Shown here: one piece after another, positions 1 to 64,000 of the stretch
How the letters are laid out: the number at the start of each line of letters is the position of its first letter
Position numbering within the stretch: the stretch's first letter is position 1
Virus record (IMG/VR): IMGVR_UViG_3300028840_001395
Span: 62,001 to 126,000 of that record
Strand: one strand, 5' to 3'
Length of the DNA: 64,000 nt
Notes under the pieces: generated by a model
Databases searched by the model: none
What the model saw: the letters and a program-made list of their open reading frames with translations, nothing else
Told to the model about the DNA's origin: nothing
Made by a program: the position numbers and the translations under genes

Positions 1-1540
1 CCACGGGAACCTGCTGGTGATACTTCTGGATGGTCTTGGCCTCGTTGACCACCTTCCGGCCCAGGTAGGCCTTGAGCTTGCCCCCGGCGACGGACTTGGG
101 GGTCTCCGCGCCCTTCTTGATCTTGTCGCCTAGATTCTTCCCGGCCTCGTAGGGGGGACGCTTGAGGCCGGACTCGGAACCATCGAAGCTGAGGCCCATC
201 AGCGCGGAGTTGAGGATGTCGAAGGGCTCGATGGGCACGCTGTAGGTTCTGGCGGTCGCCTTGATCGCCATCTCCAGGATGCCATACATCCCCGAGTACT
301 TCTTGTCGAACCACTCCGGCTGGACAGAGAAGCCGTTGTCCGCGAACCAGGCCCGTGCCTGGTCGAGTCCACGCTGGCCCTTGTCGAACCAGGTGCCCAC
401 CTTGACTCCGGCAGCCCCTTCGAGCACCTGGGCGCGGAGCATCTTGTCGTAATCGTCCGCCATCGAGGCCAGAATCCAGCGTGCGGCGACTCGGAAACGG
501 GCATCCTTGATGCTGGCTGCCCTGAGCAGCTTGAGCACGGTTCTCGCGGTCTTGATGTTCATTTCACACCTATCCGATCTTGATGCCTTACGTCGGCGGA
601 ACTTCTTGGAAAAGAGTATCTCGGGGTCAGGCCTCTGTTGGAACCAGGGGAGCCCTTCCATCTCGTATCGCTTCTGGAGCTGTGCCTGGAGACTCTGATT
701 GGCCCAAAGGGCGTCGAACACCCTTCGCCAAGCCCTTGGCCAGTACTTCTGGCTCAAGTCCTGTGGGAGGACTCCGGCTCGTTGAGCGACTTCCTTCTTC
801 GGGGGGATACGCTTCTCGGTCTCCACGATGTCGAGCCAGGTGTTCATCACCTCTTCGGTGCGGCCCGTGCCCGCCCAGGTTTTCCTCATGAAGTCGCGGA
901 TCTTCCTGCCCAGTGAATCTTGAGGTTGTCTGAAGATGATCTCCAAGAGGAAATCTCCGGCTTCCTCATCGCTGGCTGGCACAGGGGCGTCGTAGTCTTC
1001 AGGCAGGGATTCAAACTTCTTCTGTCGATTGGCCTCGGTGTATATCCCTCTTACCATGTAGCCCTGAAGGTCACGGTTGGCGGCCACGTTTGGACTCATC
1101 CTTCCAGAGAGGATAGCCTCAGCCTGATTCTTCCCGGCCTCGAAGACGGGACGCGACTTCTTCAGCTTCTCCGGGTCGATGATGCTCAGACCCATGAGGT
1201 AGTCGTGGATGACCTCGTAGGGGTCGAGCGACAAGTTGAGCCTCTTGAGTGCCCGCTGGATCTCCTTCATCACGATGTTGTAGACCACGGTGGAATCCAT
1301 GTCGAACCAGCGAGGGTCGAGTTCGTATCCTCGGTCGAGGAAGTACTTCTCGGCCTGCTGGAGACCCTTCTTTCCACGCTTCCACCAGGTATCGGGACGG
1401 ACTCCAGCGACCCCTTCAAGCATCTGCGTCCGCATGAAACGGTCGTATTCGGTGGACATCGAGGCCAGAATCACCCGAACACGGGGGTCTGATCTCCCGA
1501 GGAGCTTGATGATCGCTGCCGCTACACGAATATCCATCAT
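1..1540 (-). CDS. Hypothetical protein of two tandem homologous units, running off the left edge; unit 1 ends in an HTH-like segment
   Basis: Absent from the ORF track because no stop is reached. MMDIRVAAAIIKLL... reads in frame into MNIKTARTVLKLL... at 562. The units share ILASM..YD...R.Q.LEG.AGV...TW and LMGLS...P..EAGKN. Confidence 0.7.
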   Translation of the reverse strand, partial: MMDIRVAAAIIKLLGRSDPRVRVILASMSTEYDRFMRTQMLEGVAGVRPDTWWKRGKKGLQQAEKYFLDRGYELDPRWFDMDSTVVYNIVMKEIQRALKRLNLSLDPYEVIHDYLMGLSIIDPEKLKKSRPVFEAGKNQAEAILSGRMSPNVAANRDLQGYMVRGIYTEANRQKKFESLPEDYDAPVPASDEEAGDFLLEIIFRQPQDSLGRKIRDFMRKTWAGTGRTEEVMNTWLDIVETEKRIPPKKEVAQRAGVLPQDLSQKYWPRAWRRVFDALWANQSLQAQLQKRYEMEGLPWFQQRPDPEILFSKKFRRRKASRSDRCEMNIKTARTVLKLLRAASIKDARFRVAARWILASMADDYDKMLRAQVLEGAAGVKVGTWFDKGQRGLDQARAWFADNGFSVQPEWFDKKYSGMYGILEMAIKATARTYSVPIEPFDILNSALMGLSFDGSESGLKRPPYEAGKNLGDKIKKGAETPKSVAGGKLKAYLGRKVVNEAKTIQKYHQQVPV

Positions 1541-1761
1541 CCACCCACACCAGGTTCCTGTCTTTACAGGGATATAGGCGGGCAACCGAAAAAGTTGTCG
1601 CCTCCCCCCGATTTCTTGGTGTCAGAGGTTGACTTGTCAGGGGGGTCTGGTATTGTGGTCTGCAAGCTACGACCCGGACCCGCTGGTCATTAAGCTCAGT
1701 CCTGTCGTGGCCCGATACATAACCGTGGCTCAGGCCAATGGCCCCAGCCCAGGAGGAAGCG

Positions 1762-2910
1762 ATGCCCCAGTCCAGAGATCCCAGTCTCCCCCCTGTTCTG
1801 ACCATCTTCATCGAGCCGTTGCTCAAGGTGCTCGGTCGAAAGGTCAACTTCAAACCCGGCGTGTTCGTCAATCGCAAAGAGGTCATCCACGACGCCATCC
1901 GTGAAGCCGGTTTCGACCCCGACAATCTGGCCCAGTACGGCGACCCCGACAAGGGCTGGAAGTTCAGTGGGCAGAAGCCGATGGGGTTCCAGCGCCGTGT
2001 CTGGTTGGCCCACCGCAAGTGCTATGACCAGGGCAAGGGCTGGCTCCCCAAGGGTCAGGTTCCCCTCACCCTCAAGGGGAAGAAGCGGGGCTACCTGGCG
2101 CTCACCGAGGCGGGAGCCGAGAAGGCCAAGGCCCTCTGCGGAACCACCGAGGACGACACGGGTGGGAGCGGAGGGAACCTCACCGCTGACTTCCTCAACA
2201 AGCGGCTGACCGATACCGGGGGCCTCGACGGCACGCTCTACTCCTTGATGAAGGCGGCGGTCCGGGTCAAGCTCCCCCTGTCCGCGACCATCGGCATCGT
2301 GGACGACCACATCCAGACCTGCTTCATGAAGCTCATCCAGCGGGACGCCCTCCGCGAGCGCATCCTGCGGGGCAAGAACATCACCGACAGTCACCTCGCC
2401 ACCTACGCCGTCCGTAGCGGCTTCACCGACATCCGGCGCGACGGCACGGAGCCCGTGTGCCGGGAGATGTACGGTGCCCAGACGGAGCGGGAGCGGGCCA
2501 AGCTGCGGGAAGAAAGGGCGAGGCGGCAAGAGGAGAACAAGGATCTCTATGAGGCCCGCCCCTCCACCTCCATCGCCTCTGGGCGTCGTGTCACCTGGGA
2601 CAAGGACGACAAGGACTGGAAGACCATCGCGGACGTGGAAGATACCCAGGCCGTGGACGGCGACGAAGCGATGGCGAAGCGGGCCTTCGATGACCTGTGG
2701 GAGCGCATCGAGGTCGTCGTCCGCTACAAGAAGCCCAACGCCTGGAAGCGGTACATGACCATCCTCCGCATGGTCTCGAACGGCTGGTCTGTCAAGGAGA
2801 TCGCCCATGCGGAAGGCGTGTCCCGCAACCGGGCGGCTACGCTGGTGGCTCAGGCCCGGAAGTGTGTCCGTGAGGGTCGGAACTCGGATATGCTGGCGGC
2901 TGTCCTCTAG
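1762..2910 (+). CDS. Sigma70/ECF-like factor with N-terminal Mrr_N-like winged helix
   Basis: C-terminal region-4 HTH (GWSVKEIAHAEGVSRNRAATLVAQARK); region-2-like DDHIQTCFMKL; N-terminal ...RGYLALTEAG; SD AGGAGG. Confidence 0.65.
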   Translation: MPQSRDPSLPPVLTIFIEPLLKVLGRKVNFKPGVFVNRKEVIHDAIREAGFDPDNLAQYGDPDKGWKFSGQKPMGFQRRVWLAHRKCYDQGKGWLPKGQVPLTLKGKKRGYLALTEAGAEKAKALCGTTEDDTGGSGGNLTADFLNKRLTDTGGLDGTLYSLMKAAVRVKLPLSATIGIVDDHIQTCFMKLIQRDALRERILRGKNITDSHLATYAVRSGFTDIRRDGTEPVCREMYGAQTERERAKLREERARRQEENKDLYEARPSTSIASGRRVTWDKDDKDWKTIADVEDTQAVDGDEAMAKRAFDDLWERIEVVVRYKKPNAWKRYMTILRMVSNGWSVKEIAHAEGVSRNRAATLVAQARKCVREGRNSDMLAAVL

Positions 2911-3257
2911 GGAAGATCCAAGAACTCGTCCTCTTCATCTTCGGGCTCTGGCGGAGGATTGGCCGCGAGCATCTCCGCATCCTCCTCGCTCATCACCTGC
3001 ATCTCCCGGCACACCGGGTCAGCGAGAGCCATTCCGGGCATGTCATAGAGCCCGCTGGTGGGGATCTTCTGCCCTGTGGCGACGAACTGCCGGACGAAGA
3101 ACAGGATGATCTGGGCCACGTCGTCGGTGGTGAACCCGTGCGTGGCCATGCTCTGGGTGAATCCGACCGTGTTGGCGTTGATGCCCTTGGATCGCAGCGG
3201 CTGCCCCGCGAGCTGCTGGATGTAGGCTTCCCACTCTTCCAACGTCTGCAAGACCAT
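2907..3257 (-). CDS. Hypothetical protein
   Basis: Coupled to the helicase stop, acidic C-terminus. Confidence 0.7.
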   Translation of the reverse strand: MVLQTLEEWEAYIQQLAGQPLRSKGINANTVGFTQSMATHGFTTDDVAQIILFFVRQFVATGQKIPTSGLYDMPGMALADPVCREMQVMSEEDAEMLAANPPPEPEDEEDEFLDLP

Positions 3258-6200
3258 CAGGCTTCTCCGGACTTGCCCACGAAGGGCGACATCATCAGCT
3301 CCGCCACCTTGTCATCCAGGTCAGCCAGGGACGCATCCCGCTGAACCATCTCGGCCCACTTGCCCCCAAGCTCGGTCTTCATGGACTCGATCATGATGTC
3401 GTCAAAGACCTTCTTCCCGACCGCCTGCTGCGCCGCCTTGATCTGGTCGAGCGTCAGGTCGTGCTCATCACGGGGCTTCCCATCATCGTCGTCCGCCGAG
3501 TAGGTCGCGTCCAGGGTGAACTCATCAACCGGGTTCTTCTGACCCTGCCGCCAGGCTCGGGCCGTCCTCTGCTTCATCGTCTCTGACTGGGCGCTGTCCC
3601 GGTCGAGGTGAATCACCGTGTCGAACATCTGGAGGTTCAACCCGTAGGCGTACTCGGAACCCAACAAGACTACGGCCTTGATACCCTGGTCAGGGCCGAT
3701 GACCTGCTCGAAGGCGAACGACTGCCACATGTCCGGCCTGTAGTACTTGTTGTCCGTCATGTTCCGCCTGACCAGCGGGTGAGGCTTGTACTTCTTCTTC
3801 CGCAGCGGGAGGGGGATGACGGACACTTTGCCGCCCTTGTCGAAGTCAGCCTTGGTGACCGACTTGACGAGCCTGTCCCTCATGGACGGGGTGCGCTCGA
3901 ACACAACCTCCTTGAGAGGCGTCGTGCCCTGGTAGATATAGATCTTGTCCTTCAGGGCCACGGCAACCTTGCCGCCCATCTTCTGTCCGAGGAACTTCAC
4001 CGCGTCCATGCAGAACTCAGGGTCGTCCGCGAACAGCAACGCCCGGCTCGGGTTCGGCCCTCGCTGTGTCTGGGCGAGCTTCTGGGTGACGATCCTCTCG
4101 GCCTCTTGGAGCTTCGGGTTCTCCATCTGACGGGCGACCTCTCGAAGCTCTGCCTCGGTGGCCATCTTCCGCCACTTGGTCACGACTCGGGACAGAATCC
4201 GAGGGATGGGCTCGCCATCCGGCATCCGGTTCGTCCCGACCATCGTGGCGATGGTCTCCAGGGCCTTCTCGGGCCGGTTGGACAGATCTCGCATGAGCTT
4301 GACCACGGGCCGGAACTCCAGGCGGGCGAACCGCTTGACATCCTCTCCGCCCGTCCCGGCTCCGCCACCTTCCGTCCACTTCTTCGCCAGGCCGAACATG
4401 GTCTTGGAGAACTGCCTGGTGAGCGTCTGGTAGGCGTTCTGCACCGTAGGATCCATCTCGATGGCGACAGGGGTTCGGGTCGGCTTGTCCAGAACCTTCC
4501 CCTCGGGGTCAACCACATCGGACTTCTCGGCGTAGAACACGTTGCGCTTGACCCACTGATCAAGCTCACGCTTCAAGGAGGGATCCTCCTTGACCCCGAC
4601 CACATCGCCGCCCACGGTCTCGCAGTACCGCTTCTTGAAACGGCGCTTCACGGCCTGGGCTTCGCGGACAGCCTGGGTCTGGGCCGCGTTGTCACCTGGG
4701 AGGCTGAACGTCCGGATGTTGTTGGACACGGCAGCCAGGATGTAGGCTTCCATCGGCTCCTTGTCCATCGGGCTGGCCGTGAAACAGACCTTGCGGGGGT
4801 GCCAGAGCTTGAGAGCAGCCTTGGACGCCTGGTTGGTGCCCTTGAGCTGATGGGCCTCATCGAAGTAGATGGAGATGTAGAACTTGGCGTCGAACCTGTA
4901 GCCTCTGTCCTTCCAGAACTGCTGCTTCCGCAGACGGGAGTTCTTCGGGATCCTTCCGTGCTTCTGGGCTCTCCCGAACTCCTTGTAGTCCATGATGTCC
5001 ACCCGCTCACGCAGGGCTGCGGGGTCTGACATGAACTTCACGGCCTGCGAGGGCAGGTTGCCCTTGAGATGCCTCGGGCAGACGTAGAGGAAGCGCCCGT
5101 TGGTCTCGATCTCCTCACCATCCGGGGTCGTGTAGGAGGCACCCTCCTCGGCCATCCCGTCCCGGAGCAGCTTCTGCATCGCCGCGATGGCGGTCAGAGT
5201 CTTGCCGATTCCGGTGTCGAGCGCACAGACGCCCGAGCCACCGTTGGCATCGAGCCACGCCAACGCCTGCTTCTGCTTGTCGATGAGCTTGGTACGTGGA
5301 CGGAATCCACCAATAGCCTCCGCCGTGTAGTGCGGGAGGTTCTCCTCGGTGGTGGCCCTATCGGAGTAGGCCTGCTCCTGGGTGTACTTCTGCATCATCT
5401 CCATCGCGGACTGGGAGAGCGACATGCCCGCGAGGTTGTCCATGATGGTGGCGTAGTCCTTGGGGTCGAAGTAGAACTCTGCCGCCCGGCTACCGGGAAC
5501 CTTGTGGTAGGAGATGCTCTGGATGCAGTTACCCTTGGGGCTCGGCACGTTGCAGGCCAAGGCCTTGATCGCATCCCGGATTTCCTTGTCCGTGTTCCTC
5601 CCCGAGATACGCATGAACAGCTTCTTCGTCTTCTTCTTGACCCGCTTGCCCTTGATCACCATCGTCTCGGTCATGTCCGCGACCGTGGTGTAGGGCTCAC
5701 GCTGGGCCGGGTCGATGCGCTTGGGAGCCTTCCCCTTGCGGCCCGAGATCGGGCTGTAGGTGTAGGCCGTACCCTCGATCATCCGACCGAGGCCATTCAC
5801 CATGTCATCGAGGAAGATGCCCTTGTAGCGACCACCGACGATGACCTTGACCCCCTCATAGCGGAGAACGTCCCCTTCCTCATCCAGAATGGGCACCTGG
5901 GTCACCTTCGTCGGGAACACGCGGGTCAGCTTGCCCTGCTTGGCCAGGTCATCCGTCAGGGCGTCCCACTGCACATCACCGTCGAGGGCGTCCACTTCGC
6001 CCTCGGTGAGCATCCGCATCTTCTTGAGCGGAACCTCTGTTCTGGTCGAGATCAGTGCGAGCCTGGTGCGAGCCTTGTCCTTGCCCCGCATGTGCTGGCT
6101 GTACTGCTGCTCCGCTGTGCCGTCCCAGTTCCACTTTTCCTTGCCGGTCTCGGGGTTGATGACCCGGACAGGGGGTGGGCCTCGGAACTCGGTTCCGTCA

Positions 6201-6898
6201 CGGGCCAGGATGACGTGTTCCTTGGTCTTGGGGTCGATGCCGACGAGGATGGGCTTTCCAGCGAGGGGCTTGCGCTCGATCACGAGGCCCTGGGCCTTCA
6301 TGTGAGCTTCGATGTTCTCATCGATCTCTGCGAGGGTCTTCTTGCGCTTCACCGTCAGGGCGTAGGACTCGGGATCGGTGTCCCGCATCTTCTCCCGGCG
6401 CTGCTGCTTGGGGGACAGAGGGAAGAAGATGGCCCACCGCTCCATCCCCTTCTGCCGGGGCTTGAGGTAGATCTCCTTGTCACGGGCGACCTGGATGAGA
6501 AGCGGGACAAACAGTTCGTTGAGTTGCCGCCAGTGAGTGGGGCTGAGCATCCCCTGCCGGACGAGCCGGGCGAAGTGAATGTTGAGATCAGACCTCAGCT
6601 CTGCGATCTGATTCGTGATGGCCGGGGAGACGTTCTTCCCATCCACGGGACTCGTGATCTGGTTGAGCCGGTTCGTCGCCCTCCTGAACTGCATCCGAAG
6701 ATCGTCAGGGATGGGGTATCCCCGATTGATGGACTTCAACAAACCGTAGAAGTTGAAGAACTCCAGACCCTTCGGGGTAAACGCCTTGCGGAGACGCTGC
6801 ATGATGGGTCGAGAGAATCCCGGCAGGAGCTTGGGCTCGTCCTCATCCCCCTCGGGGGCTCCCAGACGGAGGATGGGCCTATCATGCGGGTAGATCAC
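3257..6898 (-). CDS. SNF2-family (SF2) helicase/ATPase, 1213 aa
   Basis: LDTGIGKT, FDEAHQLK, FTASP, GLNLQ, QRTARAWRQGQ motifs. Confidence 0.9.
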   Translation of the reverse strand: MIYPHDRPILRLGAPEGDEDEPKLLPGFSRPIMQRLRKAFTPKGLEFFNFYGLLKSINRGYPIPDDLRMQFRRATNRLNQITSPVDGKNVSPAITNQIAELRSDLNIHFARLVRQGMLSPTHWRQLNELFVPLLIQVARDKEIYLKPRQKGMERWAIFFPLSPKQQRREKMRDTDPESYALTVKRKKTLAEIDENIEAHMKAQGLVIERKPLAGKPILVGIDPKTKEHVILARDGTEFRGPPPVRVINPETGKEKWNWDGTAEQQYSQHMRGKDKARTRLALISTRTEVPLKKMRMLTEGEVDALDGDVQWDALTDDLAKQGKLTRVFPTKVTQVPILDEEGDVLRYEGVKVIVGGRYKGIFLDDMVNGLGRMIEGTAYTYSPISGRKGKAPKRIDPAQREPYTTVADMTETMVIKGKRVKKKTKKLFMRISGRNTDKEIRDAIKALACNVPSPKGNCIQSISYHKVPGSRAAEFYFDPKDYATIMDNLAGMSLSQSAMEMMQKYTQEQAYSDRATTEENLPHYTAEAIGGFRPRTKLIDKQKQALAWLDANGGSGVCALDTGIGKTLTAIAAMQKLLRDGMAEEGASYTTPDGEEIETNGRFLYVCPRHLKGNLPSQAVKFMSDPAALRERVDIMDYKEFGRAQKHGRIPKNSRLRKQQFWKDRGYRFDAKFYISIYFDEAHQLKGTNQASKAALKLWHPRKVCFTASPMDKEPMEAYILAAVSNNIRTFSLPGDNAAQTQAVREAQAVKRRFKKRYCETVGGDVVGVKEDPSLKRELDQWVKRNVFYAEKSDVVDPEGKVLDKPTRTPVAIEMDPTVQNAYQTLTRQFSKTMFGLAKKWTEGGGAGTGGEDVKRFARLEFRPVVKLMRDLSNRPEKALETIATMVGTNRMPDGEPIPRILSRVVTKWRKMATEAELREVARQMENPKLQEAERIVTQKLAQTQRGPNPSRALLFADDPEFCMDAVKFLGQKMGGKVAVALKDKIYIYQGTTPLKEVVFERTPSMRDRLVKSVTKADFDKGGKVSVIPLPLRKKKYKPHPLVRRNMTDNKYYRPDMWQSFAFEQVIGPDQGIKAVVLLGSEYAYGLNLQMFDTVIHLDRDSAQSETMKQRTARAWRQGQKNPVDEFTLDATYSADDDDGKPRDEHDLTLDQIKAAQQAVGKKVFDDIMIESMKTELGGKWAEMVQRDASLADLDDKVAELMMSPFVGKSGEA

Positions 6899-6911
6899 AG
6901 CAGCCTCCAGC

Positions 6912-7110
6912 TAATCCACCGTCACACCGAGAGTCTTGGAGATGTCCTTCGGAGGCGGGGCATACGTCCGGGCGAACTGGAGGAAGACCGTGAGAGTCCA
7001 GTTGTATGACCCATACTCTCCGGCCTTCCAGGCTTCCATCTGTACTGACGCTTGCCCCGAATGGCCGCGTGCTTGATCGTCGGCCCCCACTGCTTCGACA
7101 GGGTGCTCAT
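6912..7110 (-). pseudogene. Small, possibly frameshifted paralog of 7107-7340
   Basis: Starts MSTLSKQWGPTIKHA; a more protein-like continuation (MEAWKAGEYGSYNWTLTVFLQFARTY...) lies in another frame. Confidence 0.35.
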
Positions 7111-7340
7111 GCTCGCCTCCCGTCTTCCCATCCCATTGCGGCCATGTTCAGGAAGAAGATGAGATCCCCCATGTTGGTCTTCCGGTCCACCTTCAACCGA
7201 ATGGCGTTCAGCCGTTGGGCATCGCCCACGGCCAGGTTCCAGAAGCCATCCGAGTCCTGGAGGCGGTTGAAGTCCATCGCCTTGGGCGGGTACTTCGCCT
7301 CCTTGATGGTCGGTCCCCACTGCTTCCCCAGGGTACTCAT
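7107..7340 (-). CDS. Small hypothetical protein (QWGPTIKEA motif)
   Basis: SD GGAGG; motif shared with neighbours. Confidence 0.7.
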   Translation of the reverse strand: MSTLGKQWGPTIKEAKYPPKAMDFNRLQDSDGFWNLAVGDAQRLNAIRLKVDRKTNMGDLIFFLNMAAMGWEDGRRA

Positions 7341-7344
7341 CTCT

Positions 7345-10300
7345 CTAGTCCTCCCAGGCCAGCCACTCGTTCACGCTGGCGGGCTTCACACTGGCGACCT
7401 TCATCTCGGCGTCCGGGTAGCTCCGAACCAGCATCCGGGAGTAGAGGCAGCGGCCCCGCTTGCTTCGGTTCCGGAGGAACTCGGTGATGCGGGCGTGCTT
7501 CTCGGCCCGACGACCGTGGAGATCCGAGGCGATGCGCCCGGCTTCCCGGCGGATGGCGTTGCAGGACTTGAGGCCCAGGTCAGCCGTCTTGGCCTTGAAG
7601 CCGTAGAGGCCGTACTTGGCGTTGCCCGCCGTCTTGCCCTCGACCTTCTCGGGCTTCTCGGCAGCCTCGACCCCACGCTCGGCGCGAAGCTCCGCGAGCC
7701 GGGCCTGCTTCTTGATCTCGGCGGCGACCTTGGGGCCGATCTCCTGCATCGCCTTGACCAGAATCTGAGCCGAGAGGCTGCCCGACCGCTCCGCGTGCGT
7801 AGCCAGGAAGCGGGCGACCCGCTCGTCCTTGCGGTAGGCGGCCTTGGCCGTGGTGATGGCGGCCTTGGCGAGCTTGCGGGAAGCGGACTCGCAGTCGGCC
7901 TGGATCTTCTTGGGGAAGCCGTAGAGGCCACCCGGCTCACGGGCAGCCGTGCGCTGCAAGGCCAGCTTCTTGATGCTACGTCCATCAGGGCTGACCTTGA
8001 TGAGACCCCGGCGGGCGAGCTTCTTGATCTCGGCCTGGAGTTGTTCCTTGGACTGGAAATGGCGGGTCATGTCATTGACCCGAATCCAACCGCCGGTCTC
8101 ATACCCCATGTGGGGCAGTTCCAGCAACTCCATCACGGGACTCTGGGACTTGGCCTCGCGCTGGGTCATGCGGTCACGGGCCGCGTGCTTGCCGCCCTTC
8201 TCGCCCCACTCGGGGTGCTTCTTGAAGGTCTGGGCCAGGTTGTACTGCGGGCTGCCTTCGGGGCAGTCGTAGTTCGGGCTGCCCGGAGTGCAGCGGCCCT
8301 TCTCCAGATCCTTGGGAATCCAGTTCTTCTTCTCACCTTCGCGCTTCGACGCCGTGCGGGGAGGAGACCAGCGGATGCCGTTCTTCTTCGCCGCCTCGGA
8401 GAGCGGCATGGGCCGGAAACTCGTGTCCCGCTCGATCTGCTGGAGACCCGGCATCTTCTCCAGGCTTTCCAGTTCCGAGAGGCTCACGTAGCCCAGCTCC
8501 GGGAAGCCCAGGTCGGCCAGGCCGAACATCGTGTCCCGACCATCGAACTCGGTGATGAGCCAGGTGCCCCGCCCGTAGGCGTTGAAGAACTTGACCCAGG
8601 CGATGGGGTCAGGGTTGTCCTCCTGCGAGTAGAGCTTCGGGATCTTGCTGCGGATGTTCTTGGGCAGGAGCATCTGCTTGCGGGCCGTCATCCGCTTGCG
8701 GGCCGGAACCTCGTCCATCGAGCCACGCTTCTGGAAGGTGTCCTTGAGCCACTTCTTCAGCTTCTTCTCGCCGCCCTTGGACAGCATGGAGTTCATCTTG
8801 GCCTTGTCGAGGTCAGTGAAGTCGTCCAGCACGTCCTCGGCCCGGCCCTTGTTGCTGATGGCCCGACCCAGACCGTCGATGGCCTTCTCCCAGGGCAGCG
8901 AGTCGAACTTCTTGCCGACCTCGGAGAACCAGTTGAAGGCCCGCTCGGACACGTCTGCGATCTCGGCAGCCTGCTTGTCGAAAGCCACCTTGGCTGAAGA
9001 CGGGATACGGTCGCCATCCTTCCAGTTCCGGGGCAGCCCGAGCAGCTTCCGTGCCTGGGCCATGACCCGCTCACGATCCCCTCGGGCGTCCCAGTCCCTG
9101 TCATAGATGAACCGGCCCATCGAGGAGACCGCGATCTCCCCTCGTCCCCGATCCTCATAGAGGATGTAGTTGAAGGGGCCGTCCTCGACACGGTTCACCT
9201 CAGCGACGGCCTGCTTGTCGGAGGCCCAGATCTTCACGGGCCGACCGTCATCCGTGCTGACATCGATCTTCTTCGGGGCCGTCTTCTTGGCCCACCACAG
9301 GACGGAGGCCACGGCCATGTCGTAGGGCTTCCGCTCCGTCTTGCAGAATCCACCACCCTTCTTGTTCTCGAAGAAGAAGTCCTCGTGGGCCAAGTCCGTG
9401 GAGTAGGGGAAGGTGCGTCCGCCCACGCTCTCGATCTCGACGTCGATCCGGGCTGACCCATCACCGTTGAACGCGATGAACTCGTCGGTGATCTCGGGAC
9501 GGCCCGAGCCATTCTGTCCCTTGAGGACGACGCCATTCTCAGCCACGTAGCCCGCGAAGGCCTTGTCCCACACGGGACTCTTGGGCGGGATCTTCTTCAT
9601 CCGGCGACCCTGGTCCCAGGCCTTGGCGGCAGCCAGCTTGATGACATTCCACTCGTCGGGGGTGAACGGCTCCTTGATCTTCCAGTAGTTCGTGTAGCCC
9701 GCCGTCTTGCCCATCGAGGCCGACTTGTCCTTGTCGAACTTGTCCTTGTACTTCTCGGTGTTGTTCCGCCACTCCTCGCATTCCTCGTCCGTCATGTTCT
9801 CACACGGGTCAGCGGGCTTGCCCTCCTCGAAGCGGCCCAGCATCTCGTCGCCGGGAAGCTCACTTCCGTCAGGATCCTCCAGCCCAGCCATCTGGCAGTC
9901 GGGGGTGCCGCTATGAGGCCCCGTCCCATCCGGGACGCCCGGCCCCAGGACGGAACCGGCGAGGCGCTCCAAAGCACCCATCGAGGCCATCACCATCGAC
10001 CCGGCCCGCATGTCGTCAAGCTCCTGCTCCCAACCACGAGGGCGCTTGCCGAAGATGCCCAGGTAGTGAACCTGGCCCTTGGAGGGGTTGAACGACCGGA
10101 CAGCATACCCGGCCTCGGACGGCCCCTTCTGCGGATCCACCTGGCGGCGCTGCTGCGGGAAAAGCTGGAAGTAGACGGTGCCATCCTTGGCGTAGCGGGC
10201 GCTGAAGGCGTGGCCCGTGTAGTAGTTGGCGCTCTTCGCCACAGACCGGCCCCGACCCATGTACTGCTGGACAGCGACCTGCTGATCCTTGGTCGGCTTC

Positions 10301-11592
10301 CCGCCCGCGAAGTAGATGATCTCGATCTTCTTCGACCCCTGCATCACGAAGGCGGGGGTGTACTTGTAGAGGCCGATGCCCCGAGGCTTCATGCCGTCCG
10401 GGAACTGCACCGGCTGTCCCGACTTGAACTGGACGAAGACGGCCATGCCCTCGACGCCGACCACGACGCCGACCTTGCCGTCGTTCTCCTTGTAGATCTC
10501 GTAGGTGTCGGCACTGCTCGGGTGCTTGTCCGCCCGGACGTACACATCGTCACCGACCGCGAAGCGGGGCTTGCCCTTCTCGCGCTTGATGGGCGGCAGG
10601 ATCTCCTTGAGGCCCGCCCGCTTGAGCGCCCGGATGACCTCGTTCTGGCTCATCACGGGCTGGTTGACGGCCCACTCGATGAAGTCCTTGGTCACCTGGT
10701 TGATGGCCTGCTTCTCGGTGCTGGCCATGCGCTCCAGGTCAGCCATCGCCCCCTTGTCGAACTTGTCCTTGTACTTCTCGGTGTTGGCGTTCCATTCGTC
10801 GCACTCGGCCTCGGACATGTTCTCGCACGGGTCGGCAGGCTTGCCTTCCTCGAAGCGACCCATGATCTCGTCACCGTCGATGGCGACGACTTCGGCCTCG
10901 TTCATGTCATCGTCCGGCACCAGGTAGGCGAAGACGAACGACCCGCGACGTTCTTCGAGGCCAGGGATGAGACTGCCTTCGCCCTCGGGAAGATCGGCGT
11001 CCTCGTCAACGTGTCCGGTCTCCCAGGTCGCCAGCTTCTTCAGTTCGTCCATCGCACTCATGGTCTTGGCCTCCCTATCCGGTGCGTTCGGGGCATCCGG
11101 CTGACTCTTGAACTTGTCCTTGTGCTGCTCGTGCATCACCGTCCACCTGTCGGCAGCTTCGGGATTCCCGTGCTCCTTCAGGTAGGTCGGGACATCCACG
11201 GGCTCTCCCTCGGGGAACCGGGCCAGAACCCACGACCCCCGGCGGAAGTTGGTCTTGAAGCCCCGGAGATGATCCTGAATCCACTTCTTCGTGATGACGT
11301 GCTCCGAGTGGGGGTCAACCTTCTCCAACGTCGCTCCGACGTACTCGAAGGTCTTCCCCCGCTGCTTCGACTCACCCCAGTCGAGACCCTGGGGAGCCAG
11401 TCGAAGCTCACCACGGGCGGCACGGAGAAGCTGCTCAACCGCGTGGCTGAGCTTCTTCTTGGCCTTCTCCATGCTCCACTGATCCTTGATGCCCACGAGG
11501 CCCAACGTCACGTCCAGAAAGCTGTCGCGGACGTTGATTGCCCCGAGTCCGGGGTCAATCATCTGACGTTGGAGGGCTTCCTTCTCGCTCAT
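7345..11592 (-). CDS. Modular polyvalent-type protein, 1415 aa, with DUF2958-like domain, GYTNYW...FCKTERKPYD domain and internal repeats
   Basis: PKLYSQE..DPIAWVKFF...GTWLITE...FGLADLGFPELGYVSLSEL; repeated RFEEGKPADPCENM. Confidence 0.8.
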   Translation of the reverse strand: MSEKEALQRQMIDPGLGAINVRDSFLDVTLGLVGIKDQWSMEKAKKKLSHAVEQLLRAARGELRLAPQGLDWGESKQRGKTFEYVGATLEKVDPHSEHVITKKWIQDHLRGFKTNFRRGSWVLARFPEGEPVDVPTYLKEHGNPEAADRWTVMHEQHKDKFKSQPDAPNAPDREAKTMSAMDELKKLATWETGHVDEDADLPEGEGSLIPGLEERRGSFVFAYLVPDDDMNEAEVVAIDGDEIMGRFEEGKPADPCENMSEAECDEWNANTEKYKDKFDKGAMADLERMASTEKQAINQVTKDFIEWAVNQPVMSQNEVIRALKRAGLKEILPPIKREKGKPRFAVGDDVYVRADKHPSSADTYEIYKENDGKVGVVVGVEGMAVFVQFKSGQPVQFPDGMKPRGIGLYKYTPAFVMQGSKKIEIIYFAGGKPTKDQQVAVQQYMGRGRSVAKSANYYTGHAFSARYAKDGTVYFQLFPQQRRQVDPQKGPSEAGYAVRSFNPSKGQVHYLGIFGKRPRGWEQELDDMRAGSMVMASMGALERLAGSVLGPGVPDGTGPHSGTPDCQMAGLEDPDGSELPGDEMLGRFEEGKPADPCENMTDEECEEWRNNTEKYKDKFDKDKSASMGKTAGYTNYWKIKEPFTPDEWNVIKLAAAKAWDQGRRMKKIPPKSPVWDKAFAGYVAENGVVLKGQNGSGRPEITDEFIAFNGDGSARIDVEIESVGGRTFPYSTDLAHEDFFFENKKGGGFCKTERKPYDMAVASVLWWAKKTAPKKIDVSTDDGRPVKIWASDKQAVAEVNRVEDGPFNYILYEDRGRGEIAVSSMGRFIYDRDWDARGDRERVMAQARKLLGLPRNWKDGDRIPSSAKVAFDKQAAEIADVSERAFNWFSEVGKKFDSLPWEKAIDGLGRAISNKGRAEDVLDDFTDLDKAKMNSMLSKGGEKKLKKWLKDTFQKRGSMDEVPARKRMTARKQMLLPKNIRSKIPKLYSQEDNPDPIAWVKFFNAYGRGTWLITEFDGRDTMFGLADLGFPELGYVSLSELESLEKMPGLQQIERDTSFRPMPLSEAAKKNGIRWSPPRTASKREGEKKNWIPKDLEKGRCTPGSPNYDCPEGSPQYNLAQTFKKHPEWGEKGGKHAARDRMTQREAKSQSPVMELLELPHMGYETGGWIRVNDMTRHFQSKEQLQAEIKKLARRGLIKVSPDGRSIKKLALQRTAAREPGGLYGFPKKIQADCESASRKLAKAAITTAKAAYRKDERVARFLATHAERSGSLSAQILVKAMQEIGPKVAAEIKKQARLAELRAERGVEAAEKPEKVEGKTAGNAKYGLYGFKAKTADLGLKSCNAIRREAGRIASDLHGRRAEKHARITEFLRNRSKRGRCLYSRMLVRSYPDAEMKVASVKPASVNEWLAWED

Positions 11593-12566
11593 GGCTTCCT
11601 CGCCTTGCGTCCCAGATACCGAGCAGCGATTCTATCCGCTGCCGTCTTCGGCGGACGGAACAGATCAGCTTCCGAACGCATCCGGGCCTGATACAGATTC
11701 CGGCGGATAGTGGAGAGCTGCTTCTCCGTCAACTTCCGCTTCTTTTGAATGAGATCCCGCATGGCGGACATGAACTTGTTGTTCGGCCTCTGCGCCAGAT
11801 ACGTGTCCAGCACTTGCAGATGATCCTTGCCGAAACTCATCTCGACACGGGGCTTGGGAGTCTTCTTCGGCTTCTTCAGCGGCTCCGGGGGCTTGTCCCG
11901 CAGACCCATCTCATAATCGGCCCAGTCGAGATTATACTGGTCTTGCTCTGTCCAACGCCGACCCCGAGGTCTGCCGTATCCCTCATCATCGATGACAGTC
12001 CGATGTCTCTTGCCTCGCCAGTCCCGGTAGGATCCGGCTGCCGTCTTGGAAGCGACCATCTGCCGACCCTCGGGGCTGATCTCAGGCTCGATGGCCATCG
12101 CCGGACGCCGGACGAGATAGTTCGGCCACTTCTCGAACCACTTCTTGTAGAAGTCACCCTTGGGAACGACCCGGACGGTCTCATCCGGGTCGGGGATGTT
12201 CGGGTCAGCTACATGGACGTTGAGGTCGTCATCCACATCGAACACGACCGAAGCGTGCGACCAGTCCCGGCCCTCGGGGTTCCAGGCGATCATCAACGGG
12301 ATGCCCCGGTCGGTGAACTCCTTGAGTTGCCGGACGGTGGCGGGGCAGATGAGATGAACACGCGCGCCGTAGTGCTGCGCGCACGCGATAGCGTCCTCCC
12401 AGGAAGCACCCTGCATGGGCTTCGCGCCCATCACCCGGTTGACCTCATCCTCGTTGGTGTCGATGTCCAGCGCCCGGAGGCACATCATCATGGACGTGGA
12501 CATGCACGAGTACTGCGTCCGTTGGCGGACCGGGTTGACGTTCGCGGCAGCCTGCTTCTTCATCAT
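11589..12566 (-). CDS. C39-like cysteine peptidase domain protein
   Basis: QRTQYSC...HASVV...VHVADPN (Q, C, H, D pattern). Confidence 0.75.
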   Translation of the reverse strand: MMKKQAAANVNPVRQRTQYSCMSTSMMMCLRALDIDTNEDEVNRVMGAKPMQGASWEDAIACAQHYGARVHLICPATVRQLKEFTDRGIPLMIAWNPEGRDWSHASVVFDVDDDLNVHVADPNIPDPDETVRVVPKGDFYKKWFEKWPNYLVRRPAMAIEPEISPEGRQMVASKTAAGSYRDWRGKRHRTVIDDEGYGRPRGRRWTEQDQYNLDWADYEMGLRDKPPEPLKKPKKTPKPRVEMSFGKDHLQVLDTYLAQRPNNKFMSAMRDLIQKKRKLTEKQLSTIRRNLYQARMRSEADLFRPPKTAADRIAARYLGRKARKP

Positions 12567-14141
12567 CTACCCGTTGATATAGTCGTGCCAGGGGCCGTAT
12601 TCGTCGTCGTAGCCAAACCTATCCTCGGGATCAGGGAAGTCTCTGGCGGATTCCGCATCGACCTCGAAGTCACTGGGCTTGAGTTCGATCTTGGCCAGCA
12701 CATCGAACCAGATCTGACGACCCTGGGGCTTCGCCACCACCTTGGGCGTACCGACCACCTTCGCGTTGAGATGATTCGGGAACACGTACTCATAGAAAGC
12801 CCCGATCCCCCCATCCATCCAGAATCGCCAGCTCTGCCGGAGGCTGTCCTCGAAGATGTGGGAGCCGCTGAGGATGTTCTTCATCCCGTCAACCAGCAGC
12901 TTGAAGAACATCTTGGCCGACCGGCCCTCGAAGAGACCGAGAAGCTCTGCCCGAAACCCCTTCTCGTCCGCCACAAACCGCTTCAGGGCGAGTCGAAGCT
13001 CGGTGACGAATACCCGGATGTTGACCGGGATCTGGTAGGATGCCTGGATAGCAGTGGGGTATTCGTAGCGTTCGTAGCCCAGTTCTTCCAGCGTGACAGA
13101 GGACTCCTGAAGTGCCTTGAATCTGCCTACATCGACTTCGTAATCGCCGTTGCCGTAGTCCATCGGCTCCGAGAGGTCTTCCCAGATGCAGGTCTCCAGG
13201 GCCTCTATCATTGCTGGCCCGAAAGCCTTGAGAAGCTGTGAGTAGTTGGTCGTGTAGGGCCGCAGAGGTTCGAGCATCGGGCCGAGAACCCGGCGGATGT
13301 CGGCGGCCTCCTTGATGGTCCGCCCCCACTGGGTAGCGAGCTTGACTGGGGTCTTCTCCGCGAAACGCCGGACATCGTGGTAGAGGTTCTCCAACCACGC
13401 ACCCGAAGTCAGCGGGTTGTCAGAACCCCCGCCCCAAGTGGGTTTCCCGCCCATCATCTTGAGCTTGGCCTCGTAGTTCCGCTGCATCTTCTTGAAGAGG
13501 GGGATGACCGTCCTCTCGGTGTCAAGGAACGCTTCGACCTGGCCCGCAGCCATCATCTCCAGGGCTGACACGATGACCAGGGCGTCCCGGTGCAGGGACT
13601 TGAGAGCCCGGTTCTGGGTGATGTGCTCCTGGAAGGCGTGAATGAGCTTGGTCGCCCAGCGGGTGTAGTGCTTGATGTTCAGCGAGGCATAGTCACTGCG
13701 GCTCGGGAAGGCGTAGGAGAAGGACTCCGTGTACGTGCCCTTCTGCGCCCGCTCCCACCCACGCTTGGGATCCTTCATCACGGCGTCGTATTCACGCTTG
13801 CCGAGACCGATGATGTGGTTGATGAGGTCGGAGAACCCGTCATCTCCGACCCCGAAGGACATGTCCTCTGCGTCCCCCCAACGGTCGAGCCGGTCGTAGA
13901 GGTCATCGAACAGTTGGCTCCGGATGTTGCCCAGCGCCGCAGCTTCCTGCGGGCTGTACTTGAGCATGATGGCCTTCTCGATGGCGTCGGTGTCGGTGGT
14001 CTTGGTACCCCAACCGATCTTGTCCACGAGCTTCCAGAAGTCCGACAGAGAGACCCTTGCTGCTGATATCCAGTGAGAAGCAACGCGGACAGCCGATGTC
14101 TTGCCTTGACTCATCGCAGTGACAGCCTGCTTCCGATTCAT
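12567..14141 (-). CDS. Modular protein with DUF4240-like domain
   Basis: FWKLVDK...DDGFSDLINHIIGLGKREYDAVMKDP; start set at MNRKQA after SD GAGGTG. Confidence 0.7.
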   Translation of the reverse strand: MNRKQAVTAMSQGKTSAVRVASHWISAARVSLSDFWKLVDKIGWGTKTTDTDAIEKAIMLKYSPQEAAALGNIRSQLFDDLYDRLDRWGDAEDMSFGVGDDGFSDLINHIIGLGKREYDAVMKDPKRGWERAQKGTYTESFSYAFPSRSDYASLNIKHYTRWATKLIHAFQEHITQNRALKSLHRDALVIVSALEMMAAGQVEAFLDTERTVIPLFKKMQRNYEAKLKMMGGKPTWGGGSDNPLTSGAWLENLYHDVRRFAEKTPVKLATQWGRTIKEAADIRRVLGPMLEPLRPYTTNYSQLLKAFGPAMIEALETCIWEDLSEPMDYGNGDYEVDVGRFKALQESSVTLEELGYERYEYPTAIQASYQIPVNIRVFVTELRLALKRFVADEKGFRAELLGLFEGRSAKMFFKLLVDGMKNILSGSHIFEDSLRQSWRFWMDGGIGAFYEYVFPNHLNAKVVGTPKVVAKPQGRQIWFDVLAKIELKPSDFEVDAESARDFPDPEDRFGYDDEYGPWHDYING

Positions 14142-14146
14142 CCGGT

Positions 14147-14635
14147 TCACCTCAAGAAGTACTGGCACATCTCTTGGACATGCTTCCGTGCTTCTGCGAG
14201 AACCTCCTGGGGGTTCTCCCAGATCATCCGATCCTTCGTCTTCATCCGTGTACGGGTTCCGATTCCCCCCTGGAACGTCCCGAACCACGGTTCGGACTTC
14301 CTGAGAACTCTAGGCGCACCACGCACAAGAACATCGCGCCTGACCTCATGCAGACTGACGACATTCTCCGTGGTTTCGCCAGTCTTGGGATCAGTTACGA
14401 GTGCTGGGGTTTTCAAGGTCACAGATCCACCGGCTACCCGAGAATCCGCCCAGCGAGAAGCAACACGGACAGCCGATGTCTTGCCTCGGTTCATCCAGGC
14501 ATCGTTGACGATCTTGAAGAAGCCCCGGCGCTTCAACTCCTGCACGGTGTCGTCCAGGCCCGCCTTCTCCAAGGCTCCCTTGAGTGCTGCCAGCACCTCG
14601 GGGGCGTTGAACTTGTTGAGCGCCTCACGTCTCAT
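14147..14635 (-). CDS. Hypothetical protein (KTSAVRVASRW motif)
   Basis: ATGA overlap with the upstream gene. Confidence 0.7.
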   Translation of the reverse strand: MRREALNKFNAPEVLAALKGALEKAGLDDTVQELKRRGFFKIVNDAWMNRGKTSAVRVASRWADSRVAGGSVTLKTPALVTDPKTGETTENVVSLHEVRRDVLVRGAPRVLRKSEPWFGTFQGGIGTRTRMKTKDRMIWENPQEVLAEARKHVQEMCQYFLR

Positions 14636-16239
14636 CGGATCACCCTCATCCGCTTGAGAGCCCGCATGTCGTGCTTCTGCCACGCCTTGTCGATGGCCTG
14701 GGACTCCTTGCGGTGATCCCACGCAATCTGGCGGAGCGACTCGATGGCCTCCTTGATAGTCCGACCGATCTCACCCATGTAGCGGTCGTCGGAGTCCTCG
14801 GAGGCCATCACCTTCTGGATGTACTGTATCTCACGTCGGGAGAGAACCTGATGGCTGGCCAGCGTCCGCAGATCCCACTTCTTCCAGGCTTTCTCGATCT
14901 CGTCGGCCATCTCGTCGTTCTCGACAGCCTCGCTGTTGTGGAACTGGATGGCCTGCTGAATCTTCTCCGCCTCGTAGGACGGAATGGGCTCGACCCGAAG
15001 GGCCATTCTGCCAGAGGCCAGCCTGACCACGGCGACCTGGGTGTTCCGCTTGAACCGGATGTTGACCGCCGAGAACCCGGCCCGCATGGCGTCCGCCTTG
15101 TTGATGGGCTTGCCGTCCCACCGGGAGGTGATGTCCTGAAGGATGAAGTCCTTGCCCGCCTCCCAGTCCGCGATGGCCTTGGCCTTGGAGGTGTAGTCCC
15201 GTCCGTAGGCCGGAGTCACGACGATGTGCTTGGCCTGAAGGTAACGGGCAGCAACCCGCGTGGCATGGCCGTGGACTCTCTTCCCGCCCTTGGCATTCTG
15301 ACCCTTGGTGGTGATCTTCATGGCTCCATTCCGCATGATCTTGATGAGACCCATCTTGGCCAGTTCGATGAGGAGGGGGTTCTTCGGGCTGTACTCGCCC
15401 AGGCGGTGGCTCCTGAAGTACTCCTTACGGTAGCCGCTCTTGATTCCACTGATGATGGCCAGGGCCGTCTTCTGATCCTCGGTGATGTCGTCCTCATCTC
15501 CGGCCCCCAGGAGCTTCGTCAGGTTGTCCGGATGAGCCTTGATGGTCGCGTAGGTGGGCTGACCCCCTCCCACGACACCACTGATGACCACGTTGTTCGG
15601 TGGAATGGGTCGGGGCTTCGTGTCCAGGTCAACGGGGTTGTCGGGGTTGAACATGTTGGCCCCACCCCAAGACCCCCACTCGACCTGGTATCGGCCCGTC
15701 CCCAGGTTCACAGCGATGGTGAATCCTTGCCGACCTGCCCCCGAGAGGGAGGACATCTGGTAGGTGCGGGACTCTACGACCATGATGTTCTTGCGACCGT
15801 ATTTGACCTCCCGGAGTGCCTTCTGGATGGGGGCCGGAAGCTCGCGTACATCCACGTAGACTTCCTTGCGGGCCTTCTTCAGATGACGGACAGCGACCCG
15901 AGCAGCAGCCTTCCGCTTCTCGTGACGCCAGGCGGTGCCCTCCACCTTGTCGCAGAGAGAGGCGCAGAAAGCTCCGGGATCGACCCCCTTGCCTTCCATC
16001 TCCTTGATGCACTTGGTCACCTTGTGCTTCACGTCCCCGGTCATCGAGTCCCAGAACTTCTTGACCGACTCGTCTGTCCAGCCCTTCGGGAGCTTCCCCT
16101 CCCACTTGGCCGCTTCCTTGTAGCTCTGGGTCAGGAAATTCCGCACTTCGGGCTCCTGCCGGGCCAGCTTCAGGAAGGCCATGTCGGTCGCAGAGCGAAG
16201 GTTGAAGAACCCAACTGGGGGGAGAATCCATCTAGCCAT
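14632..16239 (-). CDS. Modular hypothetical protein (two RVAAR-type motifs)
   Basis: Long ORF, phage-like codon use. Confidence 0.75.
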   Translation of the reverse strand: MARWILPPVGFFNLRSATDMAFLKLARQEPEVRNFLTQSYKEAAKWEGKLPKGWTDESVKKFWDSMTGDVKHKVTKCIKEMEGKGVDPGAFCASLCDKVEGTAWRHEKRKAAARVAVRHLKKARKEVYVDVRELPAPIQKALREVKYGRKNIMVVESRTYQMSSLSGAGRQGFTIAVNLGTGRYQVEWGSWGGANMFNPDNPVDLDTKPRPIPPNNVVISGVVGGGQPTYATIKAHPDNLTKLLGAGDEDDITEDQKTALAIISGIKSGYRKEYFRSHRLGEYSPKNPLLIELAKMGLIKIMRNGAMKITTKGQNAKGGKRVHGHATRVAARYLQAKHIVVTPAYGRDYTSKAKAIADWEAGKDFILQDITSRWDGKPINKADAMRAGFSAVNIRFKRNTQVAVVRLASGRMALRVEPIPSYEAEKIQQAIQFHNSEAVENDEMADEIEKAWKKWDLRTLASHQVLSRREIQYIQKVMASEDSDDRYMGEIGRTIKEAIESLRQIAWDHRKESQAIDKAWQKHDMRALKRMRVIR

Positions 16240-16374
16240 TGGATTTTCCTTGTCTTTTCTCCCTGACACGCGCCCTCCCGTGCGGGTGGCGTTCATTGAA
16301 TCTTCTATGAGGGGTCTATAATAGGGAAATCACCGGGTAGAGTGGAGCCATGAGCTGCATCACCCAGAAGCGGA

Positions 16375-16653
16375 GTGACGACAATGACCTATGAGAAGCT
16401 GGTGACTCAACTGTCGGAGATGACGGGTCAGCCCGAGGAGGCTGTCCGGAATATCCTCTTTGCGCTGCCTGATGCCCTCATCAAGATGGATGAGAAGGAC
16501 GTGGTTCGGACTCCGATGGGGGTGTTCCGTATGACCAAGCGGGCCTCGCGGAAGATCAAGCCGCCCAAGGGCGATCAGGTGGTCACGGTGCCGGAGGAGA
16601 TGGTCGTGAAGTTGCGGGCCGGAAAGCGGCTGCGGAAGCCGGTGGAGGGCTAG
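16375..16653 (+). CDS. HU/IHF-family DNA-binding protein
   Basis: MGVFRMTKRASRKIKPP...VVKLRAGKRLRK. Confidence 0.8.
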   Translation: MTTMTYEKLVTQLSEMTGQPEEAVRNILFALPDALIKMDEKDVVRTPMGVFRMTKRASRKIKPPKGDQVVTVPEEMVVKLRAGKRLRKPVEG

Positions 16654-16901
16654 TTCAAGCTGTCGTTGGGGTCAGACACTCCGGCGACGATATCGACTCC
16701 AACATCCATCCCCAGATCGACTCCATCTGCGAGCCCCTCGCCGTAGCCCGTCTGAAGACCCAGACGATAGCCCAACGCCAATGCCTCCTCCGGAGAATCC
16801 GGGGTCTCGACATCCTCGGGAGGCCGAAGATGAAGAAGGCTGAGGAACCGCCCCCACAGGGTCGGTTTCTTGGCAGCGAGCACGCGATCACCAGAGATCA
16901 T
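16650..16901 (-). CDS. Hypothetical protein
   Basis: SD GGAGG before MISGDR. Confidence 0.5.
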   Translation of the reverse strand: MISGDRVLAAKKPTLWGRFLSLLHLRPPEDVETPDSPEEALALGYRLGLQTGYGEGLADGVDLGMDVGVDIVAGVSDPNDSLN

Positions 16902-16977
16902 ACTACGGGCCTCCTCCACCCCCATGATACACCATCTTGCGGTCGGGTAAACCCCCCACCGCAAGGGCTGGGCAGAG

Positions 16978-17376
16978 TCAGACCTGCTGGGCGAGCATCT
17001 GGAGGATCTCCTTGGCAATGGAATCCCCCATTTTTAGGGCGGAGTTGGACAGAACCGTCTGGATGGCCAGACTCAGGTCAGACTCCATCTTGGCCTTCCC
17101 CTTGTCGTCTGACTCCTTGTATTTCTTGAGGAAACCCTTGTCCTTGGACATCTCGACCAGGGTGCCTGTGTAGGCTTCCCGGCGGAGGGCCTCGGTCAGG
17201 AAGGCGTAGGCCAACTGGCGGGCTCCCCCTCCGGGCCAGTGAAAAGTCTTCTGTTCGTCCGCCGGACTTCGGAACTGATGCACCGACCAGACCTGGCCAT
17301 TCTCATCTTGATGGACACGGATTTCGAGTGCCGCCGTGTTCGGGCCGTCCTTCCAAAGTTCTTCAGGGGCTTCCAT
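16978..17376 (-). CDS. Hypothetical protein
   Basis: Follows groEL. Confidence 0.7.
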   Translation of the reverse strand: MEAPEELWKDGPNTAALEIRVHQDENGQVWSVHQFRSPADEQKTFHWPGGGARQLAYAFLTEALRREAYTGTLVEMSKDKGFLKKYKESDDKGKAKMESDLSLAIQTVLSNSALKMGDSIAKEILQMLAQQV

Positions 17377-18973
17377 CAGACCTCCGAGCGACAGAAGCCT
17401 CGACCGTCAGGAGGGTCGAGGCCACCGACACCGCCGTCTCGATGACCGTCACCACCACATCCGCAGGGTCAATCACGGGCGGCTCATCACTCATGTTGCG
17501 GAACTTCAGGGCCTTGGCATCCCAGCCCTCCCAGCTTTCAAGCTCGCCATCTTCCAGAACCTTGCGGACGATGTAGGCCCCGTTCTCCCCGGCGTTCTCC
17601 GCCAGATACTCCAGGGGCTTCGTGAGAGCCTCGACCACGATGTTGGAACCCGCCTCCATCTCGTCCACGCAGTAGGCCATCTTCTCCCTGTCGGCCAAGA
17701 CCGCCAACCCAGCACGGAGGTAGGCGATACCCCCGCCGGGCACCACACCACCGTTCAGAGCCGCCTGGACGGAGCCCAACGCATCCTCGACCCGAGCCCG
17801 GCGCTCCTTGAGAGCAGCCTCGGTAGTCCCACCGACACGGAGAATGGCGATGCCTCCCGCCAGCTTGGAGATGCGCTCCTTGAGCCTGTCGGCATCGTAG
17901 TCCGAAGCACAGGACGCCTGCTCCGCCTTGAGCCACTCCATGCGCTCCTTGATACCCTCCTGAGCCTCGGGATACGCCTCGAAGAGGGTCGTCCGGGCCT
18001 TGATCGTCGCCTTCCGCACCGACCCGAACCACTCCTGCTGCCACTTGGTATGGTCGAGCCCGATCTCCTTGGACACGTAGGTTGCCCCCGAGAGGGCAGC
18101 GATGTCCTTGAGTTGCTCTGACTTGTGAGGCCCGAAGCCCGGAGCCTTGATGGCGCAGCACTGGACTACGCCCTGGTTGTGGTTGATCGCCATGACGGAA
18201 AGGGCCGGGCCTTCGACCTCCTGGGCTATCACGAGAAGCTCGTTCTTCTCGAAGCCCCCGGCGATCTCCATCATCTCCTTGATGTCGTCCAGGCTCACGA
18301 GCTTGGCGTCGATCACCGCGACCAGCGCCCCCTCGATGACCCGCTCCAGCTTCTCACCCGAGGCGAACACCGGACTGACGTAGCCTTGGTCGATCTCCAT
18401 CCCCTCCTTGAACTCCAGGATGGTCTCGACACCGTGGCTGTCCTCGATGGACAGCGTGCCGTCCTTCCCCACTGCCATGCAGCCCTCGGCCATGTTCTCG
18501 GCAATCTCTTCGTCGCCGTTGCTGGCGATGAGGGCGACCTGGTGGAGATCCTCCTTGGTCTCGACCGGGACGGAGAAGTCCCTGATGAAGCTGGTGGCGA
18601 TATCACGGACATCCCGCATCCCCTTGACCAGGTTCACGGGCGACATCCCTGCCGTGATGCGCTTGTGCCCCTCTCGGAGAAGCTCCGCCGTGAGGATGGC
18701 GGCGGAGGTCGTCCCGTCACCCACCTCATCATTGACCCGGACACAGGCTCCCTTCAAGAGCTGACAGCCCTGGTTCTCCAGGGGGTCTTCCAGGTCAAGC
18801 TCTCGGGCGACGGTCACGCCATCCTTGGTCGCCAGGAGGCCCATCGCCCTGTCCAGGATCGCGGTTCGTCCCGCAGGGCCATAGGTTCCAGAAACGGTCT
18901 TGGCGAGCTTCAGAGCACCGTCGAGGATCTTCTCTCGGGCGGCCAGGCCAATTTCGATCTCACGTCCGTCCAT
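17363..18973 (-). CDS. groEL: GroEL-like chaperonin
   Basis: TYGPAGR, TKDGVTVA, GDGTTS, GVVPGGG. Confidence 0.95.
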   Translation of the reverse strand: MDGREIEIGLAAREKILDGALKLAKTVSGTYGPAGRTAILDRAMGLLATKDGVTVARELDLEDPLENQGCQLLKGACVRVNDEVGDGTTSAAILTAELLREGHKRITAGMSPVNLVKGMRDVRDIATSFIRDFSVPVETKEDLHQVALIASNGDEEIAENMAEGCMAVGKDGTLSIEDSHGVETILEFKEGMEIDQGYVSPVFASGEKLERVIEGALVAVIDAKLVSLDDIKEMMEIAGGFEKNELLVIAQEVEGPALSVMAINHNQGVVQCCAIKAPGFGPHKSEQLKDIAALSGATYVSKEIGLDHTKWQQEWFGSVRKATIKARTTLFEAYPEAQEGIKERMEWLKAEQASCASDYDADRLKERISKLAGGIAILRVGGTTEAALKERRARVEDALGSVQAALNGGVVPGGGIAYLRAGLAVLADREKMAYCVDEMEAGSNIVVEALTKPLEYLAENAGENGAYIVRKVLEDGELESWEGWDAKALKFRNMSDEPPVIDPADVVVTVIETAVSVASTLLTVEASVARRSDGSP

Positions 18974-19024
18974 CGGTCACTCCCATGCGCGAGGTGTACT
19001 CGGCTATCATACCCGCACGGGAGT

Positions 19025-21982
19025 CTACTTGATCTTCCTCTTCCCTGTATATCCCAGCGCCTTGCGGAACTCCTTGACGGCCTTGACCCACTTGGCCCGC
19101 GTGGTGGGGATGCGCTTCAACTCGTAGAAGAAGCGAGTGTTGTCCATGATGCCCCGGTAGAGGGTCTTGTCCTTGTCGGACTTCGCGGCAACTCCTGTAA
19201 AGAAATCAATGGCTTTGTTCTTCTGGGCCTTGGTCTTCAGCTCCGAGATCTGCCCCTTGAACTCATCGACGGCATCATCGAGTCGGGTGTAGAACTCGAT
19301 GTCATCCATCGCGTGGAAGTCGAAGTCCTTGGGATTCTGCTTCACCACCCGGCCATGCCCGAAGTCCCGGTCACCGAACCCCTGCTCCCTCAGCTCCCTG
19401 AGTGCGTGCTGCAATTTGGGGTCATCCTCACGGAAGCCCTGGCTCCTGGGATTCATCCATTGCTGATACTGGGGTGTCCGCAGCTTCTTCGGAGGCAGAC
19501 CCGCCTTGCCACCCACTGCATCGGAGAGGAAGCTCTGGGCGAAATGCTGGCTCTCATGCCGGACGATTCTCCGAAGCTGGTTGCGGCTCCAGTCGTAGAT
19601 GCTGTTGGGCAGCGTGATCTTCATCGTCCTGATGATGTCCGCCCAGGTCGCCAAGGCCCCGGGGATCTCATCAGTGGTCAGGATGACTCTGACCTTCTGG
19701 AAGGGGGTGATTGGCTTGCCCGCCTTGAGGGCCTTGACCTCGGCCCGGAGATCCTTGAGTTCTTGGATCTCGATCTTCCTGAGCTTGGCCAGGCCAGGAT
19801 CTAGCTTCTCACCCCGAGCCTTGAGGGCCTTGATCTTCTTCTCGTCGTCCTTGTTCCACTGCTCCCGCATCTTCAGCCGCTTCTCTGCTCCGGCCAGATA
19901 CTTCTTGATGCGGCCCTGGTCGGCCAGGATGCCCTCGTACTTCCAGCCCTTCAGGAGCGGGGCCACCTCAAACTCCCGCTCCACGTTGCCGGGGGTGGCC
20001 TTCTTGTACTCGGACACCTGGAACTTCTTGAGGTGGGCCTTCTCCTTCTCCAGACGCTCGTTCTCCCCAGCCCCCCACATCTGCTGGGCGTTGACCCGTT
20101 CCTCGATGCCCTTGAACATGCGATCCATCGTGGCGGCGAGCTTGCCCTCACGGTAGAGCTTGTAGAAGTCCCGCGACTTGATGCCGGGTCGCCCGGGGAC
20201 ACCCACGGCTGTCCAGGCGAACTGGCTGGTCACCAGATGCACGATGCTGTTCTTGCCCTTCTGGCCCGCGTACATCTCCCAGAGGGCCTTGGGCTTGGTC
20301 TTCGCTCGGAGGGCCTTGCGGAACGCGGTGAAGGCCTTCTTGATCTTCTGGCCTTCCTTCTTCTTCTCGATGTCCAACTGGCGGTTGTATTCCATGCTCT
20401 TGTCGATGTCCGCCATGATCTTCGTGGCAGCTACCGACAAGGCCCACTTGGAGATCTCTTCGACCATCAAGGGCGGGGCTTCCAGGCGACCCGACGTGCG
20501 CTGGCTTGTCGCTCCAATCCACCTGGCGGCGACCCGGACAGCCACATCCTCATCTTCCAGGTCATCGAGGATGTCCTGCAACGAAGCCGTCTTGCCCAGC
20601 GCCTTCTGCACGAAGGTCTGGGGGTCGAATAGCAGCTTGGTCTTGCCGCCCAGGATGGCCTTCTCCAACGTGTCGGCCACTCCGCCTTGGCTCAGGAAGC
20701 GCAAGATGATCTCGGGGTTCACGTAGGAGCGGATGGTCGTCGCCACATCCTCGTGGCTCAACGCCTCCTGGGCCTTGTGGTAGGCCGCGTCGAGCGTCGC
20801 TGCGATCTCCTGGGCGACCCGTTCGGCCAGGTCGTCACCCTGCTTCTTGGAGAAGCCCTTGATTCTGGCGTAGAGTTCGGCCTGAGCTTCGCGCAGGTTG
20901 TCGAGGACGGTCTCGGTCGCCTTGAGCTTGCGGAAGTCGGTCGGGGAGAAGTCCCCGAGCTGCTCCCGAAAGTACCGCTGCAGGTCGGTGTAGGTGAACT
21001 GCTGACCCTTGGAGGTCGTGAAGATGAACTTCGACCCGCCCTTCTTCGCCTTCTCCACGTAGTCCTTGAGGATCTTGACGATGGAGGCGTCCGAGAGGTT
21101 GGCGACGTTGGTGCCGCCCTTCTTTCCGAGGAACTCCATCGTGACGAAGTTGTTTCGGACGAACTTGACGTGCTTGGGGCCGAGGGTGATGGCCCCGAAG
21201 GTCTCGATCTCGACCTCCTTGCCGTCCTGAATCTTGACGACCTTGTTGCCCTCCTTGCCGGGCCGGATGCCAGTCTCCATGATGATGGCGGTGATGAGGG
21301 CAGCCATCTGGGTCAGTTCATCGCTGCTCTTGAGGTCTTTCTTCACCTGGCGGGCGATCTTGTTGTAGTGCTTGATGAGCTTGTGCATTTTCTGGATCTT
21401 CTTCGCCAGCGTCAGATGCTCGTTCTCGAAGCGGTCGGTGACCTTGGAGATCACCCCGCTCTCGTCCACCTCAACCACGATGTTCTTCGGCAGGAACGCC
21501 CGGATGTCCTCGGGCACGACCTCCCGCAAGGGGGCCTGACTCTCCGCGATGGCGATGGCCTCAAAGCCCTTGTCGGCCTGCTTGCCGACCTCGACCAGCA
21601 CCTTCTTGAGCGGGAACTTGTTGGGGTAGCAGAGCCGGTTCCTCGCCTGATACAAGACCTGGGAGCGCCACGACTTCGCCTTGGGATTCTGTGCCTCTGA
21701 CCCTATCCAGGTGTTCAGGTAGTTCTCGACCTGGGGGAGCACCTTGATCATCTTGATGAAGACCCGTCCCCTGCGGGAGAGGCTCACCTTGTCCTTGCCG
21801 GGCTGGGCGGCGTTGGCCTGGTCAGCGTAGGGCTGCAGCTCCTTCAGGAGCGCCTTGAAGGCATTGAGAGCGCCCTTGATGTGCTTCTCACGGGCCTTGA
21901 TGTCCGCCTGCCAGGCCCGGCTCTCGGGCGTAGGACGCCGAGCACAGACCCAACGGGCAGCTACTCGGGAGGCCGTGGTCAT
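19025..21982 (-). CDS. Type IB topoisomerase fused to a C-terminal zincin-like (HExxH) domain
   Basis: TGIRPGKE, FLGKKG, DFRKLKAT, LSH..ATTIRSYVNP; VRHESQH. Confidence 0.8.
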   Translation of the reverse strand: MTTASRVAARWVCARRPTPESRAWQADIKAREKHIKGALNAFKALLKELQPYADQANAAQPGKDKVSLSRRGRVFIKMIKVLPQVENYLNTWIGSEAQNPKAKSWRSQVLYQARNRLCYPNKFPLKKVLVEVGKQADKGFEAIAIAESQAPLREVVPEDIRAFLPKNIVVEVDESGVISKVTDRFENEHLTLAKKIQKMHKLIKHYNKIARQVKKDLKSSDELTQMAALITAIIMETGIRPGKEGNKVVKIQDGKEVEIETFGAITLGPKHVKFVRNNFVTMEFLGKKGGTNVANLSDASIVKILKDYVEKAKKGGSKFIFTTSKGQQFTYTDLQRYFREQLGDFSPTDFRKLKATETVLDNLREAQAELYARIKGFSKKQGDDLAERVAQEIAATLDAAYHKAQEALSHEDVATTIRSYVNPEIILRFLSQGGVADTLEKAILGGKTKLLFDPQTFVQKALGKTASLQDILDDLEDEDVAVRVAARWIGATSQRTSGRLEAPPLMVEEISKWALSVAATKIMADIDKSMEYNRQLDIEKKKEGQKIKKAFTAFRKALRAKTKPKALWEMYAGQKGKNSIVHLVTSQFAWTAVGVPGRPGIKSRDFYKLYREGKLAATMDRMFKGIEERVNAQQMWGAGENERLEKEKAHLKKFQVSEYKKATPGNVEREFEVAPLLKGWKYEGILADQGRIKKYLAGAEKRLKMREQWNKDDEKKIKALKARGEKLDPGLAKLRKIEIQELKDLRAEVKALKAGKPITPFQKVRVILTTDEIPGALATWADIIRTMKITLPNSIYDWSRNQLRRIVRHESQHFAQSFLSDAVGGKAGLPPKKLRTPQYQQWMNPRSQGFREDDPKLQHALRELREQGFGDRDFGHGRVVKQNPKDFDFHAMDDIEFYTRLDDAVDEFKGQISELKTKAQKNKAIDFFTGVAAKSDKDKTLYRGIMDNTRFFYELKRIPTTRAKWVKAVKEFRKALGYTGKRKIK

Positions 21983-22575
21983 CCCAGCCTGCGGAGCCAG
22001 CGGGCAGCGACCCTCGTTGCCACGACCTTGCGCCACTTCGACCAGCCCTCGTCAGCCAACCCTTGCACATCTTCTTCGGTGCAGACCACCTCATGGGGGG
22101 TCGCCCGGACAGGATGGGCCACGAAAGACTTGTCGAGGCCCTCCACGAAGCGAGCGATCTTCTTGATGTTGTGGAGGTTGTCCTCCCAGACATGGACGGT
22201 ATCGATCTGGGGATGCTTGGCCAGGATACCAGATACCACGGCCACCTTGTAGCCGCCCGTCGAGTCCCCGGGGTTCAGATAGACCTCATCGAAGTTGAGT
22301 CCCGCCTGCTTGAGCAGTTCACCGACACGCAGGCGGTGGGCGCTCTGAAGAGGGCGACCTGTGCAGAGGATGGCCCAGGTGTCCCGGTCGCTGATGCTCT
22401 GCTTGGCTGCCTGGACGGTCTTGCCGATCCACCAGTCGCGGCCCGGCTTGAGGGGAACGCAGGGAGGCCCCAGTGACTCGGGGGCCATGATCCAAGAGTC
22501 CTTGCCCCACCAGTCGGGGCGCTGTGGCGACCGGAAGAGAGTGCCGTCGAAGTCGTAGAGGTGGAGTTCGGCCAT
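21979..22575 (-). CDS. HAD-family phosphatase (Swiss-Army-Knife RNA-repair-like HAD)
   Basis: YDFDGTLFRSP, LCTGR, VWEDN. Confidence 0.75.
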   Translation of the reverse strand: MAELHLYDFDGTLFRSPQRPDWWGKDSWIMAPESLGPPCVPLKPGRDWWIGKTVQAAKQSISDRDTWAILCTGRPLQSAHRLRVGELLKQAGLNFDEVYLNPGDSTGGYKVAVVSGILAKHPQIDTVHVWEDNLHNIKKIARFVEGLDKSFVAHPVRATPHEVVCTEEDVQGLADEGWSKWRKVVATRVAARWLRRLG

Positions 22576-22841
22576 CAGATCTTCATCCGCTTGAGCTTGG
22601 CGATCTGCGGCCCCAGAATCTTGCCGACCTGGCGCATGACGCTGGCGGACTCTGCCACGTCGGGATGTCCATCGGCCAGGCCCGGAGTGCGGCCCTTGGG
22701 TGCCCAGTGGATGAGGACTTCCTCGATGTCATCGAGGGCCTTGTCGAGCTTCTTGACGCCCCAGTCGAGTTCCTTCTGGGCTTCGGTTGCCCCCTGGCGC
22801 TGAAGATGGCGGGCGGCGACTTTCTTGGCGAGGGCATCCAT
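22575..22841 (-). CDS. Hypothetical protein (KKVAARHL N-terminus)
   Basis: SD GGAGG. Confidence 0.7.
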   Translation of the reverse strand: MDALAKKVAARHLQRQGATEAQKELDWGVKKLDKALDDIEEVLIHWAPKGRTPGLADGHPDVAESASVMRQVGKILGPQIAKLKRMKI

Positions 22842-22897
22842 CGGGAACCTCCGTGGCTCTACACGGGAGCGAATCATAGGGAATCTACCGACATCAT

Positions 22898-22968
22898 CTT
22901 ATCTCTCGGGCCTCCGAAGTAGTCTGGGCGAAAAAAGTGCTTGACAACTTTGCCCAGAGGTGTATCCT
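22898..22968 (+). promoter_or_regulatory. Tandem promoters of tRNA array 1: phage motif CTTAT-N14-AAGTAGTCT and sigma70 TTGACA-N16-TATCCT
   Basis: Both motifs read directly from the sequence. Confidence 0.7.
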
Positions 22969-22996
22969 GGGAAGCCACGAAAGGGAACGACCCGAG

Positions 22997-23098
22997 ATGA
23001 ACCGCTTGTTTACCACCACCTCAACGACCACACTGAGCCTTACCTGGCTCAGCCGGTCGTACCTGTCCGAGCGCAGGCCGGAGGTGGTGAGCGGGTAG
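22997..23098 (+). CDS. Putative attenuator leader peptide 1 (33 aa, MNRLFTTTSTTTLSLTWLSRSYLSERRPEVVSG)
   Basis: Lies between promoter and terminator; its 3' end can pair with the terminator 5' arm. Confidence 0.75.
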   Translation: MNRLFTTTSTTTLSLTWLSRSYLSERRPEVVSG

Positions 23099-23121
23099 TT
23101 CCTACGCCAAGTGAGAACACC

Positions 23122-23163
23122 CGAAACCCCCTCCGGCGACTGGCCGGAGGGGGTTTCGTGCTT
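23122..23163 (+). terminator. Attenuator terminator hairpin of array 1
   Basis: CGAAACCCCCTCCGGC/GCCGGAGGGGGTTTCG 16-bp stem, weak U tail. Confidence 0.75.
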
Positions 23164-23166
23164 AGA

Positions 23167-23217
23167 GGGCCTGAGAGTGGGCCGCGACCTTTGACAAGTG
23201 AATAGGATTTCCCGTGC
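23167..23217 (+). promoter_or_regulatory. Hairpin + boxA-like element + 5' strand of long-range stem
   Basis: GGGCCTGAGAGTGGGCC then CTTTGACAAGTGAATAG; near-identical copy heads array 2. Confidence 0.65.
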
Positions 23218-23245
23218 TGACGGAATGCCACTGCCGTCAGCACAT

Positions 23246-23332
23246 GCTGGGATGGCGGAATTGGTAGACGCGCCGGTTCGAGAGGCCGGTGGACTTAGTG
23301 CCGTGGGGGTTCGACTCCCCCTCCCAGCACCA
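23246..23332 (+). tRNA. tRNA-Leu(GAG), C at position 33
   Basis: Cloverleaf, long variable arm, loop TCGAGAG, CCA. Confidence 0.75.
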
Positions 23333-23334
23333 AT

Positions 23335-23427
23335 GGAGAGGCAAGCCGATGGGTGACGGCAGCCGCTTGGAAAGCGGTCGAGGTCTGTTGAAGGCCCTTG
23401 AGGGTTCGACTCCCTCTCTCTCCGCCA
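23335..23427 (+). tRNA. tRNA-Ser(GGA)
   Basis: Loop TTGGAAA, CCA. Confidence 0.9.
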
Positions 23428-23439
23428 AAGAAACGCAGT

Positions 23440-23528
23440 GCTGGGGTGGCGGAATGGTAGACGCGCCAGGCTCAGAACCTGGTGGGACGCAAGTGCCCGT
23501 GGGAGTTCGACTCTCCCCCTCAGCACCA
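23440..23528 (+). tRNA. tRNA-Leu(CAG)
   Basis: Loop CTCAGAA, CCA. Confidence 0.9.
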
Positions 23529-23530
23529 AC

Positions 23531-23620
23531 GGAAGGTCAAGCAGATTGGCGACTGCAGCGGCTTGCTAAGCCGTCGAGGTGTAAAAGCCCTTGGGGGTTC
23601 GACTCCCCCACCTTCCGCCA
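23531..23620 (+). tRNA. tRNA-Ser(GCT)
   Basis: Loop TTGCTAA, CCA. Confidence 0.9.
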
Positions 23621-23630
23621 ACTTCGCTAC

Positions 23631-23706
23631 AGGGGGCGCTCTGGGTAAGCGGGCTGGTCTCCAAAACCGGCTGATCTGGGGAGTTCGATTCTCCCGCCCC
23701 CTGCCA
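23631..23706 (+). tRNA. tRNA-Trp(CCA)
   Basis: Loop CTCCAAA, CCA. Confidence 0.85.
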
Positions 23707-23723
23707 GATGATGCAAAGCGCGT

Positions 23724-23809
23724 GCGGTGGTGGTGGAATGGTAGACACGCCAGCTTGAGGGGCTGGTCCTGGAAACAGGGTGGAGGTTCGACTCCTCTTC
23801 ACCGCACCA
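23724..23809 (+). tRNA. tRNA-Leu(GAG)
   Basis: Loop TTGAGGG, CCA. Confidence 0.9.
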
Positions 23810-23817
23810 ATCTTCGT

Positions 23818-23892
23818 GCTGGGGTAGCTCATTGGTAGAGCACCTGAGTGAAGCCCAGGGTGTAGGTGGTTCGATTCCACTCCCCAGCACCA
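23818..23892 (+). tRNA. tRNA-Phe(GAA), atypical anticodon arm
   Basis: Loop GTGAAGC, CCA. Confidence 0.75.
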
Positions 23893-23903
23893 CAAACTTC
23901 GTT

Positions 23904-23980
<77 letters not shown>

Positions 23981-23989
23981 AGACCCGTT

Positions 23990-24076
23990 CGGAGAGTTGA
24001 GCAGTGTGGTGAGCTTAGCGGGCTGTAACCCCGTGGCCGATTGGCTTTGGAGGTTCGATTCCTCTCTCTCCGACCA
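23990..24076 (+). tRNA. tRNA-Tyr(GTA)
   Basis: Loop CTGTAAC, CCA. Confidence 0.85.
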
Positions 24077-24085
24077 AGAACGCAT

Positions 24086-24173
24086 GGCGCGGGAAGCGTG
24101 TGGCTGGGACCGCCGGTTGACTGTAAATCAACTGCCTGATGGCTGAGGGGTTCGATTCCTCACCGCGCCACCA
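24086..24173 (+). tRNA. tRNA-Tyr(GTA)
   Basis: Loop CTGTAAA, CCA. Confidence 0.85.
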
Positions 24174-24195
24174 ACTTCGGGGGTATCATGCCCTC

Positions 24196-24666
24196 ATGAG
24201 CGTCTGGTTCCACGGAACGACCCAGGAGAACGCCGAGAAGATCCTACAAGAGGGCTTCCAGCCCGGCACCTACTTCGGTGAGCACCTGGAGGATGCTGTC
24301 CACTTCGGCGGTGGGTTCGTCTTTGAGGTGTACTTCAAGGAGGCACCCTCCAAGAACTGGCAGTGGCGCTGCTCCGAGGTCATCCCCGTGAGCGCGATCC
24401 TCAACCTCATCAGGTATCAACCCGAGGTCGTTCACTGGAGTCCAGAAGCAGCCCGCCGGATGAAGGCGGATCACTTCGAGGAGGAAGGCTACACCATCTG
24501 TGACACCTGCGATGGCAGAGGTCAGATGGAAGCCTACCCGCCCCTCACCCACTGGCGCGACCGGGAGAAATGCACCCTCTGCCCCGACTGTAGGGGGTAT
24601 GGCTCCCCAGACAAACGCGACGCCTGGGATGAAATGTCCAGGAAGATGGAAGAGGCAAAGGGTTAA
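24196..24666 (+). CDS. ADP-ribosyltransferase-like domain plus CxxCxGxG zinc finger
   Basis: WFHGTT...ILQEGF...YF; CDTCDGRG, CPDCRGYG. Confidence 0.55.
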   Translation: MSVWFHGTTQENAEKILQEGFQPGTYFGEHLEDAVHFGGGFVFEVYFKEAPSKNWQWRCSEVIPVSAILNLIRYQPEVVHWSPEAARRMKADHFEEEGYTICDTCDGRGQMEAYPPLTHWRDREKCTLCPDCRGYGSPDKRDAWDEMSRKMEEAKG

Positions 24667-24752
24667 GGCCCTGTGGCGGAATTGGGAGACGCGCCCGCCT
24701 TAAAACTGGGTGTCCTAGCGGCGTCCGGGTTCGAGTCCCGGCGGGGCCACCA
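24667..24752 (+). tRNA. tRNA-Leu(TAA)
   Basis: Loop CTTAAAA, CCA. Confidence 0.8.
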
Positions 24753-24757
24753 CCTGC

Positions 24758-24836
24758 GAGGGGCGGAGCCAGTCATTGCCGTAGGCTGGCGGGTAGGCAA
24801 AACGGGCCAGGGTTCGAGTCCCTCAGCCCCTCATCA
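24758..24836 (+). ncRNA. tRNA-like element without a canonical anticodon arm
   Basis: GAGGGGC/GCCCCTC acceptor stem, T arm AGGG-TTCGAGT-CCCT, ends TCA. Confidence 0.5.
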
Positions 24837-24851
24837 AGACGCTTTGCGTGT

Positions 24852-24938
24852 GCGAGGGTGGCGGAATTGGTAGACGCGCCGGTCTTAGGAGCCGGTGTCC
24901 TCCGTGGCGTAGGGGTTCAAGTCCCCTCTCTCGCACCA
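24852..24938 (+). tRNA. tRNA-Leu(TAG)
   Basis: Loop CTTAGGA, CCA. Confidence 0.9.
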
Positions 24939-24946
24939 TCTTCGTT

Positions 24947-25032
24947 GCCAGAGTGGCGGAATGGTAGACGCGGCTGGCTCAAACCCAGTTGTCCGAAAGG
25001 GCGTGAAGGTTCGACTCCTTTCTCTGGCACCA
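24947..25032 (+). tRNA. tRNA-Leu(CAA)
   Basis: Loop CTCAAAC, CCA. Confidence 0.9.
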
Positions 25033-25044
25033 ACTTCGATCAAT

Positions 25045-25119
25045 GCCAACGTGGCTCAAAGGTAGAGCAGTCGCCTCGTAAGCGACAGGTTGTCGGTTCA
25101 AGTCCGACCGTTGGCTCCA
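25045..25119 (+). tRNA. tRNA-Thr(CGT)
   Basis: Loop CTCGTAA, CCA. Confidence 0.92.
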
Positions 25120-25126
25120 GATTCGT

Positions 25127-25202
25127 GCCAGTGTAGCTCAGTTGGTAGAGCGCCTCCCTTGTAAGGAGGATGTCGCGGGTTCGATCCCTGTCACTGGCTC
25201 CA
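25127..25202 (+). tRNA. tRNA-Thr(TGT)
   Basis: Loop CTTGTAA, CCA. Confidence 0.92.
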
Positions 25203-25316
25203 CGGTATAATCCCCAGGCCCCCTCGGTGAGTGGGAATGGGCAAGGCGGCGGTCAAGGTCCCCCACCGGCCTTGGCGTGAAGTGTCGCGGCTCACCTTGG
25301 GGGCTTCATCAACAAC

Positions 25317-25391
25317 GCCAACGTGGCCAAGTGGTAAGGCACCGCCTTGGTAAGGCGGCGATCCCCGGTTCAAGTCCGGGCGTTGGCTCCA
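25317..25391 (+). tRNA. tRNA-Thr(GGT)
   Basis: Loop TTGGTAA, CCA. Confidence 0.92.
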
Positions 25392-25400
25392 AAGTTGTGA

Positions 25401-25555
25401 GGGGGAGTGGCGAAATTGGTAAACGCGCTGACTCAAACTGGCGTTTCCACCCTACCCTCCCGGCGAGGAGGAACTGCGAAGCGGCTTCAGAGTATCTGGG
25501 CTTGAAACCCAGTGCCTTTCGAGGCTTGTAGGTTCGATTCCTACCTCCCCCTCCA
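25401..25555 (+). tRNA. Interrupted tRNA (anticodon TGA) with a 68-nt insert in the anticodon stem
   Basis: Removing 25431-25498 gives an 87-nt type II cloverleaf. Confidence 0.65.
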
Positions 25556-25558
25556 TTC

Positions 25559-25633
25559 GGCCCCTTCTTCTAGTGGTTAGGATACCAGACTCTCAATCTG
25601 GCGACACGGGTTCAACTCCCGTAGGGGTCACCA
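25559..25633 (+). tRNA. tRNA-Glu(CTC)
   Basis: Loop CTCTCAA, CCA. Confidence 0.9.
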
Positions 25634-25643
25634 CAGTTCTCAT

Positions 25644-25719
25644 GGCCCGGTGGTCTAGTGGGCAGGACGCTGGACTCTCAATCCAGAGGTCGCGGGTTCA
25701 AACCCCGTCCGGGTCACCA
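25644..25719 (+). tRNA. tRNA-Glu(CTC)
   Basis: Loop CTCTCAA, CCA. Confidence 0.9.
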
Positions 25720-25934
25720 TCTATTCCCTTGCCGCCCCCTGTTTCCGTCGTCAGATGGATGCGGGCGCGGTAGGTTTCCCGCCTGGGCATTCCAACCGTC
25801 CGGGGTCAAGGGTCCGGAGGCCCTGATGGGGGTGACCTCATCGGGAGGCCCGAGAGAAGGTATCCGGTATGGGAACCAGCAGGGGGCGGCTTACCTCTTC
25901 GCCCGTGAGAGTAGTATAGGTGTGGAGGTGTCCC

Positions 25935-26801
25935 GTGATCACCGCGATTCGCATCAGCAACCCCGAGACCGCCTGTGTCCCCTGGTGGTCAGAGGTGGAG
26001 CAACTCAAGGGCCTCAAGAGCATCAAGTTCGACCCTGGACTCAATGTCCTGGTTGGCCCCAATGGCTCGGGCAAGAGCACCATCCTGATGGCCCTGGCCC
26101 GGATGCTTCACTGCGCCCAAGGGGATGTCCAAGTTGTCACGCAGACCTCCGTGATTGACATCTGTGGGCCTGGTCTTGGCTCGAAGATCATGAAGGGCGT
26201 GATGCCCGTCCATGATGGCCTCCCGGTGATGCACTTCGACCCGTCCAAGACGGTCGGTCTCTTCGGCGGCTCTTTCGACTGGGACTTCGGGATGGAGGGC
26301 ATCCAGAACACGATGGCCAAAGGGTCAGCGGGGCAGACCACCCTCATCAGATTCGACCGAGTGGGAGCGGTACTCCTGGGTCACAAGGAACCAGAGGGTG
26401 TCGAGTGGAAGCACACCCCCTACAAGGACACGACCAAGAATCAGATCGAGAAGATCCTCGCGGGCAAGCCGATCAAGGGGAAGAAAAGCCGACCGACCCT
26501 CCTGCTGGATGAACCGACTCGCAGCCTCGACATGAGGTACCAGATGGGGGTCTGGGTCAACATCGCAAGAGCGGCCCAGAAGCGTCTCCAGATCATCGTG
26601 GCGGCGCACTCTCCCCTGGCGCTCCTCATCCCAGGGGCGAACATCATCGAGATGGAGAAGGGCTACGCGGAAGCGGTCAAGCTCAACCTGGACGCGCTCA
26701 TCAACACGGAGCGGATGATCGAACTCATCAACCAGGAACCGCAGAAGCCCAAGAAGAAGGCTGTCAAGAAGCCCAAGAAGAAGGCTGCCAAGAAGAAGTG
26801 A
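25935..26801 (+). CDS. ABC/AAA-type ATPase
   Basis: GPNGSGKST, GSAGQ, LLLDEP, AHS; phage promoter motif upstream. Confidence 0.85.
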   Translation: MITAIRISNPETACVPWWSEVEQLKGLKSIKFDPGLNVLVGPNGSGKSTILMALARMLHCAQGDVQVVTQTSVIDICGPGLGSKIMKGVMPVHDGLPVMHFDPSKTVGLFGGSFDWDFGMEGIQNTMAKGSAGQTTLIRFDRVGAVLLGHKEPEGVEWKHTPYKDTTKNQIEKILAGKPIKGKKSRPTLLLDEPTRSLDMRYQMGVWVNIARAAQKRLQIIVAAHSPLALLIPGANIIEMEKGYAEAVKLNLDALINTERMIELINQEPQKPKKKAVKKPKKKAAKKK

Positions 26802-26857
26802 GTTCTCCGGGTTCGGGGCCAGGGCCGGAAGGCAGCAACCTCGAACCCAACTTCAAT

Positions 26858-26934
26858 ACCCTCGTAGCTCAGGGGATAGAGCACTGGCCTCCGAAGCCAG
26901 GTTAGCACAGGTTCAATTCCTGTCGAGGGTACCA
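26858..26934 (+). tRNA. tRNA-Arg(CCG)
   Basis: Loop CTCCGAA, CCA. Confidence 0.88.
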
Positions 26935-26935
26935 C

Positions 26936-27024
26936 GGAGGGGCAAGCAGATTGGCGACTGCACCCGCCTCGAAAGCGGACGAGCTGTGAAAGGCCTTGGG
27001 GGTTCGACTCCCCCTCCCTCCGCC
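26936..27024 (+). tRNA. tRNA-Ser(CGA)
   Basis: Loop CTCGAAA, CCA. Confidence 0.9.
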
Positions 27025-27038
27025 AAAAAGAAAACCAC

Positions 27039-27124
27039 GGAGGCGATCTGGCTGGATGAAGGCCTCGCCTTGAAAGCGAGTGGTCCGAAAGGGCTTGGGG
27101 GTTCGAGTCCCTCCGCCTCCGCCA
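27039..27124 (+). tRNA. tRNA-Ser(TGA)
   Basis: Loop CTTGAAA, CCA. Confidence 0.85.
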
Positions 27125-27133
27125 ACGACTCGT

Positions 27134-27156
27134 GCGCGGGAAATCCTGTTCACTTG
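27134..27156 (+). repeat. 3' strand of the long-range stem closing array 1
   Basis: Reverse complement of 23195-23217 with two G.U pairs. Confidence 0.85.
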
Positions 27157-27238
27157 ACCCCTCCCTCATGGTATAGTCCTCCCAGGTTTCGCGTCGGGGA
27201 CGGCCTGACGCTTCACGCCAACGACCAGGGAGGTCACC

Positions 27239-28192
27239 ATGTTCTTCGTCAGGGACTCTTGGCTCCAGTACGAACCCTTCAACCACTACCGGCTGCCCGA
27301 GATCATCCCCCAGCCCGGAAGCTATGGGGAGCACAAGACCCCCCAGGCCACCGCCTTGTTCAACGACAAGGACACGGGCAAGCTCCGGTTCAAGCGGCCC
27401 ATGTACCGACTTCGGTGGCCCGGAGAGCGCGACCGTCAGCACGATGACGGCATCCCCACCTCCATCATCCAGCACTGGCCCAACCCGATGGCTCGGGCGG
27501 TCAAGGAGCGCATCGAGTGTGCCGACAAGGGTGCCCATGTGGCGATGCCCCTGGATCAGATTCTCATCGCTCGAATGCTCCCCCCGGACGACCAGATCCC
27601 CGAGGCCATCGCCTACCACCTGGCCATGAACTACAAGCTCTACGAAGAGATCAAGGACGCGGGCGTCCAGTTCCCGGTCGCGGGTCTTCCGGCCCGGCGA
27701 GTTCAGCAGATTCTGGATGCCACCTTCGCCCTCGATGACAAGCACCTGGCTGCCCTCAAGTACCTCAAGTGGATGGCCGAGGGTCACCACGAGCACCCTT
27801 TGCTCCACGACTTCGGCTCCGCCGTCCGGGGGACTCTCGGGATTCTGGGCCAGACGGCGGCGGAGTTGTTCTTCTATCTTCTCTTCGACTGCCAGTATGA
27901 CGTGAAGACCCAGTGGTGGGCGCGGAACGAAGGCGGGCTGGCCTACCAGATCCCGCTCTATCTGCACTGGGTCGGGCGGACCGGGATGGGCATGTACTCG
28001 CACATGGCGACCATCCCCCCTCCGGCCCGGCACTGCTCCGACCCGCCCTGGGATGAGCGGTATCCCGATGTCCTCGACCAGCTCAAGCGGTGGGACATGG
28101 ACAAGATGCGCCGTTTCATGCACGAGGACGGGAAGGTGCCCGAAGCCAAGGGGGATCATCCCCGTGTCCAGTTCCCGGAGTCAACGCGGTAG
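27239..28192 (+). CDS. Hypothetical protein
   Basis: SD GGAGGT, 317 aa. Confidence 0.8.
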   Translation: MFFVRDSWLQYEPFNHYRLPEIIPQPGSYGEHKTPQATALFNDKDTGKLRFKRPMYRLRWPGERDRQHDDGIPTSIIQHWPNPMARAVKERIECADKGAHVAMPLDQILIARMLPPDDQIPEAIAYHLAMNYKLYEEIKDAGVQFPVAGLPARRVQQILDATFALDDKHLAALKYLKWMAEGHHEHPLLHDFGSAVRGTLGILGQTAAELFFYLLFDCQYDVKTQWWARNEGGLAYQIPLYLHWVGRTGMGMYSHMATIPPPARHCSDPPWDERYPDVLDQLKRWDMDKMRRFMHEDGKVPEAKGDHPRVQFPESTR

Positions 28193-28591
28193 GCAGCAGA
28201 GGGTCTCCCGAGGGATGATGCTCACGTAGAAGTCGGTGTCTGTCCAGGCGAACCCTACGACCTGGACGTTGCCCTCGATGGGGCGCACGTTGGTGATCTT
28301 GCCCCGCTCTCCGAGGTAGTAGATGTGGCCCGGCGTGAGGCCCTTGCCGAAGTCCGGGACACGCCCCCTCGTCACGATGAAGCAGGTCGTGGAGTTCTTG
28401 ATGTGGACAACGAAGCCGATGGCGTTGTGCCCCTGGGAGTGGTAGGCCCGATTCACCTCGCCCGGCCCCGAGAGGTAGACCGCATCGTACAAGGCCACGC
28501 CATTCTTCGGGTTTCTGCACTCCTCCATGTTGTCGGCGTCCGGCACCTTGACCATCTTGCCGTGTCGTGGAGTGAGTTTTTCGCCCTTCAT
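28181..28591 (-). CDS. Hypothetical protein, resembles phage capsid cement/decoration domain
   Basis: GLTPGHIYYL...G.IT...P....QVVGFA pattern. Confidence 0.5.
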   Translation of the reverse strand: MKGEKLTPRHGKMVKVPDADNMEECRNPKNGVALYDAVYLSGPGEVNRAYHSQGHNAIGFVVHIKNSTTCFIVTRGRVPDFGKGLTPGHIYYLGERGKITNVRPIEGNVQVVGFAWTDTDFYVSIIPRETLCCLPR

Positions 28592-28687
28592 GGCCTTTGT
28601 CTCCTATCTTCGGAGGACTATAGGCCAAATAGGGGGCTTACTTTTTGGCTCTGATGGAGTAGTATAGGGGAGGTTCTCTGAAAACAT

Positions 28688-29048
28688 GGGGGCGAAATGG
28701 CTTCGACTGGGGTGTTGAAGCTCAGGGCGCGTTCCGTGATTGTCGCAGGTCACGTTAAACGGCGGCACACTACAACTGCCAACGACGAGGCGGTTCTCCA
28801 GGCGGCTTAGGCCACCTCGTCCGACCGGGAACCCGTATCCCCGAGGGGTCCTGGGAGGGCGTAAGCAAAATCGAGGATAGGGTCTGCTGCTAGCTGCCCG
28901 GCTCGGCAACCTGAAACGTGCTAGGGATGCTGGTCACGAGAGTCTGCCACTGGACGCTCGGGGTCAAAAGACAAACCAGGGGCTATGAACGTAGGGCCTT
29001 GAAGTGGATTGCTTCAGGACAGGGGTTCGACTCCCCTCGCCTCCACCA
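28688..29048 (+). ncRNA. ssrA: tmRNA, tag (A)ANDEAVLQAA
   Basis: GGGGGCG...TTCGAC 5' end, G3.U70, tag ORF 28778-28810, T arm and CCA. Confidence 0.93.
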
Positions 29049-29101
29049 TTCAATCCTTGACACCTCCACACCACGCTGATACAGTGGGTGTCGGAGGTCA
29101 G

Positions 29102-29743
29102 GTGGGCCGGAAGAAGATTGAAGTTGTCTGCATGAATCCTGCTTGTGGAAAGCCCCACATGAAGGCCCTCAGCGAGGTCAACAGGTCAAAGAAGCTGGGC
29201 CGGGGTTTCTACTGCTGTCGTTCCTGCTCGGTCACACACGCCAACGAGTTCCTGGGCCGGAAGGCCAAGGAGGAGACCCGGACGTGCGAGGTCTGCGGAA
29301 CCACCTTCCAGGTGCTCGGCAAGGCCAAGTCCAGAATCACCTGCTCCAACGAGTGTGCCGACACCCTCCGCTACAAGAAGATGAACCCAGACTCCAAGGA
29401 GCGACAGCGGGAAGCCGGTCGGCAGACAGGCAACCTGAGTGTGTCCGCCTCCCTCAAGAGTCGGGAGATGCCGAAGTATGCGAAGCTCGTCCCGTATCTG
29501 AAAAGCAAGGGCGTGAACTTCGAGTTCGAGGCAGAGATTGGCCCCTACGTGGTTGATCTCTGCCTGCCTGACCACGGTATTGTAGTGGAGTTCGATGGCC
29601 CCTACCACTCTTGGCATGAGGTGGTGGCCAGCGATGCCCAGAGAGATAACTACCTCACCAGGGCAACCTGGCGGGTGTTCCGAATCGGAGTCGAGGCCGG
29701 AGCAGTGATTTCACCCTCCGCCCTGGCTCCACTTGGTCTTTGA
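29102..29743 (+). CDS. DUF559/Vsr-like endonuclease with zinc-finger N-terminus
   Basis: YVVDL...VVEFDGPYH...DAQRDNYL...WRVFRI; Cys clusters. Confidence 0.8.
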   Translation: MGRKKIEVVCMNPACGKPHMKALSEVNRSKKLGRGFYCCRSCSVTHANEFLGRKAKEETRTCEVCGTTFQVLGKAKSRITCSNECADTLRYKKMNPDSKERQREAGRQTGNLSVSASLKSREMPKYAKLVPYLKSKGVNFEFEAEIGPYVVDLCLPDHGIVVEFDGPYHSWHEVVASDAQRDNYLTRATWRVFRIGVEAGAVISPSALAPLGL

Positions 29744-29942
29744 AAGTGGGAGGTGGACTCCCGCCGCCTCCACCAGACTTGTCCCTCTGCTGGCACTACC
29801 GCGTTGCCGTGGCTGGTTGTTTGACCGGACATGGGATTGGGCCGGACAGGGGTGTTCGCAACTACGCTTCAATGAGCGGGGTCGCAACGCCTTCGGGAGG
29901 ATGTAGAATCCCGTCGCCCGCTTTTTGGTTACAAGGACACTG

Positions 29943-30203
29943 ATGCCCGACAAGAACGACATCTACCAAGCTGCCCTACAAATCCTCCGAGAGAAGCTGG
30001 ACGGCTGTGCAGTCATCGATCACTTCAAGGTCGAGGTAGAGCATGACCAGGTAGACATCGTGCCCCAGAGAGGCGCTCAGCTCTCTCTGGCCCGGACTGA
30101 ACCCACCTCATTCAAGGTCACTATCACGGCCCTGAGTCCTTGGGGGCAGCAGATGCTCCGCCAGGCCAACCTCACTGGCAATCTCTCGATCACAACCTAC
30201 TAA
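29943..30203 (+). CDS. Hypothetical protein
   Basis: SD AAGGA. Confidence 0.55.
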   Translation: MPDKNDIYQAALQILREKLDGCAVIDHFKVEVEHDQVDIVPQRGAQLSLARTEPTSFKVTITALSPWGQQMLRQANLTGNLSITTY

Positions 30204-30218
30204 ACTGCGTGGGCGAGG

Positions 30219-30761
30219 TCACGCCCTGAAGGCCACCACAGCACCTGATGGTTCCCGTTCCCACTTGACCCACTTCTGACCATCGAAGGTCTCGGCGTGG
30301 CCTGTGAGTGCTTCGCAGAGCGCCCTCTCCACGTACACAGAGTCACCCCGCCTGGGCCGGTCGGGCTTATCTTCGAGCCAGTGCAGCTTGACCTTCTTGA
30401 GGATATCCAGGTCGTCTTCCTCGACGCTGGGGCAGCCCTGTCGGTGCCACTCGTTGAGGTCGAACAGGATCATGTTCGTGGCCGTGTCGAAGGTGACGAG
30501 CCCCAGCTTGTAGCACTCCCAGGTGCCGGGCCAAATGCCGTCCCATACGACCTCGCAAGGATTCTGGTCGCACTCGTCGCACGGGGCCTGGAGCGCCTGG
30601 ATCTTGTGGAGAGGGCACTGGGCCACATCGCAGTAGTAGCCGTGGTTCTCTCCGGGTTTGGCCCCGCAGTCGTGACAGGGCTTGCCTTGGAGCTTCCTGT
30701 CTCGCTCCCACAGCCAGTCGAGGAGTCCCTGGTCGGCGTTCTTGATGGGATGGAAGGCCAT
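30219..30761 (-). CDS. Cys-rich hypothetical protein
   Basis: CHDCGAKPGENH..CDVAQCP. Confidence 0.7.
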   Translation of the reverse strand: MAFHPIKNADQGLLDWLWERDRKLQGKPCHDCGAKPGENHGYYCDVAQCPLHKIQALQAPCDECDQNPCEVVWDGIWPGTWECYKLGLVTFDTATNMILFDLNEWHRQGCPSVEEDDLDILKKVKLHWLEDKPDRPRRGDSVYVERALCEALTGHAETFDGQKWVKWEREPSGAVVAFRA

Positions 30762-30762
30762 G

Positions 30763-31044
30763 TCAGTCCCAGTCTTCCGTGAGGTCGGCGCAGTGGTTGG
30801 CGACCATCCTCCGGATGTCACGGATCTCGGCCTCGGACAGCTCGACCGATTCTCGGGTGTCCACTCGGGTCACCGATAGCGGGATGAGGAATCTCGCATC
30901 GGGCTTCGTGAAGTCGTCCGAGAACTCCACCTCGAACGTCGCTTCGAGAATCGGGGCATCGGCGTCGGGGACGTTACGTTCCCATCGGGCCGTGACGATG
31001 AGGCGACCCTCGGTGGAGCGGTCGTGTGTGATCTGGACTTGCAT
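30763..31044 (-). CDS. Hypothetical protein
   Basis: Operonic ORF. Confidence 0.7.
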   Translation of the reverse strand: MQVQITHDRSTEGRLIVTARWERNVPDADAPILEATFEVEFSDDFTKPDARFLIPLSVTRVDTRESVELSEAEIRDIRRMVANHCADLTEDWD

Positions 31045-31048
31045 GGTG

Positions 31049-31531
31049 TCACTCCGCCTTGGTCGCCACCCCCGTCACCGACAGCTTCGCGCCCTTGGCC
31101 TTGGCGGACTTCTTCACGGGGGTGCGGGGCAGGGTGGCGATGACCTTCTCCTTGACCAGCTTCTCGGCCTCCGCGACCCCGGCCTCCTGCATCAGCGCCT
31201 TGGCGGCGTCCTTGTCGAGGGCGAGGGCCTCCTCCATCGCGCCCTTGATGGCGTCGAGGGCGGCGTCGCGGGTGACGCCCATGCGCTTCACGAGCAGCGC
31301 GAGCGTCGGGAGCAGGGGGATGCTCGCCGTGGGGGCCTTGTCGGAGTCGTGCCCGATGGTCAGGGTGTCGATCTCCAGGGTCATGTTGATGACCAGCCCG
31401 TTGAGGGTCTGGTCGGGCTCGGCCCGCTCGCGGGCGTCCCCGGCGGTCTTGGCCACCTTCTTCAGGGCGTCCTTGACTCCGGCCTCGATGGCGAGGTGCA
31501 GTGCGGGCGTGTCGGCAATCGCGGTATCCAT
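31049..31531 (-). CDS. Hypothetical protein
   Basis: Downstream of phage promoter motif at 31572-31599. Confidence 0.75.
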   Translation of the reverse strand: MDTAIADTPALHLAIEAGVKDALKKVAKTAGDARERAEPDQTLNGLVINMTLEIDTLTIGHDSDKAPTASIPLLPTLALLVKRMGVTRDAALDAIKGAMEEALALDKDAAKALMQEAGVAEAEKLVKEKVIATLPRTPVKKSAKAKGAKLSVTGVATKAE

Positions 31532-31603
31532 CCTTAGTCCCTCCTCCCCCACCGTGGGGGATGTTCTATGCAGACTACTCTCGGATGGGGAGGGATAAGC
31601 CCC

Positions 31604-32779
31604 CTAGACCGTGATATTTTCCCGGCGCTTCGTTTCCAGTTCGATAGCCTGCATCGCCCGATTGAAGTCTTCCTGGTGCATGAGGCAGCACTCGGAGAAG
31701 ATAGGATAGCCGTTGACACTCCGGGGGAACGTGTGGTGCTTAGCCGTATCGGCCCAGACACACCCGAAGTCCTTGAGGTATTGCTCCCCGACACCTCGGG
31801 TGACGGCATCCCATCGGGCCTTGGCCTCGACCCAGGCGGCGTGCTTGGGCGGGAAGTCCGAGTTGACGGTCTCCCAGGTGATCATCGCGGCCTTGTGCTT
31901 GGCCTCGATGAGATCGATCTTCTCCTGCACCTGGGCGCACTCGGCCTGCCACGCTTTGACCTGGGCCTCGTAGTCGGCTTGTAGCTCGGCGTTCTGTTCT
32001 TCGATCTTGGCCTTGTAGGAGGCGATGTCCTGGCTGTCCTTGTCCTGCCAGTCGATGCCCATCTTGATCTCCTTGAGCACCTCGGGGTCAGGCTTGATGG
32101 GCTCGGGCTTCTCGGGCTTCTCGGGCTTCTCCGGTAGCTCGTCCATCTTGGGCTTGTCGGGACACTCGGGCTCGGGGCCGGGGTCGTCCATCAGGTTCTT
32201 GAAGATCCGCTTCTGCACCTTCTCCGGAATCGACATGCACCCGAAGGCAACGGGCATGAACACCATCCCGATGTCGGTTCCCCTGATGTGGCGGCTTGTC
32301 CAGATGGTGTTGTTGCTGAAGCTGATCACGAACTCCCGGAGATCCTTGTCATCCATCCGGGGGAGCCGCATCTCATGGCCACGGGCGGCGTTACGACCCT
32401 CCATCTCCAGGCGGAACTCCTCCGAGAGCCGTAGCACGGGCTTGTAGGAGATGCCCAGGATCTCCTCATAGAGGCCGAAGTTGTCGAGGGCCTCGTCCAC
32501 GGTCAGGGTTGGGTCAACCTCGACACCGATGCCTTTCTGGTTGTTCACGAACAGCCGCAGCGGAGGTAGATCCCAGATCCAGTAGCGATGAACACCCGTC
32601 CAGCAGAAGCTCTGCCGACCCAGACGGGTTCGGTGGAAGTCCACGGCGGGGAAGTTCCGCAGGATATCGGCCACGCGAAGCTGACGCCTCGTGTAGAACT
32701 CCATCGCCCCCGGCTCCGTCTGGAGGATGTTGGCGATAGGGGTCGAGGGCTTCTCTTCGAGGATACGGCTCTTGCTCAT
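31604..32779 (-). CDS. Hypothetical protein with PEK repeats and coiled coil
   Basis: ATGA-coupled start MSKSRIL. Confidence 0.75.
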   Translation of the reverse strand: MSKSRILEEKPSTPIANILQTEPGAMEFYTRRQLRVADILRNFPAVDFHRTRLGRQSFCWTGVHRYWIWDLPPLRLFVNNQKGIGVEVDPTLTVDEALDNFGLYEEILGISYKPVLRLSEEFRLEMEGRNAARGHEMRLPRMDDKDLREFVISFSNNTIWTSRHIRGTDIGMVFMPVAFGCMSIPEKVQKRIFKNLMDDPGPEPECPDKPKMDELPEKPEKPEKPEPIKPDPEVLKEIKMGIDWQDKDSQDIASYKAKIEEQNAELQADYEAQVKAWQAECAQVQEKIDLIEAKHKAAMITWETVNSDFPPKHAAWVEAKARWDAVTRGVGEQYLKDFGCVWADTAKHHTFPRSVNGYPIFSECCLMHQEDFNRAMQAIELETKRRENITV

Positions 32780-33333
32780 GGCCTCCATCCGATGCCCAGG
32801 AAGTTCTTGTCCTTCAGCCGGATCGCCTCCCGGATGGCAGCTTCGGCCTTGTGGAAGTCCGGGTTCTCCCGCTCTACCCCCATGCACTCCATGCAGATGA
32901 CCTGGCTGCTGAACCGGCTCGGGGTTGATGCCTTGGCTCGCTTCCCGCAGCGCTGGCAGTAGCCGTTCCACTGCGAGGTTCCCCCGAAAAGAACCTGCAC
33001 ATCCTCGAAGGACACATTCCTGGCGAGCACCTTCCACCCGAAGCTACGCCAGCGACCCTCCGTGGGAGCCCTCCACTTCCCTACGGGCTGGCGGGTAGCC
33101 AGCACCACCGTCCGCTTCGGCTGGAGGGGATCCTCGGGGTCGCCCAGGCCCGTGATGGCCCAGGAGCGGTCGTAGCGCAGCATGTCAGCCGGGAAGTGGC
33201 CCCGGCCCTCGACCATGTAGTAGCGCGTCTTGGCCCGCTTCACACCTTCCGGAGTGACGGGCATGTAGGGATCGAACTCCCGGCCTTGCTCGTCCTTCCA
33301 GATGGGAGGATCTTCCAGCATTGGCAGTCCCAT
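32776..33333 (-). CDS. Hypothetical protein with C-terminal zinc finger
   Basis: CQRCGK...CMEC. Confidence 0.7.
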   Translation of the reverse strand: MGLPMLEDPPIWKDEQGREFDPYMPVTPEGVKRAKTRYYMVEGRGHFPADMLRYDRSWAITGLGDPEDPLQPKRTVVLATRQPVGKWRAPTEGRWRSFGWKVLARNVSFEDVQVLFGGTSQWNGYCQRCGKRAKASTPSRFSSQVICMECMGVERENPDFHKAEAAIREAIRLKDKNFLGIGWRP

Positions 33334-33334
33334 G

Positions 33335-35953
33335 TCAACCTCTCACCTTGCTCGGCTTCATTCTACCGCCCCGGATGTCGGCAAGCTCGTTGAGCTTGGC
33401 CACCAGGAGCTTGGGGATCTCCGAGAGCTTGTCCGACCAGATGTGGTCGGGGAACAAGGTCTGCACGTAGTCGGCCCCGTGGCCCAGGCCCACACCGACG
33501 ATGTGAATCCCGGCCTCCTTCGCCAGCCGGAGCTGACGGTTGATGACCGGCATGTGCTCGTGGTTCGGGCACCCGTCCGTGACCACGAAGATGAACCGAT
33601 GCGCCTGCGGAGCCATCGCAGCGAGGTCGAGCGCGAACTGGATGCCGTCCGACATCGGGGTGCTCCCCTGCGCCCGCGTGTTGGCGAAGCGCCAGCGGAT
33701 GTTCTTGAACTTCTCGTGCGGAGCCTTGAAGATGTCGTAGCGAATCCCGTGGGTTCGGTGGTAGTCGTCCCGCTTCTCCCCGTCGCTCACGTTCGGGTTG
33801 GAGTACCAGCGATGGCCCCGACCATCGCGGAAGCCGATGGCCAGGGTCGGGCAGTTGAGCGCGTCGAACGGCTCGGTCAGGGCCACCAGCATCCGGCTGG
33901 CGTCTTGAAGCTGTCCGCACATCGAGCCGGACTCATCGAGAACCACCCCACACCACATGGTCATGTCGATCTTGATGCCCTGGCGGAAGTAGGCCTTCTC
34001 GGGCTGGTCACCGGCCCGCAGCGAAGCCTTGGTGTCCACCAGGAACTTGCTCGACAGGCCCTTGCCCTTCGGCACCCCGTGGACGGTGCTGGTCATCTCC
34101 AGCGCCCGGACGATGGTGCGGAGTCGCGCCCGCAGGTAGGAGGTCTCGGCCTTGACCGACTTGATCAGGTGGTCGGCCTGCTGTGTGTCGTGGTTCTTGC
34201 CCTGGTGCGAGGGCTTGACGTACTCGGCCTTGTCGAGGCCCTGGTCGTAGGGTCGCCACGCGGCCTCGTCGCCCTTGACCGTGCGCTCCTCCCGCTCCTG
34301 CTCGGCGTCGAAGGCCTCTTCCAGGGCTTCGTTGCCATCCTTCAGCCCGGTATCCTCACCGGACTCGATGCCGTCGCAGGCATCGTTGGCGATGTCGCTC
34401 CAGTCGTTGCCCTGGTGATCCTCGCCCGCGTCCTGGTGCCCGCCCGCGCCGTCGCCACCCTCCGCGTCGTCACCCTCGCTGGCCTCGCCCTCACCGCCCT
34501 GGTCACCGTCGCCGTCCTGGTCACCCTGCTCGGAGCTACCGCCGCCCTGGCCGTCCTGGTCATCGTCGGCGTCATCCCCGGAACCGGAGCCATCGGCGGT
34601 GTCGTCGTCATCCTGGTCGTCGCCCGAACCACCGGCCCCGTCCTGGTCGTCGCCGGAACCGCCACCACCCTGACCATCTTGCTCGTCTCCGTCGTCCCCG
34701 TCGCTGCCGCCCCCGCCGCCGGATGACCCGTCCTGGTCGGCGTCATCGTCCTGGTCGTCGCCAGAGCCCCCCTGGCCGTCCTGCTCCTCGCCATCCTGCT
34801 TGTCACCGCTGTCCTGGCCATCCTGCGGGTCGGCATCCTCGGGGTCGAACCCCTCCATGTCCGGGCCGTCCTGCTTCTTGCCGCCCTTGCCGTCCTGTGG
34901 CTTCAACTCGATGTCGATCTCGTCCTGCCAGCCGCAGGCGGTGCAGGTGATGGTTCCCTTGCCCTTGACCTTGCCGCCCTTGCCGTCCGAGAGCGGGCGG
35001 ATCTTGAGCTTGTTCGCGGGAGCGCCGCAGTTGGGGCACGGCTGCGGCTTGTCACCGTCGCCGTCCTTTGGCTGGTGATCTTCCTTGTCGCGCCCGGCCA
35101 GCTCGCCCAGGATGGCGATCACGTCCATTGCCACACGGATGCAGCCGATGTCGTCGTCGTTGGGGAGGTCGATGGCCTCGCGGAGCATCGGGGCGAGCGG
35201 GCCGTCGAGCACCATCTTGACCGCATCGGCGTTGTCGTTGCGGTACTGCATCATCACGATGCCCTGGCGCTCGGTGTTGTAGCCCAGGCCCACGTCACGG
35301 AACACACCCTCGATGATGGAGAACGCGCCCGGCTTGCCACCGTGCGCCCGGAGGTTGTCCTTGCCCTTGGCCTCCATCGAGAGGATGAAGTCCTGCAAGT
35401 CGCAGAGCTTGACGTGGACGCCATCGAACTTCTCGCGGCCCCGGCGCTCGATGCGGATATCCTCGATGATGTTCGACCAGCGCTGGATCGCCTCGTGGTA
35501 CTTGCTCCAGTCCTTGAGCCGCGCCCACCGAGGCAGCACGACATCCGCGACCTCTCGGGCGACCAGCGGGCGGCGGCAGGAGTAGAGCGAGTGGAACGCC
35601 TCGTGATACGCTCCCCCCGTGAGGGCCAGCGCCACCCGCAGCGGCAGCTTGTCCGGAGTGTTGGCGATCACGATCTCGCGGTTGGGCACCGTCTCCGCGT
35701 TCGCCGCCTTGACCCACCCCCGCACGTCATCGAGCGTCGGGGTGCAGTCCGGGTTCTCCTTGGCCCACTTGCACATGTGGGTGACAACCGCTCGCACCGT
35801 CCAGCGGTCGCGGTTGTAGAACATGCTCCCCTTGGAGAACACGTCCGGGGCATCGGAACCCAGGATGCCCACGACCGACGCCTTGTGCGTCCGGCGGTAT
35901 TGGTCGCCCCGCAGCATCGGGGCGGGGTCAGCCTTGACCTTCTTCGGATCCAT
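33335..35953 (-). CDS. CobT-like VWA protein with N-terminal HExxH and long Asp/Gly linker
   Basis: YHEAFH, EDIRIE, LDESGSM, GSTP, VTDG. Confidence 0.85.
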   Translation of the reverse strand: MDPKKVKADPAPMLRGDQYRRTHKASVVGILGSDAPDVFSKGSMFYNRDRWTVRAVVTHMCKWAKENPDCTPTLDDVRGWVKAANAETVPNREIVIANTPDKLPLRVALALTGGAYHEAFHSLYSCRRPLVAREVADVVLPRWARLKDWSKYHEAIQRWSNIIEDIRIERRGREKFDGVHVKLCDLQDFILSMEAKGKDNLRAHGGKPGAFSIIEGVFRDVGLGYNTERQGIVMMQYRNDNADAVKMVLDGPLAPMLREAIDLPNDDDIGCIRVAMDVIAILGELAGRDKEDHQPKDGDGDKPQPCPNCGAPANKLKIRPLSDGKGGKVKGKGTITCTACGWQDEIDIELKPQDGKGGKKQDGPDMEGFDPEDADPQDGQDSGDKQDGEEQDGQGGSGDDQDDDADQDGSSGGGGGSDGDDGDEQDGQGGGGSGDDQDGAGGSGDDQDDDDTADGSGSGDDADDDQDGQGGGSSEQGDQDGDGDQGGEGEASEGDDAEGGDGAGGHQDAGEDHQGNDWSDIANDACDGIESGEDTGLKDGNEALEEAFDAEQEREERTVKGDEAAWRPYDQGLDKAEYVKPSHQGKNHDTQQADHLIKSVKAETSYLRARLRTIVRALEMTSTVHGVPKGKGLSSKFLVDTKASLRAGDQPEKAYFRQGIKIDMTMWCGVVLDESGSMCGQLQDASRMLVALTEPFDALNCPTLAIGFRDGRGHRWYSNPNVSDGEKRDDYHRTHGIRYDIFKAPHEKFKNIRWRFANTRAQGSTPMSDGIQFALDLAAMAPQAHRFIFVVTDGCPNHEHMPVINRQLRLAKEAGIHIVGVGLGHGADYVQTLFPDHIWSDKLSEIPKLLVAKLNELADIRGGRMKPSKVRG

Positions 35954-35968
35954 CCTGCCTCCTCCCCC

Positions 35969-36184
35969 AGACTACTCGGCCAAACGGCGAGATAAGACCT
36001 GGGGGCCTTTCACCTAGACTACTCTCTCGGCGCAAGAAATAAGACCCCTACGCGCATACGATCATCATATAATTTTTTCGGCAGGGGGTCTTATTTCGGG
36101 TCTGGACAGAGTAGTCTGGGTGAGGCAACAGGCTTCAGGTCGAATCGGCAGGGAGGCTTACTTCGACCTGGAACAGAGTAGTCT
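35969..36184. promoter_or_regulatory. Divergent region with four copies of the phage promoter motif (two per strand)
   Basis: CTTAY-N14-GAGTAGTCT at 35969-35996 (-), 36016-36043 (-), 36090-36117 (+), 36157-36184 (+). Confidence 0.75.
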
Positions 36185-36199
36185 GGGTGAGGAGGCAGG

Positions 36200-37429
36200 A
36201 TGCCCAAGACGAACAAGGCTGGAATCGAGTGCCGCGAGTGCGGTCACGTCGAGCAGGACTTCCTGGGGGATCACCTCTTGGAGGCCCACGGACTCACGGT
36301 TCAGGAGTACCTGGACAAGCACCCCGACGCACCGACCGCCAGCAAGCGACTGCTCGACCGCTTCGGGAAGAAGCACAAGAACCCGCGCCGGGCGGCACCC
36401 CCGGCCCCGGACGCCTTGGAGGTCAACTTCTCCAACGTCCGGTTCCCGCTCCACTCGGACGTGCCCGAGAACGCCTGCCTGCCGATGCCCCCGCACTACC
36501 GGCTCCCGGAGCACGGGAAGCTGAGCCAGGACATCCAGCACGCGGTCGTGGCCCTGTCCCACGGTCGAAGCGTGTACATCTGGGGCCTGCCCGGCAGCGG
36601 CAAGGACGCGCTGCTCCACGCTTGGAGCGCCTCCACCCGCCGCCCCGCGCTGATGCGCCAGGTCACGCCGGGCTCCGACATCGAGAGCTGGTTCTTCACC
36701 CGAGCGTTCAACGAGCAGGGGACGTACTGGGAAGAGGGCGAGGTTCTCACGGCCCTGCGCGACGGGTACGAGACCCCGAGCGGACAGCGGCTCCCCTACC
36801 TGTTCCTGGTCACGGACTTCGACCGGGCGACGCGGGAACAGGCCGAGCACCTCCGCCTGATCACCGACTCCATCCAGGGTCGGATCTCCGGGCCGACCGG
36901 CAAGACCTACACGGTCTTCCCCGGCACGGTCATCGCGGTCACGGCCAACACCAGCGGGTCGGGCGACGACCGGGGGCGCATGATCAGCGCCAACCCCATC
37001 GACGCCAGCATCCTCGACCGCTTCCAGCGGACGTTCCAGTTCCGCTGGATGGACTGGAAGGATGAGGAGATCATCTGCCGGGCCAAGTTCCCGGTGCTGG
37101 CGCAGCGGTGCCCCAGCGTGTTCGCCAAGCTGGGGGCGGCGACGGTCGCACTCCGCGAGGCCATCCTGAACGGCGACCTCTACGCGGAGTTCTCGCACCG
37201 GGGCGTCTGCAAGATCCTCGGGCACGCCCAGGACATGCTGGAGTGCCAAAAGGGGCGCAAGGTTCCCGCGAACCTGCTCAAGATGGCCTCGCGGGCATGG
37301 CTCGACGGTCTGCCCGATGAGGAGAGCCGGGACTTCGCCAAGAAGACGATGGATCCGCACTTCAAGATGCTCGATGAGGGCGACACGTCGCACGTCGGCT
37401 CCGGTGGAGTCGCGGACGGCTGGAAGTAG
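36200..37429 (+). CDS. CobS/MoxR-like AAA+ ATPase with N-terminal zinc finger
   Basis: GLPGSGKD, TANT.G.GD, LDRF; CRECG..HLLEAHGLTVQEY. Confidence 0.85.
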   Translation: MPKTNKAGIECRECGHVEQDFLGDHLLEAHGLTVQEYLDKHPDAPTASKRLLDRFGKKHKNPRRAAPPAPDALEVNFSNVRFPLHSDVPENACLPMPPHYRLPEHGKLSQDIQHAVVALSHGRSVYIWGLPGSGKDALLHAWSASTRRPALMRQVTPGSDIESWFFTRAFNEQGTYWEEGEVLTALRDGYETPSGQRLPYLFLVTDFDRATREQAEHLRLITDSIQGRISGPTGKTYTVFPGTVIAVTANTSGSGDDRGRMISANPIDASILDRFQRTFQFRWMDWKDEEIICRAKFPVLAQRCPSVFAKLGAATVALREAILNGDLYAEFSHRGVCKILGHAQDMLECQKGRKVPANLLKMASRAWLDGLPDEESRDFAKKTMDPHFKMLDEGDTSHVGSGGVADGWK

Positions 37430-37438
37430 GAGGAAGAG

Positions 37439-38293
37439 ATGGCCAAGCAGGAGATGAGCGCCAAGGACTTCCGCGAGGATCTCCTTCGGGTTCTCGCGGA
37501 CAAGACGGGGCTCAAGGCCAACAAGCCGGTCAAGCACGGTGACGTGTATGACTCGGTGGCGACCCTCAAGGGCGTCACCCGCGACCAGTACGGTCAGCAG
37601 GCCAACACCAACATCCTGTGGGTGGATCGCTGGATTCAGTGGGCCTTCAAGTCCCTGGTCGATGAGGGACTCGGCAAGCGGGCCGGGCGTGGCCAGTGGG
37701 CGCTGACCCCCCAGGGCGTCAAGGAAGCATCCGGGCTCGTCGCCGGGACGGCGGACGCGACCGCCAACACCGACACGGACGCCGACGAACAGGACACCCC
37801 CGCTCCGACCAAGCCGGTCGAGGCGGTCAGCCTCTCGGTCGGGCCGGGCCAGGACGAGAACTCCTACCACACCGACCCCTACATCCGGGCGCTGGCGGCG
37901 CAGGACACCTCCTGCTTCGAGGCCTACTCGGACAAGAGCACGACCTGCTCCGCCTGCCCCCTCGCGGGCGCGTGCATGAACGCGATGGCTGCCGAGCTGT
38001 CCACGCTGGCCCGCGAGCTTGCCGAGGAGGACAGGGAGGCCGAGGCCCGCGCGAAGATGGGCATCTCCGACCCGAAGCCGAAGAAGGACAAGGATCAGGG
38101 GGCCAAGTCCAGCGGGGGCGGCTCGAAGACCAAGGTGTCGCAGAGCAACGCCAACCTGATCGTCGTCCAGCAGCAGGCCATCTGCCGGGGCTGTGGCAAG
38201 ACCATCCCGAAGGGCGATGAGGGCTGGTGGGTGCGCTCGACCAACACGAGCGAGGGTGGTCTCTACCACGCGGACTGCCTGGAGGTCGAGTGA
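37439..38293 (+). CDS. Mrr_N-like winged-helix protein with zinc-binding motifs
   Basis: RWIQWAFKSL...RGQWALTPQG; CSAC, CRGC. Confidence 0.65.
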   Translation: MAKQEMSAKDFREDLLRVLADKTGLKANKPVKHGDVYDSVATLKGVTRDQYGQQANTNILWVDRWIQWAFKSLVDEGLGKRAGRGQWALTPQGVKEASGLVAGTADATANTDTDADEQDTPAPTKPVEAVSLSVGPGQDENSYHTDPYIRALAAQDTSCFEAYSDKSTTCSACPLAGACMNAMAAELSTLARELAEEDREAEARAKMGISDPKPKKDKDQGAKSSGGGSKTKVSQSNANLIVVQQQAICRGCGKTIPKGDEGWWVRSTNTSEGGLYHADCLEVE

Positions 38294-38778
38294 GCAACCG
38301 GATTGATGATCTGCGGAAGCTGGTGCAGGCCACCGAACTGGTGGCCCGCGCCGTGTCCACCGAGCTTCGAGCCGGAACGCTGGACACCGACGACCAGGTG
38401 GCCGTAGGACAACTTCTCGACACCATCTCCAAGCGGGCGAACAAGGCGCTCGACCCTATCAAGGTGGCGCTCCGCGAGAATGCCGTGCAGCAAGGCGGCA
38501 AGCCGGGGCCGGTCTACCACAACTCGACCCACGGGCCGAGCTGTACGGTGGTCATCCCCAAGCCCGCCTTGAAGATCCTCAAGGATGCGGACATGGACGG
38601 TCTGCGGGCACTCCTGGGGGATCGGTTCGATGGGTTCTTCGAGACCATCACCAAGTACAAGCCACGCCAGGAGTTCGAGAACCGAACCGCCACCTGCAAG
38701 GACGCCGCCGAGCGTCAAGCCGTGCTGGACGTGGTGGAGCTTGATGAGGGGACGCCCCGCGTCTCCTTCAAGGGGTGA
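38290..38778 (+). CDS. Hypothetical protein
   Basis: GTGA-coupled start. Confidence 0.7.
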   Translation: MSNRIDDLRKLVQATELVARAVSTELRAGTLDTDDQVAVGQLLDTISKRANKALDPIKVALRENAVQQGGKPGPVYHNSTHGPSCTVVIPKPALKILKDADMDGLRALLGDRFDGFFETITKYKPRQEFENRTATCKDAAERQAVLDVVELDEGTPRVSFKG

Positions 38779-38781
38779 AGC

Positions 38782-39105
38782 ATGAAGCCGAACCAGGCCG
38801 AGATCATCGAGGTCATGCGCGTGGTCTCGCAGATCGAACGCGAGATCAAGGAGCGTGACGAGGCCGAGGGTACCAGACGACCGGATGGCCCGAGCGAAGG
38901 GCGGCTCTACGAGCGCCTGGGTATCTTCCTGGTGGCCATGTGCCGCTCCGGGGTTCACCCTGGCCGGGCGCTCGACCTGATAGGCAAGATGGCCAACATG
39001 CCCGAGGTGAGCAAGGACTACTTGATCCTCCTGGGCTCGATTCAGATGGAGGGCGATGGGGCCTTCCTGGTGCCGCCCAACATGCAAGGGCTGATGGAGT
39101 GCTGA
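38782..39105 (+). CDS. Hypothetical protein
   Basis: Operonic ORF. Confidence 0.7.
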   Translation: MKPNQAEIIEVMRVVSQIEREIKERDEAEGTRRPDGPSEGRLYERLGIFLVAMCRSGVHPGRALDLIGKMANMPEVSKDYLILLGSIQMEGDGAFLVPPNMQGLMEC

Positions 39106-39106
39106 T

Positions 39107-40513
39107 ATGTCGTTCAAGTACCAGGTCATCCGGGACGGGGACAACCGCTTCGTGCTCCCGCAAGTCGGGGAGATGAACTGCGAGGTCGTGGCCTTCCTGA
39201 CCGACGAACTCTTCGACGGAACCGACGAGAAGCTCTGGTCGCAAGCGGCGAACAGCGCCTCGTATCCGGGTGTCACCCACGTCTACCTGATGCCGGACAC
39301 CCACCTGGGCTACGGGGTGCCCATCGGCGGCGTCGTGATCACGGACGGCACGCTCATCCAGGCCGGGAGCGGCTACGACATCTCCTGCGGTGTCCTCTAC
39401 ATGAAGGCCCACATGGGAGCCATCGAGGTCACCGACCCGGAGAAGCGGCTCGCCTGGATCCGGGAGATCGAGAAGCGCGTCGCCACGGGTGTCGGCTCGC
39501 ACCAGCCGGAGTTGATGAAGTCGGCAGACCACAACGTCATTCAGTCCGCCTTCCTCAACGGGGCGGCTCCGCTCAACGTCTCCGCGACGCAGTGCGAGCG
39601 CCTGTGCATCCCGGTGGACGAGCAGTACTTCGACCCGAACCGTATCGAGCGAGCCATCACCAAGGCGGCTCCGCAGATGGGCAGCCTGGGCGGCGGGAAC
39701 CACTTCATCGAGATGCAGGTTGACCCGAGGGACTCGTCCGTCTGGCTCATGGTTCACTGCGGCTCGCGTGGGTTCGGCTGGCAGACGGCCAACCACTACT
39801 ACTACGCCGGGGCCGAGGCCCGTGGACTCGTGCCGAAGAAGCGGGAACAGTCCTGGCTCTACATGGACGAGCCGCTGGGCCGGGAGTACTGGGCGCACCA
39901 CAACGCGGCGGCGAACTACGCCATCGTCAACCGGCACGTCATCGCGGAGCGTCTGCGCGAGGCCACCCAGGAGGTGTTCAACGCCGACGCCAGCGTGTAC
40001 TACGAGATCAGTCACAACCTCATCCAAGAGGAGACCATCTTCCTGCCGGACGGATCCGTGGCCACGGGTTTCGTCCACCGCAAGGGCGCGACTCGCGCTC
40101 TGCCCCCGAAGCATCCGGAGCTGACGGGCACCGCCTGGATCGAGTCGGGGCACCCCTGCCTCATCCCCGGCTCGATGCAGGCGGGTGCGGCCATCCTGTT
40201 CGCCAAGGACTCCGCGAAGTCGGGCCAGTCGGTCAACCACGGCTCCGGGCGTCTCCTGGGTCGCGGCCAGGCCAAGCGGGAGTTCTCCGAGATGCAGGGC
40301 ATGATCGATGAGGAGATGAGCGAGGCCAAGGTCACCTGCGACGATGGCACCGAGGTCGAGGGCATCGTCCTCAACACGGACAAGACGCCGCTGGACGAGT
40401 GCGGCCACGCCTACAAGGATCTCGACACCGTTCTGGGTGTCCTCGAAGCCGAGGGCATCGCGGAGGTCAAGCACCGGATGTTCCCCGTAGCGAACATCAA
40501 GGGTCTGGACTGA
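39107..40513 (+). CDS. rtcB: RtcB-family RNA 3'-phosphate/5'-OH ligase
   Basis: MPDTHLGYGVPIG, DISCG, GSLGGGNHFIE, HCGSRG, HRKGAT, PGSM, HGSGR, YKD. Confidence 0.95.
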   Translation: MSFKYQVIRDGDNRFVLPQVGEMNCEVVAFLTDELFDGTDEKLWSQAANSASYPGVTHVYLMPDTHLGYGVPIGGVVITDGTLIQAGSGYDISCGVLYMKAHMGAIEVTDPEKRLAWIREIEKRVATGVGSHQPELMKSADHNVIQSAFLNGAAPLNVSATQCERLCIPVDEQYFDPNRIERAITKAAPQMGSLGGGNHFIEMQVDPRDSSVWLMVHCGSRGFGWQTANHYYYAGAEARGLVPKKREQSWLYMDEPLGREYWAHHNAAANYAIVNRHVIAERLREATQEVFNADASVYYEISHNLIQEETIFLPDGSVATGFVHRKGATRALPPKHPELTGTAWIESGHPCLIPGSMQAGAAILFAKDSAKSGQSVNHGSGRLLGRGQAKREFSEMQGMIDEEMSEAKVTCDDGTEVEGIVLNTDKTPLDECGHAYKDLDTVLGVLEAEGIAEVKHRMFPVANIKGLD

Positions 40514-40701
40514 TGAAGGACCACCCCGGCGGATCAACCAACCTGCAAGCCTTCCCCGAGGAGAAGGGGCCTCCCCTGGAGTACCAGCGGAACTCGCACA
40601 ACTCCAACCAGAGGCAGATCGCCAAGAAGGCCCAGCGGAAGAAGCGCCGGGGATGGGACAAGGAGAAGATCCAAGAAGGGCTGAAGGAAGACAATGGCTG
40701 A
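40513..40701 (+). CDS. Small basic hypothetical protein
   Basis: TGATG coupling. Confidence 0.5.
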   Translation: MKDHPGGSTNLQAFPEEKGPPLEYQRNSHNSNQRQIAKKAQRKKRRGWDKEKIQEGLKEDNG

Positions 40702-40924
40702 CAAGGGCCTGAGCCTTGATGACTTCGTGGCCGAGCTTCGCCGGGACGTGGACGCCTTCGAGAAGTGGTGGCGGGAGCAGAACGCCAAGAACCCCGAACA
40801 CTTCGAGATGGCATTCCCCGAGGACAACTCCGGCCTCTGGTTCGAGCAGTTCCTCTACTTCATGACGGAGGGCGGCAGTGAGCGAGAAGAAGATCCGGGT
40901 GCTGGGGCCGCTCCCACATCCTGA
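40694..40924 (+). CDS. Hypothetical protein
   Basis: Operonic ORF. Confidence 0.6.
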   Translation: MADKGLSLDDFVAELRRDVDAFEKWWREQNAKNPEHFEMAFPEDNSGLWFEQFLYFMTEGGSEREEDPGAGAAPTS

Positions 40925-41177
40925 CGAGCTTCCCCGACTCAACATCGAGCGCATCCCCCGCAAGGAAATCTGCGAGATGTGCCAGAATCTCTTCGGCAGC
41001 CTGCTGGAGTTCGGTCGGGAGTGTGAGGAGAATGGCATCGAGTTCCGCCGCTTCGACATGTTCGAGGATCAGACTGTGGCCGACGCCCAGCGCCAGGCCG
41101 AGGAGGACGAGAAGTTCTTCAAGGCGCTCGATTCTGTCACGGATGGGGTAGAAGTATCCGAGGAGGACGACGGATGA
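40878..41177 (+). CDS. Hypothetical protein
   Basis: Operonic ORF. Confidence 0.6.
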   Translation: MSEKKIRVLGPLPHPDELPRLNIERIPRKEICEMCQNLFGSLLEFGRECEENGIEFRRFDMFEDQTVADAQRQAEEDEKFFKALDSVTDGVEVSEEDDG

Positions 41178-42304
41178 GCACCTGGGTCTGGCCAGTTCCC
41201 GGAGTCGTGCCGTGGGAGATCCCCAACAGGGAGACTACCCCAGGTTCGTTCGCAGCCCGAAGGAAGCACGACATCCACACGGGCATCGACATCTACGTGC
41301 CCGAAGGCCAGCCCGTCCACGCCGTCGAGGCTGGGACGGTCATCACCGTGGACGACTTCACCGGCCCCAAGGCGGACTCCCCCTGGTGGGAATCCACCCG
41401 AGCCGTGTTCATCCAGGGCGCATCGGGCGTCGTCGGTTACGGGGAGATCCTGGAGGTCGAGGGCATCGAGCCGGGAGCACAGGTCGAGCAGAGCCAGCTC
41501 ATCGGCCACGTCAAGCGGGTGATCAAGCAGAACAAGAAGCACCCGAACCCCAAGGCCATGCTCCACATCGAGCTGTACGAGGAGGGCTACAACGGAGAGG
41601 GTGAGTGGTGGAAGCTCGATGAGGAGAAGCCCCACCTCCTGCTCGACCCGACCCAGAATCTCCGGGGAGCCTGGGCGCGCGTGACCGAGCGTGACCACCG
41701 CGACCTCCCGCCCCTGCCGACCGACCTGGTGGAGCGCAAGGAACTCGTCGGGTTCGCCATCGACCACCGCCTGTTCACCTACCCGTTCCCCCTCGGGGAT
41801 GAGACCGAGGAACAGGCGATGGCCAAGGACTACTGGGCTGGGGGCAGCTTCGATGAGTGCGTCAGCGTCGAACTCCAGTACGTCGATCCCACGACCGAAT
41901 CCCTGCGTGGAGAAAGGGCCTCCTGGGATGACCCCCGCAACACGACGCCCCGCGTCTGGATCGAGGGTGGCGGCTGGAGCGACGAGTCCAAGGGTGATAG
42001 TGGGCACCCCGAGCCGCCCGAGGGATGGAACCAGTACAACAAGTGGCAGAGCGTCCACGACTACCGGCTCAACACCGGGGGCTACACTCTGGAGGAAGCC
42101 TACCTGAACTTCGCCCGGCTGGTGAAGTTCTTCTACAACGACGACGGGACAGACCGTGAGGACGCCCCAGAGCAGTGTGAGGGCGATTTCACGCTCCCGA
42201 ACGAGCGCGGATACAAGTCGGGATGCAAAGACGCCGGAGACGGCTTCTGCGAGGTCTGCGGCTTCCTCATCAAGCCCCACGAGGACGAGGAGGAGGACGA
42301 ATGA
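41174..42304 (+). CDS. M23-family peptidase domain plus unknown C-terminal domain
   Basis: HTGIDI, PVHAVEAGTV, LHIEL. Confidence 0.75.
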   Translation: MSTWVWPVPGVVPWEIPNRETTPGSFAARRKHDIHTGIDIYVPEGQPVHAVEAGTVITVDDFTGPKADSPWWESTRAVFIQGASGVVGYGEILEVEGIEPGAQVEQSQLIGHVKRVIKQNKKHPNPKAMLHIELYEEGYNGEGEWWKLDEEKPHLLLDPTQNLRGAWARVTERDHRDLPPLPTDLVERKELVGFAIDHRLFTYPFPLGDETEEQAMAKDYWAGGSFDECVSVELQYVDPTTESLRGERASWDDPRNTTPRVWIEGGGWSDESKGDSGHPEPPEGWNQYNKWQSVHDYRLNTGGYTLEEAYLNFARLVKFFYNDDGTDREDAPEQCEGDFTLPNERGYKSGCKDAGDGFCEVCGFLIKPHEDEEEDE

Positions 42305-42516
42305 GAACCAAGACGTTCGAGGTCGTCCACTGGAATCGTCGGGAACCGCCCCTTGTCGGGCTGAAGCCCAATGCCGAGGGCAAATACATCGTGGAGTTGA
42401 GCGGGGATGAGATTCTGGATCTCCTCGATACCCACAATATCAAGTTCCAGCGGACAGCCGCAGGACAGATACGTCTCTGGGTGGCTCCGCCGACCGAGAA
42501 CTTCTCGCAGAGGTGA
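42301..42516 (+). CDS. Hypothetical protein
   Basis: ATGA coupling. Confidence 0.6.
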   Translation: MRTKTFEVVHWNRREPPLVGLKPNAEGKYIVELSGDEILDLLDTHNIKFQRTAAGQIRLWVAPPTENFSQR

Positions 42517-43064
42517 CAGAGATGGGTGACCCACACCGCAAGGAACGCTACGGCGAGACCTGGCCCCAGCACCGCATCGACGGCTACCTCGAAGAGATGG
42601 AGTATCTCCGTGACCTGGTGACCATCTCCGGCGGCTGGGCCTGGCACTTCATGTGCCCGCTGGGGCACACTGAACTGAAGCACGGACACGACCACAAGGA
42701 TCTGGACATCTACGTTGACCCGAATCGGCTCTGGGAGGTCATCGAGCGTCTCATCCAGCGAGACTTCGAGCGCAAGAGCACCAAGTACGACAGCAACGAG
42801 TTCATGCGCTACCAGAAGACCCTCAAGCTCAAGGGCGAGAAGCCCTTCAAGATGGTCATTGACCTGTTCGTAGGCGAGGTGTCCAAGCGCCAGGTCGGAG
42901 ACGGCTGGTTCGTGGTCGAGCCGGTCACGTTGCTGTCCTTCTACACCAAGGGGCATCACGGGTCGAGCGAGAGCTTCGCCGTCCAGGCGGCGAGGGAACT
43001 CGTCGCTCACGGGGTTGACCCCGTAGATCGGCAGGAGTTGATCGCCATCCCCACGGAGGAGTGA
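42513..43064 (+). CDS. Nucleotidyltransferase-superfamily protein
   Basis: ISGGWA...HKDLDIY...IDLF. Confidence 0.65.
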   Translation: MTEMGDPHRKERYGETWPQHRIDGYLEEMEYLRDLVTISGGWAWHFMCPLGHTELKHGHDHKDLDIYVDPNRLWEVIERLIQRDFERKSTKYDSNEFMRYQKTLKLKGEKPFKMVIDLFVGEVSKRQVGDGWFVVEPVTLLSFYTKGHHGSSESFAVQAARELVAHGVDPVDRQELIAIPTEE

Positions 43065-43330
43065 TGACAGTCCGAGTAGGAAGCTCTGAACTGGTTCCCG
43101 TCGAGGGTGGGAGAGAACTCACCTTCCGGGTGGACAGGCTCATCCTGAAGAGTGAGGTGTTCCAGATCGTCAAGAGCCATGCCCCCTCGAAGGCGCTTGC
43201 CGAGCACCTCAAGGAGATGGGCCTCCCCGAGAAGTTCACCCACGCCTCGTTCGCGACTTGGGAGCGGGCTTCCTCTTCCGAGGGCCTGACGGTCGTGGAA
43301 GGGATCACCCTCCAGCTACGGGAGGGCTGA
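43061..43330 (+). CDS. Hypothetical protein
   Basis: Operonic ORF. Confidence 0.55.
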   Translation: MMTVRVGSSELVPVEGGRELTFRVDRLILKSEVFQIVKSHAPSKALAEHLKEMGLPEKFTHASFATWERASSSEGLTVVEGITLQLREG

Positions 43331-43752
43331 TGCAGAATCTCGCCACCGCTGGAGGACTGCTGTTCCTCCTGACCTTCTTCCACTTCATCTTCGACTGGGT
43401 GCCCCAGAACCACGAGGAGGCCACCACCAAGTCGAAGGACTCGTGGGTTCGGGCTCTTCACGTCAGCCTCTACACGTCCTTGATGTTGATCCCGATGGCC
43501 GCGATGTTCTGGCACTTCCCTCCCCAGAAGATGACCTGGTACTGCATCTCCAGCTACGCGGTGACCTGGGTGACCCACTTCATCGGGGACAGCTACCTCA
43601 TCGTGTTCGCGTGGGCCAAGTATGTCCGGAAGATCCCTCCTGAGCTTCAGACGCCCAAGGAGCCACTGACCCTGATTCTGGCAATCGTGATCGACCAGCT
43701 ATGGCACATCGCTTGGCTCGGAGTGCCGGTCGCGTTGGCCGTGTGGGGGTGA
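43330..43752 (+). CDS. DUF3307-like membrane protein
   Basis: HFIFDWVPQ...H...THFIGD...DQLWH. Confidence 0.75.
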   Translation: MQNLATAGGLLFLLTFFHFIFDWVPQNHEEATTKSKDSWVRALHVSLYTSLMLIPMAAMFWHFPPQKMTWYCISSYAVTWVTHFIGDSYLIVFAWAKYVRKIPPELQTPKEPLTLILAIVIDQLWHIAWLGVPVALAVWG

Positions 43753-43755
43753 CTC

Positions 43756-44016
43756 GTGCCTGACGAGAACAAGTTCGCTATGCTCGGAGAGGTCTGCTAC
43801 ACCGTGCGGGCCTGCTGCGAGATCTGCACCCACGGGACGTTCATCTCGACCTCCATGTGGGGCACCTGCGCCAAGCACACCTATGAGCACAAGAAGCACA
43901 CCGGGAAGCCCCGGCAGATGAGCATCAACCGTGTCGGTGTCTGCAAGACCTTCGACGCCGACGAGTCCAAGCTCGACCGGCTCCAGAGCTTCCGGAACTT
44001 CTTCGTGGGGGAATGA
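43756..44016 (+). CDS. Cys-rich hypothetical protein
   Basis: CCEICTH...C. Confidence 0.65.
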   Translation: MPDENKFAMLGEVCYTVRACCEICTHGTFISTSMWGTCAKHTYEHKKHTGKPRQMSINRVGVCKTFDADESKLDRLQSFRNFFVGE

Positions 44017-44258
44017 TGGCCAAACCCACCGTCAGGGACATCCATGAGATAGTGGCCCGTCTCGACCGGGATGCTTCTGCCTTCAAGGAAGTGGCGAACG
44101 CCACACCTCTCGAAGATTCTATCCAGCCCGCTGTTCCGTTGACCATCGTGAGCGTGCTCGAACACGCGACCTTCCTCGAAGGTCTGTCGGCCACACTGAA
44201 GAAGCTGATTCCCGAGGACGAAGTCAGCGTAGAGACTGATATCGCTCCAGAAAAGTAG
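44013..44258 (+). CDS. Hypothetical protein
   Basis: Operonic ORF. Confidence 0.5.
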   Translation: MMAKPTVRDIHEIVARLDRDASAFKEVANATPLEDSIQPAVPLTIVSVLEHATFLEGLSATLKKLIPEDEVSVETDIAPEK

Positions 44259-44838
44259 CCCTCGCCACCTCGGAAGAGTCGAAGCGCACCTCGATGTGCT
44301 CTATCTCCTGCGGGATAGGTGGCAATCCCCAGTTCATGTTGCGGATGGACGGACACTGGGACTTCTCCAGACACAGTGCCAGCAAGTCCGCCGCCTTGAC
44401 CTCGGATCTGGCGTAGAACCGCTTGTTCAGCCCCAGCGCCTTGGCGACAACCCCGTTGATCTTCCGCTCCAGGTCACCCCAGGTGATCTGCTCTCCGTTG
44501 GGCATGTCCACCTTGATGAACTGTCGGACAGGGGCCTGGATGTCGTGTGTGTAGGCTTCACAGGCATCGTGCATCAGTCCCGAGAGCATCTGCTTCGACT
44601 CGGGCCACAGAATCTCGATGATGAGCGACACCAGGACGCTGTGCTCGGCTACCGTGATAGGCTCGACCTGACCCCCGTACCGATACGTGTAGGAGAGCCC
44701 GTAGGCGATGTCCTCCAGTCGGACATCCTCGGGCTTGGGGTCGATGAGGAAGAAGCCGTTGCCAGTGTGGGTCGGAATCCATCCTTCCCAGCGGGGCGGA
44801 CGGCGGAGCTGTCTGGTGATTGTTGAGGGCTTGACCAT
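44224..44838 (-). CDS. HD-domain phosphohydrolase (YfbR/YfdR-like)
   Basis: EDIAYGLS...RYGG...VAEHSV...MHDACEAY..D. Confidence 0.85.
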   Translation of the reverse strand: MVKPSTITRQLRRPPRWEGWIPTHTGNGFFLIDPKPEDVRLEDIAYGLSYTYRYGGQVEPITVAEHSVLVSLIIEILWPESKQMLSGLMHDACEAYTHDIQAPVRQFIKVDMPNGEQITWGDLERKINGVVAKALGLNKRFYARSEVKAADLLALCLEKSQCPSIRNMNWGLPPIPQEIEHIEVRFDSSEVARATFLERYQSLR

Positions 44839-44845
44839 CCTTGCC

Positions 44846-45403
44846 TCAGAGATTGAGTCGTGCCCACATCACGGACACGAGCGGGTCGTCACATGTCGAG
44901 GGGTCGTTCGACCAGGCAGTGCTGGCCTCATCTTCGAGCCGGGAGCCATCACCCGTTGCCTCGCCAGGCTCCACGCCCGTCACGTCCACGGCGAAGAGAT
45001 GGAACACGGTGTCAGTGGACTTGGTGCCTCTGCAGGTGTTGAGGGAGGTGAGGGACTCGATGGGAACGTCGTAGCCAGCCTCTTCCCGGAGTTCCCGCTG
45101 GGCGACCTCGACAGGTTCCTCGTCTTCGTGGTCACAGCCGCCCGTGATGGCGCAAAGGGAAGAGGAAAGGCCCCACGGCGGGACAACTTCGTCCCGCAGC
45201 AGGGCTTCCCAAGCATCACGGCCAACCCTCCGATAGGGCAGAATCGCTACGATGTTGCCATTGCAGCGACCCTCGTGGCTGAAGACGTATCCGTCGATTC
45301 CCAGGTGGGGGGCCTTGAGGTTGCGGAGGGCCAGCCACTCGTTGTCGGCCAGAGTCTCGACGGTTGCGTCGTGGAAATCTAACTCCAGCGGGTCTATGGG
45401 CAT
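44846..45403 (-). CDS. Nudix hydrolase
   Basis: GGCDHEDEEPVEVAQRELREEAGY Nudix box. Confidence 0.85.
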   Translation of the reverse strand: MPIDPLELDFHDATVETLADNEWLALRNLKAPHLGIDGYVFSHEGRCNGNIVAILPYRRVGRDAWEALLRDEVVPPWGLSSSLCAITGGCDHEDEEPVEVAQRELREEAGYDVPIESLTSLNTCRGTKSTDTVFHLFAVDVTGVEPGEATGDGSRLEDEASTAWSNDPSTCDDPLVSVMWARLNL

Positions 45404-45463
45404 GGGCTCCTCCTCTCAGAGCGACCCCTCCATAATACCCGCTGGGGATAGAAAAGCTACCAG

Positions 45464-46012
45464 CTACCCGGACTCCAAGGCTCCGTCCCAGTACTGCACG
45501 GTGCCGAGGTAATCCTGCCACGTCGGCGGCATCCCCTCCGTCCACGAGAGAACGGGGAAGCTGACACCGGGCAGCGACTTCGGCTTGACCGGCTTCGAGC
45601 GGAGCTTCATCCTGGCCTGCTCCGGCGTCCTGTCCTTCTTGCGCTGGTTGCACTCCATGCAGGACACGACGATGTTCTCCCAGCGAGTCCGGCCCCCTGC
45701 AGCCTGCGGGATGACGTGATCGAAGGTGAACTCCGCCATCGACACCTTGGTGCCGCAGTACTGGCAGGTGCCCTTGTCACGCAGCCAGACGTTCTTCCGG
45801 TTGAACTTGACGCCCTTGCGGAAGATGCCGGTGACCTTGTGGACGAAGCGCACGATGGACGGCATCGGGAACACCTGTGACGGCGACCGAATTGTCCGAT
45901 CCTCATACTCCTCCACCACCGCTGCGCGTCCCGAGATGACCCAGGTGATCGCCTTCTGCCAGCTTACGCGGCTGATCGGCATGTAGGTGTTGGTGAGTAC
46001 TAGCGTGTCCAT
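45464..46012 (-). CDS. HNH endonuclease (McrA-like)
   Basis: CQYCG, DHVIP, CMECNQRK. Confidence 0.9.
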   Translation of the reverse strand: MDTLVLTNTYMPISRVSWQKAITWVISGRAAVVEEYEDRTIRSPSQVFPMPSIVRFVHKVTGIFRKGVKFNRKNVWLRDKGTCQYCGTKVSMAEFTFDHVIPQAAGGRTRWENIVVSCMECNQRKKDRTPEQARMKLRSKPVKPKSLPGVSFPVLSWTEGMPPTWQDYLGTVQYWDGALESG

Positions 46013-46079
46013 CTCCGCATCCGTCCCTTCTGAAGCCTAGTCCTTTCCCTATCCTACTCTCGACGTGAAGCCAATAAGC

Positions 46080-46107
46080 CTCTGACGAAGTGAATAGCAA
46101 CGCGATT
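46080..46107 (-). repeat. 3' strand of the long-range stem closing array 2
   Basis: Inverted repeat of 61103-61129 (27 bp, one bulge). Confidence 0.85.
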
Positions 46108-46116
46108 CTGTGATGG

Positions 46117-46193
46117 TGGTCAGGGTGACTGGAATCGAACCAGCGACTTCCTGCGTCCAAGGCAGGTACTCTACCAGACTGAGCTACACCCTG
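46117..46193 (-). tRNA. tRNA-Pro(TGG)
   Basis: Loop CTTGGAC, CCA. Confidence 0.9.
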
Positions 46194-46194
46194 A

Positions 46195-46271
46195 TGGTGA
46201 CCCCGGCGGGAGTTGAACCCGCGCCTCCGGCTTGAAAGGCCAGCGTCCTAACCGTTAGACTGTACGGGGCC
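46195..46271 (-). tRNA. tRNA-Glu(TTC)
   Basis: Loop CTTTCAA, CCA. Confidence 0.85.
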
Positions 46272-46276
46272 GCGAA

Positions 46277-46355
46277 TGGTACTCCGGAGAGGACTTGAAC
46301 CTCCAACAGTCCCAGGTTCGTAGCCTGGCGCTCTATCCAGTTGAGCTACCGGAGC
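46277..46355 (-). tRNA. tRNA-Arg(ACG)
   Basis: Loop CTACGAA, CCA. Confidence 0.9.
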
Positions 46356-46367
46356 ATCGTATGAAGT

Positions 46368-46443
46368 TGGTACCCCCAGCAGGACTCGAACCTGCGACCT
46401 CGTGGTCCGCAACCACGCGCTCTTTCCTCTGAGCTATGGGGGT
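46368..46443 (-). tRNA. tRNA-Arg(GCG)
   Basis: Loop TTGCGGA, CCA. Confidence 0.85.
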
Positions 46444-46445
46444 AC

Positions 46446-46522
46446 TGGAACGACGGGTGAGAGTCGAACTCACATCCTCCTGGGGCACAACCAGGCGCTG
46501 CTTCCTACTGAGCTTCCGTCGC
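46446..46522 (-). tRNA. tRNA-His(GTG), U73
   Basis: Loop TTGTGCC, CCA. Confidence 0.75.
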
Positions 46523-46524
46523 AT

Positions 46525-46598
46525 TGGTCCTGGCGAGAAGAGTCGAACTTCTGTTTCCTGATCCACAGTCAGGCGTCCTACCACTAGACGACGCCAGG
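46525..46598 (-). tRNA. tRNA-His(GTG), A73, no G-1
   Basis: Loop CTGTGGA, CCA. Confidence 0.8.
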
Positions 46599-46602
46599 GA
46601 TG

Positions 46603-46905
46603 TCAGTGGCGGCGCTTCCGCCTTCGGCGCTCGCGGGGCAGCTTCGCCTTGATGCGCTTCCCCGGTCTGATCTTGCGGATGAAGACCAGCGCCTTCTGGA
46701 TCTGCGGGTGGGCCTGTAGTCCTTCGATGGTGTCAAGGCCCAGTGTCTCGTCCCGCAGCTCCTTGTTCGAGAACAAGGTGTGGATGGTCTTGTGGCACGC
46801 TGCACAGAGCAGGGCCGTGTCGAACCTGTCCTTGCCCCTCGTTTTCAGGTGGTGGTCCGACATCCGGTGCTGGGGGACATCTTGCTCGCACAGCGCACAG
46901 ATCAT
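46603..46905 (-). CDS. Small HNH-like protein
   Basis: CALC...DHHL...CAACHKTIH. Confidence 0.75.
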   Translation of the reverse strand: MICALCEQDVPQHRMSDHHLKTRGKDRFDTALLCAACHKTIHTLFSNKELRDETLGLDTIEGLQAHPQIQKALVFIRKIRPGKRIKAKLPRERRRRKRRH

Positions 46906-46974
46906 CTCACGATTCCTCCCGTCGTGCCTATTCTACTCCAACAGGGGCCACTCCGGGCCTCCTGCTTTCATTCT

Positions 46975-47051
46975 TGGTCGGGGTGACTGGATTTGAACCA
47001 GCGGCCTCCGCGTCCCGAACGCGGCGCTCCACCAGGCTGAGCTACACCCCG
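46975..47051 (-). tRNA. tRNA-Pro(CGG)
   Basis: Loop TTCGGGA, CCA. Confidence 0.92.
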
Positions 47052-47072
47052 ATCTGTGGTATAGTGGCGGTC

Positions 47073-47651
47073 ATGACAAAGCCCATCACGAAGAAGGAGA
47101 TCCGGGAAGTCGTCCAAGGCGTCCACGGAGAGGACATCCAGATCGAGCACGCCCCACAGGAGGAGGTGGTCGATCTGTCCGAAGAAATCACCACCATCCT
47201 GAAGGCCATCGGCTTCCCGACCGCCTGGGTGTCCGACGAGTCAACCCTCTGGGACTTCTGGTTCTCCCGCGACCCCGACGAGGTGCAGAAGGAAGAAGCC
47301 GCGCTCACCGAGACAGTCGGCTTCGAGGTGTCCATCAAGGACTACCTGGTGGACATCGCCCGGCGCATGAAGGGCCTCCCGCCTCGTCCCGAAGTCTGGA
47401 AGTTCCCCAAGGAGGTTGAGATCCTCTTGGCCATCGTGGACCGCGATGATGCGGTGGTCACAGACCAGACCACCTTCCGGGACTTCATGGACCCCGGAGA
47501 CCCCGAGGGCCTGGCCAGGATCTCCCGTCGCTGCAAGACGCTGGAGAAGCGGTATGAGTTCCTGGTCGATCACGACGACACCTTCCTCGATGTCGCCCGC
47601 AAGATGCGGAAGTTCCGCAACGAGCACCGGGCCAAGAGTGGTAGGCGGTAG
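47073..47651 (+). CDS. Hypothetical protein with an internal duplication, antisense to array 2
   Basis: Two units ending YLVDIARRMK / FLDVARKMR. Confidence 0.75.
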   Translation: MTKPITKKEIREVVQGVHGEDIQIEHAPQEEVVDLSEEITTILKAIGFPTAWVSDESTLWDFWFSRDPDEVQKEEAALTETVGFEVSIKDYLVDIARRMKGLPPRPEVWKFPKEVEILLAIVDRDDAVVTDQTTFRDFMDPGDPEGLARISRRCKTLEKRYEFLVDHDDTFLDVARKMRKFRNEHRAKSGRR

Positions 47652-47714
47652 GGGACTTGAACCCCTGACCTCCGCCTTGTAAGGGCGGCATTCTCCCAAC
47701 TGAACTAACCGCCT
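47639..47714 (-). tRNA. tRNA-Val(TAC)
   Basis: Loop CTTACAA, CCA. Confidence 0.92.
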
Positions 47715-47722
47715 ATCGAAGT

Positions 47723-47797
47723 TGGTGGGCCTGACTGGACTCGAACCAGCGACTTCTACCGTGTGAAGGTAGCACTCTCCCACTGAGTTACAGGCCC
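47723..47797 (-). tRNA. tRNA-Val(CAC)
   Basis: Loop TTCACAC, CCA. Confidence 0.9.
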
Positions 47798-47803
47798 GAA
47801 GAT

Positions 47804-47880
47804 TGGTCGGGGTGACTGGACTCGAACCAGCGACCTTCGGTCCCCCAGACCGACGCGCTACCAGGCTGCGCCACACCCCG
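47804..47880 (-). tRNA. tRNA-Pro(GGG)
   Basis: Loop CTGGGGG, CCA. Confidence 0.9.
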
Positions 47881-47884
47881 ATAT

Positions 47885-48505
47885 CTACTCCCCGAACAGG
47901 TCGAGGATGTCTCCAATGTCATCGTGTTTCGTGAAGTTCCGGCAGAAGGTCGCCCGGTGCAGAGGCGTCAACCCGTGTTCCCGGATGGCCTCGATGTGGC
48001 CCTTCGACCCGTAGCCCTTGTTGCCCTCCCAGCCGTACTGGGGATACTGCTTGGCCATCTGCACCATGTAGGCATCTCGCTCGACCTTGGCCACGATGCT
48101 CGCAGCCCCGATGATCCAGTCCTTCGCGTCACCCTTGACGATGAACTCGGTCGGGATGGGCCGGAAGTCCACCCCGATGGGCTTGCCGTCGATGCGGACA
48201 GCTTCGACCGGGAGATCGAGAGCTAGCAGACCCTCGATGGCCTCCCAGAAGCACTCCAAGAGGGCGGGGTTGATGCCCACCTCGTCCACCCTGGCAGCCG
48301 TTCGGATGCTGACCCGATGGTGGAGGCCCGGATGTTCAGTTATCGCCTTGTGGAGCCTCTCACGCTTCCTGGGGGTCAGCTTCTTGCTGTCCGTCACGCC
48401 CTCGATGGGGGCCATATCGGCGGGGGCCATCACAGCACAGACGTAGCACCCACCGGCCAGGGGGCCTCGCCCAACCTCGTCTGCACCGATGATGTAAGTG
48501 CTCAT
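47885..48505 (-). CDS. rnhB: Ribonuclease HII
   Basis: GADEVGRGPLAG, DSKKL, KGD...AASIVAKVERD, NKGY. Confidence 0.95.
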   Translation of the reverse strand: MSTYIIGADEVGRGPLAGGCYVCAVMAPADMAPIEGVTDSKKLTPRKRERLHKAITEHPGLHHRVSIRTAARVDEVGINPALLECFWEAIEGLLALDLPVEAVRIDGKPIGVDFRPIPTEFIVKGDAKDWIIGAASIVAKVERDAYMVQMAKQYPQYGWEGNKGYGSKGHIEAIREHGLTPLHRATFCRNFTKHDDIGDILDLFGE

Positions 48506-48533
48506 GCCCTATACTACCCTATCTCGGATGGGA

Positions 48534-48628
48534 TGGTAGCCCCGGAGGGAGTCGAACCCTCGGTGGAGCCCCTACGTCTCCGGCACGGTTTATAAGACCG
48601 CCGCTGTGACCGTTCAGCTTACGGGGCC
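48534..48628 (-). tRNA. tRNA-Ile(TAT) with long variable arm
   Basis: Loop CTTATAA, about 23-nt variable region, CCA. Confidence 0.75.
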
Positions 48629-49452
48629 AGCCCGTCCGCGAGGGCGAAGGTCTTGTCGGCCAGGTCGGGGTCGAGTCCCTTCATGGCCTCGGGGATGTCC
48701 TTCTGCTTGTAGCGGTCGGAGAAATGGGTCAAGACCAGCGCCTCGACCTGGGCCAACAGATGCTCCCGCACCCCGATCTGGAGCAGGTGCGTGTGGCCCC
48801 GGCTCTCCGCGAACTCCCCGGTGTGCTCGTTGGTCAGGAAGGTCGCCTCGGTGATAAGGATGCGGGCCTTCCGGATGCCGGAGATCCGGTCAAGGGTGCT
48901 GATACGGGTGTCCCCCGTGTACACGACCTCCAGGGTCTTGACCTCATCCGTGACCTCGACGCCCTCCTCCTGCCGGAGCCGTCCGATCTCCTTGCCAGGC
49001 AGGTCTGCGAACTCGGGCTTGAGCTTTCTCTTCGCCCGGAAGATGGCGTAGCCCTGCGACGGAACCGTGTGGTCAGTCGGGAACGCCGCCACCGACAGCC
49101 CCTTACCGAGCTTCATCTCTTCGTCGCCCGGAGCCAGGGGGAGCACGTCGCACTTGAAGCCGCCGTGCTGGAGAGGTTCCCACAGGGCGAACATCTGGTG
49201 GATGGGCTTGACCAGGTGAGGCGGCACGATGAAGCGGGAGGGCTTCATCCCCATCATGTTTCGGGTGAAGGCGTGCCGGACGATGCCCGCCATGTGGTCA
49301 ACGTGTCCGTGCGTGATGAGCACCGTTCGGATGCGCTGGGCCTCGCGGGGGCATACCCCCATGTCGAAGACCAGCTTGAAGTCGGGCATCCAGATGCAGG
49401 TTCCCAGGCCGCTGACGGACTCTCCTCGGATCTCGGTGTTCAGGATTCGCAT
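48619..49452 (-). CDS. rnz: Ribonuclease Z (MBL fold)
   Basis: THGHVDH, flexible arm KLKPEFADLPGKEI, TGDT, EAT, THFS.RY. Confidence 0.85.
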   Translation of the reverse strand: MRILNTEIRGESVSGLGTCIWMPDFKLVFDMGVCPREAQRIRTVLITHGHVDHMAGIVRHAFTRNMMGMKPSRFIVPPHLVKPIHQMFALWEPLQHGGFKCDVLPLAPGDEEMKLGKGLSVAAFPTDHTVPSQGYAIFRAKRKLKPEFADLPGKEIGRLRQEEGVEVTDEVKTLEVVYTGDTRISTLDRISGIRKARILITEATFLTNEHTGEFAESRGHTHLLQIGVREHLLAQVEALVLTHFSDRYKQKDIPEAMKGLDPDLADKTFALADGLAP

Positions 49453-49688
49453 GGCTCTTTTTCCTCCCGAGGCTCCATGCCTCACCTGTTCTTAGCAACC
49501 TCGCGCAACCTGGCGGGCTGCGGCGTCAGTGGAAGAACAGGTGTCCACCGAGACTACTCTATGAGAAGGAAAAGTAAGCGACCCCCTGCCCCGTTCCCGG
49601 TGCTCCGCTGGCGAGTCCTGGGTGGCGAGGCTTGTCCCCAGCGTGGTGGCCCTACCTCACTAAAGCCGTTCGCAGGGGGTCACGAAGT

Positions 49689-49762
49689 TGGAGACAGCGG
49701 TCGGATTTGAACCGACGATCAGGGGGTTGCAGCCCCTAGCCTTACCGCTTGGCTACGCTGTC
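49689..49762 (-). tRNA. tRNA-Cys(GCA)
   Basis: Loop CTGCAAC, U73, CCA. Confidence 0.9.
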
Positions 49763-49770
49763 ATGTTCCT

Positions 49771-49845
49771 TGGTCGCTATGGAGGGACTCGAACCCCCGA
49801 CACAGTGGATATGAGCCACTTGCTCTGCCTCTGAGCTACATAGCG
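49771..49845 (-). tRNA. tRNA(CAT), elongator Met or Ile2
   Basis: Loop CTCATAT, CCA. Confidence 0.85.
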
Positions 49846-49847
49846 AT

Positions 49848-49921
49848 TGGCTGAGGCATGAGGACTCGAACCTCAACTTCCGGGGCCAGAACCCGGCGTC
49901 CTGCCATTAGACGATGCCTCA
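49848..49921 (-). tRNA. tRNA-Gln(CTG)
   Basis: Loop TTCTGGC, U1-A72, CCA. Confidence 0.85.
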
Positions 49922-49945
49922 GTAGAAATCAGGAGAGGGCAGGAG

Positions 49946-50281
49946 CTACACGCCACCCAGTTCCTTCTGGGCCTCGTGGATCCCCTTCATGATGTGACGC
50001 GGGAACTGGATCTTCCGGCTCTTGAACAAGCCCCTCCCCTTGTCAACCAGTTCGGAGTCACCCCGGCTCGACCCTGGGCGGCGGGAGTTCTCATCCCACA
50101 TGAAGACCGTCCAGGTGCCGTCGTTGACCAGGCCGACCTTGACCAACACCCCGGCATCCTTGTCGCGGATCTCGATGGTATCGAACATCTTCGCGGTCTT
50201 CTTGAGCAGGGGCACCAGATGCTTCCTGGTCTCGGGCACTTCCCCTGCCAGCTTGATGAGGGCCTCGCGGAGTTGAGACAT
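49946..50281 (-). CDS. Hypothetical protein with LIKLA..PE.R.HL.PLLKKTA N-terminal motif
   Basis: SD AGGAGG. Confidence 0.75.
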   Translation of the reverse strand: MSQLREALIKLAGEVPETRKHLVPLLKKTAKMFDTIEIRDKDAGVLVKVGLVNDGTWTVFMWDENSRRPGSSRGDSELVDKGRGLFKSRKIQFPRHIMKGIHEAQKELGGV

Positions 50282-50327
50282 CAGACACCTCCTTGTCTCT
50301 ACTCCAGGGTGACCATAGACGAAAAAT

Positions 50328-50403
50328 TGGCTGGGGCAGAGGGATTTGAACCCCCGATCACAGGGTCAGAGCCTGCTGCCTTACCAGACTTGGCTATGCC
50401 CCA
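50328..50403 (-). tRNA. tRNA-Gln(CTG)
   Basis: Loop CTCTGAC, CCA. Confidence 0.9.
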
Positions 50404-50408
50404 GCGGA

Positions 50409-50674
50409 TGGTGCGGGTGGTGGGAGTCGAACCCACAAGACCAGAACGTCTCTTATCGGGACTCACGCTTCCCTGTGGGGGGATGAGGTTCCCCAACCCC
50501 TGCCATTACTGACAGCGGCCCCAACCCGGTGCTTCTGAAGCCTAGAGACCGTGCCCCGTCCGGGAACGCCACAACGCAGCTTTTTACCTTCCGGTAGCAC
50601 CCTGGCCCCTCAATCACGAGGTTTCCGGTTTCACCTTGGTTTTCCGGTTCCGTTGCCTGTTAGGTCACACCCGC
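50409..50674 (-). ncRNA. 266-nt RNA with tRNA acceptor/T arm and a large insert in place of the anticodon loop
   Basis: GCGGGTG/CACCCGC-A-CCA, GTGGG-TTCGACT-CCCAC, ACCGGAA/TTCTGGT stem. Confidence 0.6.
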
Positions 50675-50914
50675 ATTCGTGTCCACGCTCTGACGAGCCT
50701 CGATGCCTTCCTGCTCCAGCTTCAGGTGCTTCCTGATGTAGCGCATGAACAGAAGAGCCTTGTCCTCGGCCAGAAAGGTCGCGGTCCCCACGTCATCGAT
50801 GGGAACCGGGAACTCGAACCCGCATTCGGTGCGGTACCAGAGGTTGCTGTCGCAGTAGAACGCGAAGCGAACCTTCTTCCCTGACTTCACCATCTCTGTG
50901 AGTCGCTGTGCCAT
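50660..50914 (-). CDS. Conserved phage hypothetical protein
   Basis: LWYRTECGFEFPVPIDDVGTATFLAEDKALLFMRYIRK. Confidence 0.8.
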   Translation of the reverse strand: MAQRLTEMVKSGKKVRFAFYCDSNLWYRTECGFEFPVPIDDVGTATFLAEDKALLFMRYIRKHLKLEQEGIEARQSVDTNAGVT

Positions 50915-50934
50915 TTCTGGCCTCCTCCCGAAGT

Positions 50935-51009
50935 TGGCAGGGGCGGAGGGAATTGAACCCATCATCTCAGGAATCAAAGGCCTGTGTCCTACCGTTGAAC
51001 GACACCCCC
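50935..51009 (-). tRNA. tRNA-Gln(TTG)
   Basis: Loop CTTTGAT, CCA. Confidence 0.75.
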
Positions 51010-51052
51010 ACTGGGCAGGTCGTCAACTTTGACGACCGCCAGATTTGACGAC

Positions 51053-51128
51053 TGGTGGAGCTGAGGGGAATCGAACCCCTGACCTCGGCATTGCGAACGC
51101 CGCGCTCTCCCAACTGAGCTACAGCCCC
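51053..51128 (-). tRNA. tRNA-Ala(CGC)
   Basis: G3.U70, loop TTCGCAA. Confidence 0.92.
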
Positions 51129-51141
51129 ATCTATGTGTCCG

Positions 51142-51217
51142 TGGTGGAGCTAGCCGGGATCGAACCGGCGACCCCCTGCTTGCAAAGCAGGCGCTCTCCC
51201 AACTGAGCTATAGCCCC
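51142..51217 (-). tRNA. tRNA-Ala(TGC)
   Basis: G3.U70, loop TTTGCAA. Confidence 0.93.
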
Positions 51218-51230
51218 ACGGATTGATTGT

Positions 51231-51306
51231 TGGAGCGGACGACCAGGATCGAACTGGCGACCTCCTGCTTGGCAAGCAGGTGCTCTACCGGCTGAGCTAC
51301 GTCCGC
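51231..51306 (-). tRNA. tRNA-Gly(GCC)
   Basis: Loop TTGCCAA, U73. Confidence 0.92.
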
Positions 51307-51926
51307 ATCTTGTCCCACCCCTCGGCTGCGGACGGGCTAACCGCCACGCACCTTTTCAGGTGAGCCACTTCCTCGGATGACCACACATAACAGGTGTCCG
51401 CGTAGAGGTCATACCCGACGATGAAGTCGAAGTCTGCCTTCTGGTATCGAACCGCCTTGTTGTGGCCTTGGACACACTTGAGAGACACAGAGGGAAGACC
51501 CTTCCCCGAGGCATGTGCCCACTTGACCTGCACCTTCAAGATTCGACCTGTCTCTGGAATCTCCACTACCCAGTCGGCCTTGTCTCCATCGAAAGGCGAC
51601 CCAAAGACATTGAACCCACAGACGGTCATCCTAAACAAGACGGCTGCCTCAGCGATCTTCGCCTTCTGAAGGCGCGAGGCATTGGGGTTCATCATCCGAT
51701 AAAGAGGGGACTCTGCCCCGCGTGACTTTTTGGGGTGCCCCCCTCGTTGATTTTCCTTACGCTTGGCTGCCTGCTCACTCTTTGTCAAAGGATGGGGCTT
51801 GAGCCATCCACTCAGAGAACCTTTCGAGGCCCCTGTCCGTTGGTGGATTTCTCGCAGAGACAAGCCTTCCTCAACTCGGAGCCGAATGCACTCCGCCTTC
51901 AATTTAGGATTAGACTTTCCGCGCAA
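51297..51926 (-). CDS. HTH + PD-(D/E)xK endonuclease (group I intron-associated type)
   Basis: LSLREIHQRTGASKGSLSGW; D...LKVQVK...DFDFIVGY. Confidence 0.8.
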   Translation of the reverse strand: MRGKSNPKLKAECIRLRVEEGLSLREIHQRTGASKGSLSGWLKPHPLTKSEQAAKRKENQRGGHPKKSRGAESPLYRMMNPNASRLQKAKIAEAAVLFRMTVCGFNVFGSPFDGDKADWVVEIPETGRILKVQVKWAHASGKGLPSVSLKCVQGHNKAVRYQKADFDFIVGYDLYADTCYVWSSEEVAHLKRCVAVSPSAAEGWDKMRT

Positions 51927-51981
51927 AATGAACCTCCAATCTCCACAAGGAGTATAGCACTTGAAGGTTCACAGGTAAAGC

Positions 51982-52057
51982 TGGTGTGGATGACGGGGTA
52001 TGATCCCGCAACCCCTGCCCTGGCAAGGCAGTACTCTTCCAGTTGAGCTACATCCAC
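51982..52057 (-). tRNA. tRNA-Gly(GCC), atypical (A73, T loop ATCATAC)
   Basis: Loop TTGCCAG, CCA. Confidence 0.65.
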
Positions 52058-52061
52058 AGAT

Positions 52062-52184
52062 GGTGGGGAGAGACGGTGTTGCCGACTGTCAGTAGGGCTA
52101 CGGGAATCGAACCCGCATCTCCGGGCCTCACCCGGCGTGTTGTCCATTACACCAAGTCCTTGTCGGCGGCGTCCCGTGCCCACC
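52062..52184 (-). ncRNA. tRNA-like core with extended terminal stem (1)
   Basis: D and T arms, 5-nt anticodon loop, flanks pair GGTGGG/CCCACC and GCCGAC/GTCGGC. Confidence 0.6.
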
Positions 52185-52297
52185 GAGAACAAGATGGAGA
52201 GGGCCGTTCCAGAACTGCACCCCCAGAACCCAGGAAGGCCCGCGCCCGCCAGGGTAGGAGGACACAGCCCGACAGGCCCGTGTCCATCTGATTTACT

Positions 52298-52373
52298 TGG
52301 AGCGAGTGACCGGGATCGAACCGGCGACCTTCTGGATGGGAACCAGATGCTCTGCCAACTGAGCTACACTCGC
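52298..52373 (-). tRNA. tRNA-Gly(CCC)
   Basis: Loop TTCCCAT, U73. Confidence 0.9.
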
Positions 52374-52377
52374 AACG

Positions 52378-52506
52378 GGTCGAGGCAAGGTGTGTGTCGC
52401 GTACAGGTGAAGAAAACGGGTCTCGAACCCGCAACCTTCGGCTTGATAAGGCCGACGCTCAACCATTTGAGCTATCTCTTCTGAAACGACACCGCAGTCC
52501 TCGACC
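52378..52506 (-). ncRNA. tRNA-like core with extended terminal stem (2)
   Basis: 8-nt loop CTTATCAA, no CCA, flanks pair GGTCGAGG/CCTCGACC and GTGTCG/CGACAC. Confidence 0.65.
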
Positions 52507-52512
52507 GCGAAC

Positions 52513-52588
52513 TGGTGGAGCTGAGGGGACTCGAACCCCTGACCCTCTGGATGCCATCCAGATGCTCTCCCAACTGAGCTACAGCCCC
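52513..52588 (-). tRNA. tRNA-Ala(GGC)
   Basis: G3.U70, loop ATGGCAT. Confidence 0.92.
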
Positions 52589-52596
52589 ACATGTGC

Positions 52597-52673
52597 TGGA
52601 GGCGGAGGCGGGAATCGAACCCGCGTGGCCCGGCTCATGAGGCCGGGGCGGCAAGACCAACAGCCTCTCCGCA
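52597..52673 (-). tRNA. Atypical tRNA(CAT), 1:72 mismatch, weak D arm
   Basis: Loop CTCATGA, CCA. Confidence 0.65.
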
Positions 52674-52680
52674 CAGATGA

Positions 52681-52758
52681 TGGTAGCGGGGGCGGGATTT
52701 GAACCCGCGATCTCCAGGTTATGAGCCTAGCGGGATGACCAGACTTCCCTACCCCGCA
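52681..52758 (-). tRNA. tRNA-fMet-like (CAT)
   Basis: 1:72 mismatch, TTCAAATCC T loop, loop CTCATAA. Confidence 0.85.
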
Positions 52759-52763
52759 ACAAG

Positions 52764-52853
52764 TGGTCTCGGGGGGATGGCTGCGAACCATCCAACTCCT
52801 GCCGATGAGAGGGCCTCACCAGCCCCTGCAAGAGTCGCCTTGCTTGGCCCCGA
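52764..52853 (-). ncRNA. tRNA-like element ending in CCA
   Basis: TCGGGG/CCCCGA stem, GGATGG-TTCGCAG-CCATCC arm, bulged central hairpin. Confidence 0.45.
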
Positions 52854-52862
52854 TAGTGAATG

Positions 52863-52938
52863 TGGTTGTCCCGAGGGGACTCGAACCCCCAACCTCCCGG
52901 ATATCAGCCGGACGCTCCACCAGTTGAGCTTCGGGACA
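52863..52938 (-). tRNA. tRNA-Ile(GAT)
   Basis: Loop CTGATAT, CCA. Confidence 0.88.
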
Positions 52939-52948
52939 ATAGATGACT

Positions 52949-53025
52949 TGGTACTCCCGAGTGGAATTGAACCACCGACCCCGCGCTTATCAGGCGCGTG
53001 CTCTAAACCGCTGAGCTACGGGAGC
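52949..53025 (-). tRNA. tRNA-Ile(GAT)
   Basis: Loop CTGATAA, CCA. Confidence 0.92.
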
Positions 53026-53031
53026 GAAGAA

Positions 53032-53793
53032 CTAGGGACAGGCTGTGGCATCCTCACAGGACGGGCAGGAAGCCGCGTCACAGCCTGTGGGACAGAACTC
53101 GACCTTGTAGCCCACCGCCTTGTTGAACGTGTCCTGACAGCCGCCCTGGGGGCTTCTGCCATCCTTGCAGCCACCCTGCGTGGGGTTGGCGTAGGCGTCC
53201 GGGCACTTCTCATCGCCGCACCAGAGCGGGCGGCAGTCGTGATTCGCATGGTCAACCGCACACGTCAGGTCCGGTGCGAACTTGACCGGGACCGAGAAGC
53301 CCAGCTCCAGGTCGAGGTTGTAGGAGTCGAACTTGCCGTAGGTGTCACCCTCGTTGCCCGCGCTGAACTCGATGCGGGTGCCCTCGGTGCAGTTCGGGGC
53401 GTCCTTGTGCGCCATGACCTCGAAGCCTTCGGTCAGGCAATCTGGCTTCCAGGGGGTGCAGGAACCGGGCGCGTAGTTGGCGTTGACGATGTGCCAGAAG
53501 GTGCTCTTGCCAGCGGCCAGGAGGGGCAGCTTCGTGCAGTCACACTGCGGAGCGCCCTTCGTCCCGTCGCCATTGCAGCCGACCTGGTAGGCCACGCCCA
53601 CGTCGTAGGTGCAGGAGTTGTGGAACTCGATGCACCGCTCACCTGCGGGACAGGCTTTGACCCAGTACTTCGTGTAGTCGGTGCAGGCGTTGGTGCAGAC
53701 CGGCGCAGCCGCAGCTTCCTTCTCGGGAGCAGCAGGCGGGTCGTCAGTGCATCCGACCAAGAGAAGTGCGAGAACCAAGGCCCAGGATTTCAT
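53032..53793 (-). CDS. Thaumatin-like Cys-rich lipoprotein
   Basis: Lipobox LLVGC; TRIEF...DSYNLDLELGFSVPVKFAP...CPDAY...YKVEFCP. Confidence 0.75.
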   Translation of the reverse strand: MKSWALVLALLLVGCTDDPPAAPEKEAAAAPVCTNACTDYTKYWVKACPAGERCIEFHNSCTYDVGVAYQVGCNGDGTKGAPQCDCTKLPLLAAGKSTFWHIVNANYAPGSCTPWKPDCLTEGFEVMAHKDAPNCTEGTRIEFSAGNEGDTYGKFDSYNLDLELGFSVPVKFAPDLTCAVDHANHDCRPLWCGDEKCPDAYANPTQGGCKDGRSPQGGCQDTFNKAVGYKVEFCPTGCDAASCPSCEDATACP

Positions 53794-53830
53794 GGGTCAC
53801 CTCCGTTACAGAGCCGGAGGTATAGGCTCT

Positions 53831-54160
53831 CTAGGGCTGGTTGAAAATCTCCGCGCGCCCTTCGGGGGTCCGAATAAGACGCAGGAGGTCTTTCCAAGTG
53901 AATCCGACACTTGGCCAATCCAGTTTCTTGTTCTCCTTGTCGGACAACGCCTTCACGCGCATAAGCCCGGTGGTGAAGAACTCACGGGTCTCCACATCGA
54001 AAAACCCGAAGCGGAATCCCACATGATTGTCAACCGCCTCAGTGGGGTGACCTGCTGCTTGCCGTTCTCGGAGAATTTGAAGTAGCTCATAAAGAGTGGG
54101 CACAAACTCCTCTACCCTGGTTCCATTCTCATCGTGTCCTATCACTCGCGTCAGAGCCAT
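53831..54160 (-). CDS. Hypothetical protein
   Basis: SD GGAGGT. Confidence 0.65.
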   Translation of the reverse strand: MALTRVIGHDENGTRVEEFVPTLYELLQILRERQAAGHPTEAVDNHVGFRFGFFDVETREFFTTGLMRVKALSDKENKKLDWPSVGFTWKDLLRLIRTPEGRAEIFNQP

Positions 54161-54172
54161 CCAGATTACCTC

Positions 54173-54679
54173 CTAGAGGTCGTGCGCCCGCTTGACGATC
54201 TCGCTCGTGGAGGCAAGCTCATCGATGTCCGGGATGATGACGACCTCGACGGCCTTCTTCCCACTGCGGGGGAGCTTGCCCGTGGCCACCTCGTCCTCAC
54301 GTCCGGCGAACTCGTCGTTGCGAAACACCTTACCGCCCCGGACACCGAGAAGCTCCGTGGCGACGTTGGTGAAGTCCCAGAGGCCGTCTTGGATGTAGGC
54401 GAAGGTGACGAGCTTGTTCGCGTTCAGCAGCATCACCCGCTGGAACTCGCTCGTGAGGGGTCTGGTCGGCCCCTTGACCTTCCTGACGGCCTTGTCGCTG
54501 TCCACACCGACGATGAGGATGTCGCACTCCCGGCGACATCGGAGCAGGTAGCGCAGGTGGAAGTCGTGGAACAGGTCGAAGGTTCCCGAGGTCAGCCCGA
54601 CCGTCTTGTCCTTGGGCTGATGCTCAATCCAGAGCTTCGCCGCTTCCAGCGACGTGGACTCGTAGGGGTTGATGATCAC
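54173..54679 (-). CDS. Cytidylyl/adenylyltransferase-family protein (RfaE/TagD-like)
   Basis: GTFDLFHDFH, IVGVDSD..VRKVKG..RP, STSEI. Confidence 0.85.
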   Translation of the reverse strand: MIINPYESTSLEAAKLWIEHQPKDKTVGLTSGTFDLFHDFHLRYLLRCRRECDILIVGVDSDKAVRKVKGPTRPLTSEFQRVMLLNANKLVTFAYIQDGLWDFTNVATELLGVRGGKVFRNDEFAGREDEVATGKLPRSGKKAVEVVIIPDIDELASTSEIVKRAHDL

Positions 54680-54728
54680 CCTTGCACCTCCACCTAGACT
54701 ACTCTCTCGGTGGGGTGGATAAGCCTAG

Positions 54729-54804
54729 TGGAGCGGGCGACGAGAATCGAACTCGCAACCCTCGGCTTGGAAGGCCGATGCTCTAGCCGTTGAGCTACGC
54801 CCGC
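54729..54804 (-). tRNA. tRNA-Gly(TCC)
   Basis: Loop CTTCCAA, U73. Confidence 0.92.
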
Positions 54805-54811
54805 TTGGAAG

Positions 54812-55216
54812 CTATCCCTTGAACTCGTAATCAGAGGCCCATCGAATGTTCTTCTTCTGACCCTGCCGGGCTGCCTCCAGGCGCAGCCGCGCACATTTGA
54901 CGCCAACTTCATCCACAGGAACGAGATAGACCTTATCGAGTCCTGGGGCATAGACTGCGAAGATGTCAGCCTCGCCCCGGTAAGTCCGGGTTTTCTTCGT
55001 ATTCCAGTTGTTTGAACAGGTGGGAAACTGGATGTATCCAGGAAAGACCTGAGCAGTCTTGCACTGGACTCGGGTGAACTTCCCTCCCTCGTCCAACACC
55101 ATGTCGTATCTCTGGTTGTCCCCGAAGGGGGTGAGGACAACCTTCCCAGCCCGGAGAAAGGCGGCAAGAATCTGCCCCTCTGACCTTTCCCCAACTGCTT
55201 TGGGATTCATGTCCAT
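54812..55216 (-). CDS. PD-(D/E)xK endonuclease (group I intron-associated type)
   Basis: GERSE...PFGDNQRYDMV...RVQCKT...ADIFAVY. Confidence 0.85.
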   Translation of the reverse strand: MDMNPKAVGERSEGQILAAFLRAGKVVLTPFGDNQRYDMVLDEGGKFTRVQCKTAQVFPGYIQFPTCSNNWNTKKTRTYRGEADIFAVYAPGLDKVYLVPVDEVGVKCARLRLEAARQGQKKNIRWASDYEFKG

Positions 55217-55263
55217 GTGAACCTCCAAAGAGAAGGTATCACATTCCCAAGGTTATATCTAGG

Positions 55264-55341
55264 TGGTGAGCCGGGCGGGACTCGAACCCGCGACCGCCTG
55301 ATTAAAAGTCAGATGCTCTAATCCAACTGAGCTACCGGCCC
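55264..55341 (-). tRNA. tRNA-Lys(TTT)
   Basis: Loop CTTTTAA, CCA. Confidence 0.92.
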
Positions 55342-55342
55342 G

Positions 55343-55418
55343 TGGTGGGCCTGACAGGAATCGAACCTGCGTCTCTCCGCTTAAAAGGCGGCAGCAACCC
55401 AACTTTTGCTACAGACCC
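55343..55418 (-). tRNA. tRNA-Lys(TTT)
   Basis: Loop CTTTTAA, CCA. Confidence 0.85.
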
Positions 55419-55490
55419 ACGGAGAAGTCACCGCGAGCCCTGCGTTTCAGCCGAGTCATGATTGACCTCCTTGGGTCTGTGGAGTGTATC

Positions 55491-55566
55491 TGGTGCCCCC
55501 AGCAGGAGTCGAACCTGCGGCCATCCGCTTAGGAGGCGGGTGCTCTATCCTCTGAGCTATGGAGGC
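55491..55566 (-). tRNA. tRNA-Arg(CCT)
   Basis: Loop CTCCTAA, CCA. Confidence 0.9.
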
Positions 55567-55573
55567 AGGGAGT

Positions 55574-56701
55574 CTAGGGCGGAGGATTTGGGTCAGAGAA
55601 TACGGTGAAATATCCAAGACCAGCTAGCACGAGTTCACCCTTGGTGATGTATGCCTTGATGAGCGCGTTGGACGTCGAATCTATGTTCAAGGAAAGCGCC
55701 CCACCGAGGGTCAACGTCCCAGGGAGGGCTGGTGGCTCCCGGCCCACGAATGACGATGCGGTCATGAAACGGGAAGACCCATCCTCGTTGATGGTGACAT
55801 CCCCGCCCAGCGACGACGTAATTATCTGTGCCATCTCTCCGATGGAAATGAAGTCCTTTGCGTAGATGATAGCGTTGTTCAAAACCACCCCACCAGCGGC
55901 GGGGGCGTCGATGCTGTTGATCAACATCCGGGAGTCAAAGACCGACAGTGTTGACCAACCCGGCAGATTCCGGTTTGCCTCGTAGGGGGCGGCACAGATG
56001 ATGTCGGATGTGTAGTTGGAAAGGAACCCGCCCGTGGCGATGTAGATCTCATACGGGGTGTCAACGTGAGGGAGAAGGATATCCCCCTGGAGTCCCGCAT
56101 TCACAAGGTTCAGGATGACCTTTCCCAACGGGGCAGTGTCCCCGACGATGCTCCCGAAAACCACGGACTCTGCCAAGGTGAGCTTGCGCCCGTAGTCGGC
56201 CCCAGGAGCCGGAGGCCACGCGGGTTCTCCCGTGAATGTGATATTCCCGGCAATGAACATGCCGCTGAATGAGGTTCCTCCAAGGTGCGGCCCCGGAGTG
56301 CCGTAGCTCCTGATGTTCAAGGTGGACTGGTTGATAGGCGGAGCCGAGCCGTTGGGCACGTTGAACGTGATATCCCCTCCAGGCCCCCCGATGCTGCTTG
56401 GGTCTCCGAGAAACACCGTACCCAGCGTGTAGATGTTGAATACACCCGCTGTCGAAATGGTGATGGACTCGTCGTAGATCCCCGGATAGACCCAGAGAGT
56501 CTGAATCCAGGTCGTAGGATCACCCGCGTCATACACGGGGAGCGCAGCTATGGCCTCCGTGATGGTTCGGAATGGGGCGACCCAGGAGCCATTCGCTTCG
56601 GGCGTCCCTGCGGGAGCCGGGCCAGGGGCCACGACCTTCATCTGCTCGTTGGGCGCTCCCGTGATGAGGTCTGCAAGCTCTGCCGGGATGTTGTAGGACA
56701 T
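55574..56701 (-). CDS. Putative beta-helix (pectin-lyase-like) protein, paralog of 56711-58033
   Basis: NGSWVAPFRTITEAI...VYPGIYDE. Confidence 0.6.
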   Translation of the reverse strand: MSYNIPAELADLITGAPNEQMKVVAPGPAPAGTPEANGSWVAPFRTITEAIAALPVYDAGDPTTWIQTLWVYPGIYDESITISTAGVFNIYTLGTVFLGDPSSIGGPGGDITFNVPNGSAPPINQSTLNIRSYGTPGPHLGGTSFSGMFIAGNITFTGEPAWPPAPGADYGRKLTLAESVVFGSIVGDTAPLGKVILNLVNAGLQGDILLPHVDTPYEIYIATGGFLSNYTSDIICAAPYEANRNLPGWSTLSVFDSRMLINSIDAPAAGGVVLNNAIIYAKDFISIGEMAQIITSSLGGDVTINEDGSSRFMTASSFVGREPPALPGTLTLGGALSLNIDSTSNALIKAYITKGELVLAGLGYFTVFSDPNPPP

Positions 56702-56710
56702 CGTGACCCC

Positions 56711-58033
56711 CTACGGGATGACCGCGTCGTTGAGGAGATTCGTCCCTGCGGGGAACGCCGACCCCGCGAGCTTCGTCATCGAGTTCGTGGCCAAGTCCAC
56801 GTAGAAGTTACCAGGAACCGTGAACGTGACCACCCCTGTCACCCGGCAGTCCAGGAAGTATGCCTCTGCGGAGGTGGCGTCCAGCGTATCGTTGAACCTG
56901 CATCCGTGGACAAGCCCCACACTCCCGAAGTCCACACCACCACTGAACAGGCAACCCTTGACATCGGGGTTCCCGGAGTCGTTCTCGAAGTTGGCCTGGA
57001 AGATACAGTCCTCGATCAAGGTGATGTCATGCACATCGACGTTCCCGTTGAACTCGCAACGGCGCATCTTGTCGGCATCGTCCGCCACGGTAACCGAGAA
57101 CCCGAACACGCTGTCGGTGAAGTGGGCGTCCTGGAGAGTCACACTGCCCCCCAAGAGAGAATCCTGATAGACTCCCTCACGGGCGGTCACGGCACCCTCG
57201 AATCTGCTCTGCTCTATGGCGATCATGTCGGACGCCTCTGGTGCCCAAACGGAAGCCGTCTGCATGGGAAGGCCATTCGGGGTGAATGTCCCCTGCCTCA
57301 CGTCCGTTCGCTCGAAGTTGAGTTGACGCTCACCCCCGACCTCCGACCCGCCGACAAAGACCCCATCACCAATTTCGCTATTCTCGAAGTACCATTTGTA
57401 GGTTACCTCGCGTCCGAACTGGATGGCATCACATCGACTCTGCACAAGAGCCATGCCGAGCTGCCCAGCCCACTCGGTCGGCTGGCCTGCGTCCTTGCCC
57501 ACGATGTTTCCGCCGATGTTGGTATTCCGGAACCAGCAGAAGCGGTCAACGGGGTCTCCATCGATGATTACATCCCCAGAGATATCGAAGAGCGTGATCT
57601 CTGTGTTCCCTACCTGTGGCATCGGGAGAACAATGAGGGAGGCCGGAACGTAATTCCCAGGAGGAGCCCCCGTGATCTGGGTGGGGGCGTCCTTGTCCCA
57701 GGTGACCGACTTGGGATCACCCTGCTCCCCGATACGGGCAGCACCCACCGTGTAGAAGAGCATGATCTTCGACTTGGTGATTGTGACATCCTCGTTGTAG
57801 ATGCCCGACATGATCCAGATCTGCTCAAACCAGGTGTTCTGGTCAGCCCCATCCACGGGAGCCATTGCATCTACGGCAGCCTGGATTGTCCGATAGGGAT
57901 TGGCCCATGTCCCGTCAGCAGGCTCCCCGGCCCCAGCGCCTCCGGCGGGGTCGTTGCTCACGACCTTGATGGCAGAGGGGAGCGCCCCGCTCTGGAGCAT
58001 ATCGAGAAGTGACTGCGGGATGTTGTAGGACAT
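56711..58033 (-). CDS. Putative beta-helix (pectin-lyase-like) protein
   Basis: DGTWANPYRTIQAAV...IMSGIYNE; C.F.G.V repeats. Confidence 0.65.
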   Translation of the reverse strand: MSYNIPQSLLDMLQSGALPSAIKVVSNDPAGGAGAGEPADGTWANPYRTIQAAVDAMAPVDGADQNTWFEQIWIMSGIYNEDVTITKSKIMLFYTVGAARIGEQGDPKSVTWDKDAPTQITGAPPGNYVPASLIVLPMPQVGNTEITLFDISGDVIIDGDPVDRFCWFRNTNIGGNIVGKDAGQPTEWAGQLGMALVQSRCDAIQFGREVTYKWYFENSEIGDGVFVGGSEVGGERQLNFERTDVRQGTFTPNGLPMQTASVWAPEASDMIAIEQSRFEGAVTAREGVYQDSLLGGSVTLQDAHFTDSVFGFSVTVADDADKMRRCEFNGNVDVHDITLIEDCIFQANFENDSGNPDVKGCLFSGGVDFGSVGLVHGCRFNDTLDATSAEAYFLDCRVTGVVTFTVPGNFYVDLATNSMTKLAGSAFPAGTNLLNDAVIP

Positions 58034-58077
58034 GGACGCCTCCTTGGCCCTACACTGTACCCCGGATAGGCAGATTA

Positions 58078-58154
58078 TGGCACCCCCGGAGGGACTCGAA
58101 CCCCCACCGTCCTGATTAGAAGTCAGGCATCCTCTCCAATTAGACCACGGAGGC
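58078..58154 (-). tRNA. tRNA-Arg(TCT)
   Basis: Loop CTTCTAA, CCA. Confidence 0.88.
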
Positions 58155-58211
58155 ACAGGGGCCATCCAGGGTCGCGGGTGAACGCGCCTCGCTGGACGGC
58201 AGGACGGAACT

Positions 58212-58288
58212 TGGTGGGCCTGACTGGGCTTGAACCAGCGAACCTCCGCCGTGTCGAGGCGGCGCTCTCCCAACTGAGCTACAGGCCC
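58212..58288 (-). tRNA. tRNA-Val(GAC), C at position 33
   Basis: Loop TCGACAC, CCA. Confidence 0.85.
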
Positions 58289-58295
58289 ATGATTT

Positions 58296-59102
58296 TTAGG
58301 AATTGATGACTTCTCCGACCGCCCTGACGACTTTGTTCAGGTCACAGGCGTAGAGGCCAGCACAGGACAGACACCCAACTTCGAGGACTCTCCACTCACC
58401 GCTCTCGGTCTGGCAGGTGTCCAAGACCCACATCGGGTCAGGACTGAAATCCGTCTTGTCCAAGAACTCACGGGCAATGTGGAACGCCTCATTGCCCGGC
58501 TCCACGACCTCGTGCTTGAGGGTGCTCTTGACCTTGTAGAGACTCCCTGTGACGACCTCCCGGCCCTTCACGATGAACCGGAACTCACGGGCGATGTTCG
58601 TGGCCGGGGCCACGACAATCAGCGTGTCCGGTGGGATGTCGCTGTATCGCTCGATGAACTCGATGTCCTGCCCCAGCGTCTTGCGGCACATCACGATGCC
58701 CGTGAAGGTCTTGAGCCCACTGCTGGGCCGGACGAAGAAACACTCATGTTCCCCGCGCCCAAACCTCTCGAAGAGATGGGCTGCGTCATCCCGGAGTTGC
58801 CGGTAGGGAATCATGGTGCATTCGTCGTTGAGCAGCAGTCCCTTGAAGGCCGGGTAGTAGGACGAGCACTCGTAGGCTTCTACCGTGTGAAACACATTGC
58901 AGGTGGGCGAGTCCTTCATGACCCGCAGCGAGAACTCCAGGCTACCAAAGAGGAAGTCCTGGGGTCCGAAGCGGCTGAAGTCTCCTCCACCGAAGGGGAT
59001 GTAGTCCACGATCTCGTAGGTCATCCCCGCCCTGGTGATAGCGGCTTCGAGCCCCTGTTGGTTCTCCTCGAAGGTGTGGTTTTCCAAGATCCAGTTCAAC
59101 AT
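58296..59102 (-). CDS. ATP-grasp domain protein (R2K/DUF4343-like)
   Basis: FVRPSSGLKTFTG, EFRFIV, VLD...VLEVG..SCAGLY. Confidence 0.8.
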   Translation of the reverse strand: MLNWILENHTFEENQQGLEAAITRAGMTYEIVDYIPFGGGDFSRFGPQDFLFGSLEFSLRVMKDSPTCNVFHTVEAYECSSYYPAFKGLLLNDECTMIPYRQLRDDAAHLFERFGRGEHECFFVRPSSGLKTFTGIVMCRKTLGQDIEFIERYSDIPPDTLIVVAPATNIAREFRFIVKGREVVTGSLYKVKSTLKHEVVEPGNEAFHIAREFLDKTDFSPDPMWVLDTCQTESGEWRVLEVGCLSCAGLYACDLNKVVRAVGEVINS

Positions 59103-59554
59103 GGGAGGCCCATTTCTTGTAGAATCTTGACCCGAAGGTCGCCTCGCTCGATAGCCGACTTCCGCCGATGGCATTTTGCACAGCGGACCTCGCATTTCGC
59201 AAGCTCCGCTTCGACTCGGTGCCACGCAGGTAGCCGATGGTAGATGGTTGACAGACCCATGACCTTCTTACCTCGCACATGGTCGAAATCAAGGACGAGG
59301 GGGTCTGTCTCTCCACAGTCCACACACGGATGAGCGAGAAGATACGCCACGATGCGGCGCGTGTACAACTCCCTTCGGGCAGCGTTGTTCTTTCCGACGT
59401 TCTTCCGATGGGATGTCTTGTTCTTCTTGTACCAGGACTTGCGGTACTCCGCCTGGCACCGTTTGCACATGGACTGGTAGCCGTCCTTCTTGCTCTTGTT
59501 GGTGTTGAACTCCTTGAGAGGAAGGGAACGCCCACATTTTCCACAAGTCTTCAT
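59096..59554 (-). CDS. HNH endonuclease
   Basis: CGKC...CKRC; CVDCGETDPLVLDFDH...CAKCH. Confidence 0.85.
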   Translation of the reverse strand: MKTCGKCGRSLPLKEFNTNKSKKDGYQSMCKRCQAEYRKSWYKKNKTSHRKNVGKNNAARRELYTRRIVAYLLAHPCVDCGETDPLVLDFDHVRGKKVMGLSTIYHRLPAWHRVEAELAKCEVRCAKCHRRKSAIERGDLRVKILQEMGLPC

Positions 59555-59606
59555 ACGGGGAGTGTACCAAGGGCGGCTCCTAAAAGCAATCACCCTTTCA
59601 AATTCA

Positions 59607-59682
59607 TGGTGGGCCGAGAAGGATTTGAACCTTCAACCTTCAGGGTAAGAGCCTGCTGCACTATCCGTTGTGCTACCGACCC
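59607..59682 (-). tRNA. tRNA-Lys(CTT)
   Basis: Loop CTCTTAC, CCA. Confidence 0.9.
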
Positions 59683-59695
59683 ATGAATGAAAATG

Positions 59696-59771
59696 TGGTA
59701 GGCCCGGAGGGAGTCGAACCCTCAACTTCCCGGTTAAGAGCCGGGTACTCTGCCAGTTGAGCTACGGACCC
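59696..59771 (-). tRNA. tRNA-Lys(CTT)
   Basis: Loop CTCTTAA, CCA. Confidence 0.92.
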
Positions 59772-59799
59772 ACATGCTCGTGAAGGACGCCGTTTTAGA

Positions 59800-59929
59800 C
59801 AGGATTCGGGAGAGAGGCCCGGTCATCGGTGGGGGTCGAACCCACGACCTCCGGGTTGAAAAAGCCGTCAAGCCGTCCCGACGCTCTGCCGACTGAGCTA
59901 CGACTACGTGGACTTCATCCCGTCCCCTG
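59800..59929 (-). ncRNA. tRNA-like core with extended terminal stem (3)
   Basis: Canonical D and T arms, 21-nt anticodon loop, no CCA, flanks pair CAGG/CCTG and CGGGA/TCCCG. Confidence 0.6.
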
Positions 59930-60066
59930 AATGACTACTGACCTGAACCGTTCCAAGGTTCCCCACTGGCACCCTCGCGGGGGCGGAAAGGTAGGCTTGA
60001 CGGCCCCACCCCCAGGCACCAGGCTTCGCCAGGGTTCAGTCCAGGCGTTCATCCGGCGATAGAACT

Positions 60067-60143
60067 TGGTCGGGAAGACAGGATTTGAACCTGCGACCGC
60101 TCGGCCCCCAGCCGAGTGCTCTACCAGACTGAGCTACTTCCCG
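60067..60143 (-). tRNA. tRNA-Pro(GGG)
   Basis: Loop CTGGGGG, CCA. Confidence 0.9.
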
Positions 60144-60152
60144 AATGTCTCT

Positions 60153-60229
60153 TGGCGGGAATGACGGGAGTTGAACCCGCTTCCTCTGGCGTGACAGGCC
60201 AGCGCCTCCTCCACTTCGGCCTCATCCCC
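60153..60229 (-). tRNA. tRNA-Asp(GTC)
   Basis: Loop CTGTCAC, G73. Confidence 0.9.
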
Positions 60230-60238
60230 TTGCGTTCT

Positions 60239-60315
60239 TGGTCGGGGCGACTGGATTTGAACCAGCGACCTCTCGGATCCGAACCGAGTACTCTTCCAGA
60301 CTGAGCTACACCCCG
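60239..60315 (-). tRNA. tRNA-Pro(CGG)
   Basis: Loop TTCGGAT, CCA. Confidence 0.9.
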
Positions 60316-60325
60316 AAAATGACTG

Positions 60326-60403
60326 TGGCAGGGACGACGGGACTCGAACCCGCGACCTCCTGGGCGACAACCAGGTGTCCTAAACCAACTAGACCACGCC
60401 CCT
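60326..60403 (-). tRNA. tRNA-Asp(GTC)
   Basis: Loop TTGTCGC, G73. Confidence 0.85.
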
Positions 60404-60412
60404 GCGGCGTGT

Positions 60413-60487
60413 TGGCAGGAGTGACGGGAATCGAACCCGCCTCACTCGGGAGACAGCCGAGCTGCATCACCAGATGCACACACCCCT
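60413..60487 (-). tRNA. tRNA-Asp(GTC)
   Basis: Loop CTGTCTC, G73. Confidence 0.8.
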
Positions 60488-60706
60488 ATCGAATGGACGG
60501 ATGGGAAGGGTGTGACCCCTCCATCCCCGTGTCGCGTGGCTGGCCGTGTCACAGCCCTTTGGACTCGCGCCACAGGGACCCACATCTACGGGCACCCCAT
60601 CGTCGGTTACCCCGTCAGGAGTCTCACCTGCTCCTCCTCTCCCGTCCTTCCTCTGTCCGAGGCGACTTGGGTCTGGTGTGCATCTACACCACGGGGTCAT
60701 TGATCT

Positions 60707-60781
60707 TGGCTCCTCGGGAGGGAATCGAACCCCCGACACACTGGTTAACAGCCAGCCGTTCTACCGCTGAACTACCGAGGA
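60707..60781 (-). tRNA. tRNA-Asn(GTT)
   Basis: Loop CTGTTAA, CCA. Confidence 0.92.
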
Positions 60782-60793
60782 ACATTTGACTTT

Positions 60794-60868
60794 TGGCTTA
60801 CCGGACGGGACTCGAACCCGCGCGCTTTACGTTAACAACGTAGTGCTCTGCCGCTGAGCTACCGGCAA
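60794..60868 (-). tRNA. tRNA-Asn(GTT)
   Basis: Loop TTGTTAA, CCA. Confidence 0.88.
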
Positions 60869-61102
60869 GACAGACGATTCGTGTCCCTTGAGCTACCGGG
60901 AGGAGGGCCTTGGCCGCAACCCCAGAGGACTCTGCGTGGATGGCCTGCGGGGACTTCGCAGATTTCCGGGCGGGTGGACTCACCGCTCTGGGGGTCGCAC
61001 GCTGCCGAACCACAACCGCGCACCGAAGGCGTCCCTCTGGTCGGGGACGCCGAGTTCATGAAGCCGGGGGCCGGTTGGGAGCCGACCCCCGGCGATTTTT
61101 GC

Positions 61103-61151
61103 AATCGCGTTGCTATTCACTTGTCAGAGACCGTGGCCCACTCTCAGGCCC
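61103..61151 (-). promoter_or_regulatory. Hairpin + boxA-like element + 5' strand of long-range stem (array 2)
   Basis: GGGCCTGAGAGTGGGCC...CTCTGACAAGTGAATAG, matches 23167-23205. Confidence 0.65.
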
Positions 61152-61165
61152 TAAAAACGAATGGG

Positions 61166-61573
61166 TCACTTTTCAAGGTACGCCTTGGCTTTTCCCAGTA
61201 GCTCCTTGTCGTCCTTGAAACTCCCCAGCCCCAAATTACAAGGCTGGCACAGCAACCCTCTTATCTTTCCCGACTCATGGCAATGATCTACGGAGAGCCT
61301 CTGATTCTCAGGAATCTCTCCACAGATAGCACACCTCCCACCCTGGGCCTTTTCTAGAGCCTCGTACTCATCCCAGGTGATATTGATGCCGAGTTTCCTC
61401 CATTTGGCCCGTGCTTTCTTCCGATACCATGTCTCCGGGTTCCTCAGTGCAGGGGATGAGCGACAAGTTCGACAAGCATACACCCGAAGATTCTTGTTCC
61501 TCGCCTGTCGGGGGAACTTCTCCAGGGGCTTCTCTTTCCCACACTTCTTACAAACCCGCGTTTCCATCCGCAC
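61166..61573 (-). CDS. Endonuclease VII-like (HNH) protein
   Basis: QGGRCAIC...LSVDHCH.SGKIRGLLCQPCNLGLG. Confidence 0.9.
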   Translation of the reverse strand: MRMETRVCKKCGKEKPLEKFPRQARNKNLRVYACRTCRSSPALRNPETWYRKKARAKWRKLGINITWDEYEALEKAQGGRCAICGEIPENQRLSVDHCHESGKIRGLLCQPCNLGLGSFKDDKELLGKAKAYLEK

Positions 61574-61576
61574 CCC

Positions 61577-61612
61577 AAAAAAAAAGCCAGGCTCCTCTCG
61601 GTGCCCGGCTTT
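61577..61612 (-). terminator. Attenuator terminator of array 2
   Basis: AGCCGGG/CCTGGCT stem followed by a 9-U run on the - strand. Confidence 0.85.
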
Positions 61613-61639
61613 CGCTCTCTTGACCTTTGCCCTTGAGCT

Positions 61640-61792
61640 TTAGCCAGGCACCTCCCGCTTGGGATCGCAACCATTGGCGGCGACCGGGGTCTGGTGCTGG
61701 CGAATTCGTCCGGTCATCCCAAACACCACTCCCGTCGCCCTGGCTGCTACCGCCATGCGTTCGGTTTTCGGTGCTGGGAATCTGGACAACAT
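61640..61792 (-). CDS. Putative attenuator leader peptide 2 (50 aa, MLSRFPAPKTERMAVAARATGVVFGMTGRIRQHQTPVAANGCDPKREVPG)
   Basis: SD AAGGAG; its 3' end GGTGCCTGGCT can pair 11 bp with the terminator 5' arm. Confidence 0.75.
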   Translation of the reverse strand: MLSRFPAPKTERMAVAARATGVVFGMTGRIRQHQTPVAANGCDPKREVPG

Positions 61793-61843
61793 CGAACTCA
61801 AGCTCCTTCGGCCTCGGGTTGTTTCACTTTCGAGGCGTCCACC

Positions 61844-61998
61844 ATGATACACGTCTTGGCTTCTTTGTCAAGCTCCTTCTTTGTCTCCCGCTCCCTTGAG
61901 CGCGGATGAGACACTACCTAAACACCTGATCTCTTGGGACTTCTACCGCCCCGAGTTGGTGCTCATAGCCAGACTACTCTGCCCGAGGGCTGAGTAAG
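61844..61998 (-). promoter_or_regulatory. Tandem promoters of array 2: phage motif (61971-61998) and TTGACA-N16-TATCAT (61871-61844)
   Basis: Both motifs read directly from the sequence. Confidence 0.7.
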
Positions 61999-62001
61999 AC
62001 C

Positions 62002-62304
62002 CTACTTGGCCTGGTTCCTGATCAGGAAGGAGATGGCGACCCGGAAGCCTTCCTGCGTGACGATGCCCTTGGCGTTGACCCACTTCTTCGCCAAGGCGAA
62101 CTTGGCCTGCGGGGTCTCCATGTTCGGCACCGGCTTCTGCGCCAGGGTCAGTAGGCACCAGCGCGTGAGTGCCTCGACCGCCTGGCGCTGCATGGGAACT
62201 GCCGGAGCCTTCGGCTTCACCGGGGCCTTCTTCGCCGGAACGGCCTTCTTCACCGGGGCCTTGACGGGACGACGAGCAGGGCTTGCGGGCTTGCGGGCTG
62301 CCAT
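62002..62304 (-). CDS. Lys/Ala/Pro-rich basic hypothetical protein
   Basis: SD GGAGGT; histone-H1-like N-terminus. Confidence 0.7.
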   Translation of the reverse strand: MAARKPASPARRPVKAPVKKAVPAKKAPVKPKAPAVPMQRQAVEALTRWCLLTLAQKPVPNMETPQAKFALAKKWVNAKGIVTQEGFRVAISFLIRNQAK

Positions 62305-62358
62305 CTCATACCTCCAGAGGGAGTGTTCTTTGGCTACTAGGTGGGGGGTATAGAGGCT

Positions 62359-62934
62359 CTAGTGAGATGTCCCGTAGAGCTTGTGCTCCAGAATGTAGTC
62401 CATCACCTTGGGCGGAACCATCTTCCGAGCATGACCCAGACCACCTGGGCCGCTCGCCAGGCTCATCCTGATGTCCGTGCTGCTGATGTCAGGGAGGACG
62501 AAGGGCATCTGGGACTCCGCACCATCGGGCCGGGGCATCACGAAGAATTCGACCAACCCGGCCAAGTCCTGCCAACGATGCCAGGAGTGCATCACGCCCT
62601 CATTGTCCGAGCCGATGATCAGGAACAGGTCGAAGTCCTCCTTCGGGTACTCGACCCGCATCTTCTCCATGAGATCCACCGTGTAGCGGATACGCAGGAG
62701 TCGCTCCATCGAGGACACATGGACGTCCGGCATACCACTGAACGCCCGTCCACACATGAAAAGCCGATGGTCGAAGTCGATGAGGTGGGAGTCCTTGTCG
62801 AAGGCGTGGTGCCAGCAGGGGTGGACGTAGATGCGGTCAAACTGGCCCATCACCTGGGCGTAGGCCAGGCCCATGACATGAGCGATGTGGGGTGGGTTGA
62901 ACCCGCCGCCGAAGAACGCGATACGCTGCTTCAT
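62359..62934 (-). CDS. nadD: Nicotinate/nicotinamide-nucleotide adenylyltransferase
   Basis: FGGGFNPPHIAH, YTVD, IIGSDN...WHRW, ISSTDIR. Confidence 0.9.
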   Translation of the reverse strand: MKQRIAFFGGGFNPPHIAHVMGLAYAQVMGQFDRIYVHPCWHHAFDKDSHLIDFDHRLFMCGRAFSGMPDVHVSSMERLLRIRYTVDLMEKMRVEYPKEDFDLFLIIGSDNEGVMHSWHRWQDLAGLVEFFVMPRPDGAESQMPFVLPDISSTDIRMSLASGPGGLGHARKMVPPKVMDYILEHKLYGTSH

Positions 62935-63152
62935 GGTAACACCAACCCCCAGAAGCCAGGAGTGACCCGAGCTACGTCAGGGCAGAGGTAGGCCCGGCAG
63001 ACGGTGGGTCTCTCCTCACGAGGGAGGGTACATCCCGTGTCGCTCCAGTGGCGACAGTAGCCGTCCTTGCGGTAGGGCTTGGCGAAGCCGTAGCCAGGCT
63101 GGTAGCAGCACTCGCCGCATCCCGTGGGGCATTCCCAGTCCTGACCTTCCAT
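62931..63152 (-). CDS. Small Cys-cluster (YkgJ-like) protein
   Basis: CPTGCGECC...C...GC...RPTVCRAYLC. Confidence 0.6.
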   Translation of the reverse strand: MEGQDWECPTGCGECCYQPGYGFAKPYRKDGYCRHWSDTGCTLPREERPTVCRAYLCPDVARVTPGFWGLVLP

Positions 63153-63168
63153 CGGGGCCTCCAGTCAC

Positions 63169-63504
63169 CTAGACTACTCTCGCGTGTGCCCGTGTAAGCC
63201 CCTGGATGGTCGCCATCACCCTGCCGGGGATATTCTGCTCGTAGGGGCGATAGTCCCAGGCGAGCATCTTGGTGAGCCTCTCCTGGTCGAAGGTGTCCTC
63301 GGAGCCTTCCGGATTCCACTCCTGGTCGAAGATGACCAGCATGGTCTTGATGAACTTCCGCAGGTAGTGGTGAACCGAAGGATCTCCGGAGATCTTCCTG
63401 AACACGTCCATGTACTCTACGGGAATGGCGTGGAAGCCCCGCCAGGTGAACGGGAGGAACGCTTGACTACCATCGGGGAGGGTCTTCTGAATCAGATGGT
63501 GCAT
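63169..63504 (-). CDS. Hypothetical protein
   Basis: Operonic ORF. Confidence 0.65.
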   Translation of the reverse strand: MHHLIQKTLPDGSQAFLPFTWRGFHAIPVEYMDVFRKISGDPSVHHYLRKFIKTMLVIFDQEWNPEGSEDTFDQERLTKMLAWDYRPYEQNIPGRVMATIQGLTRAHARVV

Positions 63505-63517
63505 CCTCGATGCCCTT

Positions 63518-63958
63518 TCACATCAACTTCAAGTGTCCCGTGATCTCATCGATGGCCTTGGGGTGTGCCGGACCGATGGCCACACAGGTCTTGGTAGGTA
63601 CCCCGTGGAACTCCGTCGCCCCCGAATCAGTGATGACTGCCGTGGGGAATCCGAGTTTCTGGGACTCCTCCGCCAGGGCGAGAAGCTCCTCCTCGTCCTT
63701 GCAGCCCACGACGACCTTGGTGAACAGCCCCTTGATCCAGCCCTCCAACCCCGCCGTGTCCAGCATGACGATGAGACAGGCCATCTCCTTGGTCGTCCTG
63801 CCGGGATTCTGAGGGTCGGCATCGACCTCGACCATCCCGAACTCTCCCCGGTCAAGCAGCACCTTCATCGAGGCATGGGCCACCTGGGCGGCAATCTTGC
63901 CCTTCCGCATCTTGAGATCCTTGCGGACGACGATCACCTGCTTCATCTCATCGGCCAT
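63518..63958 (-). CDS. pth2: Peptidyl-tRNA hydrolase 2 (Pth2)
   Basis: KQVIVVRKDLKMRKGKIAAQVAHA, KVVV, DSGATEF, AIGP...ID.ITG.LKL. Confidence 0.93.
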   Translation of the reverse strand: MADEMKQVIVVRKDLKMRKGKIAAQVAHASMKVLLDRGEFGMVEVDADPQNPGRTTKEMACLIVMLDTAGLEGWIKGLFTKVVVGCKDEEELLALAEESQKLGFPTAVITDSGATEFHGVPTKTCVAIGPAHPKAIDEITGHLKLM

Positions 63959-64000
63959 GCTACACCTCGAAGAAGATGCCGTCCTTCTGGAGTCGGCGGT

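What the first reader, a model, noticed from the sequence alone, without database searches (positions are those of the whole stretch)
1..22841. Shared RVAAR(W/Y/H) peptide tag and K-x-A junctions across a 23-kb block of unrelated proteins
Seen: at least ten copies of the tag in otherwise unrelated minus-strand ORFs. They are RFRVAARWI (~480), KTAADRIAARYL (~11630), KTSAVRVASHW (~14085), KTSAVRVASRW (~14465), HATRVAARYL (~15250), KAAARVAVRHL (~15895), VAVRVAARWI (~20530), MTTASRVAARWV (~21965), ATRVAARWL (~22005) and LAKKVAARHL (~22815). They sit at termini or between domains, and domains often start right after KTA, KQA, KEA or RTA. Established: large phages such as T4 and phiKZ package internal head proteins that the prohead protease cleaves at short motifs. 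Inference: this is a portable capsid-loading tag plus cleavage site, marking an injected enzyme kit (topoisomerase IB, HAD phosphatase, C39 peptidase, DUF4240).
Basis: partly seen in the sequence, partly recalled or inferred. Interest (0 to 1): 0.8.

Follow-up and report, generated by a model that had tools for sequence, protein, structure and literature searches.

The report
Portable docking peptide in a huge phage
A 13-residue basic helix (A-x-R-V-A-A-R-W/Y-L) is attached to the ends or domain junctions of about twenty unrelated enzymes in this 436-kb phage and its relatives, which marks it as a portable address label, most likely for loading proteins into the capsid, though its receptor is still unknown.

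Summary
The codons beneath them vary synonymously, so selection acts on the peptide. RVAAR[WYH] occurs 9 times in the called proteome against 0.03 in shuffles.

The window belongs to a complete 435,804-bp phage with terminal repeats. The genome holds about 27 copies in about 20 proteins. The consensus is [S/M]-A-x-R-V-A-[A/S]-R-[W/Y/F/H]-[L/I/V]-x-[R/K/A].

Across this phage and its relatives the motif is strongly terminal: 33 of 106 copies lie within 10 residues of a C-terminus, against 4.8 expected. At least one "internal" copy is the N-terminal tag of a fused module. Orthologues in related huge phages keep the tag, while one close relative (G001) has almost none.

The largest carrier is a 2,493-aa multi-enzyme "polyvalent" protein encoded between the portal and prohead-protease genes. 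No receptor was found and the complex prediction gave no answer. The K-x-A "cleavage junction" is not supported.

I found no published description. I rate it a new variant of a known kind (capsid-targeting or cargo-loading peptides).

The parts
464..502 (-). Tag copy (ARFRVAARWILAS) at aa 365 of a 710-aa protein that runs off the left end of the window (genome 61453-63585). It is the N-terminal tag of the second of two tandemly duplicated ~330-aa modules.
1..1585 (-). The part of the 710-aa gene that lies in the window. It is a duplicated module family whose single-copy homologues in relatives carry the tag at their N-terminus.
3257..6898 (-). 1213-aa SNF2-type helicase protein in the block. 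It carries no tag.
7345..11592 (-). 1415-aa protein with a DUF2958 domain. It carries no tag.
11589..12566 (-). 325-aa C39-type cysteine peptidase. Q14, C20, H103 and D120 are invariant in 80 homologues, and the fold matches the PCAT1, LahT and ComA peptidase domains. A variable middle region follows, then a C-terminal tag.
11604..11642 (-). Tag copy (AADRIAARYLGRK), ending 4 residues before the C-terminus of the C39 peptidase. 47 of the 120 best homologues carry the tag, mostly at the extreme C-terminus.
12567..14288 (-). DUF4240 protein (573 aa from the longest start). Its tag lies just upstream of the DUF4240 domain (aa 82-176). A possible true start at ATG 14114 would make the tag N-terminal.
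14058..14096 (-). Tag copy (SAVRVASHWISAA).
14147..14722 (-). 191-aa ORF between the DUF4240 and 554-aa genes. Residues 31-83 have homologues in relatives, and the tag lies at aa 86. The sequence around the tag is nearly identical in DNA to the copy at 14087, so the two are a paralogous pair.
14438..14476 (-). Tag copy (SAVRVASRWADSR).
14632..16296 (-). 554-aa protein without a Pfam match. It has two internal tags (aa 133 and 347). Relatives align to only one module at a time.
15229..15267 (-). Tag copy (HATRVAARYLQAK).
15871..15909 (-). Tag copy (AAARVAVRHLKKA).
19025..22036 (-). Topoisomerase IB protein (Pfam domain at aa 212-404 of the 1003-aa reading). The likely start is ATG 21982, which overlaps the upstream stop codon as ATGA. 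It has tags at the N-terminus and at aa 501.
20507..20545 (-). Tag copy (VAVRVAARWIGAT) between the topoisomerase half and the uncharacterised C-terminal half.
21938..21976 (-). Tag copy (TASRVAARWVCAR) at the N-terminus of the topoisomerase IB protein (MTTASRVAARWV).
21979..22575 (-). 198-aa HAD_SAK_1 (RNA-repair type phosphatase) protein with a C-terminal tag. The orthologue in relative G002 keeps a C-terminal tag.
21985..22023 (-). Tag copy (VATRVAARWLRRL), ending 1 residue before the C-terminus of the HAD protein.
22575..22841 (-). Small protein of about 88 aa (ATG at 22841, with GGAGG 7 nt upstream) that carries an N-terminal tag.
22794..22832 (-). Tag copy (LAKKVAARHLQRQ) at residues 4-16 of the small protein.
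17363..18973 (-). GroEL-type chaperonin encoded inside the block. It carries no tag.

Best explanation
The motif is a portable short linear motif of about 13 residues, [S/M]-A-x-R-V-A-[A/S]-R-[W/Y/F/H]-[L/I/V]-x-[R/K/A]. As a helix it would put A, V, A, W/Y and L on one face and the arginines on the neighbouring face.

It works as an address label. Placed at either end of a protein or in a linker, it docks the carrier onto one conserved phage-encoded partner. The most likely destination is the inside of the assembling prohead (scaffold core, capsid inner surface or portal). The tagged enzymes would then be packaged and delivered with the DNA. The carriers include RNA-repair enzymes, two topoisomerases IB, GNAT, and C39 and WLM peptidases.

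Shown:
- The motif is real, is selected at the protein level and is strongly enriched.
- It is terminal or junctional and is carried by unrelated folds.
- It is kept in orthologues and lost as a unit in one relative.
- The largest carrier lies between the portal and prohead-protease genes.

Inferred:
- That it is a helix that docks.
- That its partner is a head component.
- That the carriers are packaged and injected.
For: 1. Enrichment and protein-level selection.
2. Terminal bias across the clade. Of 106 unique copies, 33 lie within 10 aa of a C-terminus (4.8 expected) and 27 within 25 aa of the first possible start (11.3 expected). Another 20 have an ATG within 12 codons upstream.
3. The tags fall between Pfam domains, never inside one. 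In the 2493-aa protein the layout is 2H (128-234), tag 270, PolyA_pol (304-454), tag 1437, topoisomerase IB (1468-1671), GNAT (1753-1836), tag 1910.
4. The internal tag of the 710-aa protein is the N-terminal tag of a duplicated module.
5. Head-module context. The gene order is TerL, portal, 323-aa tagged protein, 2493-aa tagged polyvalent protein, p259, p199 (tag-like), prohead protease, acidic EF-hand p543, p230, MCP (major capsid protein). This order is syntenic in G001, G002 and G005.
6. The domain repertoire (metallopeptidase, GNAT, Pol-beta nucleotidyltransferase, 2H) matches the polyvalent proteins that Iyer et al. 2017 argue are packaged and injected and that lie next to virion genes (PMC5512222).
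7. The tag is conserved in orthologues at 40-60% identity: HAD at the C-terminus, p166 at the N-terminus, p210 at both ends. It is also found in 47 of 120 C39 homologues.
8. The tag is absent from MCP, portal, TerL, clamp, clamp loader, UvsX, GroEL and SNF2.
9. The AF2 model of the C39 protein places the tag as a terminal helix (308-321) after the folded domains.
Against: - There is no direct evidence of packaging.
- The only complex prediction (MCP + C39 domain + prohead protease + 27-aa tag) scored 0.00, and the tool itself reports that as no answer.
- Most tagged genes in the window lie more than 40 kb from the head genes, beside tRNA arrays, GroEL and HU.
- Relative G001 keeps the polyvalent protein between portal and protease but lacks the tags at the orthologous linker positions. 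If that protein is packaged there, packaging does not need the tag.
- The SNF2 and DUF2958 giants, which are typical injected-type proteins, carry no tag.
- No conserved cleavage site accompanies the tag.
- No cultured tag-bearing relative with virion proteomics was found.
Confidence: 0.4

Rival explanations
1. The tag is a leader-like recognition helix for the clade's conserved C39 peptidase. The C39 enzyme would bind the amphipathic helix, as bacteriocin double-glycine peptidases bind their leader peptides. It would then process or tether the tagged proteins, including polyprotein junctions.
For: - The C39 domain is as conserved as the portal: 60-79% identity in 40 viral contigs, against 62-70% for the portal.
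- Its Q/C/H/D catalytic set is invariant.
- Its best structural matches are the PCAT1, LahT and ComA peptidase domains, which bind helical leaders (TM 0.74-0.84 normalised to target).
- The tags lie at junctions of multi-domain proteins.
Against: - No Gly-Gly or other conserved cleavage site follows or precedes the tag.
- Many tags end 0-4 residues before the C-terminus, which leaves nothing to release.
- G001 keeps the C39 domain at 75% identity yet has almost no tags.
- The complex prediction that included the C39 domain gave no answer.
Confidence: 0.15
2. The tag docks onto a non-virion hub or compartment. It would recruit enzymes to an intracellular phage structure such as a replication or RNA-repair factory, a compartment import system or a chaperone, and not to the capsid.
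For: - Most carriers are nucleic-acid enzymes encoded next to the tRNA arrays and GroEL.
- G001 keeps the head module without the tags.
- A 146-aa protein of unknown fold in the replication region is present in 11 tag-bearing relatives and absent from the tag-poor G001 and LR745208.1.
Against: - Core replication proteins (clamp, clamp loader, UvsX, helicase) carry no tag.
- The p146 correlation has exceptions (G006, G011, G015, G016, G019) and may reflect shared ancestry.
- The largest carrier and several tag-like proteins sit in the head module.
Confidence: 0.2
3. The tag is a nucleic-acid-binding arginine-rich helix. This short basic helix with an aromatic residue would bind a specific RNA or DNA, for example tRNA or the phage genome. 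It would tether the enzymes to their substrate, or let them be packaged together with the DNA.
For: - The tag has arginines at positions 0 and 4, often a basic residue at +8, and an invariant aromatic residue.
- Carriers include RNA-repair domains (2H, CCA-type NTase, HAD_SAK_1, CPD-like) and topoisomerases.
- From my own knowledge: lambda N-type arginine-rich motifs are N-terminal helices with a stacking Trp.
Against: - Only two or three basic residues are conserved.
- The invariant V-A-A/S core points to packing against a protein groove.
- Peptidases (C39, WLM) and small proteins of unknown function also carry it.
- No cognate repeated RNA or DNA element was found.
Confidence: 0.08
4. There is no shared function. 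The motif would be a relic of common ancestry or of recent duplication of a short segment, or a compositional artefact of a GC-rich genome.
For: - Two copies (14087 and 14467) are near-identical in DNA and are a paralogous pair.
- Ala, Arg and Val are common residues in a 62% GC genome.
Against: - Shuffles give 0.03-0.74 expected against 9-20 observed.
- G001, with the same GC content, has 2 hits against 27.
- Synonymous codons vary.
- The tag is also found in relatives at 45-51% GC.
- There is strong terminal bias and conservation in orthologues.
Confidence: 0.02

Closest known systems
Phage T4 capsid targeting sequence (CTS) of internal proteins IPI-III and Alt
   Same: A peptide of about 10 residues is shared by unrelated proteins, directs them into the prohead core and can be moved onto foreign proteins. 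The carriers are enzymes or anti-defence proteins injected with the DNA (own knowledge; discussed in PMC5694885 and PMC5512222).
   Different: - The T4 CTS is strictly N-terminal and is removed by the prohead protease at L/I-x-E.
- Here the tag works at the N-terminus, the C-terminus or a junction, has a different basic sequence, and has no conserved cleavage site beside it.
- No T4-type prohead protease family (PF03420) was detected.
Encapsulin cargo-loading peptides and the HK97 protease C-terminal capsid-targeting tail
   Same: A short terminal peptide docks cargo onto the inner face of an HK97-fold shell. The MCP here is a small HK97-type protein (phrog_2522). The peptidase carries the tag at its extreme C-terminus, as the HK97 protease carries its tail (own knowledge).
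   Different: - Binding to the MCP was not shown.
- The consensus sequence is unrelated.
- Here about 20 different cargoes per genome share one tag.
Polyvalent proteins of phages and conjugative elements (Iyer et al. 2017, PMC5512222), with MuF/gp7 as the head-incorporation domain
   Same: These are giant multi-enzyme proteins (2H, Pol-beta NTase, GNAT, metallopeptidase, SNF2) encoded beside portal and other virion genes and proposed to be injected. The 2493-aa protein here fits that description.
   Different: - No MuF domain was detected by Pfam in the tagged proteins.
- The text searches I ran in that paper did not turn up any shared short peptide.
- Here a short linear motif, not a folded domain, is the common element, and it also marks many single-domain proteins.
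Double-glycine leader peptides recognised by C39 peptidase domains (PCAT1, LahT, ComA)
   Same: An amphipathic helix is recognised by a C39-fold enzyme. A C39-fold enzyme is a conserved core gene of this clade.
   Different: There is no Gly-Gly cleavage site. The tags also occur at C-termini, and there is no ABC transporter context.
P22-type scaffolding protein C-terminal coat-binding helix-loop-helix
   Same: A basic helical element at a protein terminus binds the coat electrostatically (own knowledge). p210, a conserved protein in the head-gene region, carries tags at both ends, next to an acidic stretch.
   Different: p210 is not shown to be a scaffold. The ESM Atlas model of p210 is of low confidence and no family match was found.

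Membership tests
T4-type capsid targeting sequence | N-terminal position only | tested here: not met
   33 of 106 copies are C-terminal and others lie at junctions.
T4-type capsid targeting sequence | Removed by the prohead protease at a conserved site next to the tag | tested here: not met
   No conserved residue lies beyond positions -3 to +9. PF03420 was not found in the genome, although that search matched nothing in the control genomes either.
T4-type capsid targeting sequence | Directs carriers into the prohead | not testable with these tools
   This needs virion proteomics or a tag-reporter packaging assay. The complex prediction gave no answer.
Encapsulin / HK97-type cargo-loading peptide | Terminal peptide shared by different cargo proteins | tested here: met
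   About 20 proteins of unrelated folds carry it at a terminus or junction.
Encapsulin / HK97-type cargo-loading peptide | Binds the inner face of an HK97-fold shell protein | tested here: inconclusive
   The MCP is HK97-type. MCP plus tag in the complex prediction scored 0.00, which the tool reports as no evidence either way.
Polyvalent proteins (Iyer et al. 2017) | Several unrelated effector-type catalytic domains in one polypeptide | tested here: met
   The 2493-aa protein holds 2H, PolyA_pol, topoisomerase IB and GNAT domains. The 1003-aa protein holds topoisomerase IB plus an unknown half.
Polyvalent proteins (Iyer et al. 2017) | Encoded next to virion (late) genes | tested here: met
   This holds for the 2493-aa protein, which lies between portal and prohead protease in 4 of 4 genomes. 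It does not hold for the window block, which lies beside tRNA arrays.
Polyvalent proteins (Iyer et al. 2017) | MuF or other known head-incorporation domain | tested here: not met
   No MuF match appeared in the Pfam scans of the tagged proteins.
Peptidase C39 (double-glycine peptidase) for the 325-aa carrier | Papain-like fold with a Gln/Cys/His/Asp catalytic set | tested here: met
   Pfam PF13529 matches at 1.3e-8. Q14, C20, H103 and D120 are invariant in 80 sequences. Foldseek matches PCAT1, LahT and ComA.
Double-glycine leader peptide (for the tag) | Gly-Gly (or Gly-Ala/Ser) cleavage site at a fixed distance after the helix | tested here: not met
   The column composition after the tag shows no conserved Gly pair, and many tags end the protein.

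The most novel reading that the evidence does not exclude
A large clade of huge phages (hundreds of metagenomic members) uses one universal cargo-loading peptide that works in either orientation, the phage counterpart of the encapsulin loading peptide. A 13-residue helix at either terminus is enough to load any enzyme into the capsid for co-injection. Lineages expand or drop their injected arsenal simply by gaining or losing this peptide. A second, unrelated N-terminal module (L-R-x-K-L-I-R-L-A-x-E-N-P-E-L-R-K-x-L-L-P-L-L-K) may be a parallel address code.
Probability: 0.35. Interest if true: 0.85.

Novelty: new variant of a known kind. Interest (0 to 1): 0.72.

Why it matters
If the tag is a loading signal, the protein set a huge phage injects could be read directly from its sequence. 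That would turn the hypothesis that polyvalent proteins are injected into a testable list. It would also explain how these phages deliver RNA-repair enzymes, topoisomerases and peptidases before any phage gene is expressed. A 13-residue handle would be available for packaging foreign proteins into very large capsids.

Even if the destination is not the capsid, one short linear motif shared by about 20 unrelated proteins per genome is unusual for phages. It is conserved from 45 to 64% GC and lost wholesale in one relative. It therefore points to an undiscovered hub protein.

Tried and rejected
- **Relatives via the topoisomerase IB protein.** This search found nothing in viral contigs or in the phage collection. 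The C39 domain and the portal did find relatives.
- **Complex prediction.** I folded the 27-aa tag with MCP, the C39 domain and the prohead protease, each with its own alignment. The score was 0.00 and the tool states that this is no evidence either way.
- **Phylogenetic profiling for a receptor.** I looked for genes present in tag-rich G002 and G005 but absent from tag-poor G001, which gave six candidates.
  - Only the 146-aa protein tracked the tags at all, and it did so with exceptions.
  - Its AF2 model (pLDDT 81) has no PDB match, and the ESM Atlas returned nothing for it.
- **Family searches.** Pfam and PHROGs gave nothing useful for p210, p107, p710 and most of the other small tagged proteins. 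The Atlas search for p210 gave nothing useful either.
- **Cultured relatives.** Tunturiibacter phage Tunturi_5 (portal 37% identical) and Bacillus phage G are too distant. Tunturi_5 has no tags.
- **Literature.** No paper in the library contains the motif strings. The text searches I ran in the polyvalent-protein and jumbo-phage papers found no such peptide.
- **DNA or RNA element under the motif.** Rejected, because the codons vary.
- **K-x-A junctions.** Rejected as a separate signal.
- **Promoter classes as a proxy for timing.** A 51-copy promoter-like motif is absent from both the head module and the tag block. Its temporal class is unknown, so I draw no timing conclusion.

Full report
**What the window is.** The 64-kb window is bases 62001-126000 of a single 435,804-bp IMG/VR virus record with direct terminal repeats, so it is a complete huge phage. 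The genome is about 62% GC, and 81% of its coding length lies on the minus strand. Right after the block in question the window carries 66 tRNA genes and a tmRNA.

**Checking the observation.** All are on the minus strand and all lie in frames with good coding scores.
- Genome-wide the same pattern gives 21 hits, all on the minus strand, and 19 of them lie in credible ORFs.
- The codons under the motif differ from copy to copy, with six Arg codons, four Val codons and four Ala codons in use. The conserved object is therefore a peptide and not a DNA or RNA element.
- A relative with the same GC content (G001, 402 kb) has 2 hits to a broader pattern, where this genome has 27.
- The strict DNA back-translation of A-x-R-V-A-A-R-W-[LIV] occurs 115 times in all 2.9 million IMG/VR contigs, never twice in one listed stretch. 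It occurs four times in this genome alone.
- The Pfam calls made by eye are right: topoisomerase IB, HAD_SAK_1, Peptidase_C39_2 and DUF4240. The block also holds an SNF2 helicase, DUF2958, GroEL and an HU-like gene.

**Anatomy of the motif.**
- Aligned on the Arg, the conserved stretch runs from -3 to about +9: [S/M/L]-A-x-R-V-A-[A/S]-R-[W/Y/F/H]-[L/I/V]-x-[A/R/K]. If it is helical, A(-2), V1, A2, W5 and L6 form one face, and R0, R4 and the basic +8 form the neighbouring face (inference).
- Scores are bimodal. Tags score 27-34 bits and everything else in the block scores below 5.
- The position-specific score matrix finds further copies elsewhere in the genome, in about 20 proteins in all.
- Carriers outside the window include a WLM-type metallopeptidase, a CPD/2H-like protein, and a 974-aa protein with a weak, sub-threshold SWIM zinc-finger match (E = 0.0056).
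- Another carrier is a 2,493-aa protein with this layout: 2H phosphoesterase, tag, CCA-type nucleotidyltransferase, tag, tag, topoisomerase IB, GNAT, tag.
- The tags never fall inside a Pfam domain.

**Position in the proteins.** I pooled this genome, three fully fetched relatives and 36 partial loci.
- Of 106 unique copies in ORFs of at least 60 aa, 33 lie within 10 residues of the C-terminus (4.8 expected).
- 27 lie within 25 residues of the first possible start (11.3 expected).
- 20 more have an ATG within 12 codons upstream, and 26 are internal.
- In the window, the HAD and C39 proteins are tagged at the C-terminus.
- The small protein that starts at 22841 and the topoisomerase IB protein (start 21982, overlapping the upstream stop as ATGA) are tagged at the N-terminus.
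- At least one internal copy is a former terminus. The 710-aa protein is a tandem duplication of a ~330-aa module whose single-copy homologues in relatives start with the tag. The copy at aa 365 is the N-terminal tag of the second module.

**Relatives.**
- The N-terminal C39 domain of the 325-aa protein finds 584 metagenomic proteins and 40 viral contigs of up to 619 kb, at 57-79% identity.
- The portal is 62-70% identical in the same records, so this is one clade of huge phages. The prohead protease family alone has more than 1,300 members in the database.
- 47 of the 120 best C39 homologues carry the tag. It mostly forms the last residues of the protein, after middle regions of very different length and sequence.
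- The tag is found on the coding strand of many related loci and genomes, at GC contents from 45 to 64%.
- A DNA pattern for the core motif exceeds its reversed control in most large relatives: G008 13 against 2, G007 10 against 1, G009 9 against 1, G033 8 against 0.
- Orthologues keep the tag at the same end: HAD at the C-terminus, p166 at the N-terminus, p210 at both ends.
- G001 has terminal repeats and a portal 69% identical, yet it has almost no tags. At the orthologous linker positions of the giant protein it has unrelated sequence where G000, G002 and G005 have the motif. The tag is therefore gained and lost as a unit.

**Genomic context.**
- The left end of the genome is a classical head module on the minus strand. 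Read in the direction of transcription, it runs: large terminase, portal, a 323-aa tagged protein, the 2,493-aa tagged multi-enzyme protein, p259, p199 (tag-like R-V-A-R-A-F-V-K-K-A), prohead protease, an extremely acidic EF-hand protein (p543), p230 and a 291-aa HK97-type MCP (phrog_2522).
- The order is the same in G001, G002 and G005, with the MCP 87-89% identical.
- A giant multi-enzyme gene placed right after the portal is the arrangement Iyer et al. describe for polyvalent proteins. They argue these are packaged and injected (PMC5512222).
- Two further conserved proteins upstream of the terminase, p210 and p107, carry the tag or a close variant. They retain it, in degenerate form, even in G001.

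**What it most likely does.** The features are those of a docking peptide read by one conserved partner.
- It is short and sharply defined.
- It works in either orientation, sits at termini and linkers, and appears on unrelated folds.
- It is conserved in orthologues and absent from the core replication and structural proteins.

The destination is inferred. The head-module position of the main carrier, the tag-like termini of conserved proteins in the head-gene region, the polyvalent-type enzyme repertoire and the very acidic scaffold-like proteins (p543, p259) beside a basic tag all favour loading into the prohead.

I put this at 0.4 for four reasons. Nothing shows packaging. G001 keeps the giant protein in place without the tags. 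The untagged SNF2 and DUF2958 giants sit in the same block. Most of the tagged genes in the window are far from the head genes.

**Rivals.**
- *Recognition helix for the C39 peptidase.* The enzyme is a conserved core gene with an intact catalytic set, and its fold matches leader-binding peptidases. No cleavage site accompanies the tags, however, and many tags end the protein.
- *Docking onto a non-virion hub or compartment.* This fits the nucleic-acid enzymes and the loss in G001. A 146-aa protein of unknown fold loosely tracks tag-bearing genomes, but with exceptions.
- *A nucleic-acid-binding arginine-rich helix.* This is possible but fits the invariant V-A-A core poorly.
- *Chance or shared ancestry.* This is excluded for practical purposes.

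**K-x-A junctions.** K or R, then T/Q/E/S, then A is only mildly over-represented and precedes a minority of tags. The KT(A/S)A seen in three window copies is part of the variable N-terminal flank, and two of those copies are a recent paralogous pair. I found no evidence for a cleavage site.

**Novelty.** No paper in the searchable library contains the motif strings. The text searches I ran in the two comparative papers most likely to mention it found no such peptide. Capsid-targeting and cargo-loading peptides are known (T4 CTS, the HK97 protease tail, encapsulin loading peptides). If the loading reading is right, this would be a new variant of that kind, because it is clade-wide, works in either orientation and is shared by about 20 cargoes per genome. 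If the partner turns out not to be a head protein, it would be further from anything known.

Noticed in passing
genome 285605-286525(-), 416743(-), 415699(-), 246022(-) (outside the window); G002 183-187 kb; G005 173653, 45883, 276047, 167878, 44278: A second portable N-terminal module of about 27 aa (S-L-R-x-K-L-I-R-L-A-x-E-N-P-E-L-R-K-x-L-L-P-L-L-K) heads otherwise different ORFs. There are 4 copies here, at least 8 in G002, 5 in G005, 10 places in LR745208.1, and 6 each in G011 and G028. It is abundant in LR745208.1, which is poor in the RVAxRY tag.
   Followed up: partly
window 31580, 35977, 36024, 49559, 54704, 61979, 63179 (-) and 36109, 36176 (+); 51 copies genome-wide: A promoter-like motif, cAGAGTAGTCTAGGTG, lies 24-30 nt upstream of start codons, directly before the GGAGG ribosome-binding site. 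It is absent from genome 1-41 kb (head module) and 46-93 kb (the tag block). Its temporal class is unknown.
   Followed up: partly
window 23246-27123 (+), 28688-29048 (+), 46117-60868 (-): Two large tRNA arrays hold 66 predicted tRNAs that cover most anticodons. There is also a tmRNA with the tag peptide ANDEAVLQAA. Two tRNA-like genes have abnormal anticodon loops (52406-52481 and 59821-59907).
   Followed up: no
window 21979-21982: The stop codon of the HAD gene and the likely ATG of the topoisomerase IB gene overlap as ATGA. A C-terminal tag and an N-terminal tag are therefore encoded 47 nt apart in different frames.
   Followed up: yes
window 1-1585 (gene continues to genome 61453): The 710-aa protein is an internal tandem duplication. 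Residues ~36-336 and ~364-685 both align to the same single-copy homologues in relatives.
   Followed up: yes
genome 4704-6335(-) and 8568-9347(-) (outside the window): Two head-module proteins are extremely acidic and share a similar E/D/K-rich tail (…EEEAKDKDEKEGGKKKA…). p543 also has an EF-hand calcium-binding motif (Pfam, 2.6e-9). They are scaffold-core candidates.
   Followed up: partly
relatives G002 142807-146067, G003 and G010 portal genes; protease homologues P0135, P0137, P0142 and others: Portal ORFs of 1103-1172 aa are split into two matching halves. Prohead-protease homologues of about 900 aa carry intein Pfam domains (PF14890, PF05203, PF14528). Inteins therefore appear to interrupt head genes in some members of the clade.
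   Followed up: no
window 11589-12566: The C39 peptidase domain is about as conserved across the clade as the portal (57-79% against 62-70% identity). A gene in an accessory-looking block therefore behaves like a core gene.
   Followed up: partly
genome 51579-52019(-) (outside the window): A 146-aa protein is conserved in 19 of 24 related records searched. Its AF2 model is confident (pLDDT 81: one helix, a beta-hairpin, two long helices) and has no PDB match. It is absent from the tag-poor genomes G001 and LR745208.1.
   Followed up: partly
window 16375-16653 (+): An HU/IHF-type DNA-binding protein gene (Pfam PF00216, 1.6e-9) sits on the opposite strand inside the otherwise minus-strand tag block, next to the phage GroEL.
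   Followed up: no

Follow-up and report, generated by a model that had tools for sequence, protein, structure and literature searches.

Predicted leader-peptide attenuators upstream of two tRNA gene arrays in a huge phage

The first leader and its tRNA array

The window analysed here is a 64,000 nucleotide stretch (positions 62,001 to 126,000) of IMG/VR virus record IMGVR_UViG_3300028840_001395. It is part of a single 435,804-bp contig of an uncultured huge phage with 62% G+C that carries 71 ARAGORN calls, a tmRNA and 70 tRNA calls, several of the latter with anomalous anticodons. Near-identical DNA is present in contigs of three sediment or seawater metagenome runs. Within the window 22 tRNA genes lie on the + strand (array 1), a tmRNA lies at 28688-29048, and 44 tRNA calls lie on the - strand (array 2, 60868 down to 46117). 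The features in front of array 1 are as follows:

22941-22968 (+), promoter P1, TTGACA-N16-TATCCT, which matches 10 of 12 consensus positions of a sigma-70-type promoter
22997-23098 (+), leader ORF 1, ATG to TAG, 33 codons, of which about codons 2-23 are the predicted sensing codons
23012-23022 (+), region 1 (ACCACCACCTC, codons 6-9), predicted to pair with region 2 as the anti-antiterminator
23077-23088 (+), region 2 (GCCGGAGGTGGT, the last codons of the ORF), which can pair with region 1 or with region 3
23122-23163 (+), regions 3 and 4, a 16-bp G+C-rich terminator hairpin plus a T-rich tail
23167-23207 (+), nut-like element, a small hairpin-forming motif followed by a boxA-like CTTTGACAA (23189-23197)
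23214-23243 (+), hairpin immediately 5' of the first tRNA
23246-27123 (+), tRNA array 1, 22 genes and 17 anticodon species (Leu, Ser, Trp, Phe, Tyr, Thr, Glu-CTC, Arg-CCG)

The terminator hairpin has a 5' arm at 23124-23137, a loop at 23138-23142 and a 3' arm at 23143-23156, and two flanking pairs make it 16 bp. The nearest upstream gene is divergent (- strand, 22575-22877), so the hairpin is not the terminator of an upstream gene. Region 2 pairs with the terminator 5' arm at 11 of 12 positions, with one U-C mismatch. The 201-nt leader RNA folds far better than shuffled sequences (z = -6.8), and in that fold the ORF end pairs with ACCACCACCTC at 23012-23022 and the terminator forms; there are therefore four regions with the classical 1:2, 2:3 and 3:4 alternatives. 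The T-tail in the window (TTTCGTGCTT) is weak and was not called by a simple terminator scan, although relatives have T6-T7 tails. The initial annotation, which had described the promoter, the ORF, the hairpin, the array, the codons used and the absence of Ala, Lys, Gln, His, Ile, Cys and Asp codons, is correct in each of these elements.

No Rfam family, T-box included, matches 22400-23245 at E up to 1, and no Pfam family, including that of the thr operon leader peptide, matches the peptide of 22997-23098 at E up to 0.01.

Related leaders and a second leader in the same genome

The neighbouring HAD-type protein led to two metagenomic contigs with a syntenic array (loci L003 and L009; L numbers denote loci or contigs of relatives), both of which carry a promoter, a small ORF and a hairpin in front of the first tRNA. 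A scan of metagenome contigs for the region-2 and region-3 core then gave 105 loci, most of which are chance matches in G+C-rich coding DNA, but about 15 are distinct genuine units (class 1 below), and ORFs homologous to leader ORF 1 occur in 14 other distinct loci. Every unit with downstream sequence runs into a tRNA array that starts with Leu, Ser or Tyr. The peptides have diverged strongly, but all 15 have a TTGACA-type promoter in the same position, an ATG, an ORF of 24-37 codons, a stop 7-11 nt after region 2 and, 23-36 nt further on, a hairpin of -26 to -37 kcal/mol with a T-rich tail. These relatives are not phylogenetically independent, and several of their arrays are cut by contig ends.

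In the full-length MFE of all 15 the terminator forms and region 2 pairs with an upstream stretch of the ORF, codons about 6-9 in 13 of them, codons 4-6 in L020 and codons 8-12 in L022; this includes three that lack the CACCTC motif and use another complementary sequence. This support for the 1:2 pairing is by prediction only, and 1:2 duplex energies, which were noisy, were not significantly better than those of shuffled controls, so we relied on the whole-leader MFE. RNAalifold takes 2:3 as the consensus pairing, but regions 2 and 3 of class 1 are invariant by ascertainment because the search pattern fixed them, and covariation within that class could not be tested. A genome-wide control for upstream complementarity to terminator arms was crude and missed the two leaders' own hairpins because of its tail rule; it indicates only that 10 of 11 complementarity occurs at about 3 of 45 hairpins and 11 of 11 at none.

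The start codons fall into two designs. In 8 of 15 the ATG lies 6-10 nt after the -10 hexamer with no Shine-Dalgarno-like motif before it (one hit in L016 is part of its -10 hexamer), a leaderless mRNA, and the rest, except L020, have a 5' UTR of 28-80 nt with an SD-like motif. That dichotomy is hard to explain unless the ORF is translated. Between close relatives, substitutions are concentrated in the promoter spacer, the 5' UTR and the spacer between stop and terminator. None falls in regions 2-4, and region 1 shows a single substitution (in L039, the closest relative) that keeps its pairing with region 2. The terminator segment is 100% identical in L039 and shows no variant in metagenome run X4. 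In-frame 3- and 6-nt indels occur, and the hairpin before the first tRNA shows compensatory changes in L003, L039 and run X4.

Upstream of array 2 lies the same architecture on the opposite strand, as follows:

61844-61871 (-), promoter of leader 2, TTGACA-N16-TATCAT, 11 of 12 consensus positions
61640-61792 (-), leader ORF 2, 50 codons, preceded by an SD-like motif, with region 1 at 61701-61693 and region 2 at 61652-61643
61577-61612 (-), terminator of leader 2, a 13-position stem with one wobble and one mismatch, then a T9 tract
61166-61573 (-), endonuclease VII-type gene (Pfam PF02945) between the leader-2 terminator and the nut-like element
61111-61165 (-), second copy of the nut-like / boxA-like element, heading array 2
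46117-60868 (-), tRNA array 2, 44 tRNA calls, 28 anticodon species serving 14 amino acids

The promoter (spacer included) and early transcribed region of leader 2 are about 80% identical to those of leader 1, so the two units are paralogues. The last codons of leader ORF 2 (GGTGCCTGGC) pair with its terminator 5' arm (GCCGGGCACC) at 10 of 10 positions with one G-U. Homologues of this class-2 leader, found through the neighbouring nucleotidyltransferase gene, are present at L121:7280-7429, L124:2718-2876 and L122:12862-13035, and a further one occurs in L022; all show the same layout ahead of arrays of the array-2 type (Asn- and Asp-led in L121, L124 and L122, Arg-led in L022). Their starts all follow an SD-like motif. 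The class-2 region-2 and region-3 sequences differ from those of class 1 but remain complementary to each other (11 of 11 in L122), and three different sequence designs keep the complementarity. Region 2 is predicted to pair with the Arg-Gln-His-Gln codons in 3 of 5 class-2 leaders; in the window, L121 and L124 this stretch is the predicted region 1, and the part from there to region 2 is nearly invariant at the nucleotide level.

The GenBank phage collection gave only tRNA matches and no leader. Of 66 pattern hits in GTDB genomes only one is genuine, and it is the same 19-kb contig as L020, binned into a MAG; no bacterial chromosomal copy was found. In IMG/VR, a search with the neighbouring HAD protein found no relative, the 17-nt motif GGGCCTGAGAGTGGGCC gave two hits, both inside coding genes of unrelated contigs with no tRNAs and taken as chance, and the class-2 pattern gave 22 hits, none followed by tRNAs. 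One IMG/VR contig (G001) holds only the distal end of its second array, so no leader 2 could be read from it.

Codon content of the leaders and their arrays

Are the codons of each leader quantitatively related to the tRNAs encoded downstream? We took codon usage from GC3-filtered long ORFs of the genome and used standard wobble. In leader 1, 24 of 32 codons are decoded by array-1 tRNAs against a genome background of 0.36 (binomial p = 8e-6), and 17 of 17 anticodon species are sampled against a random mean of 9.3 (p about 1e-4), although tRNA-Leu TAA and TAG are covered only through U34 wobble and not by their Watson-Crick codons. Relatives with long arrays give 14/14, 16/16, 15/16 and 10/10 species. 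In leader 1, 20 of 23 predicted sensing codons are Leu, Ser, Thr, Trp, Tyr or Phe, and in the pooled sensing windows of the family (codon 2 to nine codons before the end) 76% of 344 codons are one of these, against 29% in the genome. The last nine codons, which form region 2, hold one or two of them in 14 of the 15 leaders and four in L075.

The leader 2 peptide contains all 12 amino acids served only by array 2 and touches 28 of 28 of its anticodon species, against a random mean of 21.2 (p = 0.0014). The two leaders differ in composition with Fisher p = 2e-6, and leader 2 also uses rarer codons than expected (p = 6e-4). Leader 2 does hold 8 Leu/Ser/Phe/Thr codons plus one Arg CGG codon, all decoded by array 1, but most of these lie upstream of its region 1, where a stall would not induce read-through.

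Leader and array also co-vary in L022, which carries both classes. Its first array is Leu, Tyr, Ser, Phe, Cys, Leu, Leu, Trp, Ser, Ser, with no Thr, and its 24-codon leader has a Cys codon and no Thr run and covers 10 of 10 species (p below 5e-5). Tested against the other array this leader covers 6 of 14 species, below the 7.3 expected by chance, and the reciprocal control is also negative. Given the peptide sequence, however, synonymous codon choice is not significantly better at covering the tRNA species than genome usage would give, and part of the Thr/Ser content follows from region 1 having to complement GGAGGTGG. The sampling is therefore demonstrated at the level of amino acid and tRNA species only.

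Predicted attenuation, alternative explanations and the boxA-like element

We folded transcripts that end after region 3 with a ribosome footprint masked at each codon. Region 3 is held by region 2 unless the ribosome A site is at codon 24 or later in leader 1 (that is, on the last 9 or so codons) or at codon 44 or later in leader 2. Combined with the full-length fold (1:2 plus 3:4), this predicts three outcomes as follows: a ribosome that translates the leader without delay reaches the stop codon and covers region 2, so the terminator forms and the array is not transcribed; if the leader is not translated at all, 1:2 and 3:4 form and transcription again stops; and if the ribosome is delayed on or after region 1 because a decoding tRNA is scarce, region 2 is free and captures region 3, the terminator cannot form and polymerase reads on into the tRNA genes. 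Any slow codon in the window of sensing codons delays the ribosome, which is what a multi-codon panel requires.

We consider it likely, in the absence of RNA data, that each array is headed by a ribosome-mediated (leader-peptide) transcription attenuator, although translation, termination and read-through are inferred. The initial annotation had proposed for array 1 a translated leader whose codons mirror the downstream tRNAs, arranged as in trp/thr-type attenuators, and the conservation, the four-region fold, the start contexts, the second leader and the covariation in L022 support it. Its further suggestion that host anticodon nucleases, for example, are the trigger remains unsupported; tRNA cleavage by host nucleases, host shut-off and codon mismatch cannot be told apart, and an RNA-repair-type HAD protein nearby and tRNA-ligase-type domains, RtcB and peptidyl-tRNA hydrolase in relatives are only context. 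The circuit would be a supply-and-demand loop in which tRNAs are made when decoding of their codons is slow and shut off when it is fast. Why large phages carry dozens of tRNA genes, and when they express them, is an open question, for which codon-usage compensation and replacement of host tRNAs that are degraded or cleaved by defence nucleases are two current ideas; such a leader would mean that the phage regulates tRNA output by demand. In its broadest form, which we consider only somewhat more likely than not, a clade of huge phages runs a tRNA-supply homeostat in which two complementary leader peptides together test the decoding speed of essentially every tRNA species the phage carries, each opening its own array when any of them is limiting, with polymerase then handed to a boxA/Nus-type antitermination site. 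This would be the first leader-peptide attenuator known to govern tRNA genes and the broadest multivalent attenuator known, and it would offer a compact natural sensor of tRNA availability and a direct read-out of how phages respond to tRNA depletion, for example by host anticodon nucleases or host shut-off. The full-text searches we ran found no description of leader peptides or attenuators on tRNA operons or phage tRNA arrays.

Of the alternatives, a genuine translation-coupled attenuator that is generic, reporting overall translation capacity with a Leu/Ser/Thr-rich composition that is a by-product of RNA-structure constraints and shared ancestry, survives best but appears unlikely. The synonymous-codon null is not rejected, ACC-ACC-TCN in region 1 is forced by complementarity to GGAGGTGG, and family members share ancestry. 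On the other hand, species coverage is full in both window leaders, single Trp, Tyr, Phe and Cys codons are retained in peptides that are otherwise diverged, the Cys/Thr switch in L022 matches its array with negative cross-array controls, and the two leader classes have opposite compositions in one genome.

It is also doubtful that the small ORF and hairpin are a self-contained unit (a small peptide gene or an sRNA with its own terminator), with the array transcribed from a separate promoter downstream. The hairpin is very stable, and a conserved TTGACA hexamer that could be part of a second promoter lies between it and the first tRNA in most family members. However, no TAnnnT -10 hexamer lies 16-18 bp after this box in any member we read, and in L022 the box ends only about 5 nt before the first tRNA, which leaves no room for a promoter. 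Nor does this reading explain why the ORF end always complements the terminator 5' arm, why the stop position is fixed, or why leader composition tracks the array.

Least likely is an untranslated structured RNA switch that binds a protein or a tRNA in the manner of a T-box, since, in spite of the very strong predicted structure and the nucleotide-level conservation of regions 2 and 3, no Rfam family matches, a start codon (ATG, or GTG in L022's second leader) that is leaderless or SD-preceded in all but L020 is in frame with a stop 7-11 nt after region 2 in all 20 leaders examined, indels between close relatives are multiples of three, and peptide composition is non-random.

The mechanism class is classical. 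The attenuators of the E. coli trp, thr, his, leu and pheA operons likewise have a promoter, a short translated ORF, alternative 1:2, 2:3 and 3:4 pairings, an intrinsic terminator ahead of the regulated genes and regulatory codons that correspond to what the operon supplies, and the Thr run in the window leader resembles a thr-type leader. Here the regulated genes are tRNAs and not biosynthetic enzymes, a panel of 6-14 amino acids covering 17 or 28 tRNA species replaces the run of a single amino acid, about half of the family are leaderless mRNAs, and there is no sequence homology (no Pfam hit). The ilvGMEDA / ilvBN leaders probably sense several amino acids at once (Leu, Val and Ile), three against up to 14 here, and the output here is tRNA genes. 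T-box riboswitches have the same regulatory aim, to read the tRNA supply and antiterminate into translation-related genes, but a T-box binds uncharged tRNA directly and has no ORF, whereas the predicted sensor here is a translating ribosome. The leaderless short-ORF attenuators of mycobacteria (polycysteine uORFs) also start at the ATG of a short regulatory ORF, but control cysteine-related operons and sense one amino acid.

Polymerase that passes the terminator would next meet the nut-like element. A 41-nt core of it, about 50 nt with its flank, occurs exactly twice in the genome, once after each leader terminator. The family box, (G/A)ATCTTTGACAA, is conserved in relatives and matches the gamma-proteobacterial boxA consensus GYTCTTTAANA at 9 of 11 positions (8 of 11 in the window's own copy), position 8 being G and not A, and it resembles the E. 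coli rrn boxA-spacer (PMC5725501, PMC2724277). It lies in the predicted transcribed leader of a long untranslated RNA operon and is usually preceded by a hairpin, as boxB precedes boxA in rrn. We infer, from resemblance only, a Nus-type processive antitermination site that protects the long untranslated array from Rho once the attenuator has been passed. A literature search for the CTTTGACAA variant of boxA returned only primer sequences. CTTTGACAA itself occurs only twice in 436 kb; the second copy, at window position 51790, lies inside a coding gene in array 2 and is probably chance, and the box heading array 2 is a variant (CTCTGACAA). In the window the endonuclease VII gene has been inserted between the leader-2 terminator and this element, and L121 and L124 lack it at this place.

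The second leader and the elements that flank it

A second, paralogous unit of promoter, leader ORF and terminator heads tRNA array 2, and the 50-codon peptide of this unit contains all 14 amino-acid types of that array. The features at this locus, together with the array 1 copy of the element that follows each leader terminator, are as follows:

61577-61871 (- strand), second unit of promoter, leader ORF and terminator
61640-61792 (- strand), ORF of leader 2
61166-61573 (- strand), endonuclease VII-type gene
23155-23207 (+) and 61165-61111 (-), element of about 50 nt

The element of about 50 nt occurs only twice in the 436-kb genome, once just after each leader terminator. Its core resembles rrn boxA and is preceded by a small hairpin-forming motif. 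The endonuclease VII-type gene sits exactly between the T-tract of the leader-2 terminator and the boxA-like element, and relatives L121 and L124 (loci from related phages) lack it, so it looks like a homing-endonuclease insertion that would be expressed only by read-through.

Nucleotide features of the leader ORFs

Leader 2 uses significantly rarer synonymous codons than the genome (mean relative usage 0.355 against 0.44 expected, p = 6e-4), and many of these are the A/T-ending codons read by the array's U34 tRNAs. Both leader classes share GGAGGTG, a strong Shine-Dalgarno-like sequence, a few codons before the stop (23079-23086 and 61657-61650 (-) in the window). It might pause the ribosome on region 2, the ORF-end segment, and in class 1 it also pairs with the anti-SD-like CCTCC of the terminator arm. 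A microbial-mat metagenome (run X4) holds a diverged variant of the leader, aligned with window 22839-23158, whose differences lie in the promoter spacer and in the spacer between stop and terminator; only two lie in the ORF (one of them synonymous) and none in regions 1-4.

Other genes in and near the tRNA arrays

The following additional features were found in or near the arrays or, where indicated, elsewhere in the genome:

21979-22575 (- strand), HAD domain of the "Swiss Army Knife" RNA-repair type
19025-22036 (- strand), 1003-residue protein with a eukaryotic-type topoisomerase IB catalytic core
28688-29048, tmRNA
45464-46012, 29009-29743 and 51300-51930, further nuclease genes of mobile type
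52406-52481, 59821-59907, 48534-48628 and 52092-52161, and genome positions 241943-242033 and 412787-412950, unusual tRNA calls

The HAD domain is encoded divergently next to leader 1. In relatives (related loci L006 and L120-L124), its homologues carry tRNA-ligase-type domains, and RtcB, an RNA ligase / poly(A)-polymerase-type protein and peptidyl-tRNA hydrolase lie near the arrays. The topoisomerase IB core was identified by its match to Pfam PF01028 (E = 3e-17). The nuclease genes that sit in or beside the arrays are an HNH gene, a DUF559 gene, and an unscanned ORF (about 51300-51930) that we only suspect is an endonuclease. Relatives show the same, with HNH and PDDEXK_5 genes in L122.

The phage-encoded tmRNA (tag ANDEAVLQAA) follows array 1, while in relative L003 the tmRNA lies inside the array. 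The unusual tRNA calls include apparent four-base and two-base anticodons, a 95-nt tRNA-Ile(TAT), a 70-nt tRNA-Leu(GAG) inside array 2, a CTA-anticodon (amber-reading) tRNA, and two GGGA-anticodon tRNAs elsewhere in the genome.

Follow-up and report, generated by a model that had tools for sequence, protein, structure and literature searches.

Results

An interrupted tRNA gene in a huge phage genome

The window, by which we mean the whole 64,000-nucleotide stretch analysed here (positions 62,001 to 126,000 of IMG/VR contig IMGVR_UViG_3300028840_001395), carries two tRNA arrays with 66 tRNA calls and one tmRNA call, and a tRNA gene at 25401-25555 (+) is split by an insert of 68 nt, located at the upper end of the 5' strand of its anticodon stem. 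The contig, with a length of 435,804 bp and a GC content of ~61%, is the genome of a huge bacteriophage, and the tmRNA, the encoded CCA ends and the long-variable-arm tRNA-Tyr genes in the window indicate that its host is a bacterium. Other proteins encoded in the window are GroEL-like, topoisomerase IB, SNF2, RNase HII and M23 peptidase proteins.

The tmRNA gene (28688-29048, +) specifies the tag peptide ANDEAVLQAA (ANNEAVLQAA in the relative L066, 2702-3059) and is neighboured by conserved ORFs of 317 aa and 136 aa with no assigned function. Three endonuclease genes lie in or beside the tRNA arrays, encoding an HNH protein (45464-46012, -), a PD-(D/E)XK protein (51297-51926, -) and a DUF559 (Vsr-like) protein (29159-29743, +), and these may be homing-type elements.

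The two outer parts of the interrupted gene were delimited with the Rfam tRNA alignment and with the cloverleaf that ARAGORN drew after in-silico splicing. Exon 1 (25401-25429, +) consists of the 5' acceptor strand GGGGGAG (25401-25407), followed by U8 and G9, a Leu-type D arm (25410-25426) with a 3-bp stem and an 11-nt loop containing GG, nucleotide 26 (25427) and the two bases with which the anticodon stem begins (25428-25429). The intervening sequence (25430-25497, +) thus enters between tRNA positions 26 and 29, and its removal restores the cloverleaf both in the window and in the diverged homolog L059 described below. Exon 2 (25498-25555, +), which is also supported by compensatory stem changes relative to L059, completes the anticodon arm CTGGG/CTTGAAA/CCCAG with the anticodon TGA at 25503-25505, and continues with a variable arm with a 4-bp stem (25513-25527), the T arm GTAGG/TTCGATT/CCTAC (25528-25544), the 3' acceptor strand CTCCCCC (25545-25551), which pairs with 25401-25407 at 7 of 7 positions, U73 (25552) and CCA (25553-25555).

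When the 68 nt were removed in silico, an 87-nt type-II cloverleaf with zero stem mismatches, a UGA anticodon, U73 and CCA was obtained, and ARAGORN called this sequence a perfect tRNA-Ser(tga). The features by which we recognized a type-II tRNA (Rfam RF00005), namely a 7-bp acceptor stem, a D arm with G18G19, a 5-bp anticodon stem, a 7-nt anticodon loop with U33 and a purine at position 37, a long variable arm, a T loop of the form GTTCGAWTC and a discriminator followed by CCA, were found in a cloverleaf that reaches across the insert and becomes perfect once the insert is taken out. Sequence inspection, Rfam and ARAGORN therefore agree with a preliminary description of this locus, in which a real tRNA body with a TGA anticodon and U73 was said to be interrupted in the 5' strand of its anticodon stem. 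The same description called both the D arm and the variable arm Leu-like, which holds for the D arm, also found in many phage tRNA-Leu genes, but not for the variable arm, which ends in CTTG as in the four Ser tRNAs of the array and unlike the Leu tRNAs. U73 is atypical for tRNA-Ser. The uninterrupted tRNA-Ser(UGA) of the array (27038-27123, +) is itself atypical, scoring under the Rfam tRNA threshold with tRNA-Sec as its best match (35.6 bits); in the relative L059, a well-scoring Ser(UGA) gene is placed elsewhere in the array.

The insert is an irregular hairpin

Single-sequence folds and RNAalifold indicated that the insert folds on its own as an irregular hairpin (25431-25493, +) in both lineages. 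The closing helix ACUC/GAGU (25431-25434 with 25490-25493) is followed by an isolated pair (25440 with 25485), a middle helix (25442-25449 with 25475-25483) and an apical helix (25456-25459 with 25468-25471). The complementarity of the insert ends noted earlier (ACTC at 25431-25434 and GAGT at 25490-25493) is thus the base of this hairpin, whereas the flanking CTG repeat, although present in the window (25428-25430 and 25496-25498), is not a conserved feature and is replaced by only CC in L059. Because of this repeat, the boundary of the insert can slide by -2 to +1; the boundaries used here (columns 29|30 and 97|98 of alignment A2) also yield a perfect tRNA in L059. A 27-nt block of the insert (25468-25494, +) is identical in L059 in alignments A1 and A2 and occurs only once in the window at up to 3 mismatches. 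This block holds a Ser/Tyr-type D-arm-like motif (CTG, an 11-nt loop with AGCGG, and CAG), which supplies the D arm of the inner tRNA model of ARAGORN discussed below.

No Rfam match to group I or group II introns, nor to hammerhead, twister, HDV-like/theta, pistol or hatchet ribozymes, was found for either sequence at E values up to 10. With 68 nt (62 nt in L059), the insert falls far short of the catalytic cores of group I (at least ~200 nt) and group II introns (at least ~400 nt), as the preliminary description had argued for group I, and it cannot be self-splicing by any known fold. We also scanned the junctions of both sequences for a bulge-helix-bulge (two 3-nt bulges, 4 bp apart) and found no strict motif; a relaxed version present only in the window, and absent from L059, would give a poor Leu(CAA) reading.

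No promoter-like or terminator-like site was found inside the element. A mobile repeat of the MITE or REP type was considered and rejected, given a single copy in the window and related loci and flanks that differ between the lineages (CTG versus CC in L059). The first part of the insert bears an apparent likeness to a hairpin spacer of L065, but this remained below BLAST significance and was likewise discarded.

How tRNA finders and folding programs read the locus

The Rfam tRNA model spans 25401-25552 from end to end and treats the insert as a local insertion, with a score of 39.9 bits (gathering threshold 29) and an E value of 6e-5 calculated on the whole window. With default settings, ARAGORN reported only a poorer inner tRNA-Ser (25467-25555), in which 5 of 7 acceptor pairs form and the D stem is hardly paired; once introns were permitted, its call for 25401-25555 became Leu(caa), containing a 58-nt intron and a poorly formed anticodon stem. 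We rejected this latter reading on account of the mismatched anticodon stem, the 27-nt unstructured variable region that it entails and an 'anticodon' that is not kept in L059.

RNAalifold, applied to the whole alignment, recovered the acceptor, anticodon, variable and T arms together with the extra hairpin. The cloverleaf with hairpin is essentially the minimum-free-energy fold of L059, whereas for the window an alternative in which the outer 5' strand pairs with the C-rich part of the insert is more stable by 4 kcal/mol.

Relatives with and without the element

Three assemblies, each from a different sample (L057, L061 and the IMG/VR contig), contain the element with identical sequence, and a diverged copy is present in two Logan runs (L058 and L059), on which grounds we rejected an assembly artefact or chimera. 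In L058/L059, the homolog occupies the same array position, between tRNA-Thr(GGU) and tRNA-Glu(CUC), and the DNA around the locus is ~90% identical to the window; among the neighbouring proteins, the identities are 91% for a small upstream ORF, 80% for the downstream 317-aa ORF and 50% for an AAA ATPase. The L059 homolog, 151 nt in length, is called by neither ARAGORN nor Rfam, its best match being tRNA-Sec at 22 bits. In a third lineage (L065, from ENA), the whole element is missing, and 8 nt separate tRNA-Thr(GGU) from the next gene, tRNA-Glu(CUC), with a 317-aa ORF that is 66% identical. The existence of this lineage indicates that the element is dispensable. L058/L059 and L065 were found by protein look-ups through the neighbouring genes, and the three lineages share the same tRNA order.

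The AAA_21/ABC-type ATPase gene (288-293 aa), located inside the tRNA array at 25920-26801 (+) in the window and at 2021-2845 in L059, is absent from L065; its presence matches that of the interrupted tRNA across the three lineages, which may be coincidence.

Searches of IMG/VR with five DNA patterns, from the element or a neighbouring tRNA, found no further copies beyond the same phage, and a scan of JGI metagenomes with the insert block gave two chance matches only. Only generic tRNA similarity was detected among GenBank phages; the IMG/VR relatives of the AAA ATPase (L003 and L004) contained no tRNAs, and the gene contexts of P0005, P0003, P0117 and P0119 led to the same phage or to nothing syntenic. 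The D-arm pattern matched 52 other viral contigs in IMG/VR, none of which had the 3' half of this tRNA. These contigs (L005-L056, matched by a D-arm 19-mer) represent 39 distinct phage loci with an identical Leu-type D arm, 13 of which are not ordinary tRNA calls, and for 7 of these 13 ARAGORN placed inserts of 11-212 nt when introns were allowed. Interrupted type-II tRNA genes hence seem to be common in viral contigs. One of these loci, L040, has a 212-nt insert in a Leu(taa) gene and is probably a group I-type case.

The structure is conserved through substantial sequence change

Alignment A2 of the window element with that of L059 comprises 157 columns and contains 24 substitutions and 3 indels. 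Exon 1 is identical at 27 of 29 positions, whereas the spacer upstream of it has diverged at about half of its positions. The anticodon stem changed from CUGGG/CCCAG in the window to CCCGG/CCGGG in L059, and in the variable stem of L059 one pair was gained and a U-A pair was swapped for C-G. The anticodon and the discriminator also differ, being UGA with U73 in the window and GUA with A73 in L059, and removal of the L059 insert at the common boundaries gave a perfect 89-nt tRNA-Tyr(GUA) with A73, the discriminator of the ordinary Tyr tRNAs of the array. The anticodon loop keeps U33 and A37. Both anticodons are already supplied by other genes of the arrays.

All 41 predicted pairs, 24 in the cloverleaf and 17 in the insert hairpin, can form in both sequences. 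Three double changes in the anticodon and variable stems are compensatory, and two further changes lead to wobble pairs; the 17 hairpin pairs are invariant, with all 13 differing insert columns (two indels included) unpaired. When the alignment was slid to other registers, pairing dropped to 38-54% and no compensatory pairs remained. In simulations, all 24 body pairs stayed intact after 8 random stem substitutions with P = 4e-4 and all 41 pairs stayed intact after 24 random substitutions with P = 2e-5, values that come from two sequences, with a single diverged homolog, and from a hairpin inferred from these same two. Covariation in any helix of at least 5 bp was not significant in this G+C-rich pair of sequences, the observed level being reached in 8.6% of simulations, and the additional covarying column pairs 29/111 and 67/150 were within chance expectation.

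The element is the most diverged tRNA-like unit of its stretch, exceeding its neighbour tRNAs, and the insert has persisted in a neighbourhood in which indels and tRNA gain or loss between lineages are frequent. A stretch recombined in from a functional tRNA that we have not seen could give the same picture as compensatory change, and we searched the sequence at hand for a local paralog that might have been the donor of a gene conversion but found none. Random decay in homologs had been named at the outset as the outcome that would speak against a functional element, and the opposite was observed, with 41 of 41 pairs kept through 24 substitutions in L059; a pseudogene, as recognized by random stem decay, was judged unlikely for the two lineages on the same grounds (P = 2e-5). 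We consider it probable, as far as comparison of the sequences can tell, that the interrupted tRNA is maintained under selection.

The insert resembles the junction of two tandem tRNA genes

The insert begins with CTCAAAC, which is the anticodon loop of the tRNA-Leu(CAA) of the array. It further contains CCTAC and then CCTCCC, resembling a real tRNA 3' end (the 3' strand of the T stem and the acceptor strand), and continues with GGAGGAA and the Ser/Tyr-type D-arm-like motif. The tRNA body itself is mixed, with a Leu-like 5' part and a Ser/Tyr-like 3' part. This combination of a Leu-like 5' part, a Ser/Tyr-like 3' part and a tRNA-like insert leads us to infer a fusion of two adjacent tRNA genes, in which a Leu(CAA)-like gene would have given the 5' half and a Ser/Tyr-like gene the 3' half. 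The outer halves would now make up one tRNA, and the decayed inner halves with their junction would be the insert; the 27-nt block probably descends from the 5' half of the downstream parent gene.

Other unusual elements in the arrays

Several further oddities were recorded in the arrays. The 114-nt spacer between tRNA-Thr(UGU) and tRNA-Thr(GGU) (25203-25316, +) forms a long hairpin kept in 3 of 3 lineages with 6 compensatory pairs, has a TATAAT-like hexamer at its start and matches no Rfam family. A second interrupted tRNA (59821-59907, -) contains a 14-nt insert (59863-59876) between positions 31 and 32, which includes a tandem ACGGCTT repeat; in-silico removal of the insert leaves a cloverleaf of 73 nt that reads TTC at the anticodon, has a single mismatch in the acceptor stem and lacks CCA. 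The tRNA-Ile(TAT) gene (48534-48628, -) is 95 nt long and has a 21-nt extra arm in the variable region, which is unusual for class I, and the tRNA at 52406-52481 (-) has an 8-nt anticodon loop for which ARAGORN gave the anticodon 'tatc'. A tRNA-like gene of 70 nt (52092-52161, -) has a shortened anticodon loop and no CCA. A 76-nt tRNA-like sequence (24758-24833, +) combines a perfect 7-bp acceptor stem and a T arm with aberrant D and anticodon arms; it was called by neither ARAGORN nor Rfam, and other sequence takes its place in L059.

RNA-repair genes and the search for a splicing nuclease

As had been pointed out, an RtcB RNA ligase is encoded in the window (39107-40513, +); the 468-aa protein is full length with respect to PF01139 (E = 8.5e-89, profile positions 1-426 of 426). 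A HAD phosphatase of the 'Swiss Army Knife' RNA-repair type (21979-22575, -; Pfam PF10307, E = 2.3e-15) is encoded by a gene that adjoins the tRNA array, and PF10307 was also assigned to the same gene in L057. Together with RtcB, this phosphatase indicates an RNA-repair capacity in the phage. No EndA/Sen, Cas6 or similar RNase was found by Pfam and PHROGs searches among ~70 ORFs of the 64-kb window, and the ORFs flanking RtcB and those inside the arrays offered no candidate for an element-specific nuclease in the same databases.

Discussion

A tRNA that may be spliced

The conservation of the hairpin in a related phage suggests that the insert is probably an unusual intron. On this reading, the array transcript would be matured by RNase P and 3' processing, while the hairpin would hold the insert outside the tRNA fold. 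An endonuclease of the phage or the host would cut on both sides of the hairpin base, the exons would stay together through the acceptor stem and tertiary contacts, and a ligase would join them, for which the phage RtcB would be the obvious candidate if the cuts left cyclic phosphate and 5'-OH ends. The product would be an extra tRNA-Ser(UGA), or a tRNA-Tyr in the L059 relative.

Taken as a whole, the statement that an interrupted tRNA is kept by selection here and undergoes splicing in vivo is one that we put forward tentatively, with a likelihood somewhat short of even, from genomic sequence. Its components differ in strength. Within the splicing reading, it is doubtful that RtcB is the ligase, and the usual explanation for RtcB in jumbo phages is the repair of tRNAs cut by host nucleases (PMC7824862). 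The full proposal of a protein-dependent bacteriophage tRNA splicing system that works without a bulge-helix-bulge, with an undiscovered endonuclease excising the anticodon-stem hairpin and RtcB sealing the exons, appears rather unlikely to us. Protein-based tRNA splicing is, to our knowledge, not known in bacteria.

Alternatives to splicing

The insert may instead never be removed, a reading to which we attach a smaller but real weight. The mature RNA would then be ~150 nt long and would bear a fifth arm at the hinge between the D stem and the anticodon stem, giving a four-way junction together with the long variable arm, and such an RNA may translate, or may serve as a decoy or sponge for tRNA-targeting nucleases or tRNA-binding factors. 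The independent hairpin, its ends joined by a conserved 4-bp helix, the minimum-free-energy fold of L059 as a cloverleaf with an extra arm, and the combination of invariant stems with variable loops are all consistent with a permanent arm, as is the outcome of the searches for a splicing signal in both sequences and for a splicing enzyme in ~70 window ORFs, neither of which was found. Phage tRNA arrays are counter-measures to tRNA-cleaving defences, which favours the decoy version, and the anticodon differs between the lineages, as that of a target mimic might. However, we know of no translating tRNA with an arm at this position, and the hinge at positions 26/44 must flex in decoding. The association of A73 with GUA suggests a real aminoacylation identity, and the U-to-C change at column 29 of exon 1 is matched by its partner in the 3' strand, which is expected only if exon 1 joins the anticodon stem, although this last argument is weak.

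A non-functional fusion pseudogene, produced by deletion between neighbouring tRNA genes and conserved only through short divergence and recombination, is in our view unlikely. The resemblance of the insert to junction debris, the absence of the element from the L065 lineage, the redundancy of its anticodons with other array genes and the other odd or broken tRNAs in the window would all fit such an origin, and the ~90% identity of the flanking DNA means that divergence is modest. Against it, the element has changed more than any other tRNA-like unit there and yet has lost zero pairs, it has kept U33 and A37, and its discriminator has changed together with its anticodon, whereas non-functional DNA in the array has visibly been deleted or replaced between lineages.

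It is more improbable still that the real gene is the inner 89-nt tRNA-Ser(UGA) (25467-25555) and that 25401-25466 is what remains of the 5' part of a defunct tRNA-Leu(CAA) gene, acting only as a leader that RNase P would remove. This model is the default call of ARAGORN and would account for the Leu(CAA)-like anticodon loop CTCAAAC with which the insert opens; a joint change (G-C to A-U) affects columns 67 and 150 within an alternative 5-bp inner helix, and the minimum-free-energy fold of the window pairs the outer 5' strand with the insert. The joint change is nevertheless within chance, the inner acceptor stem has only 5 of 7 pairs in the window and 4 of 7 in L059, with A1 facing C72, the inner D stem hardly pairs, and neither ARAGORN nor Rfam calls this gene in L059. 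The supposedly dead outer 5' half, by contrast, is identical at 27 of 29 positions and pairs 7 of 7 with the 3' end in both lineages, next to an upstream spacer of which about half has diverged.

Finally, we regard as very improbable that the hairpin is an RNase III-type site from which a two-piece tRNA held by the acceptor stem would arise, or halves resealed by a 5'-phosphate/3'-OH ligase rather than RtcB: the insert, an irregular hairpin of roughly 20 bp with internal loops, does resemble phage RNase III sites and the array contains another long conserved hairpin (25203-25316), but an Rnl-type ligase was not found in the window and split tRNAs are, as far as we know, confined to archaea.

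Comparison with known interrupted tRNAs

Judged by their description, the closest precedent for the interrupted tRNA is provided by the conserved 'enigmatic' tRNA introns of the Lak megaphages, one of which is itself tRNA-like and which eukaryotic tRNAscan settings assign to the canonical position following the anticodon or close to it (Devoto et al. 2019; PMC6784885). Both cases involve a huge phage of bacteria, an overlong tRNA gene, an insert whose removal restores a tRNA and retention of the insert among relatives; moreover, tRNA-Tyr(GTA) is among the affected Lak genes, as GUA is the anticodon in L059, and the tRNA-like Lak intron may be set beside the partly tRNA-like insert described here. 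They differ in position, canonical in Lak and in the 5' strand of the anticodon stem here, and in genome type, as Lak has ~26% GC and an alternative code whereas this genome has 61% GC. The element described here falls within the descriptive class of megaphage 'enigmatic' introns (PMC6784885), which has no mechanistic definition, and adds to it a non-canonical anticodon-stem position, a clear hairpin anatomy and two alleles with different anticodon/discriminator pairs.

The non-canonical tRNA introns of archaea, to which the insert had been likened from the start, are similarly short and located in a stem, with exons held by the tRNA body, and an RtcB-type ligase is available in both settings. 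This analogy did not hold up, however: the two sequences share no bulge-helix-bulge, no EndA/Sen domain was found in ~70 window ORFs, and the host is a bacterium. Group I introns of bacterial-type tRNA genes, such as cyanobacterial tRNA-Leu(UAA), are likewise intervening sequences but, unlike the present insert of 62-68 nt without an Rfam match, they lie in the anticodon loop rather than in the stem. Split and permuted tRNAs (Nanoarchaeum, Caldivirga and Cyanidioschyzon) have 5' and 3' parts separated by unrelated or relic tRNA sequence, and the insert here resembles the 3'-end/5'-end junction of two tandem genes; the parts of the present gene, in contrast, form one transcript in normal order, and the known cases use a bulge-helix-bulge. 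The theta (HDV-like) ribozymes that adjoin phage suppressor tRNAs (PMC10879173) are structured RNAs on a phage tRNA that would aid its maturation and leave RtcB-compatible ends, but they are located downstream of the tRNA, whereas the hairpin lies inside it and matches no ribozyme family.

Implications for phage tRNA biology

Protein-catalysed tRNA splicing is regarded as archaeal and eukaryotic, and the tRNA introns of bacteria and their viruses are considered to be exclusively self-splicing. Megaphage tRNA inserts that are not self-splicing were reported in 2019 and are still unexplained (PMC6784885). The interrupted tRNA provides a compact test case for this problem, with exact boundaries, a conserved hairpin, two anticodon alleles, a lineage without the element and a co-encoded RtcB, and it illustrates how an intron-like element can arise by fusion of neighbouring tRNA genes. 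If the insert is not spliced, the locus would encode a five-armed tRNA-like RNA, possibly a decoy in a tRNA-centred phage-host conflict. If it is spliced, a new endonuclease and a physiological substrate for phage or bacterial RtcB would be implied, and protein-dependent excision sealed by RtcB, if true, would give this ligase a genuine splicing role in phages or bacteria and would explain the 'enigmatic' tRNA introns of megaphages.
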